DNA from: Anaerolineales bacterium
GTDB lineage: Bacteria > Chloroflexota > Anaerolineae > Anaerolineales > E44-bin32
Length of the DNA stretch: 52,100 bases
Direction: 5' to 3'
Assembly (NCBI GenBank): GCA_035455265.1
Contig: DATIFK010000216.1
Coordinates: 1-52,100, forward strand
A model generated the notes under the pieces. That model saw only the letters and a program-made list of their open reading frames with translations. It was not told the origin of the DNA and searched no databases. Shown piece by piece: positions 1 to 52,100 of the stretch (its first letter is position 1; each line of letters opens with the position of its first letter). A program made the position numbers and the translations under genes.

Positions 1-22
1 GTCAGCGAGCCTGGGGCGCGGC

Positions 23-1483
23 ATGGCCAACCTCACGACTCCCCGCCGAAGCCTGCGGCCCACCAGCCTCAGGGGGCGGGTTGCCCTGGGCGTGGCCCTG
101 CCGTTGCTCGTGGCCCTGGCCTCCTTCTCGCTGGCGCAGTACCTTCGCCAGCGAAATATCCTCGAGGCCCAGGCGCGGCACACCGCCGCACAGTTGGGAG
201 AAGTCGTCCTGGGCAGCCTCCGCTACGCCATGCTCGTCAATGATCAGAAGCTGCTGGCAACCGTGGTCCACGACGTCGGCCAGATGGATGCTCTCGATCA
301 GGTCTTGATCATCGACCTGGATGGGATCGTCCGCTTCGACAGCACCGGCACTCAGGTCGGCGACACCGAACGTACGCAGAAACCCGGATGCCAGGAATGC
401 CACGCTTACCCTCCGGCGGAACGCCCCAGAGCGGTCTACCGCACCGATAGCGCCGGCATCCTGCGCGTGGCCTCACCCATCCAGAACGAGCCGGCCTGCT
501 TCGGTTGCCATCCGTCATCCCAGGAACATCTCGGTGTCCTGCTGGCGGATGTGCCCTTGCTCGTCTGGCAGGAACGACTGCTCAGCGAACTTGGGTCCGA
601 CCTGGCCCTTTCGGCCGCCGGCACGCTCGTGGTGACTCTCGGCGTTTACGCCCTGGTCCACCGTGTATTGGTGCGCCGCCTGGAGCAGGCGCGCGCCCCG
701 CTGATGGCCCTCGCCGCGGGGGATCTCTCGGCCCGCCTGCCGGCGGACCGCTCCGGGGATGAACTCGACCAGCTGGCCGGCGCCGTCAACTCCATGGCCG
801 ACGGGTTGGGGCGCAGCCTGAAAGAGGAGCAGGAGCGTCAGCAGGAACGACAGCGCGCCATCGCCCACGAACGGGAACGCATCGCCCGCGAGCTCCACGA
901 CGGCTTGAGCCAACTGCTGGGCTACGTCAACACCAAGGCCATGGCGGTGCGCCTGCTGCTGCGCAACGGCCGCCAGGAGACGGCCGCCGAGCACCTTGGA
1001 CAGTTGGAGGAAGCCGCCCGCGAACTGTCGATCGACGTTCGCGAGTCCATCCTGGGCTTGAGGCTCGCCTCGCGCGGCGAGGGTGAGTTCCAGACGGCTC
1101 TTGAATCGCTGGTCGACCACACCGCCCGCCTGAGCGGATTCCCCATCGAACTGCATGCACCGCCTCTGGACGGCATCCACCTCTCGTCGGAGACGGAGAT
1201 CCATTTGCTGCGCATCGTTCAAGAAGCGCTGACCAACGTCCGCCGCCACGCCCGCGCCTCGCGCGCCGAAGTCCGCGTCGCACAGGAAGGCGGCTCCCTG
1301 CAGATCGACATCGAGGACAACGGCCGCGGGTTCACCCCTCGCGCCGCGCCCGGCGGGGCGCCCCACTACGGCCTGGAGATGATGCGCGAACGGGCGGCCG
1401 AGATCGGCGCCGACGTGAGCATCGATTCGTCCAGCGGCGAAGGAACCCGAGTGCACATCCGTTGGAACCTACCGGAGGTCTAG
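23..1483 (+). CDS. Sensor histidine kinase (HAMP/HisKA_3/HATPase_c) with two CXXCH haem-c motifs in the extracytoplasmic domain
   Basis: 486-aa ORF. Two TM segments flank a ~150-aa outer domain containing CQECH and CFGCH. H-box ERERIARELHDGLSQ. C-terminal DNGRGF and GLEMMRERA ATPase motifs. Confidence 0.85.
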   Translation: MANLTTPRRSLRPTSLRGRVALGVALPLLVALASFSLAQYLRQRNILEAQARHTAAQLGEVVLGSLRYAMLVNDQKLLATVVHDVGQMDALDQVLIIDLDGIVRFDSTGTQVGDTERTQKPGCQECHAYPPAERPRAVYRTDSAGILRVASPIQNEPACFGCHPSSQEHLGVLLADVPLLVWQERLLSELGSDLALSAAGTLVVTLGVYALVHRVLVRRLEQARAPLMALAAGDLSARLPADRSGDELDQLAGAVNSMADGLGRSLKEEQERQQERQRAIAHERERIARELHDGLSQLLGYVNTKAMAVRLLLRNGRQETAAEHLGQLEEAARELSIDVRESILGLRLASRGEGEFQTALESLVDHTARLSGFPIELHAPPLDGIHLSSETEIHLLRIVQEALTNVRRHARASRAEVRVAQEGGSLQIDIEDNGRGFTPRAAPGGAPHYGLEMMRERAAEIGADVSIDSSSGEGTRVHIRWNLPEV

Positions 1484-1485
1484 CC

Positions 1486-2142
1486 ATGGACATCCTGGTC
1501 GCAGACGATCACTCCCTGTTCCGCGACGGTATCGTCAGCCTGCTGGAGGCCGCCGGCCACAGTGTCGTCGGCCAGGTTGGGGACGGCGAGGCGGCCATAC
1601 GCGCCTCAGCCGATCTGCAGCCCGATCTGGTGCTGCTCGATCTGGCGATGCCGATCACCAACGGCTTGCAGGCTCTGGCCGGCATCAAGGCCCAGCGGCC
1701 GGAAACCAAGGTCGTCATCCTGACCGTGTCGGTGGAAGACGAAGATCTGTACGCCGCCATCCGGGCGGGCGCCGACGGCTATCTGCTCAAGAGCCTGACA
1801 TCGGCGGATCTCATCGAGATGCTGGACGGTGTCCAGCATGGTGAAGCCGCCATCACCCGGGCGACCGCCGCCCGCCTGATGGAGGGTTTCGCCGGCGACC
1901 GGGCCGGCGACGATGCGGCCTTCTCTCGCCTGACCGAGCGGGAGCAGGGGATCCTGCGCCTGGTGGCCGAGGGCCAGTCCAACAAGGCGATCGGACAGAG
2001 CCTGGCGATCAGCGAGAACACCGTCAAGTACTACATGAAGAACATCCTTCAGAAGCTTGGCGCTCGCAACCGCGCCGAGGCCGCCTCGCTCGCCATTCGC
2101 AAAGGATTGCTGGCCACCACCCATTCGGGTAGAACCGCCTGA
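1486..2142 (+). CDS. Response regulator, NarL/FixJ family (receiver + LuxR-type HTH)
   Basis: ATG 1486 lies 7 nt after GGAGG and 2 nt after the kinase stop. Receiver motifs DDHSLF and LVLLDLAMP. HTH: LTEREQGILRLVAEGQSNKAIGQSLAISENTVKYYM. Confidence 0.9.
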   Translation: MDILVADDHSLFRDGIVSLLEAAGHSVVGQVGDGEAAIRASADLQPDLVLLDLAMPITNGLQALAGIKAQRPETKVVILTVSVEDEDLYAAIRAGADGYLLKSLTSADLIEMLDGVQHGEAAITRATAARLMEGFAGDRAGDDAAFSRLTEREQGILRLVAEGQSNKAIGQSLAISENTVKYYMKNILQKLGARNRAEAASLAIRKGLLATTHSGRTA

Positions 2143-2266
2143 CTGAATCGGGCCAATTCCCTCCCCCGGAGGTGTGGCAGGGCTTAGGCCATCTGAAGGT
2201 TGTGGAGCCTTCCCGTCTTGCGCTAACCTTCACAACAGCGCCGGGGAAGTTACCGGCGTGTCACTC

Positions 2267-2614
2267 ATGCCGCGAACCCGGGTGGTCATCCTGGCTTCGC
2301 CCTCCTTGTTTGTCGAGGGAGTTGCCAGCCGCCTGCGCCGGCCAGAAGCGCAAGCTGATGTCGTGACGGTCAACCCGCACGACGCCGACGCTATCGAGCG
2401 GACGATGGCCGCGGAACCGAACGCGGTCATCTTGGATGCGGCCGATCCGGCGCGGCCGGGCGACGGGATTTGGCCGCAGCTGTTGCGCTCATTGCCCGGC
2501 GTGCGCATCCTGGATATCGACTCGCAGACACAGCGCGTCCGAGTCATCACTAGCGAGGAGCATTCCGCCTTCGAAGTAAAGGATCTGATCGACGTCCTGA
2601 GCCCACGCTCATGA
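2267..2614 (+). CDS. Hypothetical receiver-like protein (degenerate acidic pocket)
   Basis: Internal ATG 2267 of ORF 2174..2614. VVILASP...AVILDAAD pattern resembles a CheY-like fold, but AS replaces the N-terminal DD pair. No output domain. Confidence 0.45.
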   Translation: MPRTRVVILASPSLFVEGVASRLRRPEAQADVVTVNPHDADAIERTMAAEPNAVILDAADPARPGDGIWPQLLRSLPGVRILDIDSQTQRVRVITSEEHSAFEVKDLIDVLSPRS

Positions 2615-2717
2615 CGCCGGCCGCCAGAGGAGGCTGCAGGAAGGAATCTTCGAGACCGCGTCCATCCCAGCCAAGAAACCCGTACCTATCGGCGGAGCCC
2701 GCCACGAGGAGAATGCT

Positions 2718-4892
2718 ATGCAACGGAAGCTACTAATCTTGGGAGGAGCCCTGCTGGCCCTGGCGGCCCTTCTGGCTGCCTGTGGACAGGGGGCGGCCAC
2801 GACCGCACCGGCGGTCACCGAGGAGCCGGCGGCGCAGCCCACGCTGGAAGTCCCGTTCGAGGCGGAGTGGTCCGGCTCGGCCCACGCCGACGCCTCGGCG
2901 GAACCCTTCCGGCATTGGGACGAGGAGGATCCGGCGGCCATCCCGGCGGCGTGCGCCAAGTGCCACAGCACCTACGGCTACCGCGACTTCCTCGGCCTGG
3001 ACGGCACGGCCTACGGCAGCGTCGAGAACGACGCCCAGATCGGCTCGGTCATCACGTGCGTCGCCTGCCACAACACCGCCACCATGGCGATGGACAGCGT
3101 CGTGATGCCCTCCGGCCTGACGATCACCGGCCTCGGGCGCGAAGCACGCTGCATGCAGTGCCATCAGGGCCGCGAGTCGACCGTCAGCGTGAACGCCGCC
3201 ATCGAGGCGGCCGGCGTCGGCGACGACACCGTCAGCGAGGACCTGGGCTTCAAGAACATCCACTACTTCGCCGCCGCCGCCACCAAGTACGGCACGCTGG
3301 CCAAGGGCGGCTACGAGTACGCCGGCCGGACCTATGACGCCAACACGTCGCACGTGGCGCAGTTCGACACCTGCATCGAGTGCCACAACGTGCACACGCT
3401 GGAAGTCAAGGTCGACCAGTGCCGGGAATGCCACACCAACGTCAACACCGTCGAGGACCTGAAGAACGTGCGCATGAACGGCTCGCTGGTCGACTACGAC
3501 GGTGACGGCAACACCGAGGAAGGGATCTACTACGAGATCGCCGGCATCCGGGAGAAACTGCTCCAGGCCATCCAGGCCTACGGCGACAGCGTCGCCGGCG
3601 GGCCGATCGGCTACGACGCCGCGACCTACCCCTACTTCTTCGGCGACGCCAACAGCAACGGCACGGTCGACGAGGGCGAGGGCGCCTACGCCTTCTGGAC
3701 CCCGCGCCTGCTCCGGGCGGCGTACAACTACCAGGTCTCGATCAAGGACCCGGGGATGTTCGCCCACGGCGGCAAGTACATCATCGAACTGCTCTTCGAC
3801 TCTCTCGCAGACGTCAACACGGAGCTGGCCAGCCCGGTCTCGATGGACGGGATGCACCGCACCGACGCCGGGCACTTTGCCGGGTCGGAAGAGGCCTTCC
3901 GCCACTGGGACGAAGAGGGCGAGGTTCCGGGCACGTGCAGCCGCTGCCACTCGGCCGGCGGGTTGGCCGTCTTCCTCAAGGAAGGCGTGACCGTCTCGCA
4001 GCCGCTGTCCAACGGCTTCACCTGCTCGACCTGCCACGACTCCGTCAGCGAGTTCACCCGCCGCCAGGTCACCAATGTGACGATGCCCAGCGGCGCCACG
4101 GTGACCTTCAGCAGCGAGACCGACGCCGAAGGGAACCTGATCCCGGTCGACGCCAACCTGTGCCTGGTGTGCCACCAGGGCCGTGAGTCGACCGTCAGCA
4201 TGAACCGAGCGATCGGCAGCGTCGCTGATGACGTCGTGATCGGGGACACGAACGGCAACGGCGTGATCGACGAGGGCGAGCGGGCGGCCAGCTTCCGCAA
4301 CCCGCACTACTTCGCCGCCGGCGCCACGCTCTTCGGCGGCGACGCCCACGGGGCCTACGAGTACACCGGCCAGTCCTACCGCGGCCGCAACCTGCACGTC
4401 CAGAACCTCAACACCTGCGTCGGCTGCCACGACACCCACAGCCTGCAGGTCAAGGTGGCGACGTGCTCCGGCTGCCATCCGTCGGCCACCGACGTCGAGA
4501 CGCTCCGGACGATCCGCATGGACAGCTCGAAGGACATCGACTTCGACGGCGACGGGAACGTCACGGAGGGCATCGGCGAGGAAGTGGCGACGATGGAGGA
4601 AGCGCTCTATGCCGCCATCCAGGCCTACGGCGCCGACCACAATGCCGCGATCCTGTACGACGGCGCCAGGTATCCCTACTTCTTCTCCGACGCCAACGCC
4701 AACGGCACGATCGACGAGGGCGAGGGGAACTACGCCGCCTGGACGCCGCGCCTGCTGCGGGCCGCCTACAACTACCAATGGGTCCAAAAGGACCCCGGGG
4801 CGTTCGCCCACAACGGCAAGTACATCCTGCAGGTCCTGTACGACTCGATGAAGGATCTGGGCGGCAACGTCAGTGGGATGACCCGACCGTAG
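2718..4892 (+). CDS. Decahaem c-type cytochrome lipoprotein (two tandem pentahaem modules)
   Basis: GAGGAG lies 6 nt upstream. Signal peptide with lipobox LLAAC. Ten CXXCH motifs: CAKCH, CVACH, CMQCH, CIECH, CRECH, CSRCH, CSTCH, CLVCH, CVGCH, CSGCH. Internal ~330-aa repeat. Confidence 0.9.
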   Translation: MQRKLLILGGALLALAALLAACGQGAATTAPAVTEEPAAQPTLEVPFEAEWSGSAHADASAEPFRHWDEEDPAAIPAACAKCHSTYGYRDFLGLDGTAYGSVENDAQIGSVITCVACHNTATMAMDSVVMPSGLTITGLGREARCMQCHQGRESTVSVNAAIEAAGVGDDTVSEDLGFKNIHYFAAAATKYGTLAKGGYEYAGRTYDANTSHVAQFDTCIECHNVHTLEVKVDQCRECHTNVNTVEDLKNVRMNGSLVDYDGDGNTEEGIYYEIAGIREKLLQAIQAYGDSVAGGPIGYDAATYPYFFGDANSNGTVDEGEGAYAFWTPRLLRAAYNYQVSIKDPGMFAHGGKYIIELLFDSLADVNTELASPVSMDGMHRTDAGHFAGSEEAFRHWDEEGEVPGTCSRCHSAGGLAVFLKEGVTVSQPLSNGFTCSTCHDSVSEFTRRQVTNVTMPSGATVTFSSETDAEGNLIPVDANLCLVCHQGRESTVSMNRAIGSVADDVVIGDTNGNGVIDEGERAASFRNPHYFAAGATLFGGDAHGAYEYTGQSYRGRNLHVQNLNTCVGCHDTHSLQVKVATCSGCHPSATDVETLRTIRMDSSKDIDFDGDGNVTEGIGEEVATMEEALYAAIQAYGADHNAAILYDGARYPYFFSDANANGTIDEGEGNYAAWTPRLLRAAYNYQWVQKDPGAFAHNGKYILQVLYDSMKDLGGNVSGMTRP

Positions 4893-4915
4893 GTACATCT
4901 AGATCAGGGGGAATG

Positions 4916-4950
4916 GAACCGGGCGGCTTGGGCCGCCCGGTTCTGCTTTG
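4916..4950 (+). terminator. Rho-independent terminator after the decahaem gene
   Basis: GAACCGGGCGGC-TTGG-GCCGCCCGGTTC 12-bp stem followed by TGCTTTG. Confidence 0.6.
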
Positions 4951-5112
4951 CCGGGTATTCGTCGGCGGAGGGGTACGGCCGACCCAGAGCGAGGTGGGGC
5001 CCCCGACCCAGGCCAGGATGACACCGCCTCCCGATAGACGACTCACGCCGGATGTGCCATCGTAGTGGCAAGGAAGGCGTCCAGATCGATGCGGCCCTTC
5101 CGGGAGGATACG

Positions 5113-5373
5113 ATGGGTAAGGGTACCGGGATCGTCCTGCTGGCCATCCTCGGCCTGGCCCTTCCCTTTACGCTTCTGGCCCTGGCCGGTGTGGCCTGGC
5201 TCACGGAGAATCTGACGGCGATCGCCACCGCCGTCGGCGGAATCGACCTCCCTGCCCTCCTTCGCGAAGGCTGGTCGCGCTGGCCGGAGATCCTGGGCAT
5301 GTTCATCGGCCAGGCTCTGATCGTGCTGATCCTGATCCTGGCGCGGAAGGACCTGAAGGCGCAGTCCGCCTGA
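5113..5373 (+). CDS. Small hypothetical membrane protein (2 predicted TM)
   Basis: ATG 5113 preceded by GGGAGGA. Hydrophobic segments GIVLLAILGLALPFTLLALAGVAWL and GMFIGQALIVLILILA. No recognisable family. Confidence 0.5.
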   Translation: MGKGTGIVLLAILGLALPFTLLALAGVAWLTENLTAIATAVGGIDLPALLREGWSRWPEILGMFIGQALIVLILILARKDLKAQSA

Positions 5374-5397
5374 GAAGACGAGTTTCCGGTAGCCGCA

Positions 5398-5453
5398 GGC
5401 TTTAGCCTGCGGCATTCCCGCAGCCTAAAGGCTGCGGCTACCCGGCAACCGCC
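5398..5453. repeat. R1 palindromic repeat, two adjacent copies in opposite orientation
   Basis: GGTAGCCGCAGGCTTTAGCCTGCGGC, then CCCGCAGCCTAAAGGCTGCGGCTACCC. Each folds as a hairpin. Lies between convergent genes. Confidence 0.8.
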
Positions 5454-5454
5454 T

Positions 5455-6105
5455 TTAGGCCTGGATGATCCCCTTGCGAATGGCGTACTTGACCAGCTCG
5501 GCTCGCGAGTGCAGGTTGAGTTTCCGCATCAGGTTCTCGCGGTGGCGGGCGACCGTCTTGGGGCTGATCCCCAGGCGATCCGCGATCGCCTGATTGCTTT
5601 CCCCTTCGGCCAGCTGGGTCAGAACTTCCTGTTCGCGTGCGGTCAACCCGTCCAGCGCCCGCGCCGACTTCACCGCCTGCTCTTGCTTGAGGTAGTCCCC
5701 CACCAGAAGCTTGGCCAGCGACGGGTATAGGTAAACCTCGCCGCGCGCCGCGGCGTCGATGGCGCTCAGCAGCTCGTCCGGCGCCGCCCGCTTGGGCACA
5801 TAGCCGGTGGCGCCGGCGTCGAGCATCTTGAAGAAGTACTCGGCGTCCTCGTGGATCGTCAGCGCCACAATGGCGATATCCGGCCGCTGCCGCTTCAATT
5901 CGCGGGCGGCGTCGATGCCCGAGAGGTCGGGCAGGCCGATGTCCATCAGGACGACGTCCGGTTTCAGGCGCGCCGCGGCCTCGATGGCCTCGCGCGCCGT
6001 CCCGGCCTCCCCCACGATGGTCACATTGCCCTGCTCCTCCAGCAGCATCCGCAGGCCGGTGCGCACAACGGCGTGATCATCCACCAACAGCAGCTTTAGG
6101 CTCAT
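5455..6105 (-). CDS. Response regulator, NarL/FixJ family
   Basis: MSLKLLLVDDH...VVLMDIGLPD receiver. C-terminal LuxR HTH: LTAREQEVLTQLAEGESNQAIADRLGISPKTVARH. Confidence 0.9.
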   Translation of the reverse strand: MSLKLLLVDDHAVVRTGLRMLLEEQGNVTIVGEAGTAREAIEAAARLKPDVVLMDIGLPDLSGIDAARELKRQRPDIAIVALTIHEDAEYFFKMLDAGATGYVPKRAAPDELLSAIDAAARGEVYLYPSLAKLLVGDYLKQEQAVKSARALDGLTAREQEVLTQLAEGESNQAIADRLGISPKTVARHRENLMRKLNLHSRAELVKYAIRKGIIQA

Positions 6106-7576
6106 CCTCGACCTCGATATCCGTTTGGGCCTGGTAGGGGATTGTCACCTCCACCAGCGTCCCGCGTCCCGGCCCCGAATTCAGCCACAAGTTTCCGCCC
6201 AGCAGCGCCGCCCTCTCCTCCATGCCCAGCAACCCCCAGCGCACCCGCTTGCCTCGCTGGAGGCCCTCCGGATCGAATCCGATCCCGTCGTCCTCGACCG
6301 CCAGAGAGACGTCGCTCGCCTGGAACACGAGCCGAACTTTCGCCTGGTGCGCCTGGGCGTGCTTGACGACGTTGGTCAGCGCTTCCTGAGCCACCCGGAA
6401 CAGAGCTGTGGCCACTTCAGAGGGGATCGGGCGCGACTCCCCCGCCACCTCGACCGTCACTTCGAGTGGGGCGCGGGTCTGGATCTCCTTCCCGTACCAG
6501 CGCAGGGCCGCCGGCAACCCAAGGTCGTCCAGATGCGACGGCCGCAGGTCGGCGATCATGCGCTGCAACTCGGTGAGGGACTGCGAGGCCAGGTGCTCCA
6601 GCTTGCGAAGTGTCACGCCCGTCTTCTCGACATCCTGCTTCAAGGAGGTCGCCGCACCGCGCAGGCCGAGGCCGATGGCGGTCAGCGCCTGACCGGTTTC
6701 ATCATGCAATTCCCGAGCGATGCGTTGCCGCTCGGCCTCCTGCGCCCCCACAACTCGCTTGAGCAGTTCCCCGCGCAGAGCCTGACGGCGCTGGGCCTCC
6801 TCCAGGCGCGCCGCCTGGAGCGAGGCGATGTGCCGCTTGATTTCGACTTCCGATGATCGCAGGAAGCGGATGACGAAGACGGCCACCGCCAGGGCGGCCG
6901 CCGCCCGCAGCAGCTGGATGGGGAATCCGAAGACGTCCTGGAAGAGGTCCTGATTGATCCAGGTGGACGGAGGCAACGGGCTGGCACGGGTAAAGAGTTG
7001 GCCGACGCCGCCGTACCAAAGGAAGGCGATCGCTGCCCACAGGCTGTCCTGGCTGAACTGCGCCATCCCGGCTTGACGAAAGGCTCGCCGCAGGGCGAAC
7101 AGGCCGGCGCAGGCCAGCAGGGCGGAAGGGATCGCCAGGGAGTAACGCGTCCAGACGTCGGCAACCACGAGCATCGTCGGCAGATCGTAGCGACCCCGCA
7201 TGGCCAGCAGCCCGAGCCCCCAGAAGAGGGATTGCCCGACCGGCACCAGGATGCTCCAGCGGCGCAGGACGGCGTTGGGCGCCACCAGCGACGCACCGAA
7301 GGCCCCCAGGGCCAGGAACGACAAGGCCAGGATGGCCACGCGCAGACTGCTCCAAGCCAGCGGCACGCTGCGGGCGAAGGCGAAGAAACCCAGGAGCTCG
7401 AACATTTCCAGCCACTCATGGGCGCCGTGGATGATCCCGAATACCGCCAACGCCCTCAGAGCGTGCCTCAGCCGCGCGTCCGAGCCATGGCCCATCTCCA
7501 GCATGATGGCCAAGCCCATGCAGAAGAAGCACAGTCCGTAGAAGAAGTAGATGAGGATCAGGCTGTTCGACGCCAT
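6077..7576 (-). CDS. Sensor histidine kinase with polytopic N-terminal membrane domain (HisKA_3/HATPase_c)
   Basis: About 230 aa of repeated hydrophobic segments, then H-box RQRIARELHDETGQAL and DDGIGF ATPase motifs. Overlaps the regulator start by 29 nt. Confidence 0.85.
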   Translation of the reverse strand: MASNSLILIYFFYGLCFFCMGLAIMLEMGHGSDARLRHALRALAVFGIIHGAHEWLEMFELLGFFAFARSVPLAWSSLRVAILALSFLALGAFGASLVAPNAVLRRWSILVPVGQSLFWGLGLLAMRGRYDLPTMLVVADVWTRYSLAIPSALLACAGLFALRRAFRQAGMAQFSQDSLWAAIAFLWYGGVGQLFTRASPLPPSTWINQDLFQDVFGFPIQLLRAAAALAVAVFVIRFLRSSEVEIKRHIASLQAARLEEAQRRQALRGELLKRVVGAQEAERQRIARELHDETGQALTAIGLGLRGAATSLKQDVEKTGVTLRKLEHLASQSLTELQRMIADLRPSHLDDLGLPAALRWYGKEIQTRAPLEVTVEVAGESRPIPSEVATALFRVAQEALTNVVKHAQAHQAKVRLVFQASDVSLAVEDDGIGFDPEGLQRGKRVRWGLLGMEERAALLGGNLWLNSGPGRGTLVEVTIPYQAQTDIEVEDEPKAAVGG

Positions 7577-7683
7577 CCGCCGACGCGTTCTCCTGCGAGT
7601 CAGTCTAGCAGACGTGGCGCCGCTGGGAATCTACGAAGTCGAGGATGAATCTCCCGGATACGGCAGCCCACCCGAAAGAGCCA

Positions 7684-7787
7684 CCAGCATCCAGTAGCCA
7701 GGTGCCGGTCAAAGCTCCGACTGGGAACTGGCTACTGGAGGCTGGCTACTGGCAACCGGGTCGGGCTGGGGGCTGGTGGCTGGAAGC
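7684..7787. repeat. H7 heptamer array a (CCAG/CTGG type)
   Basis: CCAGCATCCAGTAGCCAGGTGCCGG ... CTGGGAA CTGGCTA CTGGAGG CTGGCTA CTGGCAA, then GCTGGGG GCTGGTG GCTGGAA. Ends at the TAG of the 7787..8704 gene. Confidence 0.8.
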
Positions 7788-8704
7788 TATCTTCGCAGCT
7801 GCGTGCCGCAATTCCGGCAGAACCGATCGCTGGCCCCGGCGCGCGCGCCGCAGTTGTGACAGTACACGGTGGCGGCGCTGTCATCTCCGTCGGCAGGATC
7901 GTCTGCCGTCGGTGGGTGGCGCCGCCGCTCGCGCCTGGACGGGCGCATCGTCCGAATGTAGTAGACCGCTCCGCCGGCCATGAGCGCCAGGCCCAACGCC
8001 AACAGCGCCCACGGCAGGTACGTGACCAGGTCCGGGGTGCGGCCGCCGGCCGGTTGCGGCGTCCCGATGGGGGTCTGGGCCTGGACGAAGTCCGCGCTCA
8101 ACTGGTCGGTGGTCCGCTGGTAGGTGACGCTGAGGCTCGGCTGGGCCGCCGCGTCGATGCTGCCGAGACTGGTTCGCTGATAGGTCAACCCGAATTCTCC
8201 CGCCGACTGACTCTGCGACGGCGGGTCCATCCGCAGACCGCTGGCGCCGACGGGTTGCTGCACCTCGTACTGGAACTCCGCCGCGCCCAGTCCGCCCGGC
8301 CAGGTGAACTGGAAGCTGCGCGTGTCCCCGGTCCGCGCCAATGGCAGGTAGAACTCGATCTGGACATCGAGGCTATCGCTGTGGACCACGACGAAAGGCC
8401 TACCGCCGATTTGCTGCCGAGTGTAGTCGGCGTCGACGAGGGTGCCGGCGTCGTTGCGCGTGGCCACGGCGTTCATGTCGGCGACGGAGTCCGGCACGGG
8501 GAGGTCCACGTCGATCGGCAGCGGGGTCGCCTCTGCCAGAGTCAGGCGGTAGATGACGAGCACTTCCGGTCGGTCGTATTCGGGCCAGAAGCTGACGGTC
8601 AACTGCGAAACGGATGGCTGCGTCTGCGCCCGCGCGCCGGCGGCGGGCAGGATGAGGCCCGTCATGGCCAGCAGGAGTGCGGGGAGGGCGAAGCGAAATC
8701 GCAT
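7787..8704 (-). CDS. Membrane protein: secreted N-terminal domain, one TM, cytoplasmic zinc-ribbon tail
   Basis: Signal peptide MRFRFALPALLLAMTGLILPAAGARA. TM segment LPWALLALGLALMAGGAVYYI. C-terminal CHNCG...CRNCG. Starts 4 nt after the cytochrome c stop. Confidence 0.7.
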   Translation of the reverse strand: MRFRFALPALLLAMTGLILPAAGARAQTQPSVSQLTVSFWPEYDRPEVLVIYRLTLAEATPLPIDVDLPVPDSVADMNAVATRNDAGTLVDADYTRQQIGGRPFVVVHSDSLDVQIEFYLPLARTGDTRSFQFTWPGGLGAAEFQYEVQQPVGASGLRMDPPSQSQSAGEFGLTYQRTSLGSIDAAAQPSLSVTYQRTTDQLSADFVQAQTPIGTPQPAGGRTPDLVTYLPWALLALGLALMAGGAVYYIRTMRPSRRERRRHPPTADDPADGDDSAATVYCHNCGARAGASDRFCRNCGTQLRR

Positions 8705-8708
8705 GCCG

Positions 8709-9485
8709 CTAGGCTCGACGATAGTAGCGGATCAGCACGACGATGACGGCCGCGGCGATAACAGCCAGGAGCACGACACTCCAGGCGCGGCTCAACGGTC
8801 CCTCGGCCTGGGGGGCCGCCGTCGGCGATGATGTGGGCTCCAGAGAAAGGACGTAGGCGACCACGTTCTGGATGGTCACGTCGTCCAGCGGGCCGCCGTT
8901 GACCTGGCCCCAGGCGGGCATGCGCGTGCCGGCGATGCCCTTTGTGACGACATCATGAATGTAGACCGCCGGCTGCGTGCCGGGCCAGGACTTCGCCAGT
9001 GGTACGCCGAAGCGGCCCTGCCCTTGCTCGCCGTGGCACATGACGCAGTTCTGGTGGTACACGACGGCACCGAGCGAGGGATCACCGGTGATCTCCGGCA
9101 GGGGCTCGATTTCGGGCGGGACGTACGTCGGCAGAGGTGTGATCGGTTGCGTCCCGCCGAAGGCCGCCAGAACGTAGGCCGTCAGATCGGCGATGTCCTG
9201 GTCGCTCAGCGGGCCGCCCTGGGACTGCGCCCAGGCCGGCATCACCGTTCCGTCGATCCCGTGGGAGATCGTGTCGAAGACGGCGGCGCCGGGATCGATA
9301 CCGGGAAAGTCCTCGAGGCTGGCGCCGACGCGGCCCTGCCCATCCACGCCATGGCAGACGGCGCAGTTGGCGGCGAACAACTCGCCGCCGCGCGTCGGAT
9401 CGCCCCCTTGCGCCGAGGCAGCGCCCACGGCCACCAGCAGCCCCAGGGCGGCGACGGCCACCGCCCATCCCCATCGACCAGGCAT
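8709..9485 (-). CDS. Dihaem cytochrome c with C-terminal membrane anchor
   Basis: ATG 9485 lies 7 nt after GAGGAGG. CAVCHG and CVMCHG motifs. C-terminal hydrophobic segment AWSVVLLAVIAAAVIVVLI. Confidence 0.8.
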   Translation of the reverse strand: MPGRWGWAVAVAALGLLVAVGAASAQGGDPTRGGELFAANCAVCHGVDGQGRVGASLEDFPGIDPGAAVFDTISHGIDGTVMPAWAQSQGGPLSDQDIADLTAYVLAAFGGTQPITPLPTYVPPEIEPLPEITGDPSLGAVVYHQNCVMCHGEQGQGRFGVPLAKSWPGTQPAVYIHDVVTKGIAGTRMPAWGQVNGGPLDDVTIQNVVAYVLSLEPTSSPTAAPQAEGPLSRAWSVVLLAVIAAAVIVVLIRYYRRA

Positions 9486-9566
9486 GCGCAACCTCCTCAC
9501 GGCCGCTCCGATTCTACCGGAACCTTTCCGGGAAACACGTGGGGCGAAGCGCACCTCGCGGATGGT

Positions 9567-9618
9567 GTAGGGGCACGCCACCCTTGCACCGCCCGCAAGG
9601 GCAGGTGTGGCGTGCCCT
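9567..9618. repeat. R2 structured palindromic element, copy A
   Basis: GTAGGGGCACGCCACCCTTGCACCGCCCGCAAGGGCAGGTGTGGCGTGCCCT: 11-bp and 6-bp helices, 7-nt loop, 6-nt one-sided bulge. Second copy at 47613-47664. Confidence 0.8.
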
Positions 9619-9648
9619 TCGACGCACTGCGAAGAGGCCCTCGGGCCG

Positions 9649-10482
9649 CTACTTCAACGTCAACATGTACGCGATCAGATCGGCGGCGTCCTGCGGGGTA
9701 ACGCGATCGGCGAAATTGCCCGGCATGACGCCGCTGGTGAAGCCCGACACCACGTACACGTTCGGATCGACGATGGACTCGAGCAGGTACTGCTCGGCCG
9801 TCTTGGCCGCGCCGCCGTAAGACGGATCGGCGATGCGGGCGCCGGCCCGAGCGCCGATCCCAGGTGTCCCAGCTGCCGGCATCCAGGCCGGGCCGACGGT
9901 CGAAAGGATATGGCAGGCGGCGCAACCGAAGACGCCTTCCGCCAGCGACTTCCCGTTGTCGGCGTTGCCGGCCGGAAGCGCCTGGGTGATGTCCGTGCCG
10001 ACGGTGGACCCCGGCGGCAGCGCCGGCGTCGCGGCAGCCTCCGCCAGAGCGCGGTCCTGCCAATTCATGATGAACGCCACCAGGGCATCGATCTGGTCGT
10101 CACGCAGCGGTCCTCCGAAGCGGCTGCTCCACGTCGGCATCCGGTTGGGGTAGTTCGTGCCGGCGCTGGGGACGGGCCGCCCCGAGGAGATCGTTGAGCG
10201 CACGTAGTCTTCCACCGTCCCGGGAAAGCTGACGGCCTGCAGGCGCGACCCGTTGAACAGATCGGCGGCGTTGAGCGCCGGCGCCAGCGGCGTCCCTTTG
10301 CCTTGCGGCCCATGACAGGTGCGGCATAGGGTCTCGAACTCGAGGGCGCCGGTCTCGATAGCCTGAGCCTGATAGGCGCGATCGGCGCCGGCCATGCGAT
10401 TCGATTCGTTGAGGGCGATCCACCCAAGCACAACGGTCAACACCGCCAGGGAGAGGCCGCCGAGGGCGACTTGCCACTTCAT
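9649..10482 (-). CDS. Dihaem cytochrome c, N-terminal membrane anchor
   Basis: CRTCHG and CAACH motifs. N-terminal TM segment. ATG lies 3 nt after the cytochrome b stop and is preceded by GGGAGG. Confidence 0.85.
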   Translation of the reverse strand: MKWQVALGGLSLAVLTVVLGWIALNESNRMAGADRAYQAQAIETGALEFETLCRTCHGPQGKGTPLAPALNAADLFNGSRLQAVSFPGTVEDYVRSTISSGRPVPSAGTNYPNRMPTWSSRFGGPLRDDQIDALVAFIMNWQDRALAEAAATPALPPGSTVGTDITQALPAGNADNGKSLAEGVFGCAACHILSTVGPAWMPAAGTPGIGARAGARIADPSYGGAAKTAEQYLLESIVDPNVYVVSGFTSGVMPGNFADRVTPQDAADLIAYMLTLK

Positions 10483-10485
10483 CGC

Positions 10486-12228
10486 TCAGCCTCCCGCGCC
10501 GGGTGTCGACGTCGCCACCGCGGGCGTCCCCGCCGGGACGGTGGCCGATCCGACGGGGGCGGGCACCGTTGCAGCCGGCGTGCCGATCGGCCCGGCCGCG
10601 CCGGCCGTCGGGGCGGGGGCCGCCGGCTGGCTTCCAGCCTCTCCGTTGTGGCTGCGGTGCAGGTAGGCGGATTGGCTGAACTCGTAAGGAGTCCCGTCCG
10701 CCTGGTTCCACGTCACCCTCAAGGTGATCTTCTTCAGGTCCGTCTGCCAGTCTTCGACGATCATGTACGCGGCGACGCCTTGACGGTCGGGCGACTCCAC
10801 GCCGGCCAAGTGATCGGCGAAGAGATGCAGCAAGCTGCGCAGCGTCGGCGTTGGAGCGCTGGCCCAGTCGCCGGCGTAGTAGGTGCCGAAGGTCAGCTCC
10901 TCCCAGTTGGCTTCGCGCAACGGCCCAGGGTGCGTCTGCGGCAGGAGCGCCGCGACCGCCTCCTGGTCGGGCGAGGAGGTCACCTTGTACCACGGCGATC
11001 CCATGAAGGACAAAACGGCCAGCCCGGCCACCGACACCGCCGCGGCCGACAGGCCGATGCGCCGGTCGCCGTAGCGCCGGCTCGGCCCGACCTCGAAGTA
11101 CGGCAGCATCAGGAGCACGCCCGTCAGAGCCCCGGGGACCAGCAGGCCCCAGATGACTTTGTCGCCGATCTTCAGCATCCCCTGGAGCCACAGGAAGTAC
11201 CACGGTGAGGTGATGTGCAGCGGTGTGATCAGCGGGTCGGCGTGAGCCTCCAGCACCGGAGCGTTATAGATGAAGGCACACACCAGCACCAGGAGCGCGG
11301 TGAGCCCGGAGACGTACCACAGCTCGCGCGTCAGGATCTGCGGCATGAAATAGACCCGCGATTCCATCGGCACACGCTTGGCCGTGTCGACGCCGACGTC
11401 TTCGGCTCCCGGCGGCAGGCTGTGGCCGTGCAAGATGACTTTGTAGTAATGGACGCCGAGGGCGACGATCCCCACCAGCGGCAGCCCGATGACGTGCAGC
11501 AGATAGAAGCGCAACAGGCCGTTGGCGCCGAACTCCGGAGCGCCACGCACGATCAGGTTGACCGTTCGTCCCACGACCTCCGGCGGGATCGCTTCCACCA
11601 TCGACGCGCCGATGGTCACCGCCCACAGGCTCAGCTGGTCCCACGGCAACAGGTAGCCGGAGAAGGACAGGATCAGCGTGACGAACAGCAGCACGACGCC
11701 GGTGGCCCAGGTGAACTGGCGCGGCTTCTTGTAGGAACCGGTGATGAACGTTCGCAGCATGTGCAGAGCGACGATGGCCACCATGAGCTCGGCGCCCAGC
11801 TTGTGCAAGTCCCGCATCAGCGAGCCGAACGGCACGTTGCTCAGGATGTTGCGCATGTTCTCGTAGGCGACCAGCGGCGACGGCGTATAGAAGACCATCA
11901 GGAACACGCCGGTAATGATCTCGAAGGCGAAGAAGAATGTCGACAGCCAGCCCAGCCGGAACGTCGGGTACAGGCCGTCGACCATGTTGTGGTAGTAGGT
12001 CGGCTTCATGTGCAGCCAGAAGCCTTCGGCGTGAGGTTTGAGGCGCGGGTTCGGGCGGCCCGGCGGATCGTCGCGCAGCACGGCGCGGACGTCGGCCGGG
12101 CTGAGGCCGGCGGTGACGCGGGTGACGACGTCGTCGAACTTGGCGCGCAGAGTCGCCTTGACGCCCTTGGCCTTCACGTCGTCGAGGATGGGGATGTGGA
12201 GCCGGAAGATGCCGCGAAGGAAGTCCAC
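10486..12228 (-). CDS. Cytochrome b (b6-like N-domain fused to subunit IV-like domain) with ~150-aa C-terminal extension
   Basis: GTG start after GGGAGG. LPWDQLSLWAVTIGAS matches the cytochrome b PWGQMSFW region. PWYFLWLQG resembles subunit IV. Ends in an Ala/Pro/Thr-rich tail. Confidence 0.9.
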   Translation of the reverse strand: MDFLRGIFRLHIPILDDVKAKGVKATLRAKFDDVVTRVTAGLSPADVRAVLRDDPPGRPNPRLKPHAEGFWLHMKPTYYHNMVDGLYPTFRLGWLSTFFFAFEIITGVFLMVFYTPSPLVAYENMRNILSNVPFGSLMRDLHKLGAELMVAIVALHMLRTFITGSYKKPRQFTWATGVVLLFVTLILSFSGYLLPWDQLSLWAVTIGASMVEAIPPEVVGRTVNLIVRGAPEFGANGLLRFYLLHVIGLPLVGIVALGVHYYKVILHGHSLPPGAEDVGVDTAKRVPMESRVYFMPQILTRELWYVSGLTALLVLVCAFIYNAPVLEAHADPLITPLHITSPWYFLWLQGMLKIGDKVIWGLLVPGALTGVLLMLPYFEVGPSRRYGDRRIGLSAAAVSVAGLAVLSFMGSPWYKVTSSPDQEAVAALLPQTHPGPLREANWEELTFGTYYAGDWASAPTPTLRSLLHLFADHLAGVESPDRQGVAAYMIVEDWQTDLKKITLRVTWNQADGTPYEFSQSAYLHRSHNGEAGSQPAAPAPTAGAAGPIGTPAATVPAPVGSATVPAGTPAVATSTPGAGG

Positions 12229-12243
12229 GTTGTGCCTCCCGCC

Positions 12244-12882
12244 CTACCGGCCGCCGCCGGGACGGGTGTTCGGGGCGCCCGTGATGCGGCGCCCGGTGTC
12301 GACGCGCAGGGTGACGATCTCGGGGGTCAGGGGGATGGCCGTGCCCTCCAGGCTGCCGAGCGTCGGTTCGGAGCGGGCGACGACGTTGCCGCCGGCATCG
12401 AGCGCTTCCATGATGAAGGTATCCAGGTTGCGCCGGGCCGGTCCGTCGATGCGGGCGTCGGACTTCAGGTACTTCGACCCATGGCATGGGCACTCGAAAC
12501 GGTCCTGAGTAGCCGCCCACTTGTACAGGCAACCGAGGTGGACGCAGACCATGTACAGCGCCTTGACCCCCTGCTGCAGCGGGTAGTTCGCCGGCTGACG
12601 CGGGTCGGCAATGGTCTTCGGCCCGATATTCACCAGCCAGAATCGCCCGTCGGGGTAGGCCTTCGGTCCGCTGTCCGCCGGCGGGACGTCGCCGACCGGA
12701 ATGTTCACGATTCCGCCGAACTCCCCCTCGCGAAACCGCGGCAGGGCAAACCAAACGAGAGCGCCTCCGGAGCCGGCCATGAAGACGGCCATCGAGGCGC
12801 CCCACAGGTAGTACAGGAACTCGCGTCGACTCAAGGGAGGGGAGCTGGGCTCAGCCCCTGCCCGGGCGACCGCTTCGGTCAT
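12244..12882 (-). CDS. Rieske 2Fe-2S subunit of the cytochrome bc-type complex
   Basis: CVHLGC and CPCHGS cluster boxes. Tat-like SRREFLYYLWG. Start set at ATG 12882 (GGAGG 9 nt upstream), not the ORF-track 13107. Confidence 0.85.
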   Translation of the reverse strand: MTEAVARAGAEPSSPPLSRREFLYYLWGASMAVFMAGSGGALVWFALPRFREGEFGGIVNIPVGDVPPADSGPKAYPDGRFWLVNIGPKTIADPRQPANYPLQQGVKALYMVCVHLGCLYKWAATQDRFECPCHGSKYLKSDARIDGPARRNLDTFIMEALDAGGNVVARSEPTLGSLEGTAIPLTPEIVTLRVDTGRRITGAPNTRPGGGR

Positions 12883-12975
12883 GCGCTGCATCCTCCAGAG
12901 AAACGAGCCTTGAATGAGCCTTTGGCGGAGTACAAAGCCTCGCGGGAACGCCCCCGTCCCCGGCGAGGCGGGCGA

Positions 12976-13004
12976 TTCGTAACATATTTCCCAAGCAATG
13001 TCAA
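12976..13004 (-). promoter_or_regulatory. Candidate promoter of the Rieske/cyt b operon
   Basis: Minus strand TTGACA (13004-12999), 17-nt spacer, TACGAA (12981-12976). The -10 is weak. Confidence 0.35.
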
Positions 13005-13045
13005 ACGCAGCGCGGCGATCTGCGCGAAGTGAGTGGTCAACGTGC

Positions 13046-13150
13046 GGTTCCCAGTCACCAGTTGCCAGTCCCCAGTCCCATTCTGCTCGAAGGGTTGCAT
13101 CGACCACTCACGCTATTGACTGGCAACTGGAGACTCGTTCCTGGAAACCC
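13046..13150. repeat. H7 heptamer array b (CCAG/CTGG type, inverted arms)
   Basis: TTCCCAG TCACCAG TTGCCAG TCCCCAG TCCCA ... TTGA CTGGCAA CTGGAGA CTCGTTC CTGGAAA CCC, in a divergent intergenic region. Confidence 0.85.
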
Positions 13151-13169
13151 TTCGCCGACAACCGAACGG

Positions 13170-13175
13170 TATAAT
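13170..13175 (+). promoter_or_regulatory. -10 box of an apparently leaderless rnd transcript
   Basis: TATAAT, then 6 nt (GCCCTC), then ATG 13182. No Shine-Dalgarno in between. Confidence 0.45.
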
Positions 13176-13181
13176 GCCCTC

Positions 13182-14330
13182 ATGCCCGTCCCCGGTCTGC
13201 GTCCGCCCATCCTCGTCGACACGCAACCTCGCCTGGACGACTTGGCCTCCGCTCTGCGGCGAGAGCCGGCCGTGGCGGTCGACACGGAATCCAACAGCCT
13301 GCACGCGTACCCCGAACGCGTTTGCCTGATCCAGGTGTCCACCGATCGGGACGATTTCCTGATCGACCCCTTCGCCCTGGACAACCTGCAACCACTGGCC
13401 CCGCTCTTCGACGATCCCCGGATCGAAAAGGTCTTCCACGCCGCCGAATACGATCTGGCCTGTCTCCACCGCGACTTCGGCTTCGGCCTGTGCAACCTAT
13501 TCGACACCCGCGTCGCCTGCCGTACCCTGGCCTACCCGCACACCGGTCTCGGCGACGTCCTGGCACATCATTTCGATGTTCGCATCGACAAGCGCCATCA
13601 GCGGGCCGACTGGGGGCGACGGCCGCTTCCGCCCGATCTGCTCGACTACGCCCGGCTGGACAGCCACTACCTGCTGCAGCTGCGCCGGATTCTGGGCGAG
13701 GAACTGGAGCGTGCCGGGCGCAGCGCCGAGGCGCATGAGGAGTGCGAGTGGACGATCCACCAGGCCCTGGCTGCGCCGCCGCCGGATGAGGGCTTCTGGC
13801 GCATTGGCCGCGCTCGCCGGCTGCCACCCGAGCGCGCCGCTATCTTGAGGGAGCTCTATCTGTGGCGGGAGGCCGAAGCCCGTCGCCTCAACCGGCCCCC
13901 CTTTAAGGTCCTCAGCGACGATACGCTCCTGTCCCTGGCCCAGGATTCGCCGCATGATCGTGCGGCCCTCGAGGAGGTGAGCGGCCTCCCCGAGAGGCCG
14001 CGCCAGCGCTACGGCGCCGCCCTGCTCGAGGCGATCGCCCGCGGCCGCAACGCGCCTCGCCCCGAGCGGCCGGTTTCCCGCCCGGTCGATGAGAGCAGCC
14101 TGGCCCGCTACCAGCGGCTGCGCCAATGGCGCAAGACTCTCGCCGAAGCGCGCCAGGTCGAGTCGGACGTCATCCTTCCGCGCGACGTCCTGTGGGATAT
14201 CGCCCGTGAGGCCCCGTCGGATGCCGAAGCCCTCGCCCGGCTGATGCCGTCCCTGCCCTGGCGCCTGGATCGATACGGCCAGGCGATCCTGGAGATCCTG
14301 ACGCGATCGCCCAATGGGAACCATCGGTGA
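13182..14330 (+). CDS. rnd: Ribonuclease D (DEDD 3'-5' exonuclease + HRDC)
   Basis: VAVDTESNSLHAYPERVCLIQVS exonuclease motif. YAARLDSHYLL-like region. C-terminal HRDC-like repeat. Confidence 0.85.
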   Translation: MPVPGLRPPILVDTQPRLDDLASALRREPAVAVDTESNSLHAYPERVCLIQVSTDRDDFLIDPFALDNLQPLAPLFDDPRIEKVFHAAEYDLACLHRDFGFGLCNLFDTRVACRTLAYPHTGLGDVLAHHFDVRIDKRHQRADWGRRPLPPDLLDYARLDSHYLLQLRRILGEELERAGRSAEAHEECEWTIHQALAAPPPDEGFWRIGRARRLPPERAAILRELYLWREAEARRLNRPPFKVLSDDTLLSLAQDSPHDRAALEEVSGLPERPRQRYGAALLEAIARGRNAPRPERPVSRPVDESSLARYQRLRQWRKTLAEARQVESDVILPRDVLWDIAREAPSDAEALARLMPSLPWRLDRYGQAILEILTRSPNGNHR

Positions 14331-15724
14331 AGATCGCCTTTCACGGCGCCGCCCAGACGGTCACCGGCTCCCGCCATCTGCTCCAGGTCAACGATCACCA
14401 GCTCCTTCTCGACTGCGGATTCTTCCAGGGACGGCGCAAGGACACCTGGGAGCGCAACCTGCGTTTCACCTTCGAACCGCCGGCGGTCGAGGGCGTCGTC
14501 CTGTCGCACGCCCACATGGACCATTGCGGCAATCTGCCGAATCTCGTGCGCCAGGGTTTCGCCGGAACGATTCACGCCACCCGGGCGACCTCCGACCTGA
14601 CCGACTTCATGCTCCTCGATTCGGCCCACATCCAGGAAGCCGACGCCGAGTTCGTCAACCGCCGCGGCGACACGCGCGGCGGCGATCCGGTCGTGCCGCT
14701 GTACACGGTCCCCGACGCCCAGCAAACCATCCAGCGGCTCCAGGGCCACGCCTACGACGAGCCGTTCGAACCCGTCCCCGGCGCACGTGTCCGCCTGGTC
14801 GAGGCCGGGCACATTCTCGGTTCGGCCGGCATCGTCGTCGACCTGGAGGAGAAGGGCCGCACTGTCCGCTTGATGTTCTCGGGCGACATTGGCCGGCGCG
14901 ACATGCCGCTGCTGCGCGACCCGGTGCTCCCCGACGATATCGACGTCCTCGTCATGGAATGCACCTACGGGGACAAGCCGCACGATCCGCCGGACAAAGC
15001 CTACGCAGCGCTGCGGGGCGTCATCCAGCGGACCGCCGACCGTGGCGGCAAGGTCATCATCCCGTCGTTCGCCGTCGGCCGCACCCAGTTGATGGTCTAC
15101 TTCCTGCATCAGATGATCGAGCGAGGCGAGCTGCCGCGCCTTCCCGTTTACGTCGACAGCCCTCTGGCGATCAACATCACCTCTGTCTTCCGCGCCCACC
15201 CGGAGGACTTCGACGACGAGACCCGCGCCTTCATACGCGCCGACCAGCATCACACCGCCCTCGGCTTCGACCTGCTCACGTACACGCGCAGCGTCGAGGC
15301 GAGCAAAGCCATCAACAGCCAGCACGGCCCCCTGATCATCATCTCCGCCTCCGGCATGGCCGAGACGGGGCGCATCCTCCATCACCTGCGCAACAACATC
15401 GGCGATCCACGCAACACCATCCTGATCACCTCCTGGATGGCGCCCGAGACCCTCGGCCGGCGGCTGGCCGAAGGAGAGAAGACCGTCCGCATCTTCGGGG
15501 AGCCGCACGAAGTCCGCGCCGAAGTAGTGGCGATCGACGGGCTGTCGGCGCATGCCGGCCAGGACTTCCTGGTGGAATATGCTCGGGCCGTGCGAGGCCG
15601 CGTCGGCCGCATCTTCCTCGTCCACGGGGAACCCGAGCCGGCGGCTGCCCTGACGGAGAAGCTGCACGAGGCCGGGCTGCCCGAGATCCACTATCCCCGC
15701 CACGGGGAAGCCGCCGATCTCTAG
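14327..15724 (+). CDS. MBL-fold beta-CASP ribonuclease
   Basis: GTG start overlaps the rnd stop (GTGA). SHAHMDHCG metallo-beta-lactamase motif. C-terminal beta-CASP/RNA-specificity region (GLSAHAG). Confidence 0.85.
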   Translation: MKIAFHGAAQTVTGSRHLLQVNDHQLLLDCGFFQGRRKDTWERNLRFTFEPPAVEGVVLSHAHMDHCGNLPNLVRQGFAGTIHATRATSDLTDFMLLDSAHIQEADAEFVNRRGDTRGGDPVVPLYTVPDAQQTIQRLQGHAYDEPFEPVPGARVRLVEAGHILGSAGIVVDLEEKGRTVRLMFSGDIGRRDMPLLRDPVLPDDIDVLVMECTYGDKPHDPPDKAYAALRGVIQRTADRGGKVIIPSFAVGRTQLMVYFLHQMIERGELPRLPVYVDSPLAINITSVFRAHPEDFDDETRAFIRADQHHTALGFDLLTYTRSVEASKAINSQHGPLIIISASGMAETGRILHHLRNNIGDPRNTILITSWMAPETLGRRLAEGEKTVRIFGEPHEVRAEVVAIDGLSAHAGQDFLVEYARAVRGRVGRIFLVHGEPEPAAALTEKLHEAGLPEIHYPRHGEAADL

Positions 15725-15808
15725 GGCCGGCGCGCCGGGTCGGCGCTGTGTGCCCTTTCCGGATACACTAGGGTCCTCCTCCCGGCAGCGGGCTCGCAAA
15801 GGCACTCC

Positions 15809-16567
15809 ATGAATCGCGACTTCACCTCCCAACCCCACGCCTCCCCACTGGCCCTGGCTCGCGCCCTGCGCCGCGGCACTGCGGGAGCGGGAACGCCTTC
15901 TGACCACCTGCCGTCTCCGCTTCACTGGCTTCTGCGCCTGATCATGGGGACCTATCGCGTCCTGATGATCCATCGCCTACATTGGATCGACCGACAACAC
16001 TGGAGCGAAGGGCCCCACATCCTCGTCTCCAACCACGGCCGGGTGACGGACGGCTTCATCTTCCTCTCCCTGCGCGACAAGCTCCACAGCATGATCCAGG
16101 CCGAATCCTTCACGCTGCCCTTTATCGGCAAGGTCTTCCAACACTCCGGGCAGATCCCCATCGCTCCGGGTCACGGTGTGGAGGCTCTGGAACGCGCTCG
16201 GGTGTACCTTTCGCAGGGCGAATCCGTGCTGATCTATCCCGAGGGCAAGCTGAATCACGGGGCCGGCATGCTGCGCGGCAAGGTCGGCGCGGCGCGCCTG
16301 GCGTTCGACAGCCGGGTCCCCGTACTGCCGATCGGTGTGTACGTGCCGGAACGGTGGAGCCGCAAGATTCGCGGACACTTCTACGGGCGTCCAACGATCG
16401 GCTACTGGCAAATGGGAGGCACGTGCTACATCGCCGTCGGCGACCCCTGGCTCCCCTTCCCAGCGGAGAAGCTGCACGTCGAACCCCACGAGCTGCGGAC
16501 CGTCACGGACGAGATGATGGAGCGGATCTCTTACCAGGAATCCCGGGCGCGCTGCGCCGCGGCCTGA
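15809..16567 (+). CDS. Lysophospholipid (1-acyl-glycerol-3-phosphate type) acyltransferase
   Basis: HX4D motif NHGRVTD and PEGK motif. The true start may be the internal Met (MGTYRVL). Confidence 0.7.
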   Translation: MNRDFTSQPHASPLALARALRRGTAGAGTPSDHLPSPLHWLLRLIMGTYRVLMIHRLHWIDRQHWSEGPHILVSNHGRVTDGFIFLSLRDKLHSMIQAESFTLPFIGKVFQHSGQIPIAPGHGVEALERARVYLSQGESVLIYPEGKLNHGAGMLRGKVGAARLAFDSRVPVLPIGVYVPERWSRKIRGHFYGRPTIGYWQMGGTCYIAVGDPWLPFPAEKLHVEPHELRTVTDEMMERISYQESRARCAAA

Positions 16568-17778
16568 TGCGCATCGCCTTCCTGTGCCAGTCCTACCCGC
16601 CGATGGTCAGCGGCGTGGCCATGGCGGTCAGTCATATGGCGCAAGGCCTGGCCGATCGAGGCCACTCCGTTCTGGTCCTCACCGCCAGCGATCGACAGGA
16701 ACCCTATACCACGGAGGACGGTGGCCTGAGGGTCGACCGTCTGGCCTCCATCCCCAACCCGGCGCGCGTCGGCCAGCGTTGGGTGTTCTGGTCGCGCGGC
16801 GACATCGCCCGCCGGTTGGACGACTTTCATCCCGAGATCCTCCACCTGCACGACCCGTTCCTGGCCGGGTTCTCGATTCCCTCGCTGGCGCGGGAGAAGA
16901 GACTTCCGCTGGCGATCACTCTGCATGCCCTGCCCTGGTACGTTTCCTCCCAGGCGCCGGACCTGCCAGGCCTGCGCCAGGGGATCGAAGTCGCCCTGTG
17001 GGCCTTCGCGCAGGAAGTCCTGGCCCAGTGCGACGCGGTCGTTGCCCCCAGCCGCGCCATCGCCGACCTGGCCCTCGAACACGTCGGCCGCGCCGCCACC
17101 GTCATCAGCAACGGCGTCGACCTGCGCCGCTTCCATCCCGGCCAGGTCTCCGACGAGGAGCGCCGCCGACTGCAGGTCGCCTACGGCCTGAACTCCGATC
17201 TGCCCATCCTGCTCTACGTCGGTCGGGTGGACACGGAAAAACGCGTCGACAATGTCGTGCGGGCCGCGGCCGCGGTGATTGCCCGTCATCCGGCTCAGCT
17301 GTTGATCGTCGGCGACGGCAAGCAACTGCGCAGCGTCCGGCGTCTGAGCCGGGAACTCGGTCTCGGCGATCGAGCGCACTTCCTCGGCTTCGTCTCGCCC
17401 GAGGTCGACCTTCCGGCCCTGTACCGCATCGCCGACCTGTTCGTCATCGCCTCCGAGATCGAGGCGGAAGGCCTGGTCGTGCTGGAAGCGGCCGCCTGCG
17501 GCGTGCCCATCGTGGCTGTCCGGGCGACCTGCATGCCCGAGACCGTCGAAGCACCCGGGGCCGGCCTGCTGGCTGAGCCGGGTGACATCGAAGGCATGGC
17601 CCGGGCGATGCGGCGCGTGCTCACCGACACGGCTCTGCGGAAGCGCCTGGGTGCGGCCGCCCGTACCATGGCCGAGGCCCACTCGCTGGAAATCACACTG
17701 TCAGCCCATGAGAAGGTGTATGAAGAGCTGCTGAGGGTAAGAGCGAGTGATCCGTGGCCGGTGGTCGGGGGCCGGTGA
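16567..17778 (+). CDS. Glycosyltransferase family 4 (GT-B)
   Basis: ATG 16567 overlaps the upstream stop (TGATG). MRIAFLCQSYPPMVSGVA N-terminus. EGLVVLEAAACGVPIVAV motif. Confidence 0.85.
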   Translation: MRIAFLCQSYPPMVSGVAMAVSHMAQGLADRGHSVLVLTASDRQEPYTTEDGGLRVDRLASIPNPARVGQRWVFWSRGDIARRLDDFHPEILHLHDPFLAGFSIPSLAREKRLPLAITLHALPWYVSSQAPDLPGLRQGIEVALWAFAQEVLAQCDAVVAPSRAIADLALEHVGRAATVISNGVDLRRFHPGQVSDEERRRLQVAYGLNSDLPILLYVGRVDTEKRVDNVVRAAAAVIARHPAQLLIVGDGKQLRSVRRLSRELGLGDRAHFLGFVSPEVDLPALYRIADLFVIASEIEAEGLVVLEAAACGVPIVAVRATCMPETVEAPGAGLLAEPGDIEGMARAMRRVLTDTALRKRLGAAARTMAEAHSLEITLSAHEKVYEELLRVRASDPWPVVGGR

Positions 17779-17870
17779 GTACCAATCGAATCCGGTTTCG
17801 GTGAGACCAGAGGCTCGCCACCGGCCACTCGCCGCTGACCACCGGATTCCGACTACTTCCCTTGCGTTGG

Positions 17871-17876
17871 TATAAT
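17871..17876 (+). promoter_or_regulatory. -10 box directly upstream of tRNA-Ser
   Basis: TATAAT, then 7 nt, then G1 of the tRNA (17884). Confidence 0.4.
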
Positions 17877-17883
17877 CCTCGGT

Positions 17884-17971
17884 GGAGAGGTGCCAGAGTG
17901 GTTGAATGGGGCGGTCTCGAAAACCGTTGTGGCCCGTTGGGCCACCGTGGGTTCGAATCCCACCCTCTCCG
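17884..17971 (+). tRNA. tRNA-Ser (anticodon CGA)
   Basis: Manual fold. Acceptor GGAGAGG/CCTCTCC. Anticodon loop CTCGAAA. Long variable arm GTGGCCC-GTT-GGGCCAC. T-arm GTGGG-TTCGAAT-CCCAC. No encoded CCA. Confidence 0.9.
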
Positions 17972-18004
17972 CTGAAGCTACACCCGCACAACCGGCCGAC
18001 ATAT

Positions 18005-18037
18005 GAACCGCCCGCTGATCCGCGGGCGGTTCTTTCC
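18005..18037 (+). terminator. Rho-independent terminator after tRNA-Ser
   Basis: AACCGCCCGC-TGATCC-GCGGGCGGTT followed by CTTTCC. Confidence 0.55.
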
Positions 18038-18087
18038 ATCCGACCAACGTTCGCAATCCCTCCGATGGCGGAGGGTGAGCGGCCGAG

Positions 18088-19881
18088 TCAGCCGGCCGAG
18101 GTCGCAATGGACCCCAGCTTCTCCAACTCGTCCAGGTCCGCCCGCAGCACATCGAAGCCGCCCTGCCAGAAACCCGGGTCGCGGATGTCGAGCCCGGCCG
18201 CGGTCAGGATCCGCTCGGGCGAATCGGATCCGCCGGCTTCCAACAGGCGCACGTAGCGCGGCTTGAAAGCCTCGCCTTCCTGGCGGTACTGATGATAGAG
18301 CGCCAGGACCAGCAGTTGGCCGAAGGCGTACGCGTACACGTAGAACGGCGTGTGAAAGAAATGGGGGATCGCCACCCACTCCACACGGAATTCATCGCTC
18401 ACATCCAGCGAGTCGCCGAACTGTTCCCGAAGATTCTTCTGGTAGGCCTCGGACAATTCGTCGACCGTCGCCCCGGCGTGCGTTCGCTCGTGCGCTTCGC
18501 GCTCGAACAGGGCGAAGTAGGCCTGCCTCTGAATCGTGGCGTAGCTATCGTCCATGCGCGACACCAGCAGATCGCGCCGAACCTCAGGATCCTTCTCGGC
18601 TTGAATCAGCCGGTCCACCAGGAGCATTTCACCGAAGGTGGAAGCGGTCTCGGCCAGCGGCAGGGTGGCGTGCTGGGTCAGGATGGTGTGCCCGGAGGCG
18701 AGCTGCGAGTGGATGGCGTGCCCCAACTCGTGCGCCAGGGTGGCCACATGGCGCGGCTGGCCCTCGTAGGATTGCAGCACCCACGGCGTCAGCTTGGGCG
18801 TGATGGTGGCGCAGAAGGCACCGCTGCGCTTTCCCTTGCGGATCTCGCCGTCGTAATGGCGTTCCCGCAGGACCCGCTCCGCCATGTCGGCCATCCGAGG
18901 ATCGAAAGCGGCGAAGCTGTCCAGCACCATGCGGACAGCTTCGCCGAAGGGGATGGTCGGCTGGGAGGCCAGCAGCGGGGCGTAGATATCGTAGCGACGC
19001 AGGCGGTCGACACCCAGCCAGCGGGCCTTCAGCCGGAAGTAGCGACGGTAGATCTCGCCGTTCGACCGGCACGTCTCGAGCAGCGTGTCGACGATCTCGT
19101 CGGGTATGTCATTGGAGAGATTGCGCACGGCCATGGGGTTGGCAAACTTGCGCAGTCCGATGTTCTCGCTGTGCCAATCGCGCGCCAGGTTCTGGTAGAT
19201 CTGGCCGAGCAGGACTTCGTCCCGTCCGAAGACCCTCAGCAACTCCTGGTAGGCGGCAGCCCGCAGATCGGGATTCGGGCTGTGGACAAACGGATCCAGC
19301 TCCCCCCGCGTCACCTCCCGCTCCACCCCGTCCACCTTGACCCGGAACGTGTAGCGGTTCGTGAGGGTGTCGTACAGGGTCACCAGCGCATGAGCGCCGG
19401 TGACGTCCTTCAGGTTGATGATCCGCTCTTCGGGCTCACTCAACGTGTAGGGCGTCTGCAGCCTCAGCGCCTCGAGCCAGTAGCGCACGTCGCCGGCGAT
19501 GCCCATCAGGCGCTCGGCCGCCTCGGCCGGCAGAGCCTTCCACCACAGGCGGAAGAACAGCATGCGGTTGTCGATCTCCGCCGCCCACTGGTAGGCATCG
19601 GCGGTTCGCGCCTGGGCCTGCTGGTCCTGGGTATCTTCGGCGAATTTCAATGAAACGAAACCGGTCAGCCGCTCGACGTCGGCCACGATCTCCGCATAGG
19701 CCTCCACCAGGTCGCGGAAGACCTCGGCGTCCACCGTCTCACTCAGGCGATCCCGGCTGCGTTCGAAGTCGCTGACGCGCGTCTCGACGTGGGCGCGGGT
19801 GTCCGCCATCTTCGGATCTTCGAAACTCTGGAACAGATCGCTCAGGTCCCAGCGCCCGGGCTGGTACGCCGGCATGGTCAT
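18088..19881 (-). CDS. pepF: Oligoendopeptidase F (M3B metallopeptidase)
   Basis: 597 aa. HELGHAIH zinc motif. GGAGG upstream. Starts 10 nt after the ychF stop. Confidence 0.85.
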   Translation of the reverse strand: MTMPAYQPGRWDLSDLFQSFEDPKMADTRAHVETRVSDFERSRDRLSETVDAEVFRDLVEAYAEIVADVERLTGFVSLKFAEDTQDQQAQARTADAYQWAAEIDNRMLFFRLWWKALPAEAAERLMGIAGDVRYWLEALRLQTPYTLSEPEERIINLKDVTGAHALVTLYDTLTNRYTFRVKVDGVEREVTRGELDPFVHSPNPDLRAAAYQELLRVFGRDEVLLGQIYQNLARDWHSENIGLRKFANPMAVRNLSNDIPDEIVDTLLETCRSNGEIYRRYFRLKARWLGVDRLRRYDIYAPLLASQPTIPFGEAVRMVLDSFAAFDPRMADMAERVLRERHYDGEIRKGKRSGAFCATITPKLTPWVLQSYEGQPRHVATLAHELGHAIHSQLASGHTILTQHATLPLAETASTFGEMLLVDRLIQAEKDPEVRRDLLVSRMDDSYATIQRQAYFALFEREAHERTHAGATVDELSEAYQKNLREQFGDSLDVSDEFRVEWVAIPHFFHTPFYVYAYAFGQLLVLALYHQYRQEGEAFKPRYVRLLEAGGSDSPERILTAAGLDIRDPGFWQGGFDVLRADLDELEKLGSIATSAG

Positions 19882-19891
19882 GCCGCCTCCG

Positions 19892-20965
19892 TCACAGGTT
19901 GAACTTGATGTGGACGATGTCGCCGTCGGCCACCAGGTAGTCTTTGCCCTCGGCGCGCAGCTTGCCGACGGCGCGCGCTTCCGTCAGGCCGCCCAGTGCG
20001 ATCAGTTCTTGATGCGGGATGACTTCGGCGCGAATGAAGCCGCGCGCCAGGTCGGTGTGAATCGTATCGGCCGCCTCGAGCGCGGTGGCGCCGCGCGGCA
20101 GGGTCCAGGCCCGTACTTCATCCTCGCCCACGGTGAAAAAGGAGTGCAGGCCGAGCAGATCGTAGGAGGCCCTCAGCACCGCCTGCCGTCCCGGTTCGGC
20201 GATGCCGTATTCGCGCAGGAACTCCGCCGCTTCGTCGGGCGGCATCTGGGCGATTTCCATCTCCAGCTTCCCCTGCAGCCCGAGAACCTGAACCTTGGGG
20301 CCGACGGCGGGGAGCGGCGGCATCGCCGCACCCTCCGCCAGGTTGACGACGATCAGCATGGGACGGCGCGTCAACAGCCCGAAGCCCGAGAGCAGGCGGT
20401 CTTCCTCGGCGGTCAGGGACAGACCGCGCAGGGGCTGGGAGGCGTTGAGGGTTTGTTGCAGCCGCTCAAACAAGGCCGCTTCGCGGTCGATGATCGCCCG
20501 GTCGCGCATGACCTTCTGCCGCTCCTCCACCAGCTTGTCCAAACGCCGCTCGACCGCCAGCATGTCGTTCAACAGGAACTCGGATTCCATCGCCGCCATG
20601 TCGCGTCCCGGATCGACCGAGCCCGCCGGGTGCGGGATCGCCGGGTCGTCGAAGGCCCTGACCACGTGGACGAATCCTTCCATCTGCGACAGGTGATTGA
20701 GCAGCGGTCCGGGCAGGCCCTCCCGGCCCACGGCAGCCCGCAGCCCGCCGATATCGGCGTAGGTGACCTTGGCGTGGATCGTCTTGCGCGGGTGGAAGAG
20801 CGCGCTGAGCGCCTCGACGCGCTCGTCGGGCACGTCGGCAACGGCGGTGTGCACGTCCACGCGGCCGGGCGCGTGGACCTCGCCCGTCGGCAGGCGGCCG
20901 CCGGTGAGAGCGTTGAAGATGGTCGTCTTTCCGGACGAGGGAAGCCCGATGATGCCCAGTCGCAT
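19892..20965 (-). CDS. ychF: Obg-like ATPase YchF
   Basis: P-loop GLPSSGKTT. C-terminal TGS-like region (FFTVGEDEVRAWT...DGDIVHIKFNL). Confidence 0.85.
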   Translation of the reverse strand: MRLGIIGLPSSGKTTIFNALTGGRLPTGEVHAPGRVDVHTAVADVPDERVEALSALFHPRKTIHAKVTYADIGGLRAAVGREGLPGPLLNHLSQMEGFVHVVRAFDDPAIPHPAGSVDPGRDMAAMESEFLLNDMLAVERRLDKLVEERQKVMRDRAIIDREAALFERLQQTLNASQPLRGLSLTAEEDRLLSGFGLLTRRPMLIVVNLAEGAAMPPLPAVGPKVQVLGLQGKLEMEIAQMPPDEAAEFLREYGIAEPGRQAVLRASYDLLGLHSFFTVGEDEVRAWTLPRGATALEAADTIHTDLARGFIRAEVIPHQELIALGGLTEARAVGKLRAEGKDYLVADGDIVHIKFNL

Positions 20966-20994
20966 GAGGCCTAGGGGTGTCCCAGGGTGTTGTC

Positions 20995-21023
20995 TTGACC
21001 GACCCTGGTCGGTGGTCTATACT
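20995..21023 (+). promoter_or_regulatory. Promoter of tRNA-Leu
   Basis: TTGACC, 17 nt, TATACT. The tRNA G1 lies 9 nt downstream of the -10. Confidence 0.5.
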
Positions 21024-21032
21024 CAGCGCGCG

Positions 21033-21114
21033 GCCGAAGTGGCGGAACTGGCATACGCGCGCGACTCAAAATCGCGTTCCTTCGGGATTGTGGGTTCGAG
21101 TCCCACCTTCGGCA
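21033..21114 (+). tRNA. tRNA-Leu (anticodon CAA)
   Basis: Manual fold. Acceptor GCCGAAG/CTTCGGC. Anticodon stem CGCGA/TCGCG with loop CTCAAAA. Variable arm. T-arm GTGGG-TTCGAGT-CCCAC. Confidence 0.9.
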
Positions 21115-21140
21115 CCTGGCGATTATAACCGCGGGACGAC

Positions 21141-21177
21141 CCAACCCGTTTTCCTTGTGAAAACGGGTTTGGCTTCG
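21141..21177 (+). terminator. Hairpin after tRNA-Leu (possible terminator)
   Basis: CCAACCCGTTTT ... AAAACGGGTTTGG. The T-tract is weak. Confidence 0.35.
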
Positions 21178-21181
21178 AGCT

Positions 21182-21544
21182 ATGACACAACTGCTGCGCA
21201 ACCTCCGCTTCTGGATCGGACTGGCCCTCGGCCTGGCGGGCGGCCTGTTGTACGGTTGGGTGCTGCACCCCGCCGCTGCTCCCACCGCCGCCCCCGCCGC
21301 GTTGCGCCAGGACTATCGGACGGATTACGTTCTCATGGTCGCCGAGGCCTATCAGGCTGAGGCAGACATCGACCTGGCGGTCCAGCGTCTCGCCCAACTC
21401 GGCCCGGCCAGCCCCGCCGCCATCGTGGACGAGGCCGTCGCCTACGCCAACCGCCAGGGTTTCGCCGCCAGCGATATGGAGCTCCTGAGCCGACTGGCGC
21501 GCGACTTGAACGCCGCGCCCGCGCCGGCCACCGCCAGTCCATGA
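21182..21544 (+). CDS. Hypothetical membrane-anchored protein (paralogue of the next gene)
   Basis: N-terminal TM segment WIGLALGLAGGLLYGW. Shares the DY..L...AY...D...A..RLA pattern with 21541..22320. Confidence 0.55.
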   Translation: MTQLLRNLRFWIGLALGLAGGLLYGWVLHPAAAPTAAPAALRQDYRTDYVLMVAEAYQAEADIDLAVQRLAQLGPASPAAIVDEAVAYANRQGFAASDMELLSRLARDLNAAPAPATASP

Positions 21545-22320
21545 GCCGCGGCCTGGTGCCATTGCTGATCGGGCTGGCCCTCGGGGTGATCGGGGGGCTG
21601 ACCTACGCGTGGGCCATCGATCCGGTCGAACTCGTCGGCGGCGCACCGGCGGCGATGAGCGCGGACGCCCAGGCCGACTATCTGACGCTGATCGCTTCGG
21701 CCTACGCGGCAACGGACGATCTGCCGCGCGCTCAGGCACGCCTGGCCCTGTTCTCCGACCCGAACGCCGCCGAGACGCTCGGGGCACTCGCTCAGGCGCG
21801 CCTGGCGTCGGGCCGGCCGGTCTCCGAAGCGCAGGCGCTGGCGCGCCTTGCCGGCGACCTCGGCGTTCGGCCGTCGCCTCCGCCCTCTCCGGCCACCACC
21901 GCCTCCCCCGCCCGACCGACGGTGTCCCCCACCATCACGCGCACACCGACCTTGCGCCCGTCGCCGACCGTCAGCCGCACACCGGGGGCGCCCTTCCAGA
22001 TCGAACGCCAGGAGCTCGAGTGCGACCCGGATCAGACGGCCCCTCGAATTCGCGTGCGCGTCCTCGATGCCGCCGGACAGGGCGTTCCCGGCGTCGAGGT
22101 TCTCGTCTTGTGGGACACCGGAGAGGATCGTTTCTACACCGGCCTCAAACCGGAGCTCGGCTCGGGTTACGGGGACTTCGCCATGACGGAGGGGGTCGTG
22201 TACACCGTGCGCCTGGCTGAGTCCGGCGCGCTGGTGACGGGATTGCAGGTCCAGACCTGCACCAGCGATTCGGGGGAAAGCTATCCGGGGTCCTGGGCGC
22301 TGGACTTCGTGCAGCCCTAG
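21541..22320 (+). CDS. Hypothetical membrane-anchored protein with Pro/Thr linker and C-terminal domain
   Basis: ATGA overlap with the previous gene. TM segment LLIGLALGVIGGLTYAW. N-terminal region is paralogous. PSPPPSPATT linker. Confidence 0.6.
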   Translation: MSRGLVPLLIGLALGVIGGLTYAWAIDPVELVGGAPAAMSADAQADYLTLIASAYAATDDLPRAQARLALFSDPNAAETLGALAQARLASGRPVSEAQALARLAGDLGVRPSPPPSPATTASPARPTVSPTITRTPTLRPSPTVSRTPGAPFQIERQELECDPDQTAPRIRVRVLDAAGQGVPGVEVLVLWDTGEDRFYTGLKPELGSGYGDFAMTEGVVYTVRLAESGALVTGLQVQTCTSDSGESYPGSWALDFVQP

Positions 22321-22326
22321 CTCAAG

Positions 22327-22406
22327 CCTCCAGCTTCCAGTTCCCAGTGCCGGCGACTGACGGCTGGAAGCTGGTGGCTGGCAGCGGGCGGCTGTCGACT
22401 GGCTAC
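22327..22406. repeat. H7 heptamer array c (CCAG/CTGG type)
   Basis: CTCCAGC TTCCAG TTCCCAG TGCCGG ... GCTGGAA GCTGGTG GCTGGCA ... GACTGGCTA. Lies between convergent stops and reaches the bactofilin TAG. Confidence 0.8.
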
Positions 22407-22801
22407 TCGGCCGCTTCTTCTCGCTCTGCGCCGAGGTCGACCTTCTCCTCCATCGTGATCTGACCGCGCAGGAAGGCACCTTCTTCGGTGGAGAAGGCCG
22501 CCGTCACGACGTCCCCCCAGACGCGCCCCGTTTGCGTGATTTCGAGCCGCTGAGCCGTGATGTCGCCGCGGACGGATCCAGCGACAACGACCGTGGCGGC
22601 GCGCAGGCGCTTGCACGTCACTCGGCCTTGTTCCCCGACGACGACCAGACCTCGCAAGTCGATCTCGCCGTCGAAGGCTCCCTCGATCCGCACCCCGCCA
22701 GCGCCGCTCAGCGCGCCGGTCAGGGCCAGCCCGGGGCCCAACACCGAATCGACCCGGTCGCCGCCTTCAGCCGCCTGAGCCTCTTCTTTGCGTCGAAACA
22801 T
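22403..22801 (-). CDS. Bactofilin family cytoskeletal protein
   Basis: 132 aa. Repetitive beta-helix pattern (GVRIEGAFDGEIDLRGLVVVGEQGRV...VAGSVRGDITA). TGATG overlap with the upstream gene. Confidence 0.8.
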   Translation of the reverse strand: MFRRKEEAQAAEGGDRVDSVLGPGLALTGALSGAGGVRIEGAFDGEIDLRGLVVVGEQGRVTCKRLRAATVVVAGSVRGDITAQRLEITQTGRVWGDVVTAAFSTEEGAFLRGQITMEEKVDLGAEREEAAE

Positions 22802-23826
22802 CACGCCTCCCGCTTTGCGCCGCGGCCGGCCGGATTCCAATCGCGCGCCGCCGGCAGCCGGCCGACGCCGTGCGCTTCCTGCACCGCTCGCACCACGGCG
22901 CGCATCACGGCTTCGGCGGCATAGGCGCCGACGATGTTGATGTCGAGGCGCCGTCGTCCCGTCGAGAGGGCGAACAGGGTATCCCCATCGAGCAGGGTGT
23001 GGGCCGGACGAACGGTGCGGGCGATCCCGTCGTGGGCTGCTTGCGCTACCCAGTTGGCCTGCTCCTTCGTCAGACGCGCGTCGGTCGCCACCACACCGAT
23101 GACGGTGTTGGCCCGGCTGGCCAGCCTCAGGATCGTCTGCCCGCCACGGCTGCCCATCCACGCCTGGGTGTCGACGAACCGGCCACGACCTCCCAGCCGC
23201 AAAGGGCCGAGGCGCGCCGGCCGCGCGCCTGCCAGGATTCGCCCATCGTCGGGATCGATCACGTCTCCAAAGGAGTTGACGGCCACCAGGGCGCCGATGG
23301 TCGTGCCCTGCACCCGGAAACTGGCCGTCCCAACGCCGGCCTTCATCGCGCCCGCCATGCCGAAGATCTTGCCGACCGTGGCGCCCATCCCGACCCCCAC
23401 ATTCCCCTGGGCCGGGGCGCTCGTCGAAGCTCGGCGGCAGGCCTCGTAACCCATGGCGGCATCGGGGCGGACGTCGGCGCGCCCCAAGCCGAGATCGAAC
23501 AGGATCGCCGCCGGGACGATCGGGACGCGCGCCAGGCGCGTGTCGAATCCGACCCCCCGCTCCTCCAGCCAGCGGACGACGCCGCCCGCCGCCTCCAACC
23601 CAAAGGCCGATCCGCCGGCCAGCAGTACGGCGTGAGCTTCTTGGACGAGGTGCATCGGGCGCAGCAGGTCGGTCTCGCGCGTTCCGGGCGCTCCGCCGCG
23701 CACGTCCACCCCGCCGACGGCGCCTTGCTCACACAGCACGACCGTGCATCCGGTCAGGGCCTCTACGTCGCCGGCATGCCCGACGGCGATCCCGGGGACG
23801 TCGGTGATGGCGTCTCGCCGCGGCAT
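22801..23826 (-). CDS. DmpA/S58 (P1) family aminopeptidase
   Basis: Start at ATG 23826, overlapping the upstream stop. ITDVPGIAVGHAGD...GCTVVL...GGAPGTRETDLL is typical of the family. Confidence 0.8.
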   Translation of the reverse strand: MPRRDAITDVPGIAVGHAGDVEALTGCTVVLCEQGAVGGVDVRGGAPGTRETDLLRPMHLVQEAHAVLLAGGSAFGLEAAGGVVRWLEERGVGFDTRLARVPIVPAAILFDLGLGRADVRPDAAMGYEACRRASTSAPAQGNVGVGMGATVGKIFGMAGAMKAGVGTASFRVQGTTIGALVAVNSFGDVIDPDDGRILAGARPARLGPLRLGGRGRFVDTQAWMGSRGGQTILRLASRANTVIGVVATDARLTKEQANWVAQAAHDGIARTVRPAHTLLDGDTLFALSTGRRRLDINIVGAYAAEAVMRAVVRAVQEAHGVGRLPAARDWNPAGRGAKREA

Positions 23827-24221
23827 CAGCGTATCCCGCTGTCGTAACGAATATCGACCCGCACCCAGACTCCCTCCGCGACGGCCACTTCGATCGGTTC
23901 GGCCCACGGCAGTCCACTCTCGCCGGGTTGAGGGACGAGGCGATACGACCCCGCTGCAAGCGGAATGCGGTAGGCGCCGTCCGCGGACGATTCGGTCCGC
24001 CCCACCTCGCGCCCCCTCCCGTCTTCGACCACCAGCAGTGCCTGGTAAGGTGAATCGGGGCAGTCGGTGCCCACCTGGACCACCGGGCACATGGGCCCGA
24101 TGAAGACATGCCCCTCGACGCCCGAGTCGCCGGTGGGCGAGGGGTTGCCCGAGGCGCAGGCGGCCAGCAGGACCGCCAGCAGGCTGATGCGGATTCCGGC
24201 GCCGCATCGGCGCGGCGACAT
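23826..24221 (-). CDS. Hypothetical lipoprotein (carboxypeptidase-regulatory-like beta fold)
   Basis: Lipobox LLAAC. 131 aa. GAYRIPLAAGSYRL pattern. Confidence 0.55.
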   Translation of the reverse strand: MSPRRCGAGIRISLLAVLLAACASGNPSPTGDSGVEGHVFIGPMCPVVQVGTDCPDSPYQALLVVEDGRGREVGRTESSADGAYRIPLAAGSYRLVPQPGESGLPWAEPIEVAVAEGVWVRVDIRYDSGIR

Positions 24222-24223
24222 GT

Positions 24224-24706
24224 TCAGGCCTTGTACCCGAAGCGCCGCAACAGCGATTGGCGCGCCTGAACGTCGTCCTCGGTCTCGACTCCCTTGGGGC
24301 GGATACCGTCGATCACGCCGACCACGCCTCGTCCGAGATCGGTTTCCGCCAGGACGACCTCGACCGGATTGGCCGTGGCGCAGAAGATCTGGCAGACCTC
24401 GGGCACGTTCTTGACGGCGTTGAGCACGTTGATCGGATAAGCGTTGCGCAGGAAGATCACGAACACATGGCCGGCGCCCATCCGCAAGGCCTGGGTCTTG
24501 GCGTGATCGACCAGCGCTGCGTCGGTCCCGCTGGCCCGCACCAAGGCCGGTTCGGAGGCCTCGCAGAAGGCCAGGCCAAACTGAATGCCCGGTACGGCGC
24601 CGACGAGAGCCTCGTGCAGGTCCTCGACCGTCTTGATGAAGTGCGCCTGCCCCAGGATGACGTTGACCTCCTGGGGTATCTCGAGGGCGACGCTGACCAG
24701 TTCCAT
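24224..24706 (-). CDS. Adenosine-specific kinase family protein
   Basis: MELVSVALEIPQEVNVILGQAHFIKTVEDLHEAL...FGLAFCEAS is characteristic of the family. Confidence 0.7.
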   Translation of the reverse strand: MELVSVALEIPQEVNVILGQAHFIKTVEDLHEALVGAVPGIQFGLAFCEASEPALVRASGTDAALVDHAKTQALRMGAGHVFVIFLRNAYPINVLNAVKNVPEVCQIFCATANPVEVVLAETDLGRGVVGVIDGIRPKGVETEDDVQARQSLLRRFGYKA

Positions 24707-24731
24707 CGTTTCGCCTTCGGGGCCCGAACGT

Positions 24732-25016
24732 CTAGCGCAGCGACTGGATAAAGGCGTCGATGTCGAGGGCCGGCAGGGTTGTGATCTTGATGCTGCCGCG
24801 CGAAGCCAACTCGGCCGAGACGCGCGCCACGGTCAGGTTGTCAGCCGCCTCGACGACATTGACGAAGTCGTATGGTCCCAGCGTGGCGTACTGAGCCGTC
24901 ACCCGAACCCCCAGCTTCTCCAGCTCGGCGTTGACTTCCTTGATGCGACGCGGATTCTTCTTGATCGTGCGTGCTCCTTCGTCGGTCAGGCTGCTGAGAA
25001 GGACATACGTCGGCAT
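24732..25016 (-). CDS. GYD domain protein
   Basis: 94 aa. MPTYVLLSSLTDEG...ATLGPYDFVNVVEA. GGAGGG 5 nt upstream. Confidence 0.8.
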   Translation of the reverse strand: MPTYVLLSSLTDEGARTIKKNPRRIKEVNAELEKLGVRVTAQYATLGPYDFVNVVEAADNLTVARVSAELASRGSIKITTLPALDIDAFIQSLR

Positions 25017-25063
25017 CGGTCCCTCCGGCTTGCGGGACGGCTTCCCGCCTTCGGCTGTTGTTC

Positions 25064-25069
25064 ATTGTA
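25064..25069 (-). promoter_or_regulatory. Candidate -10 (TACAAT) for the GYD-to-bactofilin operon
   Basis: Minus-strand TACAAT 47 nt upstream of ATG 25016. The H7 arm ends 12 nt upstream of it. Confidence 0.35.
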
Positions 25070-25082
25070 GCGCGCCTGCGGC

Positions 25083-25165
25083 CGGTTTCCAGTTCCCAGT
25101 CGCCGGTTCCCAGTCCGTGCACGACACGCTTTGACTGGCGACTGGAAACCGGGAACTGGTAACCG
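25083..25165. repeat. H7 heptamer array d (CCAG/CTGG type, inverted arms)
   Basis: TTTCCAG TTCCCAG TCGCCGG TTCCCAG TCC ... TTGA CTGGCGA CTGGAAA CCGGGAA CTGGTAA CC. Confidence 0.85.
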
Positions 25166-25172
25166 CCCTCAA

Positions 25173-25961
25173 TCACTTTGTCCTGGCGAGGATCTCCTCA
25201 AACTCGCGCACACTCCCCGGGCTGTGGCCGGCGAAGTGGTTGTTGAAGTAGCCGTACACATCCAGGCCGGCGTCGAGGAAGGAACGCACCCGTTCAGCCC
25301 AGCGTGTCAGCTCCGGCGTGCGATCGATCTGCAATCGGTCGAACCGGTCGACGTCGCTGCGCCGGCCCAGCCAGCGGATGACGGTGAAACCGGTCGTCGT
25401 CCAGTCCATGCGCGGCATGTAGTACAGATCCTGCAGAACGAGGGCGACGCCGTGCTCCGCCAGCAGTTCGGTCAGGTCGCGCGTCAGCCAGCCGCGGTTC
25501 CGCACTTCGACGGCGTAGCGCGGGCCGGGCGGCAATCGGCGCAGGAACGCTTCCAACCGCGGCCGCAGGTCGGGCGTAAAGTCGTAGGCGAACTGCAGCG
25601 TCAAGACGGCCAGCTTCTCGCCCAGAGCTTGCATCGTCTCGACGAACAGCCGGGCCTCGTCGTCCGCTCCGTCCAGTTTGCGGTCATGGGTGATCGATCG
25701 AGGGAACTTGGCGCAGAAGCGGAAGCCCATTGGTGTACGGGCGGCCCAACCCTCAACGGCGGTTGGGCGCGGCGGCCCGTAGAAGGTCGAGTCGATTTCG
25801 ACGGTCGAGAAGCGGCGGGCGTAGGCTTCCAGGTAATCGCTCGAATCCGTCCCGGGCGGATAGAACGGTCCGACCCAATCGTCGAAGGCGAAACCTTGGG
25901 TGCCCAAGCGAAGGGTTCCTCGTCGTTGAGCCGATCCGCCTGGCCCGTTGGCTTCCATCAT
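25173..25961 (-). CDS. DUF72 (YecE-like) family protein
   Basis: 262 aa. YPPGTDSSDYLEAYARRFSTVEIDSTFYG is typical of DUF72. Confidence 0.8.
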   Translation of the reverse strand: MMEANGPGGSAQRRGTLRLGTQGFAFDDWVGPFYPPGTDSSDYLEAYARRFSTVEIDSTFYGPPRPTAVEGWAARTPMGFRFCAKFPRSITHDRKLDGADDEARLFVETMQALGEKLAVLTLQFAYDFTPDLRPRLEAFLRRLPPGPRYAVEVRNRGWLTRDLTELLAEHGVALVLQDLYYMPRMDWTTTGFTVIRWLGRRSDVDRFDRLQIDRTPELTRWAERVRSFLDAGLDVYGYFNNHFAGHSPGSVREFEEILARTK

Positions 25962-25964
25962 GGG

Positions 25965-26071
25965 TTACCAGTTGCCAGTTCCCAGTTGCCAGTCAAGAAC
26001 CTCCTAGAGTCCCGACCCGTGGACCTACAGACGCTTGATACTGGAAGCTGGAAACTGGGAACTGGCAACTC
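25965..26071. repeat. H7 heptamer array e (best example, inverted arms)
   Basis: TTACCAG TTGCCAG TTCCCAG TTGCCAG TCAAG, ~40-nt loop, CTTGATA CTGGAAG CTGGAAA CTGGGAA CTGGCAA CTCG. Fills the gap between the coaBC stop and the DUF72 start. Confidence 0.9.
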
Positions 26072-26072
26072 G

Positions 26073-27329
26073 TCAGGCGGCCGGCCGCTGTCGTCCGAGG
26101 ATCAGCTCCACGCGATCCAGAACGGCTTCGGCAACCTCGGCCTTGCTCATCAGGGGCAGCTCTTGCACGCTCTCGGCCCGATCGACGAAGGTCACGCGGT
26201 TGGTGTCGACGGCAAAGCCGGCGTCCGGGGCGGTAATGTCGTTGGCCACGATCAAGTCGAGCCCTTTGGCCTTGACCTTCTGGCGCGCCTGCCCGACCAG
26301 ATCGCGGCTTTCGGCAGCGAAACCGACGACGACGCGCGGGCCCCCGCTGCGCTTGCGGCGTTCGGCGACCGTCGCCAGGATGTCCGCGGTGGGTTCGAGG
26401 TGGATGTCGATGGCGCCTGCCCCGCGCTTGATCTTGTCCTCATTCGCGTGCGAGGGACGGAAGTCGGCGACGGCGGCGGCCATCAGCAGGATGTCGGTGG
26501 TCTCGAGTCGGCTTTGGATTTCCGCCAGCATCTGATCGACCGTCTCGACGTCGATCCGCTCCGCGCCCACCGGGGTCGCCAGCGCCGACGGACCACTGAT
26601 GAGCGTGACGTCGGCGCCGCGGTCGAGAGCGGCCTGGGCCAGGGCGAATCCTTGTTTCCCGGAGGAACGGTTGGCGATCACGCGTACCGGATCGATCGCC
26701 TCCAGCGTCCCGCCGGCGGTGACGAGCACTCGCCGCCCGGAGAGGCTTCGGCCGCGGCCGAGGGCTCGTCGGATATGTCCGACGATCTCGGCCGGTTCGA
26801 CCATGCGGCCCGGCCCGACCAATCCCGAGGCCATGCGCCCTTCGGCAGGACCGATGACGATGGCGCCGCGCTGGCGCAGCGTCTCCAGATTGGCCTGCGT
26901 GGCCGGGTGGCCGAACATCCCGGCATCCATCGCCGGCGCCAGGATCAGCGGAGAGCGCGAGGCGAGCAGCGCCAACCCGAGCAAGTCGTCGGCCATCCCT
27001 GTGGCCAACCTGGCCAGGGTGCGGGCTGTCGCCGGCGCCACAACGATGAGTTCGGCATCGCGCCCGAGCGACACGTGCAGGACGTGGGCGTCCTGGCCCC
27101 ACAGGTCGTCGTCATCGTAGGCGCGGCGGCCCGTCAGCGAGGTGAAGGTCAGCGGGCTGACGAAGCGGCGTGCGGCGGAGGTCAGAACCACGTCGACCAA
27201 CGCTCCCGCCTGCGTCAAACGCGAAGCCAAGTCGGCGGCTTTGTAGGCCGCGATCGAACCGGTGACTCCCAGCAGGATGCGCCGGCCGTCCAGCGCGGGG
27301 ATGTGAGATGACTTCAGGGGAGCGTCCAC
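26073..27329 (-). CDS. coaBC: Bifunctional phosphopantothenoylcysteine decarboxylase / phosphopantothenate-cysteine ligase
   Basis: GTG start. ILLGVTGSIAAYKA flavoprotein motif. C-terminal CoaB domain (VLVTAGGT...ISNRSSGK-like). Confidence 0.9.
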   Translation of the reverse strand: MDAPLKSSHIPALDGRRILLGVTGSIAAYKAADLASRLTQAGALVDVVLTSAARRFVSPLTFTSLTGRRAYDDDDLWGQDAHVLHVSLGRDAELIVVAPATARTLARLATGMADDLLGLALLASRSPLILAPAMDAGMFGHPATQANLETLRQRGAIVIGPAEGRMASGLVGPGRMVEPAEIVGHIRRALGRGRSLSGRRVLVTAGGTLEAIDPVRVIANRSSGKQGFALAQAALDRGADVTLISGPSALATPVGAERIDVETVDQMLAEIQSRLETTDILLMAAAVADFRPSHANEDKIKRGAGAIDIHLEPTADILATVAERRKRSGGPRVVVGFAAESRDLVGQARQKVKAKGLDLIVANDITAPDAGFAVDTNRVTFVDRAESVQELPLMSKAEVAEAVLDRVELILGRQRPAA

Positions 27330-27347
27330 GCCCGCACCCGCCTTGTC

Positions 27348-27767
27348 TCAGCGGACAAGATAGATTGTACCGTCGACTTCCAGGCGGAGCCAACGACCGT
27401 TGGGGAGCTGCTCGAAGTCCCGCGGGTCCACGGCCGCGACCGGGAACGCCGTGCCGAACAGCTCTTCGCCGACGATGGCGGCCAGCGCGAAGAAGGTGTC
27501 GACTCCTGTGGTGAGGATGGCGGCCGGCGCCGTGCCGGCGCGCAGGGCTTCGAGCAAGACGGCCGTCGTCGTGCTCGAACCGCGAGCGTAAGGAAGACCC
27601 AGGATTCGTCCCGCCGCCCGCATGCCGACCAGGGGGTGGCGCCGGTCGATGATCTCGCCGGTGCGATGGTCGTAGCCGCCCCAGAACGAGAGTGGTTCGC
27701 GGGAGACGAGGGCTTCGCCCTCCGCCACGCCGCGGACGAGGGGTTTCGCCCGAGTCAGGATCTCCAC
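27348..27767 (-). CDS. Aconitase X swivel-domain (small) subunit, DUF126
   Basis: GTG 27767 preceded by GAGG. LVRGVAEGEALVSREPLSFWGGYD...RGSSTTTAVLLEALR is typical of DUF126. Confidence 0.75.
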   Translation of the reverse strand: MEILTRAKPLVRGVAEGEALVSREPLSFWGGYDHRTGEIIDRRHPLVGMRAAGRILGLPYARGSSTTTAVLLEALRAGTAPAAILTTGVDTFFALAAIVGEELFGTAFPVAAVDPRDFEQLPNGRWLRLEVDGTIYLVR

Positions 27768-27783
27768 GGTCGCCTCACGCGGA

Positions 27784-28980
27784 TCAGGGCGATACCGTCC
27801 ACAGGTCGATCCTCCACGCGCCGCCAGTGGCGATGAACCGGCCGTCGGCGGAGAACGCCAGCGCATCGACCGAGACAGGCTCCGCCGCGACGGGCACGGC
27901 GACGGCCAGCAGCGGCCTGCCGCCCGAGGCGTCGTAGGCTCGTAAGGTCCCATCGCGCGAGACGGCGACCACCAGCGATCCATCGGGCGAGAAGGCCACA
28001 CCTTCCACAATCGTTGGGAAGTCGGCCAGCTTGCGGATGAGCCTCCCGGTGGAAAGGTTCCACATCCACACCGCACCGACGGCGCACTCATTGTTCGCCG
28101 ATGTCTGGCACAACCCCGTCGCCACGGTGGAACCATCGGGCGAGATGGCAAGGCTGGAGACCTGTCCCGAGTGATACAGAGTGGAAAGTCCGTCGCCGTC
28201 GCTGGTTCGCCAGACTCGCACGTTGCGCGACGTGCCTCCCCCCACGACCCTCGTCCCGTCCGGCGAGAAGGCGATGGCGGGGATGTTCCAGAACTCCGCC
28301 AACGTCAGGAGGGGCTGCCAGGTATCGACCTGGTACATCCAGATGGCGGCGTTCGGCCACTCCTTGACACCGCCGACGGCAAAGATCTGGCTGTCGGGCG
28401 AGAAGGCGACGCTGGTGACCTCATTGGGGAAGTCCAGCGACCGCACCAGAGATCCGGCGCGCCAGTCCCACACTTTGGCGGTGTGATCTCTGGCGGCCGA
28501 GGCGAGAAAGCGACCGTCGGGTGAAAAGGCCAATCCCCAGACGATCGATTCATGGCCCTGGAGGGTGCCAAGCGGTTGGCCAGTGGCCGCTTCGTACAAC
28601 TGGATCGTGCCGGCCTGATCCCCGACGGCCGCCGCCAGGGTCGTCCCATCCGGAGAAAAGGCCAAGCTGCGGACGAGCTCGCCATGGGCGAAACTCAAGC
28701 TGGGTGCGAGCCGCTCGATCGAGCTGGCCTGAATGACCGCCGGGAGCGGGGTCGGCGAAGGAGGCAGCGGGGTCGGCGTCGGCGGCGCGCTGGCCGAAGT
28801 GGGCGGAACTGGGGAGGCCGTCACGGTGGGCGCCGCCGTCGCGGTCGGGGGCGCGCCGGTGACCGAACACGCCAACACCGCCAAACACAAGGCGAGCCCG
28901 AAGGCGAGCCGCTTCCACGAGCGACGGTGCGATTCGGCGCCTTGATGGGAGATCTGTCGACGCGGCGGACGATCGCTCAT
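27784..28980 (-). CDS. WD40 beta-propeller lipoprotein (7 blades)
   Basis: Lipobox LAVLAC, Pro/Thr linker, seven (A/I)FSPDG-type repeats. Its ATG directly follows the upstream TGA (TGAATG). Confidence 0.8.
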   Translation of the reverse strand: MSDRPPRRQISHQGAESHRRSWKRLAFGLALCLAVLACSVTGAPPTATAAPTVTASPVPPTSASAPPTPTPLPPSPTPLPAVIQASSIERLAPSLSFAHGELVRSLAFSPDGTTLAAAVGDQAGTIQLYEAATGQPLGTLQGHESIVWGLAFSPDGRFLASAARDHTAKVWDWRAGSLVRSLDFPNEVTSVAFSPDSQIFAVGGVKEWPNAAIWMYQVDTWQPLLTLAEFWNIPAIAFSPDGTRVVGGGTSRNVRVWRTSDGDGLSTLYHSGQVSSLAISPDGSTVATGLCQTSANNECAVGAVWMWNLSTGRLIRKLADFPTIVEGVAFSPDGSLVVAVSRDGTLRAYDASGGRPLLAVAVPVAAEPVSVDALAFSADGRFIATGGAWRIDLWTVSP

Positions 28981-30246
28981 TCAGGCGCTCCATGGTTCTT
29001 CGAGGATGGTGGCGCGGCCCTGCACCGCCGACTCCACACAGTCGGCCAGGCCGCCGAAGGCGACCTCGACACCCAGCATCCCCGGGGCGTAGTAGGCGTA
29101 CTTGCCGGAGTTGGTCATCAGCCGATGGACGGAAGGCGGCAACATGGGCGATGCCAGGATGCATGTGTCAACCGTCAGCCGCCCACCGAAGGCTTCGAAC
29201 GGATCGAGCAAGCCGGCCTTGCGTGCCAGGTGAGCCACAGCGCGACTCGTCGTCACCAGGAACTCGACATCGCGATGCCGGCGGCGTCCCTGCAGAAGGG
29301 GCGCCAGCGCGCGGAACTCGTCCAGCGAGAAATGAGGACTTCCGAGCACCACCAGGTCCAGCGGACCACTCCCCGCAGTGCTCAACTCCCGTCGGGCGGC
29401 GCGCAGCCGGTCGGGCGAGATGTCGATTGCCGTCGGCACGGCCCGGCCGGCAAAGGCTGCGGCGCGCGTGGGCGCCTCCGGTGTCACCCCGATCCAGTGG
29501 AACATCCCGACGTTCCCGGAGGAGGCCGCCGTGGCCCCGAAGGCCTTCAGCTGATCGGCGGTCGGTCGAACCCCCAACCCGTCCAACACAGGGACACGGT
29601 CGCCCGCTTCGGCGCCGACAACAAAGCCCAGGACCGGGTAGAACGCATCCTCCTGCGTCCACCGCAGCGGAATTGTCCGGAGGTTGTAGAGCACGTCTCC
29701 CGCGCGGTTGGCGTCCAGGTGCAGGCCGAAGGCCGGCACGCGCCCCGCCACGGCAGCGCAGATGTCCAACAGGTCGGGATAGCGCTCGGTGCGCGCACCA
29801 AGGACCGAGTTGGCGTAGACGATCGCGTTCGATTCCCCCCAGGCGATCTGTTCACCGAAGTGCGGCGCCTCCTCCGATTGATACGGCGCGCACGTCCACG
29901 TCGGGCGGCAACCCATGCGTTCGTAGGCGACCATCTGGCGGCGGGCGTTCTCGGCCCACTCTGCAGGAACGGCCCACTCGCGCCAGCCGTGCTCGTCGAC
30001 GCCGCTGACGTTGAGGGTCGTCGGCACGGCGACCTGCGCCCCTAGCTCAGCCAGCCGCTCGGCGAACTCCAGCGTGGCCTGCCCCAGATAGATGGCGCTG
30101 TCGATGTGCGCCCGTGTGATCGGCAGGAAAGACCCGGCCTCGAACAACTCCGCCATGCGCACGAGAATCCGCATGGCCAGCTGGGTCGCCGGGCCGGCGC
30201 GGCCGTCGAGCAGCGACTGTTCGTGGTCGGTGAGGGTCAGAGTCAT
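28981..30246 (-). CDS. Aconitase X catalytic (large) subunit, DUF521
   Basis: 421 aa. MTLTLTDHEQSLLDGRAGPATQLAMRILVRMAE...ITRAHID is typical of DUF521. Confidence 0.85.
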   Translation of the reverse strand: MTLTLTDHEQSLLDGRAGPATQLAMRILVRMAELFEAGSFLPITRAHIDSAIYLGQATLEFAERLAELGAQVAVPTTLNVSGVDEHGWREWAVPAEWAENARRQMVAYERMGCRPTWTCAPYQSEEAPHFGEQIAWGESNAIVYANSVLGARTERYPDLLDICAAVAGRVPAFGLHLDANRAGDVLYNLRTIPLRWTQEDAFYPVLGFVVGAEAGDRVPVLDGLGVRPTADQLKAFGATAASSGNVGMFHWIGVTPEAPTRAAAFAGRAVPTAIDISPDRLRAARRELSTAGSGPLDLVVLGSPHFSLDEFRALAPLLQGRRRHRDVEFLVTTSRAVAHLARKAGLLDPFEAFGGRLTVDTCILASPMLPPSVHRLMTNSGKYAYYAPGMLGVEVAFGGLADCVESAVQGRATILEEPWSA

Positions 30247-30254
30247 ACTGGGCG

Positions 30255-30260
30255 ATTGTA
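30255..30260 (-). promoter_or_regulatory. -10 box (TACAAT) 8 nt upstream of the AcnX large-subunit ATG
   Basis: Minus strand TACAAT-CGCCCAGT-ATG, with no SD. Confidence 0.35.
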
Positions 30261-30481
30261 CATTGCCCCGGCATGAGGCTCCCCACCTCCGCTGTCCGCC
30301 GTCAGCCTCGAACCATCACAACCTGAGCGAAGTCGCCTGGTCCGAAGGCCGAGGCGCCGAAGCCGAAGGGCCAGGCGGCCGTTGCCTTTTTGCGGGCCCG
30401 CCGCGGCTGCCAACGTCGACGTTCCTCTGTGTCCTCTTTCCAGGCCTTATACTTCAGCAATCCCGTGCTCCGAGAGAATCG

Positions 30482-32062
30482 ATGTCCACAACCGTTGACT
30501 CGTTCATTGCCGAAACCACGCACCAGGCCGCCCCCCTCGAAAAGGCCTACACGCTGGCCGAGTGGGAGGCGGCGACGCGCGGCACACCGGAGGCCATCCA
30601 GGCCCATCAGGCTGCCCAGACAGCGTTCATGCGCTTCTGGGCCGACCCGCATCGATTCCGCACAGCCAAGGAATTGCGCGAGTCCGCGGCGGGCCAGGAT
30701 ACGGAGGCGGCGCGCCAGCTGACCCTGATCTACCTGACGGCCGCTACCTGGCAACAGGACGAAGCGACGCTGGAGGAGATCGCCCAGGTCGAAGCGGAGG
30801 TGCGCGAGCGCTACACCAACTTCCGCGGCGAAGTGGATGGCGCCTCGCTCAACGACAACCAGATCGACGAAATCCTGGCCAAGACGACCGACGCCGAGGA
30901 GGCACGCGGCACCTGGGAAGCCAGCAAGCAGGTCGGCGGCGAGGTTGCCGTCCGTATCCGCCGCCTGGCCCAGCTGCGCAACCGCTCAGCTCGCGACAAC
31001 GGCTTCCGCGACCATTTCCAGCGTGCGCTTCAGGTCAGCGAAATCGACGAGAGACAACTGCTCGACCTGTTCGAAGATCTCGAGCGGCAGTCGCGGGCCG
31101 CCTTCGGCGACGTCAAAGCCGCTATCGACGAATCCCGCAGCCGACGCTTCGGCGTGCCCGTGGGAGAGCTGCAACCCTGGCACTACACCGACCGCTTCTT
31201 CCAGAAGCCCGACCCGCTCGGGGAGGTGGATCTGGATGCGCTGTTCGCCGGCCGCGACCCGGTGGCGCTGGCGACGACGACCTACGACGGCCTAGGCATG
31301 GACGTGCGCCCGGTCCTGGCTCGCTCGGACCTGTACCCCCGGCCGGGCAAGAACCAGCACGCCTTCTGCACCCATATCGACCGCCAGGGGGACATCCGGA
31401 CTCTCAACAACCTCGAATCGAACGAGCGCTGGACGGAAACCCTGCACCATGAACTCGGCCACGCCGTCTACGAACAGTACCTGGATCCGTCGCTGCCCTG
31501 GCTGCTGCGCACGCCGTCCCACATCCTCACCACTGAAGCCATCGCCGTCCTCATGGGCGGCGTCTCGCGGGAGCAGGAGTGGCTGACCAAGGTGCTCGGC
31601 GTGCCGCCGGGACAGGCCTCGGCGGTGGCGGCCGCCGCCCGCGAGCGCGATCGCGCTTCGGCCCTGGTGTTCACACGCTGGTGCCTGGTCATGACTCACT
31701 TCGAGCGGGCGTTGTACGGCAACCCCGAGGCCGACCTCGACACCTTGTGGTGGGATCTGGTCGAGCGCTTCCAGCAGATCCGCCGGCCCGACGGCCGCCA
31801 CGCCCCGGACTGGGCGGCCAAGATCCACGTCGCGCTGTTCCCCGTCTACTATCACAACTACGAACTGGGGAGTCTGGTGCGCGCCCAGCTGCGCGCCTGC
31901 CTGCAGCGCCAGGTGGGCGGCCTCGTCGGCCGGCGTGAGGCCGGCGCCTGGCTGATCGAGCATGTGTTCCGCCCCGGCGCCCGCCTCGATTGGGCCCAAC
32001 ACATCGCCGCGGCAACGGGCGAACCCCTGTCGCCGCGCTACTTTGTCGAAATGATGGGGTAA
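30482..32062 (+). CDS. Zinc metallopeptidase, M2 (ACE-like) family
   Basis: Start at ATG 30482. HHELGHAVY zinc motif with downstream TTEAIAVLMG, comparable to HHEMGH...HEAIGD in ACE. Confidence 0.65.
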   Translation: MSTTVDSFIAETTHQAAPLEKAYTLAEWEAATRGTPEAIQAHQAAQTAFMRFWADPHRFRTAKELRESAAGQDTEAARQLTLIYLTAATWQQDEATLEEIAQVEAEVRERYTNFRGEVDGASLNDNQIDEILAKTTDAEEARGTWEASKQVGGEVAVRIRRLAQLRNRSARDNGFRDHFQRALQVSEIDERQLLDLFEDLERQSRAAFGDVKAAIDESRSRRFGVPVGELQPWHYTDRFFQKPDPLGEVDLDALFAGRDPVALATTTYDGLGMDVRPVLARSDLYPRPGKNQHAFCTHIDRQGDIRTLNNLESNERWTETLHHELGHAVYEQYLDPSLPWLLRTPSHILTTEAIAVLMGGVSREQEWLTKVLGVPPGQASAVAAAARERDRASALVFTRWCLVMTHFERALYGNPEADLDTLWWDLVERFQQIRRPDGRHAPDWAAKIHVALFPVYYHNYELGSLVRAQLRACLQRQVGGLVGRREAGAWLIEHVFRPGARLDWAQHIAAATGEPLSPRYFVEMMG

Positions 32063-32070
32063 AGAGAGCC

Positions 32071-32136
32071 CTCAGTCGTCAGTCAAGACCCAACAAGACG
32101 GAAACGGAGACCTGATGACTGACGACTGACGACTCA
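32071..32136. repeat. H7 heptamer array g (TCAG/CTGA type, inverted arms)
   Basis: CTCAGTC GTCAGTC AAG ... CTGATGA CTGACGA CTGACGA CTCA. Lies between convergent stops. The last unit contains the coaX stop codon. Confidence 0.85.
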
Positions 32137-32898
32137 CTGGTTCAGTTCCCAGATGATCCTCAGCCCATCCAGCGTCAGCCAGGGCGCGACGATCTCGATC
32201 GCGGCCGTCTCTCCTGCGATCAGGTCCACCAGGCCCCCTGTCCCGATGACCTTCGTCGCCGGGCCGAGTTCCTTGCGGAAGCGGGCGACCATCCCCTCCA
32301 CCAGCCCGGCGTAGCCGAAGACCATCCCCGACTGAATGGCGTGTACCGTGTTGCGCCCGATGGCGGCCGGCGGACGCTGCAGGTCGACGGGCGGCAGCTT
32401 GGCTGTGCGTTGGAAGAGGGCCTCGGCGGCGATTCCGATCCCCGGGGAAATCGCCCCTCCCAGATAGTCGCCTTCCGCCGTGATGGCATTGAACGTCGTC
32501 GCCGTGCCGAAGTCGACGACGCACGCCGGGCCCCCATAGAGCTTCAACACCGCGGCGGCATCGGCTACCCGGTCGGCCCCGACGGCTTTCGGGTCTTCAT
32601 AGCGTATGCGAACCCCGGTCTTGACTCCGGCGTCCACAACCAGGGGATGCAGATTCAGGTACTTCTCGCACGCCTTGAGGAAGGTTCCCGTCAGCGGCGG
32701 TACAACCGAGGCCATGACGACTCCGCTCAGCTCCGTAGGGTCGCTGCGGGCATGTTCGAGCAGGCCGAGCATTTGCAGGCCGTACTCATCCGGCATGCGT
32801 TCGTGAACCGTCGAGAGACGCCAGGCCGTCCGCATCGCCTCGCCCTCGTACAACCCCAGGGTGATGTTGGTGTTGCCGATGTCGATCGTCAGGAGCAT
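32134..32898 (-). CDS. coaX: Type III pantothenate kinase
   Basis: MLLTIDIGNTN start motif. 254 aa. Confidence 0.9.
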   Translation of the reverse strand: MLLTIDIGNTNITLGLYEGEAMRTAWRLSTVHERMPDEYGLQMLGLLEHARSDPTELSGVVMASVVPPLTGTFLKACEKYLNLHPLVVDAGVKTGVRIRYEDPKAVGADRVADAAAVLKLYGGPACVVDFGTATTFNAITAEGDYLGGAISPGIGIAAEALFQRTAKLPPVDLQRPPAAIGRNTVHAIQSGMVFGYAGLVEGMVARFRKELGPATKVIGTGGLVDLIAGETAAIEIVAPWLTLDGLRIIWELNQ

Positions 32899-32954
32899 GG
32901 GAGACCTCTTGGGGAAGCAATCAGCCGTCGGCGGTCGACGGGACCATTCCGACG

Positions 32955-32977
32955 GTAGGCGCAGGCTTTAGCCTGCG
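32955..32977. repeat. R1 palindromic repeat copy
   Basis: GTAGGCGCAGGCTTTAGCCTGCG overlaps the last codons and stop of panC. Confidence 0.75.
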
Positions 32978-33840
32978 ATCCTCGTTTCACCGATCACCAC
33001 ATTGTCGATCAGGCGCGTCTTCCCGATGAACACGGCCATCGACAGCAGGGCCCGCGTCACGGGTCCGTCCAGTTCGGTCAGTGTGTCCGGATCGGCGACC
33101 GAAACGTACTGCGGTTTCGCACGCGGTTCCTGATCGAGGATCTCTTGCAGGATCTCGCGCAGCCGCTGCGCGTCGCGCTCGCCGGCGGCAAACGCTGATT
33201 CGGCGGCCTTCAAGGCGCGATAGAGAACGGGAGCGGCGCGGCGATCCTCAACGGATAGATAGGTGTTCCGGCTCGACATCGCCAACCCATCGGGCTCCCG
33301 CACCGTCGGGCATACGACGACCTCGAGATCGAAATCGAGGTCGGCTGACATGCGGCGGATCACGGCCGCTTGCTGGGCGTCCTTCTGCCCGAAGTACGCC
33401 CGTTGCGGGGCGACGGCATGGAAGAGCTTGGCGACGATGGTGGCGACGCCGCGGAAATGGCCCGGTCGGCGTTCGCCCTCGAGTCCCTGGCTGACCTCCT
33501 CCACCGTGACCCAGGTCTGGAACCCCGGCGGATACATCGTCTCAGGTTCAGGGTTCCACACCAGGTCGACGCCCTCTCCCTCCAGCAGGGCCAGGTCGCG
33601 GTCCAGGTTACGTGGATAAGCAGCCAGATCCTCCTGCGGTCCAAACTGGGTCGGGTTGACGAAGATGCTGACGGCGACGGAACGATTCTCGCTCCTGGCG
33701 CGCCGCACCAGCGAGAGATGCCCTTGGTGCAGGTATCCCATCGTCGGCACGAAGCCGACCGGTTCGGGCAAGCGCCTGCGTTCGGCGCGCAGCCGGCCGA
33801 ACTCATGCACCACGATCATGGGGCCCTCCGGCGGCGCCAA
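32968..33840 (-). CDS. panC: Pantoate-beta-alanine ligase
   Basis: PTMGYLHQGHLSL motif. The start may be the internal ATG 33819 (MIVVHEF). Confidence 0.9.
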   Translation of the reverse strand: MAPPEGPMIVVHEFGRLRAERRRLPEPVGFVPTMGYLHQGHLSLVRRARSENRSVAVSIFVNPTQFGPQEDLAAYPRNLDRDLALLEGEGVDLVWNPEPETMYPPGFQTWVTVEEVSQGLEGERRPGHFRGVATIVAKLFHAVAPQRAYFGQKDAQQAAVIRRMSADLDFDLEVVVCPTVREPDGLAMSSRNTYLSVEDRRAAPVLYRALKAAESAFAAGERDAQRLREILQEILDQEPRAKPQYVSVADPDTLTELDGPVTRALLSMAVFIGKTRLIDNVVIGETRIAG

Positions 33841-34756
33841 CGGCGGCCCGCACCAGCCGCCACAGGGTGCGGTTTACCGGCGTCGCAACGCCGCGCCGGT
33901 CGCCGTCATCCGCCACAGCGCCGTTGATGGCGTCGATCTCCGTCGGAGCCTTGCGCTCGATGTCCTGCAGCATCGATGATCGATTGGCCGCCGTGCGCTC
34001 GGCGACCTGCTCCGCCTGGGCAACCGGGTCGATGTACGGCAGGCGAATGCCGGCGGCGCGCGCCACCGACGCCGTTTCGGTCGCGGCCGCGCCCATGAGC
34101 GTCCTCGCCTCCGGCAACTCGAGCAGGCGACCGTTGGGCACGCGCAGCAGGGCGGTCAGCGGGTTGATGGCGGCGTTGACGGCGAGTTTCCCCCACAACA
34201 GACTCTCGACATCGTCCGAGACTTCCACCGTGAAACCCGCCTGCTGGAGCAGCGCCACAGCCGGGAGAAGACGCGGATGGCGCGCCACGTGCGTTGGCCC
34301 GGCGCCTCCGGCCCGGACGCGGCCTGGGCCGAGCAGCGTCGCCCCGGTCGTAGTGACGCCGAGGGTCGCCCGGTCCCTACCCAGAGCCGCCTCGAGCACT
34401 TCCAGGTTGCCCAGGCCATTCTGCAGCGTGAGGGCCAGCCCGTCTGGCGCCAGGCAGGCGGACAACATCCTGGCGGCGCGCGGCGTCTGCCAGGACTTGA
34501 CCAGCACGAAGGCGAACCGCGCGCCGCGACATTCGGCCGGACTGGAGGTGGCGCGCACGCGTTGGATCTGCTCCATGCCGCCGGCCTCGAGGCGAACCCC
34601 GTGCTGGCTGAGCGCCGTCAGCCCTTCTGGCCAGGTCCCCAGCATGGTCACGTTCACCAACGGAGCCAGCCGGGCGCCAAAGAGACACGCCATGGCGCCG
34701 GTCCCGACGATGAGGGCCTGGTCAAGCCCGGAAGTGGTGCGATCGGTCATGGGCAA
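33803..34756 (-). CDS. panE: 2-dehydropantoate 2-reductase
   Basis: N-terminal Rossmann motif IVGTGAMACLFGARL. ApbA/PanE-like C-terminal domain. Operon context. Confidence 0.8.
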   Translation of the reverse strand: MPMTDRTTSGLDQALIVGTGAMACLFGARLAPLVNVTMLGTWPEGLTALSQHGVRLEAGGMEQIQRVRATSSPAECRGARFAFVLVKSWQTPRAARMLSACLAPDGLALTLQNGLGNLEVLEAALGRDRATLGVTTTGATLLGPGRVRAGGAGPTHVARHPRLLPAVALLQQAGFTVEVSDDVESLLWGKLAVNAAINPLTALLRVPNGRLLELPEARTLMGAAATETASVARAAGIRLPYIDPVAQAEQVAERTAANRSSMLQDIERKAPTEIDAINGAVADDGDRRGVATPVNRTLWRLVRAAVGAAGGPHDRGA

Positions 34757-34776
34757 TGAGCCGGAGCCTTGCGGTT

Positions 34777-35703
34777 CTACTTCGCCGCGTCAGCCTTCGA
34801 CCGATCCACCTTCCGCGGCATGGCCGGCTGGTTCCCCACACCTGCGGCCCCGAGAAACGCTTCCCAGGCTTCGTTCGTCATGTCGACGGTGTGTTCGGGG
34901 CCGGGAAAGGCCCGGGCTTCGACATCAGCCTTGTATGCGGTGAAGGCCGAGGCCATCACGGCGTGCAACTGGGCGTAGCGCTTGACGAAGCGCGGCGTGA
35001 AGCGGTCGAACAGGCCCAGCAGGTCGTGAGTCACGAGAACTTGTCCGTCGCAGCCGAGGCCGGCGCCGATGCCGATCGTGGGGATCTCCAGCCGACGCGA
35101 GACGTGGTCTGCCAGCCGTCCCGGAATCGATTCGAGAACCAGCGCGAAGCAGCCGGCGTCCTGCAGGATGAGGGCATCCTCCAACAGGCGAACGGCGGCC
35201 GAGGCGTCGCGCGCTTGGGGCCGGAATCCGCCCAGCTGGTGGACCGACTGGGGCGTCAGGCCGAGGTGGCCCATGACCGGGATCCCCGCACCGACGATCG
35301 CCTCGACGGCCTGGCGCCGCTCCCGTCCGCCCTCCAGCTTGACGGCGTCCATGCCGCCTTCCTTCAAGAAACGGCCGGCGTTGCGCACCGCTTCTTCGGT
35401 GGAAACCTGATAGGAAAGGAACGGCATGTCCCCGATCAGCAGGGGTATGGCGGCGCCGCGGGACACGGCGCGGCAGTGGTGCAGCATCTCGTCCATGGTG
35501 ACCGGCAGTGTGGTCTCATAACCGAGCACGACCATGCCGAGCGAATCGCCCACCAGGATCGTATCCAGCCCGGCGCGGTCGACCGCCTGGGCCGTGGCGA
35601 AGTCGTAGGCCGTCAGCATGGTGATCGGTTCCCCACGCGCCTTCTTCTGGCGCAGGGCGAGGGTGGTGACCTTCTTGCGAGGAGCGGCGGGGGTTGTGGA
35701 CAT
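34777..35703 (-). CDS. panB: 3-methyl-2-oxobutanoate hydroxymethyltransferase
   Basis: ATG 35703 after GGAGGAG. ITMLTAYDFATAQ...VGDSLGMVVLGY motifs. The ORF-track extension to 36123 is rejected. Confidence 0.9.
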   Translation of the reverse strand: MSTTPAAPRKKVTTLALRQKKARGEPITMLTAYDFATAQAVDRAGLDTILVGDSLGMVVLGYETTLPVTMDEMLHHCRAVSRGAAIPLLIGDMPFLSYQVSTEEAVRNAGRFLKEGGMDAVKLEGGRERRQAVEAIVGAGIPVMGHLGLTPQSVHQLGGFRPQARDASAAVRLLEDALILQDAGCFALVLESIPGRLADHVSRRLEIPTIGIGAGLGCDGQVLVTHDLLGLFDRFTPRFVKRYAQLHAVMASAFTAYKADVEARAFPGPEHTVDMTNEAWEAFLGAAGVGNQPAMPRKVDRSKADAAK

Positions 35704-35838
35704 GGCTATCTCCTCCTGATGAGTGAGATGCCTCGAGCCGGGAGCCTTCCCGGAAACAGACCCGCCCATGCCGGGCGGGATTCCGTACCGAGGTGGCCGT
35801 CTCGGTCGTGGCCCGATCCAAGCGGCCGCGACATTATA
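35704..35838 (-). promoter_or_regulatory. panB promoter (-10 TATAAT) and ~120-nt structured leader with terminator-like hairpin
   Basis: Minus-strand TATAAT 35838-35833. Leader hairpins include CCCGCCC-GGCAT-GGGCGGG followed by TCTGTTTCC (35779-35751). Confidence 0.4.
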
Positions 35839-35856
35839 CAGCAGGTCCAAACAGCC

Positions 35857-35965
35857 GGTTCCCAGTAGCCAGTTCCCAGTTCCCAGTCCTCGGCCAGCGG
35901 TGTTCAGTAGGCTGGCGGTCGCGTTGTTCTTGATTGATGACTGACGACTGACAACTGATAACTCA
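35857..35965. repeat. H7 heptamer array f (hybrid: CCAG-type left arm, CTGA-type right arm)
   Basis: TTCCCAG TAGCCAG TTCCCAG TTCCCAG TCC ... TTGATTGATGA CTGACGA CTGACAA CTGATAA CTCA. The last unit holds the stop of the 35963..37039 gene. Confidence 0.85.
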
Positions 35966-37039
35966 CGGTCCCCAGGCCATACCCCGGATGCGCTCCCCCT
36001 CGACCAACACCTGCAATGGGCTTTCGTCGGCCCTCGCCAGGACGACTTGCGCGTTGCCCTCCCCGCAGCCTTGCAGGATGAGCGCCAGCGATCCGTCGTC
36101 CGACCAGAGGACGTCACACACATGGAACTCCTCCGGGCGGACCGGGGTGATGTTCGAGCCGTCCGAGTTGCTGCGCACCATCGTCAACGGGATGCCGACG
36201 TCGGGATCGAAGTGGATGTAGCCGTCGAAGAAGAGCAGCTCGCCGGACGGCAGCTGCAGCGGCCAACCGACGTAGTGACGCTTGTTGTCCTCCCCGGCCC
36301 CTGCCAGGATGACAGACTCCTGCCCCGTCTCGGCGTCGTAGCGCCAAAGCCCTGGCTCGACGGTCGTGTAGTCCGGGTTCGCCACCAGCACCGAACCGCC
36401 GTCCAGAGTCCAGCTGACCTGACAGCACACAGGCCCGTTGGATCGCAACCGCGTGTACGGCTGCTCCGCCTCCAGGTCCATCACGGCCAGCGTGCTTCCC
36501 TCGAAGTAGCCCATCACGATCAGGAGCTTGCTCGCATCGGGAGACCAGGGCCCGGGCGAGTAGAGCTCCTTGGCGAACACCGACGGCTCGCCCAACAGGT
36601 TGCCCAGGTTGAACAGCGCATGGTCGTCCAGGCCCGTGGCCACATCGTAGAGATGCAGGCCGTCGAGGGCATAGGCCAGCGTTTGCCCATCGGGCGAGAA
36701 GACGGGGCTGCTGACCGCTGTGGTGAAGCCGGGGTCGTCCACGCGCCTGTCCACGTCGCTCTCGTCCGCGATCCGTAGACGATTCCCGCCGTCGGCATCC
36801 GTCAGGAAGAGCTGGTTGTTGGTGACAATCGCCAGGCTGCCGTCCGCGGGAGAAACGGCAAATTCCTGAATCCCGGACTCTTCATGGGTGACCTGGGCGC
36901 TTTCGCCATCGGCGTCCAGGCGCCGCACTTGGGCCGCCTCATCCTTGCCCTCCAGGTAGTAGACGGAATGAGGCAGCGGTGACGGAGTGCAGGCCGCCAA
37001 CAGGCCGGACAACGCGAGGACGGCTGTGATGTTGCGCAT
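35963..37039 (-). CDS. Lipoprotein with TolB/PD40-like beta-propeller repeats
   Basis: Lipobox LLAAC. SPDG and WSPD repeats. 358 aa. Confidence 0.65.
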   Translation of the reverse strand: MRNITAVLALSGLLAACTPSPLPHSVYYLEGKDEAAQVRRLDADGESAQVTHEESGIQEFAVSPADGSLAIVTNNQLFLTDADGGNRLRIADESDVDRRVDDPGFTTAVSSPVFSPDGQTLAYALDGLHLYDVATGLDDHALFNLGNLLGEPSVFAKELYSPGPWSPDASKLLIVMGYFEGSTLAVMDLEAEQPYTRLRSNGPVCCQVSWTLDGGSVLVANPDYTTVEPGLWRYDAETGQESVILAGAGEDNKRHYVGWPLQLPSGELLFFDGYIHFDPDVGIPLTMVRSNSDGSNITPVRPEEFHVCDVLWSDDGSLALILQGCGEGNAQVVLARADESPLQVLVEGERIRGMAWGP

Positions 37040-37060
37040 GATGCCGGCTGCCTCCAGCGA

Positions 37061-37205
37061 GTCGTCAGTTTTCAGTCTTCAGTTTTCAGTTTTCAGTTTT
37101 CGGTTTTCAGTTTCAGGCTTCAGTCTTCGCTTGTCGATGACAGAGGTATGTCAAAAGACGGCTGATAACTGATGACTGATCACTGATGACTGATCTCTGA
37201 TATCT
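37061..37205. repeat. H7 heptamer array h (largest: about 10 GTTTTCA-type units vs 6 CTGATNN units)
   Basis: GTCGTCA GTTTTCA GTCTTCA GTTTTCA GTTTTCA GTTTTCG GTTTTCA GTTTCAG GCTTCA GTCTTCG ... CTGATAA CTGATGA CTGATCA CTGATGA CTGATCT CTGATAT. Confidence 0.9.
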
Positions 37206-37210
37206 CCCCG

Positions 37211-38626
37211 CTACCGGAGGCCCCGCTCGCTCCTGAGCGCCCACCCGCCGAGCAGCAAGGCCGCGCCCACCAGGACCACCGCCAGAGCAGAAGTGTCCCT
37301 CAGCCCGGCGACCTGGGCCGCGGCGGGCGCGGTCGACGGATCTCCGTGCCAGGCGGTCCCTGCGGAGGCCGCTGTACGCGAGGCCCACAGCGCTCCCAAT
37401 ACGGCGATGCCGGTGATCTGGCCGACGAGTCGGGTAAGGGCCAACAAGCCCGAGGCGACTCCCAGCCGCTCGCGCGGCGCCGTCCCCATGATCGCGCTGT
37501 TGTTGGGAGACTGGAATAGTCCCATGCCGACGCCGATGGGCGTGAAGCGGGCCAGGTAGCCCAGGGCACTCGTTCGCAGGTCAAGGCCCGTCAGCGCCAC
37601 GTATCCGGCCAGCAGCACGGCCAGTCCGGCGACGGAGATGGACCGCGTTCCCACGCGGTCCGAAAGGATCCCCGAAATCGGCGCCGTGACCCCCAGCCCG
37701 GCCGGCACAGCCGCCATCAGCAGGCCAACCTGGTGCGGCGGATAGCCGAGGACGCCTTCAAGATAGAAAGGCATGAGCAGCAGCAAACCCGAGAGAGCGA
37801 CGAACGCCAGAGAACCTGTCGCCAGGTTGATGCTGAACAGGCCTTCACGGAACAATCCGAGGTCCACCATCGGATGGGCCGAGCGCTTCTCGGCCCGAAT
37901 GAACAGGAAGAGGAACGTTGCCGAGGCGGCCATCAGGCCCAGAATGCGAGGGTCGAGGAAGCCCATGCGCGGCCCCTCGGTCAGCGCCAACAGGAGGGCG
38001 AGCAGACAGAGGAACATCGAGGCCGCGCCCGGGAGGTCGAAGCGCCCGGCCCGCACCGGCCGCGCCGAAGGGACGTAGCGGCCGACCAAAACCAGGCCGA
38101 TGATCCCGACCGGAAGGTTAACGAGGAAGATCCAGTGCCAGGACAACGCGTCCAGCAGGAAGCCGCCGAGGGCCGGCCCGACGACAATGCCGATCGAGAC
38201 CACCGTGCCGCTCAGCCCGAGGGCCTTGCCTCTCTCCGACGCCGGGAAGGCCTCGGTCAGGATGGCGGTGCCCAGCGCCAGCACCATCGAGGCACCGACC
38301 GCCTGCAGGATGCGAAAGCCGATCAAGGAGCCTATCGTCGTCGACAGGCTGCACAACACGGAGCCGATGGTGAACACCGCGAAGCCGGTTTGGTAGACCG
38401 GCTTCTTTCCCAACATGTCGCCCAGGCGTCCCATACCGAGGAGCAACGTCGCCACGGCCAACAGGTACGCCAGGACAACCCACTCCACCACGGCGAAGGC
38501 TGTGCGGAATTCGAGGGTCAACGTCGGAAGCGCGACGTTGACGATGCTGCCGTCGAGCGTCGCAAGGAACACCCCGGTTCCGACGGCCAACATCACGGTC
38601 CACTTGTTCGAGGCCGGCGCAGCCAT
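37211..38626 (-). CDS. MFS transporter, DHA2 (14-TM drug:H+ antiporter) type
   Basis: 471 aa, about 14 hydrophobic segments. LGDMLGKKP-type motif A. Confidence 0.85.
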   Translation of the reverse strand: MAAPASNKWTVMLAVGTGVFLATLDGSIVNVALPTLTLEFRTAFAVVEWVVLAYLLAVATLLLGMGRLGDMLGKKPVYQTGFAVFTIGSVLCSLSTTIGSLIGFRILQAVGASMVLALGTAILTEAFPASERGKALGLSGTVVSIGIVVGPALGGFLLDALSWHWIFLVNLPVGIIGLVLVGRYVPSARPVRAGRFDLPGAASMFLCLLALLLALTEGPRMGFLDPRILGLMAASATFLFLFIRAEKRSAHPMVDLGLFREGLFSINLATGSLAFVALSGLLLLMPFYLEGVLGYPPHQVGLLMAAVPAGLGVTAPISGILSDRVGTRSISVAGLAVLLAGYVALTGLDLRTSALGYLARFTPIGVGMGLFQSPNNSAIMGTAPRERLGVASGLLALTRLVGQITGIAVLGALWASRTAASAGTAWHGDPSTAPAAAQVAGLRDTSALAVVLVGAALLLGGWALRSERGLR

Positions 38627-38633
38627 GGGCTCA

Positions 38634-38639
38634 AGGATA
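38634..38639 (-). promoter_or_regulatory. -10-like box (TATCCT) 7 nt upstream of the MFS ATG
   Basis: Minus strand TATCCT-TGAGCCC-ATG. No SD. Confidence 0.3.
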
Positions 38640-38663
38640 GCATGCGCTCGGCCGCCGGTTGGC

Positions 38664-38669
38664 TACAAT
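38664..38669 (+). promoter_or_regulatory. -10 box (TACAAT) 6 nt upstream of the ybaK-like ATG
   Basis: TACAAT-GGATGG-ATG 38676. No SD. Confidence 0.45.
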
Positions 38670-38675
38670 GGATGG

Positions 38676-39146
38676 ATGCACACTTCGACTCCCGTGACGG
38701 CGGCACTGGATGAACTGGGGGTCAAGTACCGGCTTCACCTTCATGCCGGGCCGGTGCGTTCCCTTGAGCAGGCGGCCCGCGAGCGCGGCCTGGAGCCGGA
38801 ACAGATCGTTCGTTCGCTGCTTTTTCGCCTGGAGGGCGGCGAGTTCGTCCTGGTGCTCATGCCCGGGCCCGGCCAGGCGTCCTGGCCGAAGCTGCGCCGA
38901 CACCTCGGAGTCACGCGCCTCACCGTGGCGACGGCCGATGAAGTCGAGGGCGTTACGGGATATCCGCCCGGCGCCGTATCGCCCTACGGCCTCGTCCGGT
39001 CCTTGCGGCTGCTGGCCGATCGTCGCCTGACGGATCTCACGACGGTCTCCATCGGCGCCGGCATTCGCAATGCAGGCATCCTGCTCGAGGCGCAGGACCT
39101 GTTGCGGACCCTCCAGCCGGAGATGGGGGATTTCAGCGAGGGGTAG
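38676..39146 (+). CDS. YbaK/EbsC-type aminoacyl-tRNA editing (deacylase) domain protein
   Basis: 156 aa. ...VRSLLFRLEGGEFVLVLMPG...VTGYPPGAVSPYGL is typical of the YbaK family. Confidence 0.75.
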   Translation: MHTSTPVTAALDELGVKYRLHLHAGPVRSLEQAARERGLEPEQIVRSLLFRLEGGEFVLVLMPGPGQASWPKLRRHLGVTRLTVATADEVEGVTGYPPGAVSPYGLVRSLRLLADRRLTDLTTVSIGAGIRNAGILLEAQDLLRTLQPEMGDFSEG

Positions 39147-39147
39147 G

Positions 39148-39834
39148 TCAGGCCGCGCGTTTCCCCTGGCCGGCCGGTTCGTCTCCGTCGAAGAAGTCGA
39201 CCAGATCCTCGACGACCATCCGCAGATCGCGCAAGCTGGACTCCAGCTCCCCGTCGAAATCGAAGGCGTGCCCCTGCCCCTCGACGACACGCAGGCGGAA
39301 CGCTCTCTGCGACTGGAGACGTTCGAGGGCGCCAGATTCGTAGAAACGATCGAGGGTGCCGATGGCGAGATAGGCCGGCCCCGTGCCGGCGACGAACGCG
39401 GCGTCGAACATCGGGGTGCCTAGCAAGGGCGTGAGGTATGCCGAGCGCGCCGAAGCCAGGCTCTGTTCGTCCCGCATGAGCCACGCCAGCACGCTCGCAC
39501 CGAGAGACTTCCCCACCAGGCCAAGGCGCGCATACGCCCTCTCCGCCATGCCCGCGCGGGCGAGGGCCTTCGCTTCGGCCAGGCATTCGGCCAACGTCTC
39601 GGCCGAGAGATCGGCCATGGTCGTCTGGAAGCCGTATGTCAGACCAAGGGCGTCCCAACCACGATCCTGCAGCAGGCGCTTCGTGTAGTAAAGGAGCGGG
39701 CCGTCGCAGCCGTAGCTCTGACCGGGCAGGCAAATCAGCAAGCCGCGCGGAGCCGCCTCCTGGCAATGGAACGTGTTGACGATGAGGCGGCCGCTGCTCG
39801 TCTGGGCCGATAGGTGACGCAGAGTGACAGGCAT
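39148..39834 (-). CDS. Alpha/beta hydrolase (dienelactone-hydrolase-like)
   Basis: Nucleophile elbow GKSLG. 228 aa. Starts 1 nt after the upstream stop. Confidence 0.7.
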   Translation of the reverse strand: MPVTLRHLSAQTSSGRLIVNTFHCQEAAPRGLLICLPGQSYGCDGPLLYYTKRLLQDRGWDALGLTYGFQTTMADLSAETLAECLAEAKALARAGMAERAYARLGLVGKSLGASVLAWLMRDEQSLASARSAYLTPLLGTPMFDAAFVAGTGPAYLAIGTLDRFYESGALERLQSQRAFRLRVVEGQGHAFDFDGELESSLRDLRMVVEDLVDFFDGDEPAGQGKRAA

Positions 39835-39835
39835 G

Positions 39836-40336
39836 TCAGAGGCCGCGGACGATGGCGCAGCCGTACGTCGGCGTCGTCGCCGGGTCCGGGGCTTCCCCTC
39901 GAATCACAGCCTGCAACGCTTCCGCCAGGTAGCGGTGCTGCGGCTCGGGATCGCGAAATCGAGCGTCGTCAGGCGCCCCCTGGTAACGCAGGATCCCATC
40001 TTGGTCGATGACGAACACGTGGGGCGTGGCGGCGGCGCCATAGGAGTCGGCCACCCGGCGGTCGGCGTCCAGGAGCACCAGCGGCAATCGGCGCTCGGCG
40101 GCCACACGCCGTATGAGCTCGATATCCTCGTCGGCGTTGACCGCCACCGACCACAGGTCCGCGCCGGCAGCCCGGGCGGCCTCCACTACCCGTTCGTCCG
40201 TGCGTTGCGTCCATGGGCACATGGCCGACCAGATGTGCAATACGGTCACACGGCCGCGTTGGGAGACCAATCGGTGCCGGCGGTCGTCGATACCGGGGAG
40301 CTCGAAATCCGGGGCGCGCGCTCCGATGGGGATCAC
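39836..40336 (-). CDS. Thioredoxin-fold (AhpC/TSA-redoxin-like) protein with CPWT in place of CXXC
   Basis: GTG 40336 overlaps the upstream stop (GTGA). APDFELPG...LHIWSAMCPWT...TPHVFVIDQDG. Confidence 0.7.
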   Translation of the reverse strand: MIPIGARAPDFELPGIDDRRHRLVSQRGRVTVLHIWSAMCPWTQRTDERVVEAARAAGADLWSVAVNADEDIELIRRVAAERRLPLVLLDADRRVADSYGAAATPHVFVIDQDGILRYQGAPDDARFRDPEPQHRYLAEALQAVIRGEAPDPATTPTYGCAIVRGL

Positions 40337-41739
40337 GGCGTCCAGGCGGGGGCATAGCCGCCGACGGCCAACTGGCCCGAACCGGATCCGTCCGCCGATC
40401 GCCACCAGATTTCCGCCGGGCGGGTCATGTCCATCTGATCGAACAGCATGTAGACCAGGTACTGCCCGTCGGGGCTCCACGCCAGGGCCGAGTGATTCAA
40501 GGTGGGCTCGTCCGTAAGCGGCTCCGGATCCAGCCCATCCGACCGCATGCGCCAGATCTGTCGCCCGAGAGTCCAACGCGGGCGGTCGAGATACTTGCGC
40601 GAAAACGTCAGCCACAGACCGTCCGGCGAGTAGGCCGCCCCAGCGTCCTCGACGAGGTATCCCTCCTCACCCGAGAGGTCGAGGATCGCGCCCGAGCCGA
40701 CGTTGAGTCGGTACAGGTGGCTGTAGAAGACCGGCGGCCCCTCGCTGCCGTCGGTTGGCGACGCAGCGACGAAGACCAGTTCCGGAAAGACGAAGCTCTC
40801 CCCATCCGGCGACCAGACGCCGCGATCGCCCAAGGCATTGGGAACAAAGCTGTCGGGCGACTGCTCCGGCGAACCCGGATGGTTCAGGAAGGCGTACGCC
40901 CGCAGGTCTTGGTCGTAATAGGCCAGGGCATTGGCCGGCGACCAGGACGGCCTCGTGGTGGAGTGGTCGGCAGGCGCCACGGCGAAGGCCGTGGCGTTCG
41001 AGCCAACGGAGTAGAGCCGCACCGCCACCGAATCCTCTGCGGCCGAAGCGGTGTCCGAGCCGTGGTCCTCCTGCTCGAAGGCCAACCACTGACCGTCGGG
41101 AGACAATGTTGCCTGGCGGCAGATAGAACCAGCCGGGCAGGCGTAAAGCACCTCGTCGGCCCCGCTGGAGAGGTCCCGGCGTCTCAACTCGCTGTCTCCG
41201 CCGGTTGTCTGCGCGGAGTAGACCAGGGCTGCGCCGTCGGCGGTCACCTGGAAGTCGAGCACACCGGCGGTGGTCGTCAGCCGGACCGGATCGGAATCGT
41301 CCAGGGCGCGCACGTAGATGTCCGCCGGGCCGTCAGCCGGCCACAGGTAGGCCACGCGCGGCACCCCGATCTCAAAGGACCACGCCGCACCGCCCAGCAG
41401 CGGCAAGCCCTGCGCCGACCGGGCACCGGCCAGGCGAACGCTGACGTGGCCGCCGACGGGCCAGGCTTCGCTCGGCTCGAAGACCAGCGTCGTTCCGTCC
41501 CAACGCAGGGTTCCGGCAGGTCGGGGATCGATCGCCAATCCCGACTCGACCGAGGCGCGGTCCATCGGCCGGCTGAACGTGATGCGCAAGGGGGCTTTGC
41601 TTGAGACGCTCTCGGAGGAGTCGGCCGGCGCAATGGCGACCAGTCTCGGCGCGGAGAGCGCCGCGGCGAGCAACAAGCCGCCTCCAAGGCCGAGGGCCGC
41701 CAGCAGCAGAACCGGTCGACGCCGCGGGCGAAGCTGCAT
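40333..41739 (-). CDS. Extracytoplasmic protein: Ig-like (SbsA/Big_5-type) domain + TolB/PD40 beta-propeller
   Basis: Start set at ATG 41739 (MQLRPRRRPVLLLAALGLGG signal/anchor). SKAPLRITFSRPMD Ig-like domain. Several (W/Y)SPDG repeats. Confidence 0.7.
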   Translation of the reverse strand: MQLRPRRRPVLLLAALGLGGGLLLAAALSAPRLVAIAPADSSESVSSKAPLRITFSRPMDRASVESGLAIDPRPAGTLRWDGTTLVFEPSEAWPVGGHVSVRLAGARSAQGLPLLGGAAWSFEIGVPRVAYLWPADGPADIYVRALDDSDPVRLTTTAGVLDFQVTADGAALVYSAQTTGGDSELRRRDLSSGADEVLYACPAGSICRQATLSPDGQWLAFEQEDHGSDTASAAEDSVAVRLYSVGSNATAFAVAPADHSTTRPSWSPANALAYYDQDLRAYAFLNHPGSPEQSPDSFVPNALGDRGVWSPDGESFVFPELVFVAASPTDGSEGPPVFYSHLYRLNVGSGAILDLSGEEGYLVEDAGAAYSPDGLWLTFSRKYLDRPRWTLGRQIWRMRSDGLDPEPLTDEPTLNHSALAWSPDGQYLVYMLFDQMDMTRPAEIWWRSADGSGSGQLAVGGYAPAWTP

Positions 41740-41748
41740 GGAGAGGGC

Positions 41749-41754
41749 ATTATA
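41749..41754 (-). promoter_or_regulatory. -10 box (TATAAT) 9 nt upstream of ATG 41739
   Basis: Minus strand TATAATGCCCTC, the same 12-mer as at the rnd promoter. Confidence 0.4.
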
Positions 41755-41813
41755 CCCAGTGGTCAATGTTCGGTGGTCAGTGGTTAGTGGTCAGTGGCAG
41801 GTGGTCAGAACTG
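41755..41813. repeat. H7 heptamer array i (single arm, GGTCAGT type)
   Basis: CCCAGTG GTCAATG TTCGGTG GTCAGTG GTTAGTG GTCAGTG GCAGGTG GTCAGAA CTGG. Confidence 0.85.
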
Positions 41814-41921
41814 GACGAGGGCCATATACTCCCGGCACGACACCCTTTCGGACCGCGCACCGCCCGAGGCGGCGAGATGGCCGGGATGGTGTGGTCGCTG
41901 ACGCCTGGAGAGCGCCCTCTC

Positions 41922-42392
41922 ATGATCAGCCTGCGAAGATCCATTCCGCCCTTGACAGCGGCGGCCGTCGTTCTGGCGGCCTGCGCCGGAGTCAACACGG
42001 ATCAGGCTGAGTACGTCCTGACCAGATACCTCGCTTCGCTGCACGACGGCTACTACGATGACGCCGCCATTCTGTACGGGGGCCCGTACGATGCATTGCA
42101 GGATGACAACCCGGACGTCGACCCGACCGACTCCGCTGCCCTTCTTGGCCGTTGGTGCGAGCAGAACGGAGGGGTCTGTTTGCCCATTCAGACCGTGGTC
42201 AGCCGCGAGGCCGCCGGCGGGGAAACCTATTCCTTCGTCGTCCAGCTGGCCAACGACGACGGATCAACCTTCGAGATCGGACCTTGCTGCGGCGCGGAGG
42301 ACACCGGCCAGCGGACCCGAGAGTTCACCTTCACGGTGAAATCGATCGGCGGCCGGTTCTACGTGATGGAATTGCCGCCGTACGTGCCGTGA
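41922..42392 (+). CDS. Hypothetical lipoprotein
   Basis: Start set at ATG 41922 (MISLRRSIPPLTAAAVVLAAC lipobox). Alternative ATG at 41877. Confidence 0.5.
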   Translation: MISLRRSIPPLTAAAVVLAACAGVNTDQAEYVLTRYLASLHDGYYDDAAILYGGPYDALQDDNPDVDPTDSAALLGRWCEQNGGVCLPIQTVVSREAAGGETYSFVVQLANDDGSTFEIGPCCGAEDTGQRTREFTFTVKSIGGRFYVMELPPYVP

Positions 42393-42410
42393 CCATTGCC
42401 TCTTCGGCAG

Positions 42411-42493
42411 CTCGCCCTCACCCCACCCTCTCCCTCCGGGAGAGGGAGCCCGAGTCCCCTCTCCCGGAGGGAGAGGGTCAGGGTGAGGGCGAG
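42411..42493. repeat. R3 composite palindrome (CCCTCACCC / CCCTCTCCC / GGGAGAGGG / GGGTGAGGG boxes)
   Basis: Outer stem CTCGCCCTCAC/GTGAGGGCGAG encloses two hairpins: CCCTCTCCC-TCCG-GGAGAGGG and CCCCTCTCCC-GGA-GGGAGAGGG. Lies between convergent genes. Confidence 0.8.
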
Positions 42494-42515
42494 CTTGACA
42501 AGCGAGGACGCGCTG

Positions 42516-43574
42516 TCAGCCGCGGGCGAGCTGATCCTTCAGACTCTCGATCGCCGGGATCGGCGTCGGATCGAGGCCGTAGGCCATCGCCAGGTAGAAG
42601 GCGGCATAGTCCCCGTAGTGCAAACACGTCCATTGCTGAGCCAGGCGGTTGTCCCCCACCCCGTCAACGGCATCGGTGTTGAACCCTTCGACCATGAAGA
42701 TGTGCCGCGTGGCGTCGAGGCGGCGCACCAGGCGCGGATCGTCCAGAGGAGCCCGCAGGCAAACGACCATGATCCTCTGGGCCACGCCGGCCGGCTGCAC
42801 CACACCGGACACCACGTTGTGATTCGCCTCCGGCAACTCTTCGAAACTCCCCCCGGCTTTGGCCAGTTCGTTCATCTGCGTGCGCCAGCGCCGAGCCACC
42901 GGCGCCGTCAGGCCGGCACCGAAGAGCAACGGCCAGCGGTCCATAAACTGACCGCCCATGCGCTTGGCTGGGTTGTGCACTGCCGGCACCGCCGCCCCGA
43001 AGGCCTGCTGCTGACTGCGCATGGCGGCGACGGCTTCTTCGATCTCTTTGGACGGGTCGGGCACCAGCCCGCATCGCCACAACAAGGCCAGGGTCAACCC
43101 AAAAGAGAATCCCACGGCCGCTCTGGGCGGCCCCGCATGCTCGAAGGTCCATAGAACGGCCCCCGCCCCACGGGCCCGCTTCGCCAGCTCGCCGCCGGTG
43201 GTGATCGCCGCAATCTGTGTTCCGTTGGCGCGCGCCGCCTCGAAGGCCGTCAGGGTTTCCTCCGTGTTGCCCGAATGCGAGCAGGCGACGACGAGCGTCT
43301 CCGGGCCGCGCGCCCAGGGCGGCAGGTCGTATCCCCTCCAGACGTGCAGCGCGGCTCGCGCTGACGGCTGAGCGTAGTGTGCCACCAGGTCGGCCCCGAT
43401 GGCCGAGCCTCCCATGCCGCACAGAATCACCTGACGGAGGTCCTTCCACGCCGGCAAGGGAAGGTCTGCCCCAAGACGCCAGGCGTTTTCGAGCTGCCCT
43501 GGCAGTGCCTCGATCTTGGCCAGCATCCCGTCCTTGTCCAGCGCGGAGATCCTCCCCACATCGTCCAGGTTCAT
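42516..43574 (-). CDS. Bifunctional phosphoglucose/phosphomannose isomerase (SIS domains)
   Basis: ATG 43574 overlaps the rsmI stop (ATGA). GMGGSAIGADL and CSHSGNTEET SIS motifs. Confidence 0.8.
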   Translation of the reverse strand: MNLDDVGRISALDKDGMLAKIEALPGQLENAWRLGADLPLPAWKDLRQVILCGMGGSAIGADLVAHYAQPSARAALHVWRGYDLPPWARGPETLVVACSHSGNTEETLTAFEAARANGTQIAAITTGGELAKRARGAGAVLWTFEHAGPPRAAVGFSFGLTLALLWRCGLVPDPSKEIEEAVAAMRSQQQAFGAAVPAVHNPAKRMGGQFMDRWPLLFGAGLTAPVARRWRTQMNELAKAGGSFEELPEANHNVVSGVVQPAGVAQRIMVVCLRAPLDDPRLVRRLDATRHIFMVEGFNTDAVDGVGDNRLAQQWTCLHYGDYAAFYLAMAYGLDPTPIPAIESLKDQLARG

Positions 43575-44389
43575 TCGCCCTCCACCGCCAATCGATAGAC
43601 CTCCCGCCGGATCCAGCCGGAGGCCTCGGCCACGGCGCGCGCCGCGCTCGTCGGGCTCTCTCCGAGTCGCCGGCGCCGGCGCAGCTCTTTCCGCACGCCC
43701 GCCTCGTCCCACGCCGCCGCGGCCGCCCCGCCGACCACCAAGGTGAACTCGCCGCGCGGAGGCTTGTCGGCGAAGTAGGCCTGCAGCGAGGAGAGGGATC
43801 CGCGTCGAATCTCCTCGTGGAGTTTCGTCAGCTCGCGGCAGGCCGCCGCCGGCCTCTCGCCGCCCAGAGCGCGCACCAGGTCGGCCAGCGCCGACCGCAA
43901 CCGATGGGGCGCTTCGAACAACACCAGCGTACGCGGTTCGGAGGCGATCCCCTTCAGCAGCTTGCGCCTCTCGGCCGCATGGCGCGGCAGGTACCCGAGA
44001 TAAAGGAAGGCGTCGCTCGGCAGGCCCGAGGCGACCAGCGCCGCCACCGGCGCCGATGCCCCGGGGATGGGCCGGACGGTGTGGCCGGCGTCGAGGGCGG
44101 CGCGCACCAGCTCGTATCCAGGATCGGAGAGCCCGGGCGTTCCGGCGTCCGAGACCAGGGCCACATCCTCCGTCTCGAGGGCGCGCAGGATGCGCCCCAG
44201 CCGGGCGCGTTTGTTGTGCTCGTGGTAGCTGATCTGAGGGGTCTCGATGCCGTAGTGCTGCAGGAGCCGACCGGTGTGCCGCGTGTCCTCGCTGGCAATG
44301 TGGCCGACCTCCTTCAAGAGGCGCAGGGCCCGCAGCGTGATGTCCTCCAGGTTGCCGATCGGAGTCGCCACCAGGTAGAGCGTGCCCAC
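43571..44389 (-). CDS. rsmI: 16S rRNA (cytidine1402-2'-O)-methyltransferase
   Basis: GTG start. GTLYLVATPIGNLEDITLRAL motif. Confidence 0.9.
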   Translation of the reverse strand: MGTLYLVATPIGNLEDITLRALRLLKEVGHIASEDTRHTGRLLQHYGIETPQISYHEHNKRARLGRILRALETEDVALVSDAGTPGLSDPGYELVRAALDAGHTVRPIPGASAPVAALVASGLPSDAFLYLGYLPRHAAERRKLLKGIASEPRTLVLFEAPHRLRSALADLVRALGGERPAAACRELTKLHEEIRRGSLSSLQAYFADKPPRGEFTLVVGGAAAAAWDEAGVRKELRRRRRLGESPTSAARAVAEASGWIRREVYRLAVEGE

Positions 44390-44395
44390 GGCGGT

Positions 44396-44401
44396 ATTGT
44401 A
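44396..44401 (-). promoter_or_regulatory. -10 box (TACAAT) 6 nt upstream of the rsmI GTG
   Basis: Minus strand TACAAT-ACCGCC-GTG. No SD. Confidence 0.45.
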
Positions 44402-44407
44402 GCAGGC

Positions 44408-44446
44408 GTCGAAATGAAGACCTCCGGCGCGCCGGCGCCGGAGGTC
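44408..44446 (-). terminator. Terminator after csp
   Basis: GACCTCCGGCGC-GCCG-GCGCCGGAGGTC 12-bp stem. On the minus strand it is followed by TTCATTTCG. Confidence 0.5.
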
Positions 44447-44471
44447 GAAGGTGCGTGGTGGGAGAGTCGGA

Positions 44472-44702
44472 TCAGGCTTTGTCGCTGGCGACGGCCCTCA
44501 CGGCGACGGCCTGCGGTCCCTTGGGGGTGTCCTCCACGGTGTAGGTCACCTGCTGCCCCTCTTCGAGGTTCCGGTAACCTTCGCCCTCGATCCCGCTGAA
44601 ATGGACGAAGATTTCCTTCCCCCCGTCATCGGGAGCGATGAAGCCGTAGCCTTTGACGCGGCTAAACCACTTCACCGTCCCTTGCATGCGGTTCGACTCC
44701 AT
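44472..44702 (-). CDS. Cold-shock protein (CspA family)
   Basis: KWFSRVKGYGFI (RNP1) and FVHFS (RNP2). ATG 44702 lies 5 nt after GGGAGG. Confidence 0.9.
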   Translation of the reverse strand: MESNRMQGTVKWFSRVKGYGFIAPDDGGKEIFVHFSGIEGEGYRNLEEGQQVTYTVEDTPKGPQAVAVRAVASDKA

Positions 44703-44824
44703 ATTCGCCTCCCAACTGGCGCGCACTTGAGGCGACCCCCATGAGGGCCCATGGGCCCTCACCCGGCCGGAAATCCCTCCTGCCTAGCGGGGATCTGCGA
44801 CCCAGTGCTCCCGAAGTGGCGCCG

Positions 44825-44853
44825 ACTCTAGCACAGGAGACAAGGGGCGGCAA
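44825..44853 (-). promoter_or_regulatory. Candidate csp promoter
   Basis: Minus strand TTGCCG (44853-44848), 17 nt, TAGAGT (44830-44825). About 120-nt 5' UTR with a TGAGGGCCC-ATG-GGCCCTCA hairpin. Confidence 0.4.
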
Positions 44854-44854
44854 T

Positions 44855-44985
44855 ACCAGTCGTCAGTCATTAGTCGTCAGTCATCCGTCAAGAGCAAGGA
44901 CCTGCCGAGCCCCACAGGCGCCGTGTGCTTTCTTGTGCTGCCTTTCACTGACAACTGAGAACTGATGACGGACGACTCCAGACTC
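44855..44985. repeat. H7 heptamer array j (TCAG/CTGA type, inverted arms)
   Basis: CCAGTCG TCAGTCA TTAGTCG TCAGTCA TCCGTCA AG, ~50-nt loop, CACTGAC AACTGAG AACTGAT GACGGAC GACTCCA GACTC. Confidence 0.85.
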
Positions 44986-44990
44986 TCCGT

Positions 44991-45020
44991 TTGACTCGCC
45001 GCTTGCGCCTGTGTTAGACT
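44991..45020 (+). promoter_or_regulatory. Candidate promoter of the SAM riboswitch transcript
   Basis: TTGACT, 18 nt, TAGACT. The predicted start lies just before riboswitch helix P1. Confidence 0.45.
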
Positions 45021-45027
45021 GCCGATC

Positions 45028-45195
45028 CACTCATCAGGAGAGGCGGAGGGACCGGCCCTGCGATGCCTCGGCAACCCCCGTCGGCGCTGCCGGCGGAAGG
45101 TGCCAACTCCGGCAGAACGCGCGGTTCGAGGCGCGGTCTGGAAGATGAGGGACGAGATGCCGCGAACCGCCTCTTCGTCCCGAAGGGGCGTTTTC
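45028..45195 (+). promoter_or_regulatory. SAM-I (S-box) riboswitch with terminator expression platform
   Basis: CTCATCAGGAGAGGCGGAGGGACCGGCCC..GATGCCTCGGCAACC...GGTGCCAACTCCGGCAG...GAAGATGAGG matches the S-box core. Terminator GCCTCTTC-GTCCC-GAAGGGGC + GTTTT at 45169-45195. Confidence 0.85.
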
Positions 45196-45239
45196 GTCCC
45201 GTGGCCGCGAATGGAGCGGATGGCCCGTGCAGCCTGCCG

Positions 45240-47114
45240 ATGACTGAGCGTTCGGAAACCTGGCGGACCTGGCTCGCCTCGGGAGAACCGCTGCTCGCCG
45301 ACGGTGCCATGGGCACGTTGCTGCACGCGCGCGGTGTGCCCATCGACGCTTGCTTCGACGAGCTCAACCTGACGCGTCCAGACTTGGTGGCCGAGATCCA
45401 CCGGGAATACATCGAGGCCGGAGCGCGCCTGATCGAGACGAACACCTTCGGCGCCAACCCGTTCAAGTTGGCGGCTCACGGCCTGGAAACAAAGCTGGAA
45501 GAGGTCAACGCCGCGGCCGTGCGCCTGGCTCGCCGCGCCGCGGAGACGCCCAAGGATCCCGTCCTGGTGGCGGGAAGCGTCGGGCCGCTTGGCGTGCGGC
45601 TGGCACCCTTCGGGCGCATCCAGCCGGAGCAGGCGGCGGCCGCCTTCCGGCGGCAGATCGCCGCCCTGGTCGACTCCGGCGTCGACCTGCTGCTGTTCGA
45701 GACCCACACCGACGTCCGCGAGTTGTCGCTGGCGATCGAGACCGCCCGCACGATCAGCGACCTGCCTATCGTGGCCTCGATGACCTACACCCGCGACGAC
45801 AGGACCCTGTTGGGCGACAGTCCGTCTCAAGTGTGCGGGGCTTTGCTGCGCGCCGGCGCCGACGTGATCGGCGCCAACTGCTCCGGCGGACCGGCGCAGC
45901 TCCTTCGGATCCTGTACGCCATGCGACAGTCCGCGCCGACGGCGCGATTCAGCATCATGCCGAATGCCGGCTGGCCCGAGCGCGTCGCCGGGCGCATCCT
46001 GTACACGGCCACTCCCGAGTACTTCGCCGAACACGCCCGCGCCTTCCGCCAGGCCGGCGCATCGATGATTGGGGGCTGCTGCGGGACGACGCCGTCCCAC
46101 ATCGCCGCCATGCGCCAGGCGCTGGAACTGCCCTCGAATGGCGCCGAGGCGACCTTCGTGGAGATTCTCCCCGTGCCGGCCCCCGCGCCGCGCTCGCCCG
46201 ATCAGCCCACACACTTGGCCCGCCTTCTGTCCACCGGGCGCTTCGTCACCTCCGTCGAACTCGATCCTCCCCGCGGCTTCTCGACGCACAAGCTCCTGGC
46301 CGCCGCCCACCTGCTGGCCGAGGCGGGCGTCGATGTGATCAACGTGGCCGACAGCCCGATGGCCCGCATGCGCATGAGCCCCTGGGCCGTGTGCCACCTG
46401 ATCCAGAGCGAGACGGCGCTCGAGACCGTCCTGCACTTCCCGACGCGCGGCCGAAACCTGCTTCGCATCCAGGGCGACCTGCTGGCCGCCCACGCGCTGG
46501 GCGTCCGCAACGTCTTCGTCGTCATGGGCGATCCGACGGCCGTCGGGGACTATCCCGAGGCGATGGACGACTACGACGTGCCGCCCTCCGGGTTGATCCA
46601 GCTGATCAAGCATCACTTCAACGCCGGAGTGGATCAGGCCGGCGCCGACATCGGTGGTGCGACCTCGTTCGTCGTCGGGTGCGCCGTCAACCTGTGTGCA
46701 CCGGACATCGAGCGCGAGGCGCGGGTGCTGCACCGCAAAGTCAGGGCCGGCGCCGATTTCATCCTCAGCCAGCCGGTCTACGACGCCGAGGTGGTCCGCT
46801 CCTTCCGGCGACTCTACGCCGGCGCGTTCGGCCCCTTGACCACACCGCTGCTTGTCGGCCTGTTGCCCCTTCACAACGCCCGCCACGCCTCATTCCTCCA
46901 CAACGAAGTGCCCGGGATCAAGATCCCGCGGCCGGTGCGCGAGCGGATCGCCTACGCCGGCTCGGACGCGCCGGCCGAAGGCGTGCGCCTGGCGGGCGAA
47001 CTGCTCGAGGAGCTGGCCGATCAGGTGCAGGGGATCTACCTCATGCCGGCCTTCCAGCGATTCGATCTGGCCGCCGAAGTTGTCGATCGGGCCCGGCAAC
47101 TGGCAACGGCCTGA
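45240..47114 (+). CDS. Bifunctional homocysteine S-methyltransferase / 5,10-methylenetetrahydrofolate reductase (YitJ-like)
   Basis: Start at ATG 45240. N-terminal Hcy-binding domain (GANCSGGP, GGCCGTTPSHI). C-terminal MTHFR domain. Confidence 0.85.
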   Translation: MTERSETWRTWLASGEPLLADGAMGTLLHARGVPIDACFDELNLTRPDLVAEIHREYIEAGARLIETNTFGANPFKLAAHGLETKLEEVNAAAVRLARRAAETPKDPVLVAGSVGPLGVRLAPFGRIQPEQAAAAFRRQIAALVDSGVDLLLFETHTDVRELSLAIETARTISDLPIVASMTYTRDDRTLLGDSPSQVCGALLRAGADVIGANCSGGPAQLLRILYAMRQSAPTARFSIMPNAGWPERVAGRILYTATPEYFAEHARAFRQAGASMIGGCCGTTPSHIAAMRQALELPSNGAEATFVEILPVPAPAPRSPDQPTHLARLLSTGRFVTSVELDPPRGFSTHKLLAAAHLLAEAGVDVINVADSPMARMRMSPWAVCHLIQSETALETVLHFPTRGRNLLRIQGDLLAAHALGVRNVFVVMGDPTAVGDYPEAMDDYDVPPSGLIQLIKHHFNAGVDQAGADIGGATSFVVGCAVNLCAPDIEREARVLHRKVRAGADFILSQPVYDAEVVRSFRRLYAGAFGPLTTPLLVGLLPLHNARHASFLHNEVPGIKIPRPVRERIAYAGSDAPAEGVRLAGELLEELADQVQGIYLMPAFQRFDLAAEVVDRARQLATA

Positions 47115-47143
47115 GGTCAGTTGTCAGTCGTCAGTCATCAGTG
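47115..47143. repeat. H7 heptamer array k (single arm)
   Basis: GGTCAGT TGTCAGT CGTCAGT CATCAGT G begins immediately after the TGA at 47112-47114. Confidence 0.8.
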
Positions 47144-47222
47144 TGGTGACGGGGCGATGACCAACCCACAATGATCGGGGGCCAGGTGCGACGACAGTCT
47201 CGTGAATCGAGGAGGTGACGCA

Positions 47223-47582
47223 ATGGCAGAGATCAGCGAACTGGCGCTGCGAGAATGCATCCCCTGCAAGGGCGGTGTGCCACCCTTGAAAGGGGCGGAG
47301 CTGCAGAAGTTGCACTCCATGCTCGGCGGCGACTGGCGGGTGGTGGACGAGCATCATCTGGAGAAGGAATTCCGGTTCAAGAACTTCCGCCAGGCCCTCG
47401 ATTTCACCAATCGCATCGGCGAATTGGCCGAGCAGGTCAACCATCATCCGGACCTGTGTCTGGGCTGGGGCCGGACGCAGGTCACCTTGTGGACGCACAA
47501 GATTGGCGGGCTGAGCGAATCCGATTTCGTCTTCGCCGCCAAGGTGGATGCGCTGCAAGCCAACGGTGAGCGCCGGGATTAG
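47223..47582 (+). CDS. phhB: 4a-hydroxytetrahydrobiopterin (pterin-4a-carbinolamine) dehydratase
   Basis: ATG 47223 after GGAGG. ...FRFKNFRQALDFTNRIGELAEQVNHHPD... Confidence 0.85.
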   Translation: MAEISELALRECIPCKGGVPPLKGAELQKLHSMLGGDWRVVDEHHLEKEFRFKNFRQALDFTNRIGELAEQVNHHPDLCLGWGRTQVTLWTHKIGGLSESDFVFAAKVDALQANGERRD

Positions 47583-47612
47583 CGCGACGCCCAGGTTGAG
47601 AATCCCTCCACA

Positions 47613-47664
47613 GTAGGGGCGAAGCACCCTGGCACCACCCGCCAGGGCAGGTGTGCTTCGCCCT
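47613..47664. repeat. R2 structured palindromic element, copy B
   Basis: GTAGGGGCGAAGCACCCTGGCACCACCCGCCAGGGCAGGTGTGCTTCGCCCT. Same length and architecture as 9567-9618, with compensatory stem changes. Confidence 0.8.
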
Positions 47665-47714
47665 CACGAAATCCTCGGAGGCAGCCGTCCGCGAACTGTG
47701 GCGCTTATGGCGTC

Positions 47715-47742
47715 TTGACATCGCCATTCCTTGTGCTACTAT
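47715..47742 (+). promoter_or_regulatory. Promoter of the metG leader
   Basis: TTGACA, 16 nt, TACTAT. Confidence 0.55.
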
Positions 47743-47768
47743 CGGTCCTCTGGAAAAGGCGGTAGGTC

Positions 47769-47828
47769 ATGATCGTTCGGCTGACCTTGGGAATGGAGAT
47801 GCGCCAGCTGCCGACGCCGGCAGGGTGA
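47769..47828 (+). other. Candidate 19-codon leader ORF (MIVRLTLGMEMRQLPTPAG)
   Basis: ATG 47769 to TGA 47826-47828, inside the metG leader. Three Met codons, two of them in M-E-M. Weak AAGG/TAGG upstream. Confidence 0.3.
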
Positions 47829-47868
47829 GGCCCGCCGGCATTGGGCCGCCGCGCCCCGGCAGCGTCTT

Positions 47869-47898
47869 CCGCCAGCCTCGTGCTGGCGGTTTCGTTTC
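47869..47898 (+). terminator. Intrinsic terminator inside the metG leader
   Basis: CCGCCAGC-CTCGT-GCTGGCGG followed by TTTCGTTTC. Confidence 0.6.
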
Positions 47899-47993
47899 AA
47901 GTCATCAGTTCTCAGTCGTCAGGGATCAGTCAATTCCATTGCTGGCGACGGTTATCTGATGACCGACAACGGACGACCGATGACTGACGACTG
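47899..47993. repeat. H7 heptamer array l (TCAG/CTGA type, inverted arms)
   Basis: GTCATCA GTTCTCA GTCGTCA GGGATCA GTCAAT ... CTGATGA CCGACAA CGGACGA CCGATGA CTGACGA CTGG. Ends at the metG GGAGG. Confidence 0.85.
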
Positions 47994-48004
47994 GAGGCTT
48001 TCCG

Positions 48005-49786
48005 ATGCCCGACACCATCCTCGTCGCCGTGGCCTGGCCGTATGCCAACGCCGACATCCACACCGGTAATCTCGCCGGCGCCTACCTGCCGGCCGACATC
48101 TTCGCGCGCTACCATCGGCTGGCCGGGAACCGCGTCTTGATGGTCTCGGGGACGGATTCTCACGGCACGCCGATCACCGTCCGCGCCGACGCCGAACACA
48201 CCACGCCCCAGGCCCTCTACGAACGCCTCCACCGGCGATTCCTTGACCTGTTCCTTCGGGCCGGTCTGAGCTACGACCTGTTCACCAGCACGCACACCGA
48301 GAACCATTTCCGGGTCTCCCAGGATCTCTTCTTGGCCCTGCAGGCCAACGGTTACCTCTACCGGCAATCCGAGGACCAGTGGTACTCGCCCGACGAGAAC
48401 CGCTACCTGCCGGACCGCTACGTCGAGGGGGAGTGCTACATCTGTCACTACCCCAACGCCCGCGGCGACCAGTGCGACAACTGCGGCAGCCTGCTCGACT
48501 CAACCCGTCTCATCCATCCGCGCGCCCGAACCGGCGGCGGGCGACTCGAGCTGCGCCCGACCGAGCACTTCTATCTCGACCTGGCCAAACTCGCCCCGGC
48601 CCTCGAGCGCTACCTCGCCGACGACAAAGAGCACTGGCGCGCCAACGTCCTTCGCCCCTCCCTCCAGACCGTCCGCAGCGGTGAGCTTCACGGGCGGGCG
48701 ATCACTCGCGATCTGGACTGGGGTATCCCCGTGCCGGTCGACGGTTGGCAGGGCAAGTGTCTGTATGTGTGGTTCGAAGCCGTCATCGGCTACCTGTCAG
48801 CCTCCGTCGAATGGGCAGCCCAGCACGGCTCGCCGGAAGAATGGAAGGACTGGTGGTACGAGCCATCCGCCCGGACCTACTATTTCATCGGCAAGGACAA
48901 CATCCCGTTCCACGCCATCATCTGGCCGGCCCAGTTGATTGGCGCCGAGAGGCTGTACGAATCCGATCCGTCGCGCCGCCTCAATCTGCCCTACGACGTG
49001 CCCGCCAACGAGTTCCTCAATCTGGAGGGCCAGAAGATCTCCGGCAGCCGCAACTGGGCCGTGTGGGGGCTGGATTTCCTGTCGCGCTACGATCCCGACC
49101 CGCTGCGCTACTACCTCACGGCGGTCTCGCCCGAGACGCGCGACACCGAGTGGGAATGGGCCGATTTTGTCCGCCGCAACAACGATGAGCTCGTCGCCAC
49201 CTGGGGCAACCTGGTCAACCGCGTGCTTTCGTTCGCGTACCGCCACTGGGAGGGGATCGTCCCCGAGCCGGGCGAACTCGGCGCCCTCGACCAGGCCCTC
49301 CTGGCCGAAGTCGAGGCTGGTTTCGCTTCGGTGGCAAAGCTGCTCGAAGCCGTTCGCCTGCGCGATGCTCTCCAAGAAGGTATGGCTTTGGCCAAGGCCG
49401 TCAATGTCTACCTGGATCGAGCTCCGTGGTTCTCCGTCATCAAGACCGATCGGGCGGCCGCTGCCCGCACCGTCTACACCGCGCTGCGGGCCATCGATTC
49501 GCTCAAGATCTTGCTCGCTCCGTTCCTGCCCTTCACGGCCGAGCGCCTCCACGGATTCCTGGGCTATGAGGGACGCCTCTTTGGCGAGCAACGTCTCGTG
49601 AAGATCTCCGACTCATTGGGCGAACATGACGCCCTGATCTATGACCCATCCCACGCGACCGGCAACTGGGCGCCCAGTGCGTTGGCGGCGGGCCAACCGT
49701 TGCGAGAACCGGTTGCGCTCTATCGCAAGCTGGACGATTCAGTTGCGGAGGAGGAGAGGGCGCGCTTGGGACAAGGCGGAGGGTGA
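48005..49786 (+). CDS. metG: Methionine-tRNA ligase
   Basis: HTGN (HIGH) and KISGS (KMSKS) motifs. Zinc knuckle CYICHYPNARGDQCDNCG. GGAGG 8 nt upstream. Confidence 0.95.
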   Translation: MPDTILVAVAWPYANADIHTGNLAGAYLPADIFARYHRLAGNRVLMVSGTDSHGTPITVRADAEHTTPQALYERLHRRFLDLFLRAGLSYDLFTSTHTENHFRVSQDLFLALQANGYLYRQSEDQWYSPDENRYLPDRYVEGECYICHYPNARGDQCDNCGSLLDSTRLIHPRARTGGGRLELRPTEHFYLDLAKLAPALERYLADDKEHWRANVLRPSLQTVRSGELHGRAITRDLDWGIPVPVDGWQGKCLYVWFEAVIGYLSASVEWAAQHGSPEEWKDWWYEPSARTYYFIGKDNIPFHAIIWPAQLIGAERLYESDPSRRLNLPYDVPANEFLNLEGQKISGSRNWAVWGLDFLSRYDPDPLRYYLTAVSPETRDTEWEWADFVRRNNDELVATWGNLVNRVLSFAYRHWEGIVPEPGELGALDQALLAEVEAGFASVAKLLEAVRLRDALQEGMALAKAVNVYLDRAPWFSVIKTDRAAAARTVYTALRAIDSLKILLAPFLPFTAERLHGFLGYEGRLFGEQRLVKISDSLGEHDALIYDPSHATGNWAPSALAAGQPLREPVALYRKLDDSVAEEERARLGQGGG

Positions 49787-49864
49787 GGGGGCGTAGGCAA
49801 GAACCGGGACCCATCCAAGGCAGAGGTGACCTCCCCCTTCCAGGGAAGAGGGTAGGGTGAGGGT
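49778..49864. repeat. R3-like repeat (two GGGTGAGGG boxes flanking a CCCCTTCC-AGG-GAAGAGGG hairpin)
   Basis: GGAGGGTGAGGGGG contains the metG stop codon. CTCCCCCTTCCAGGGAAGAGGGTAGGGTGAGGG resembles the right half of 42411-42493. Confidence 0.65.
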
Positions 49865-49881
49865 CAACCTTCTTCCAAACA

Positions 49882-49909
49882 GTAGGCGCAGGCTAAAGCC
49901 TGCGCCTAC
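49882..49909. repeat. R1 palindromic repeat copy (perfect hairpin)
   Basis: GTAGGCGCAGGC-TAAA-GCCTGCGCCTAC between convergent genes. Confidence 0.8.
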
Positions 49910-49937
49910 CGCGCATCACGAACGCACGGGAAACAAC

Positions 49938-50735
49938 TCACTCGCCCTTGTAGCTTGGCGTCCGTTTCTCCAGAAACGCCTTCACGCCTTCGCGATGGTC
50001 CTCGGTCCGACCCGCAATCTCCTGCAGATGTGCCTCGTACTCCAGCGCCGCCGGCAGCGACGACAGCATGGCATGGAAGAAGGCGCGCTTCGTCAGACCC
50101 AGCGCTCGCGTCGGGCCGGCCGCCAGAGAGTCTGCCAGCTCGGCCGCGGCCGACGCCAACTGGTCGTCGGGCACGACGCGGTTGACCAGACCGTAGTCAA
50201 GGGCTTGCTCAGCGCTCAGGGGCGAGTTGGTGAAGGCCATCTCGTTGGCGCGCGCCAGCCCCATGAGCAAGGGCAGCATGAGCGACGTGCCCGAGTCGGC
50301 GGTGAGGCCGATCCCGGTGAACGCGAAGACAAACCTGGCGCTGGCGGCGGCGATGCGCACATCGGTTGCCAGGGCCACCCCAAGACCGGCACCGGCCGCG
50401 GCGCCATTGATCGCCCCGATCACCGGCTTGTCGAGACTGCGCATGCGCACGATCAGACGGTTGTAGGTCCGCTCGAGGTGGTGACGGAACGACACGTAAC
50501 CGTTCTTCACGTCCAGGGCGGTCACGTCCTGACCGGCGCTGAAGACGCGTCCGGCCCCCGTCAGCACGATGCAGCGCACGCTGGCGTCGCTCTCGGCCCG
50601 CTTGAACGCTTCCACCAACGCGTCCACGAGCGGCAAATCGAAGGCGTTCGCCTTCGGGCGGTCCAGCGTAAGCGTCAGGACTCCCCCGCGCTGCGCGGTG
50701 TGCAGCGTTTCAGCTTCCGCCATGATGGCCTCCAA
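49938..50735 (-). CDS. Enoyl-CoA hydratase/isomerase (crotonase) family
   Basis: VLTGAGRVFSAGQDV oxyanion-hole motif. 265 aa. Confidence 0.85.
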   Translation of the reverse strand: MEAIMAEAETLHTAQRGGVLTLTLDRPKANAFDLPLVDALVEAFKRAESDASVRCIVLTGAGRVFSAGQDVTALDVKNGYVSFRHHLERTYNRLIVRMRSLDKPVIGAINGAAAGAGLGVALATDVRIAAASARFVFAFTGIGLTADSGTSLMLPLLMGLARANEMAFTNSPLSAEQALDYGLVNRVVPDDQLASAAAELADSLAAGPTRALGLTKRAFFHAMLSSLPAALEYEAHLQEIAGRTEDHREGVKAFLEKRTPSYKGE

Positions 50736-50792
50736 CGAATGGGTCGGGTCTGCTAGAGCGCACCGGGCGCTGGCGCGCCCGGCAGGGGTGTG

Positions 50793-51182
50793 TTACGTGG
50801 TGAGGTCGAAGCCGGTTTCGTCCGGCTCATCGTCGTCGTCATCCGCCTCGAAGTCCACTTCGATCTCGACATCGTCGGCGTCCATGCGCACCCACAGCGT
50901 CAGGACGTGGCCCTCGTCCGCATTCGTCCAGCGCGCCGCCACGACCGGGGCCTGCTGAGTCAGGCCGTCGTCGCCCCGATACTCCAGCTGCACCGCTTGT
51001 CCGTCGCGCCAGGCGCGGTAGCAGCGTTCGACCAGCGCCGGTCCGTTTCCGGTTCGCAGGCGGCACAACGCCACCTGCGGCGCGGTGGGGCCTTCGACCA
51101 GCCCAAGCAGCCACGTATCGCCGACGATCTCGAACGTCGGGGGCGGGCCTTCGATGATCGTGATCTTCTCGACTTCGCGCAC
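50793..51182 (-). CDS. Hypothetical protein with strongly acidic C-terminal tail
   Basis: GTG 51182 lies 5 nt after the upstream stop. Ends DADDVEIEVDFEADDDDDEPDETGFDLTT. No family recognised. Confidence 0.45.
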   Translation of the reverse strand: MREVEKITIIEGPPPTFEIVGDTWLLGLVEGPTAPQVALCRLRTGNGPALVERCYRAWRDGQAVQLEYRGDDGLTQQAPVVAARWTNADEGHVLTLWVRMDADDVEIEVDFEADDDDDEPDETGFDLTT

Positions 51183-51187
51183 GGCGG

Positions 51188-52100
51188 CTATCCTACCACA
51201 CTTCGTCGGGGGGCCAACCGGCCGCGTTCGACGTAGGCGTGGAGCATGTCCGCCAGCGTCTCCTCCAACGGGCGCGGAGCGAGCCCGAGAACCCGGCGCG
51301 CCTGCGATGTGTTGTAGCCCTGCCAGTGGCGCACCGCCCGTAAGTGGTTGCCGATCAGCGCCAGCCACGGGAGCCGGTCGCTCCACCACGCCAGCGCGTC
51401 GATGAGCGGCATCGGCACGCGCAGCCGCGGGGGCGACACTCCCGCCAGGTCGGCCAGCATCTCCATGACCTGGCGCAGCGGCCGATTGTCTCCGCCGAGG
51501 ATGTACCTCTGGCCGGGTTGCCCTCGTTGGACGGCGGCCAGGTGCGCCTGGGCGACATCGCGCACGTCGATCAGGTTGACGATCGTCTCGATCCAGACCC
51601 ACCCCCGACCGCGGGCCGCCATCAGGACGATGCCACCCAGGGTGGGGGTGACATCGCCGGGGCCGACGACGGCCGTCGGATTGAGAATGACGGCCGGCAG
51701 TCCGGCGGCGCAGGCTCGCAGGATCTCGCTTTCCATCGCGAACTTGCCTTCATAGTAGGCCGACGATGCAACCGACCCGGGAACGTAGAGATCACGCTCA
51801 TCCGCATCACGATTCTCGCCCGGCGGCGGATGCCCGATGGTCGTCAGGGTCGAGGTGTAGATCAGGCGCTTGACTCCGGCCCGCCGGGCAGCCTCGACGA
51901 CGTTGCGCGTCTGGAGGATGCCCAAGGCGATGTGTTGTCCCACGCGACCGGAACGCTCGGGGTAGTAGGCGGCGGCGTGAAACACGACCTCCGCCCCTTC
52001 GAACGCCCCCTTGACGGTTTCGGGGAGCATCAGGTCGCCTTCGCGCCAATCGATGGGAAGACCCTGCGTGGCTCCGACGGCGCCGGGACGGCGGCGCAGC
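51188..52100 (-). CDS. NAD-dependent epimerase/dehydratase (extended SDR), N-terminus outside the window
   Basis: The frame stays open to the window edge (…LRRRPGAVGATQGLPIDWREGDLMLPETV). YxxxK present as YYEGK. VVFHAAA motif. Confidence 0.75.
   Translation of the reverse strand, partial: LRRRPGAVGATQGLPIDWREGDLMLPETVKGAFEGAEVVFHAAAYYPERSGRVGQHIALGILQTRNVVEAARRAGVKRLIYTSTLTTIGHPPPGENRDADERDLYVPGSVASSAYYEGKFAMESEILRACAAGLPAVILNPTAVVGPGDVTPTLGGIVLMAARGRGWVWIETIVNLIDVRDVAQAHLAAVQRGQPGQRYILGGDNRPLRQVMEMLADLAGVSPPRLRVPMPLIDALAWWSDRLPWLALIGNHLRAVRHWQGYNTSQARRVLGLAPRPLEETLADMLHAYVERGRLAPRRSVVG

What the first reader, a model, noticed from the sequence alone, without database searches (positions are those of the whole stretch)
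7684..47993. Twelve intergenic arrays of CAGT-core heptamers, mostly as inverted arms (H7 family)
Seen directly. At 12 sites the sequence switches to a strict 7-nt period built on a CAGT (or TCAG) core. The sites are 7684-7787, 13046-13150, 22327-22406, 25083-25165, 25965-26071, 32071-32136, 35857-35965, 37061-37205, 41755-41813, 44855-44985, 47115-47143 and 47899-47993. Unit types are TTNCCAG, GTCAGTC, GGTCAGT and GTTTTCA, with 3-10 units per arm. At 10 of the 12 sites a second arm 15-60 nt downstream carries the reverse-complement units (CTGGNAA, CTGACGA, CTGATNN). Each such site could fold as a long hairpin or cruciform with 4-6 bp paired blocks and a mismatch roughly every 7 nt. Example: TTACCAG TTGCCAG TTCCCAG TTGCCAG at 25965-25992 versus CTGGAAG CTGGAAA CTGGGAA CTGGCAA at 26041-26068. 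Inner arm ends often read CAGTCAAG ... CTTGA. No array lies inside a supported CDS. Six arms stop within 0-2 nt of, or contain, a stop codon (7787, 22403, 26073, 32134, 35963, 47114). Several others end 12-19 nt upstream of a -10 box. Together they occupy about 1.1 kb of the window. Heptamer tandem repeats with a similar core (STRR, e.g. CCCCAGT) are known in heterocystous cyanobacteria, with no established function. I cannot match the inverted-arm architecture in this GC-rich genome to a described element.
Basis: partly seen in the sequence, partly recalled or inferred. Interest (0 to 1): 0.8.

Follow-up and report, generated by a model that had tools for sequence, protein, structure and literature searches.

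The report
Facing CAGT heptamer arrays between genes
About two in five of the listed gaps of at least 40 nt between genes in this Chloroflexota chromosome hold runs of a 7-base unit built on CAGT, usually as two runs facing each other in one fixed polarity; the same design is common in phage contigs, resembles known heptamer repeats of cyanobacteria, and has no demonstrated function.

Summary
All 12 sites carry period-7 arrays with a (Y)CAGT core. None lies inside a gene, and chance expectation is about zero. Ten sites have two arms, always CAGT-arm, then spacer, then ACTG-arm.

I tested this polarity on independent data: 120 viral contigs found with a single-arm pattern. It holds there for 68 arm pairs in 34 contigs. 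The 3 exceptions belong to one degenerate family.

The window is from an uncultured Anaerolineae-like Chloroflexota genome. Close relatives carry arrays in some of the same gaps, but with other unit types, decayed cores or only one arm.

Hairpin potential is strong, yet it follows from the shared core. Three tests found no extra pairing at variable bases, no pairing in spacer flanks, and no advantage for the sense strand.

The elements fill whatever space is free, from the stop codon to the next -35/-10 box or ribosome-binding site. They sit inside phage late operons, so they cannot be efficient terminators. They change by 7-nt slippage and by wholesale replacement, sometimes by REPIN-like hairpins.

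Best reading (about 0.4): a heptad-built, REP/REPIN-like foldback repeat of the STRR/TAACTGA sequence kind, read by an unknown orientation-sensitive factor. Rivals are a protein-binding DNA lattice like the omega heptads, or a selected RNA hairpin.

The parts
7684..7787 (.). Site 1. C arm 7685-7709 (4 units), spacer 10 nt, A arm 7720-7758 that continues as decayed GCTGG heptads to 7787. It lies between the stop of the Zn-ribbon gene (7787-7789, minus strand) and the start of the histidine kinase gene (7576, minus strand).
   Evidence: genes
13045..13150 (.). Site 2. C arm 13045-13076 (5 units, TNCCAGT class), spacer 42 nt, A arm 13119-13143. It lies between divergent genes (Rieske protein on the minus strand, RNase D-like on the plus strand). 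A TATAAT box at 13170 lies 19 nt outward of the A arm.
22327..22408 (.). Site 3. C arm 22331-22348, 7-nt spacer, A arms 22356-22380 and 22391-22408 (partly GCTGG). It fills the gap between convergent stops at 22320 (plus strand) and 22403 (bactofilin, minus strand).
25083..25165 (.). Site 4. C arm 25083-25114, spacer 19 nt, A arm 25134-25165. It runs from the DUF72 stop (25173) to 13 nt before the conserved TACAAT box (25064-25069, minus strand) of the GYD gene.
25965..26071 (.). Site 5. C arm 25969-25993, spacer 46 nt, A arm 26040-26071. It fills 96% of the gap between the coaBC stop (26073) and the longest-ORF DUF72 start (25961), with no promoter-like site between.
32068..32136 (.). Site 6. 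Short C arm 32072-32084 (2 units, GTCGTCAGT class), spacer, A arm 32104-32135. It lies between convergent stops of the peptidase gene (32062, plus strand) and coaX (32134, minus strand). The coaX TGA is formed by T plus the outermost GAGT unit.
35856..35965 (.). Site 7. C arm 35856-35887 (TTCCCAGT class), spacer 45 nt, A arm 35933-35964 (GTCGTCAGT class). The arms are of different classes and do not give a significant fold. A TATAAT box at 35833 (minus strand) lies 18 nt outward, upstream of panB.
37059..37205 (.). Site 8. C arm 37059-37111 (8 or more TTTTCAGT units), spacer about 49 nt, A arm 37161-37199 (ACTGATN units, includes TAACTGA). It runs from the MFS gene stop (37211) to 21 nt before the ATG at 37039, past a GGAGG ribosome-binding site.
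41755..41813 (.). Site 9. Direct-only array of GGTCAGT-type units (C type on the plus strand). It spans the space between two divergent -10 boxes: TATAAT at 41749 (minus strand) and TATACT at 41825 (plus strand).
44855..44985 (.). Site 10. C arm 44857-44888, spacer 58 nt, A arm 44947-44985. It lies between two divergent promoter-like sites. One is TTGCCG-17-TAGAGT for csp (minus strand, -35 box 2 nt from the C arm, read by eye). The other is TTGACT-18-TAGACT at 44991-45020 for the SAM riboswitch.
47115..47143 (+). Site 11. Direct-only array of 4 GTCAGT-type units. It starts at the base after the TGA of the yitJ-like gene (47112-47114).
47899..47993 (.). Site 12. C arm 47899-47930, spacer 10 nt, A arm 47941-47993. 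It starts 9 nt after a canonical terminator (47869-47889) and ends in the GGAGG ribosome-binding site of metG (ATG at 48005).

Best explanation
The 12 sites are copies of a heptad-built foldback repeat. Two arrays of the oriented unit NN(Y)CAGT face each other across a short unique spacer, with (NNNCAGT)n on the left and (ACTGNNN)n on the right. This arrangement reads the same on both strands.

By sequence the family belongs with the intergenic heptanucleotide repeats of cyanobacteria and Beggiatoaceae (STRR, TAACTGA). By architecture, niche and dynamics it behaves like REP/REPIN elements.

Shown:
- The arrays change by 7-nt slippage and by wholesale replacement.
- They occupy only sequence free of other constraints, so they run from the stop codon to the next -35/-10 box or ribosome-binding site.
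- They occur in every kind of gap: tandem, convergent and divergent.
- They lie inside phage late operons and in front of window genes that have no promoter of their own. RNA polymerase must therefore read through them, and they are not efficient terminators.

Inferred:
- The conserved core and the fixed polarity mean that a factor reads the unit in one orientation. The 5' half of each strand carries the CAGT-type array, much as each strand of a REPIN carries one readable REP.
- That factor mainly maintains or spreads the repeat. It does not serve a gene-specific regulatory role.
- The long mismatch-punctuated hairpins formed in transcripts are a side effect. They may, as with REPs, protect upstream mRNA segments.
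For: Reality and specificity.

Polarity:
- Window: all 10 two-armed sites read CAGT arm then ACTG arm. The automated neighbour count scored 7 of them as CA pairs and no AC pair.
- Syntenic relatives: 3 of 3.
- Independent viral contigs: 68 CA pairs in 34 contigs against 3 AC pairs in one contig.

All gap types and the fill-the-gap behaviour.

Turnover at orthologous gaps in relatives with 80-93% protein identity.

Lineage burst: 2.4-6 arms per 10 kb here, against 0.11 in 80 other loci.

Slippage by one unit between contigs about 95% identical.

Wholesale replacement by other palindromic cassettes, including GTAG...CTAC double hairpins, at the same stop-to-ribosome-binding-site gaps, with mosaic identity jumps there.

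Dispersed copies that share spacers in both orientations in phage contigs.

No selection for pairing beyond the shared core.

Phage structural operons carry the elements.

The REPIN properties used for comparison are from PMC3116915.
Against: - No transposase or RAYT was seen in the window ORFs scanned or in 94 phage ORFs.
- The window spacers are all unique, and I saw no target-site duplication. There is therefore no direct sign of recent copying in this genome.
- Unit types differ between copies far more than in REPINs.
- The DUF72-GYD gap holds an array in all four related genomes. Phages under packaging limits keep 100-250 nt elements at nearly every junction. Both facts could mean the elements bring a benefit.
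- The two arms of a window element share a unit class in 9 of 10 cases by my classification of the arm sequences. Cognate arms match better than non-cognate arms (permutation p about 0.006). Some coupling of the arms therefore exists.
Confidence: 0.4

Rival explanations
1. Protein-binding DNA lattice. A small dimeric DNA-binding protein binds one duplex heptad each and coats the arrays as a helical filament, as the ribbon-helix-helix omega/ParB protein of pSM19035 does. Two filaments face each other. The coated gap insulates neighbouring transcription units or assists the adjacent promoters.
For: - The period is strictly 7 bp and contiguous, with a core of about 5 conserved bases plus 2 free bases, in runs of 3-14 units.
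- The polarity is fixed.
- Arms of different classes (site 7) and direct-only arrays are natural under this model.
- Arrays end 0-19 nt from -10 boxes and 2-5 nt from -35 boxes. Site 10 lies between two divergent promoters that do not transcribe it.
- There is no pairing signal.
- Precedent (PMC9499535): 7-10 contiguous non-palindromic WATCACW heptads, direct or converging, overlapping promoters, one dimer per heptad, forming a left-handed spiral.
- L083 has (GTGATTY)3, the reverse complement of AATCAC, next to an ACTGACC array.
Against: - No candidate protein was found.
- Spacers vary from 1 to more than 50 bp, with only a weak mod-7 preference (p 0.02). One continuous filament is therefore unlikely.
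- A sister phage replaces the heptad elements with unrelated GC-rich hairpins at the same gaps. This is hard to reconcile with a needed heptad-binding site.
- The model gives no reason for arrays to begin at stop codons.
Confidence: 0.2
2. Selected RNA hairpin. The element works in the transcript as an intercistronic or 3'-UTR stem-loop. It sets segmental mRNA stability or processing (RNase III or exonuclease block), or it couples translation: a ribosome ending at the stop codon melts the 5' arm and frees the 3' arm next to the ribosome-binding site.
For: - Folds reach -24 to -59 kcal/mol with z -2.3 to -6.5.
- 5' arms begin 0-3 nt after stop codons, and 3' arms end at ribosome-binding sites (sites 5, 8, 12).
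- Nearly every junction of phage late operons is occupied.
- Sister genomes carry other hairpin-forming cassettes at the same places.
- The two arms of a window element share a unit class in 9 of 10 cases by my classification, and cognate arms match better than non-cognate arms.
Against: - Three tests found no pairing-specific signal. The antisense strand folds better in 15 of 25 tandem cases.
- Site 7 does not fold.
- The divergent-promoter sites 2, 9 and 10 are not in the flanking transcripts.
- Direct-only arrays exist.
- A hairpin alone does not explain the fixed polarity.
Confidence: 0.15
3. Single-strand reader for translation. The ACUG-type array upstream of start codons binds an OB-fold protein with a 6-7 nt footprint (cold-shock protein or S1) and acts as a translation enhancer or standby site. 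This was proposed for TAACTGA repeats in Beggiatoaceae.
For: - In every element the arm next to a gene start reads ACTG in the sense strand. In Beggiatoaceae 132 of 170 sets are in this orientation just upstream of start codons (PMC4679880).
- Lone arms next to stops read CAGT 44 times against 15.
- A csp gene lies in the window.
Against: - The rule follows automatically from the element's symmetry.
- Canonical GGAGG ribosome-binding sites follow the arms (sites 8 and 12).
- Many arms lie upstream of promoters or between convergent stops, where no start codon exists.
- The cold-shock protein sequence preference is recalled from memory only.
Confidence: 0.07
4. Pure mutational by-product. Polymerase slippage favours 7-nt units, and arrays simply accumulate in unconstrained DNA with no reader at all.
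For: - Unit-number changes occur in 7-nt steps.
- Heptamers are the commonest long simple repeats in many bacteria, with polymerase slippage proposed as the cause (Mrazek 2007, as cited in PMC4679880 and PMC4692102).
- Cores decay in L081.
Against: - It cannot explain why every array in the window shares the CAGT core.
- It cannot explain why CAGT is otherwise under-represented (observed/expected 0.64).
- It cannot explain the 68:3 polarity.
Confidence: 0.08

Closest known systems
STRR (short tandemly repeated repetitive) heptanucleotides of heterocystous cyanobacteria, e.g. CCCCAGT
   Same: Tandem 7-nt units, intergenic location, CAGT core, no established function. CCCCAGT is confirmed as a Nostoc repeat in PMC4692102. 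The other STRR unit sequences are from memory.
   Different: STRR is described as direct tandem arrays in cyanobacteria. Here the host is a 67% GC Chloroflexota genome. The units are TTNCCAGT, GTCGTCAGT, GGTCAGT and TTTTCAGT. The typical form is two facing arms with fixed polarity.
TAACTGA direct repeats of Beggiatoaceae, cyanobacteria and Bacteroidetes (MacGregor 2015, PMC4679880)
   Same: Same core: TAACTGA in tandem equals ACTGATA units, which occur at 37161-37199. The repeats are intergenic and lie next to start codons in the same sense orientation. Indels come in 7-nt steps and copy number is strain-specific. Function is unknown.
   Different: In Beggiatoaceae these are short direct sets (2-6 copies), with only one inverted case among 170. 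Chloroflexota and phages were not reported. The polarity rule was not described.
REP / BIME / REPIN elements (Bertels and Rainey 2011, PMC3116915)
   Same: Extragenic location. Inverted doublets with a less conserved spacer that can fold as hairpins in ssDNA or mRNA. Fixed arrangement of the doublet. Singlets look like remnants. Abundance is lineage-specific. REPIN-like GTAG...CTAC hairpins occupy the same gaps in a sister phage.
   Different: REPs are 20-40 nt conserved sequences with compensatory changes and a linked RAYT gene. Here only a 4-5 nt core and the 7-nt period are conserved. No compensatory signal was found and no RAYT was seen.
Omega (ParB of pSM19035) heptad operators / parS (PMC9499535)
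   Same: Contiguous non-palindromic 7-bp units, 7-10 per site, in direct and converging orientation, overlapping or abutting promoters. WATCACW is one base away from the AATCAGT units seen in phage contigs.
   Different: The omega sites are plasmid-borne, six per plasmid, next to the gene of the ribbon-helix-helix protein that binds them, and the heptads are contiguous without spacers. Here there are very many chromosomal and phage sites, with spacers of 1-58 nt and no identified protein.
GGGNATC-type heptamer repeats of Xanthomonas and Nostoc (Rehm 2015, PMC4692102)
   Same: [quoted passage not shown] GGG-core inverted heptad elements sit beside CAGT-core ones in phage contig L131.
   Different: They have a G-rich core and were studied for G-quadruplex formation. 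The CAGT-core units here have no G-runs.

Membership tests
STRR / heptanucleotide intergenic tandem repeats | Head-to-tail 7-nt units, three or more copies, outside genes | tested here: met
   TRF period 7 at all sites. The arms lie only in intergenic gaps.
STRR / heptanucleotide intergenic tandem repeats | Published unit sequences (CCCCAGT and others) in heterocystous cyanobacteria | tested here: not met
   The units are TTNCCAGT, GTCGTCAGT, GGTCAGT and TTTTCAGT. The nearest relatives are Chloroflexota.
TAACTGA repeats (MacGregor 2015) | Direct repeats of TAACTGA, forward orientation, ending a few nt upstream of a start codon | tested here: inconclusive
   Only site 8 contains TAACTGA-like units. 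ACTG arms abut the starts at sites 5, 8 and 12. However, most arrays are inverted pairs, and many lie next to promoters or stop codons.
REP / REPIN | Extragenic inverted doublet able to form a hairpin | tested here: met
   10 of 12 sites. Five of the six sites folded give z -2.3 to -6.5 on both strands; site 7 does not fold significantly.
REP / REPIN | Highly conserved 16-40 nt sequence shared by copies; compensatory changes keep the hairpin | tested here: not met
   Only the core and the period are shared. The spacers are unique. There is no excess complementarity within elements.
REP / REPIN | Associated RAYT (Y1 transposase) gene in the genome | not testable with these tools
   Only 52 kb of the genome is available. 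None was found among the ORFs scanned or among 94 phage ORFs.
Omega-type heptad operator / parS | Four or more contiguous 7-bp non-palindromic repeats, direct or converging | tested here: met
   Most arms have 4-8 contiguous units (a few have only 2-3). The order is converging only.
Omega-type heptad operator / parS | WATCACW consensus and a cognate ribbon-helix-helix gene next to the sites | tested here: not met
   The core is YCAGT. No ribbon-helix-helix domain was found in the scanned ORFs.
Intrinsic (Rho-independent) terminator | GC-rich stem-loop followed directly by a U-tract | tested here: not met
   The scan places canonical terminators elsewhere: 44446-44419, 45168-45190 and 47869-47889. 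The only terminator-like hits overlapping an array are two weak 5-bp stems at the right edge of site 3 and one weak 6-bp stem inside the site 10 spacer. The 3' arms are purine-rich and are followed by ribosome-binding sites or promoters.
MITE | Terminal inverted repeats, target-site duplication, near-identical dispersed copies | tested here: inconclusive
   Inverted arms are present. No target-site duplication was seen at the L131/L194 junctions. The window copies do not share spacers, but copies in phage contigs do, in both orientations.
Rfam RNA families | Match to any curated covariance model | tested here: not met
   No hit overlaps an array at the gathering threshold or at E<=1.

The most novel reading that the evidence does not exclude
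The YCAGT heptad arrays are the binding lattice of a still unidentified, orientation-sensitive heptad-reading protein. It could be omega-like on duplex DNA, or an OB-fold or HUH-type reader on single strands. Together they would form a genome-wide punctuation system at gene boundaries. Chloroflexota, cyanobacteria, Beggiatoaceae, some Bacteroidetes and their phages would share it, and the fixed converging polarity would be its grammar.
Probability: 0.22. Interest if true: 0.85.

Novelty: new variant of a known kind. Interest (0 to 1): 0.6.

Why it matters
Heptanucleotide intergenic repeats have been known since 1990 and are among the commonest long simple repeats in bacteria. Even so, no function or reader has been found.

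This window, with the contigs it led to, adds three concrete handles:
- a fourth phylum, Chloroflexota, at high density;
- presence at almost every gene junction of some phage late operons;
- a near-absolute polarity rule, CAGT arm then ACTG arm, that a plain hairpin or plain slippage does not predict.

A rule of this strength makes the question testable.

If it is a binding protein, it is a new kind of gene-boundary marking shared by hosts and phages.

Tried and rejected
- Exact-protein look-ups for two window proteins found nothing. The source genome is not in the collections, and the best CoaBC match in genome contigs is 67% identical.
- Rfam at the gathering threshold and at E<=1 found nothing on the arrays.
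- Intrinsic terminator: rejected. There is no U-tract, and canonical terminators exist elsewhere.
- Promoter -35 mimicry: TTGCCA and CTGACN resemble TTGACA, but in opposite orientations in the two unit classes. The -35 positions in the four GYD orthologues are not conserved. I treat this as coincidence.
- Rho rut site: regularly spaced YC is attractive, but cyanobacteria, which carry such repeats, lack Rho (from memory). The GGTCAGT type is also G-rich.
- Restriction-site or primase-site arrays, RSS-like heptamers and Tc1-type footprints were considered from memory. None fits the period or the data.
- Spacer similarity between window sites: none above shuffles.
- Spacer flank complementarity: none above control.
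- tblastn of a 771-aa ORF of the array-dense phage contig L160 against annotated phages: no match, so its host is unknown.
- Elhai 2008 on small dispersed repeats in Nostoc could not be read.

Full report
**1. Observation**

The window is a 65-70% GC chromosome segment with housekeeping genes: metG, coaBC, coaX, panB, a yitJ-like gene behind a SAM riboswitch, csp and two tRNAs.

TRF reports period-7 arrays at all 12 listed sites. The exact pattern CAGTN3CAGTN3CAGT occurs 16 times, against 0.00 expected.

A phase scan allowing one core mismatch per unit finds 11 CAGT-type arms and 11 ACTG-type arms. All lie at the listed sites and none in coding sequence. The same scan (with a slightly looser cut-off of 2 exact cores per arm) gives 0-1 arms in shuffled windows.

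I made small corrections:
- The spacers are 7-58 nt.
- The left arm of site 6 has two units.
- The right arms of sites 1 and 3 decay to GCTGG heptads.
- The two arms of site 7 belong to different unit classes and do not fold significantly.

**2. Anatomy**

The conserved part is (T/C)CAGT. The other two positions vary, often from unit to unit. TRF scores several arrays better at period 14 than at period 7.

Outer units often degrade to GAGT or CGGT. The TGA stop of coaX and of the gene at 35963 is formed by T plus a GAGT unit.

The strongest regularity is polarity. At all ten two-armed sites the plus strand reads CAGT arm, spacer, ACTG arm. This class maps onto itself on the other strand. The opposite class (ACTG...CAGT) never occurs.

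**3. Source and relatives**

The best CoaBC relatives among GTDB species genomes are Chloroflexota (Anaerolineae-type MAGs, Ca. Aquidulcis, Thermoflexus) at no more than 67% identity. The source genome itself is not in that collection.

DUF72 homologues reach 93%, 82% and 80% identity. Their contigs, L081, L082 and L083, are syntenic with the window.

Arm density is 2.4-6 per 10 kb in this lineage. It is 0.11 per 10 kb in the other 80 loci.

At orthologous gaps the arrays persist, change or vanish:
- DUF72-GYD gap: an inverted TTNCCAGT element in the window; a decayed CCCGC/GCTGG version in L081; an inverted TNNCCAGT element in L082; only an ACTGACC arm plus a (GTGATTY)3 array in L083. The TACAAT promoter and the 5' UTR of the GYD gene just downstream stay conserved.
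- coaBC-DUF72 gap: the element exists only in the window and L081. L081 shows five changes in the 5' arm and none compensatory. L083 has other G/C-rich sequence there, with what looks by eye like a palindrome (not folded).

**4. Independent test of the polarity**

I scanned viral contigs with a single-arm pattern, which says nothing about a partner arm. This gave 120 loci totalling 0.97 Mb.

Among neighbouring arms no more than 120 nt apart:
- CAGT-then-ACTG: 68 pairs in 34 contigs.
- ACTG-then-CAGT: 3 pairs, all copies of one AT-rich degenerate family in L154.
- Same-sense neighbours: 16 pairs.
- With stricter arm calls the count is 53 to 0.

Some contigs (L160, L180, L134, L152) carry such an element in nearly every gap, running from the stop codon to the ribosome-binding site. 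A Pfam scan of 94 ORFs from 13 array-dense contigs found capsid, portal, connector, tail-tube, head-completion and terminase domains. It found no transposase and no ribbon-helix-helix domain. These are phage structural operons, so transcription must pass through the elements.

**5. Is the hairpin selected?**

Predicted folds are strong (-24 to -59 kcal/mol, z to -6.5) on both strands. But any CAGT arm pairs with any ACTG arm at 4-5 of 7 positions by construction, so I ran four tests.

- Variable positions. Identity of the three variable positions between the two arms of an element is 0.54 (0.64 at the best register). Between arms of different elements in the same contig it is 0.50 (0.59). Permutation p is 0.41 and 0.25.
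- Spacer flanks. They pair at 3.7 of 8 positions, against 3.6 +/- 0.18 in controls.
- Strand. In 25 tandem-gene contexts the sense RNA is the more stable in 8 cases and the antisense in 15. There is no G-U signature of a functional sense transcript.
- Window arms. Cognate arms match better than non-cognate arms (p about 0.006). By my classification of the arm sequences, the two arms share a unit class (C or T before CAGT) in 9 of 10 sites. Within a class the cognate arm is usually not the best partner.

The arms are therefore coupled in kind but not base by base.

**6. Context**

By my approximate gene map, of 29 listed gaps of at least 40 nt (some of which probably hide unannotated genes), 12 hold an array. 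These are 7 tandem, 2 convergent and 2 divergent gaps, plus site 9, which lies between divergent -10 boxes in a gap whose right-hand neighbour I could not annotate.

The arrays abut whatever functional element comes next:
- Stop codons at 0-3 nt.
- -10 boxes at 0-19 nt. This holds for 5 of the window's 15 strong -10 hexamers.
- -35 boxes at 2-5 nt on both sides of site 10, which lies between the csp promoter and the SAM-riboswitch promoter.
- Ribosome-binding sites at sites 8 and 12.

Canonical GC-stem plus T-run terminators exist elsewhere: after csp, in the riboswitch, and at 47869-47889 directly before site 12. The arrays are not this organism's standard terminator.

At sites 5, 8 and 12 I see no promoter between the ACTG arm and the next start codon, so read-through is needed there too.

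No Rfam family matches the arrays. CAGT and ACTG are among the most under-represented tetranucleotides outside the arrays (observed/expected 0.64 and 0.75).

**7. Dynamics in phages**

Contigs about 95% identical (L087, L124, L157) differ at one array by a single 7-nt unit and by unit order.

L131 and L194 are 95-97% identical in their genes. At the same stop-to-ribosome-binding-site gaps they carry different cassettes:
- L131 has CAGT-core elements and GGG-core heptad elements, (CAGGGAT)n...(CCCTAAC)n.
- L194 has GC-rich double hairpins bracketed by GTAG...CTAC, which are REPIN-like.
- In one shared element all units differ in type (GAGCAGT against AATCAGT).

Sequence identity jumps from about 96% to 76-78% across these junctions. 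The junctions are therefore mosaic boundaries.

Within phage contigs, copies share spacer sequences in both orientations. In the window every spacer is unique.

**8. Interpretation**

Identity is well supported. This is a polar, heptad-built, palindromic intergenic repeat. By sequence it belongs to the STRR/TAACTGA kind (PMC4679880, PMC4692102). By architecture and niche it is REP/REPIN-like (PMC3116915).

Mechanism is inferred. These facts fit a self-maintaining or mobile repeat best:
- presence in every gap type;
- filling of free space;
- a lineage-specific burst;
- core decay;
- slippage;
- replacement by other palindromic cassettes;
- the lack of pairing-specific selection.

Under this view the RNA hairpins are a side effect.

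The conserved core and the polarity demand an orientation-sensitive reader. On each strand the 5' half is the CAGT-type array. This parallels the way each strand of a REPIN presents one REP.

I put this reading at about 0.4. The weaknesses are real: no enzyme was found, the window spacers are unique, one gap is occupied in all four relatives, and phages retain the elements.

**9. Rivals**

- A DNA lattice for a heptad-binding protein has a close precedent in the omega/ParB heptads of pSM19035. These are 7-10 contiguous WATCACW units, direct or converging, at promoters (PMC9499535). The model explains arms of different classes, direct-only arrays and the divergent-promoter sites. Against it stand the variable spacers, with only a weak mod-7 preference, and the replacement by non-heptad hairpins (0.2).
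- A selected RNA hairpin, acting in segmental stability, processing or translational coupling, fits the stop-to-ribosome-binding-site placement and the phage operons. It fails three tests (variable-position complementarity, spacer-flank pairing, sense-strand stability) and does not explain the polarity (0.15).
- A single-strand reader for translation, as proposed for TAACTGA, gets 0.07.
- Reader-free slippage gets 0.08.

**10. Novelty**

Heptamer intergenic repeats with this core are known, and their function is unknown. In five full-text searches I found no description of three things:
- the facing-arm form with fixed polarity;
- its density in Chloroflexota;
- its presence at the gene junctions of phage late operons.

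I class it as a new variant of a known kind, with interest 0.6. It would rank higher if a reader protein or enzyme were found.

Noticed in passing
window 47715-47889: A good promoter-like site (TTGACA-16-TACTAT with TG, 47715-47742) is followed about 125 nt later by a canonical terminator (47869-47889). Both lie upstream of metG (ATG at 48005). This looks like a short leader or attenuator, or a small RNA. It has no Rfam match, T-box included.
   Followed up: partly
window 45028-45190 and 45063-47114: A SAM-I riboswitch (76.6 bits) with its own terminator (45168-45190) lies in front of a fused homocysteine S-methyltransferase / MTHFR gene (yitJ-like).
   Followed up: partly
window 44416-44736 (minus strand): The csp gene region gives a sub-threshold Rfam hit to the cspA thermoregulator (38 bits, gathering threshold 78). 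From my reading of the sequence, the 5' UTR would be about 115 nt, and a strong terminator lies at 44446-44419.
   Followed up: no
window 7775-7782 and about 22370-22377: The decayed GCTGG heptads of sites 1 and 3 contain GCTGGTGG, the E. coli Chi octamer. This is probably coincidence, and the Chi sequence of Chloroflexota is unknown.
   Followed up: no
whole window outside the arrays: CAGT and ACTG are the 5th and 10th most under-represented of the 256 tetranucleotides (observed/expected 0.64 and 0.75). CTAG is the lowest (0.31).
   Followed up: partly
L083 10787-10815: A (GTGATTY)3 heptad array starts in the DUF72 stop codon and lies next to an ACTGACC array. Its reverse complement, AATCAC, is the core of the omega-repressor heptad WATCACW.
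   Followed up: partly
L131 9570-9640 and 12420-12490; L194 about 2530-2590, 3030-3090 and 5360-5420: Phage L131 also has inverted heptad elements with a GGG core, (CAGGGAT)n...(CCCTAAC)n. Its 95-97% identical relative L194 has GC-rich double hairpins bracketed by GTAG...CTAC (REPIN-like) at the same junctions. Sequence identity drops to 76-78% in the genes between some junctions, giving mosaic boundaries.
   Followed up: partly
L154 530-641, 1434-1545, 4560-4671: These are the only exceptions to the polarity rule. Three copies of one AT-rich repeat in a 64% GC contig have the order ACTG-like arm then CAGT-like arm. The 3' arm ends in T-runs, so they may be ordinary bidirectional terminators.
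   Followed up: no
L160 591-839 and L180 5215-5396: A higher-order repeat: four tandem copies of a roughly 50-nt block, each made of five CAGT heptads plus an AAAGGCAAA-type linker, followed by one ACTG arm. The spacers in these phages are themselves (TTTTTGC)n or the reverse complement.
   Followed up: no
window 25964-25993, 35853-35880, 37162-37201, 44858-44884: TRF scores these arrays better at period 14 than at period 7 (up to 100% matches). Unit variants alternate, for example CGT/CAT and x/G. This suggests two-unit slippage or a 14-nt reading unit.
   Followed up: no
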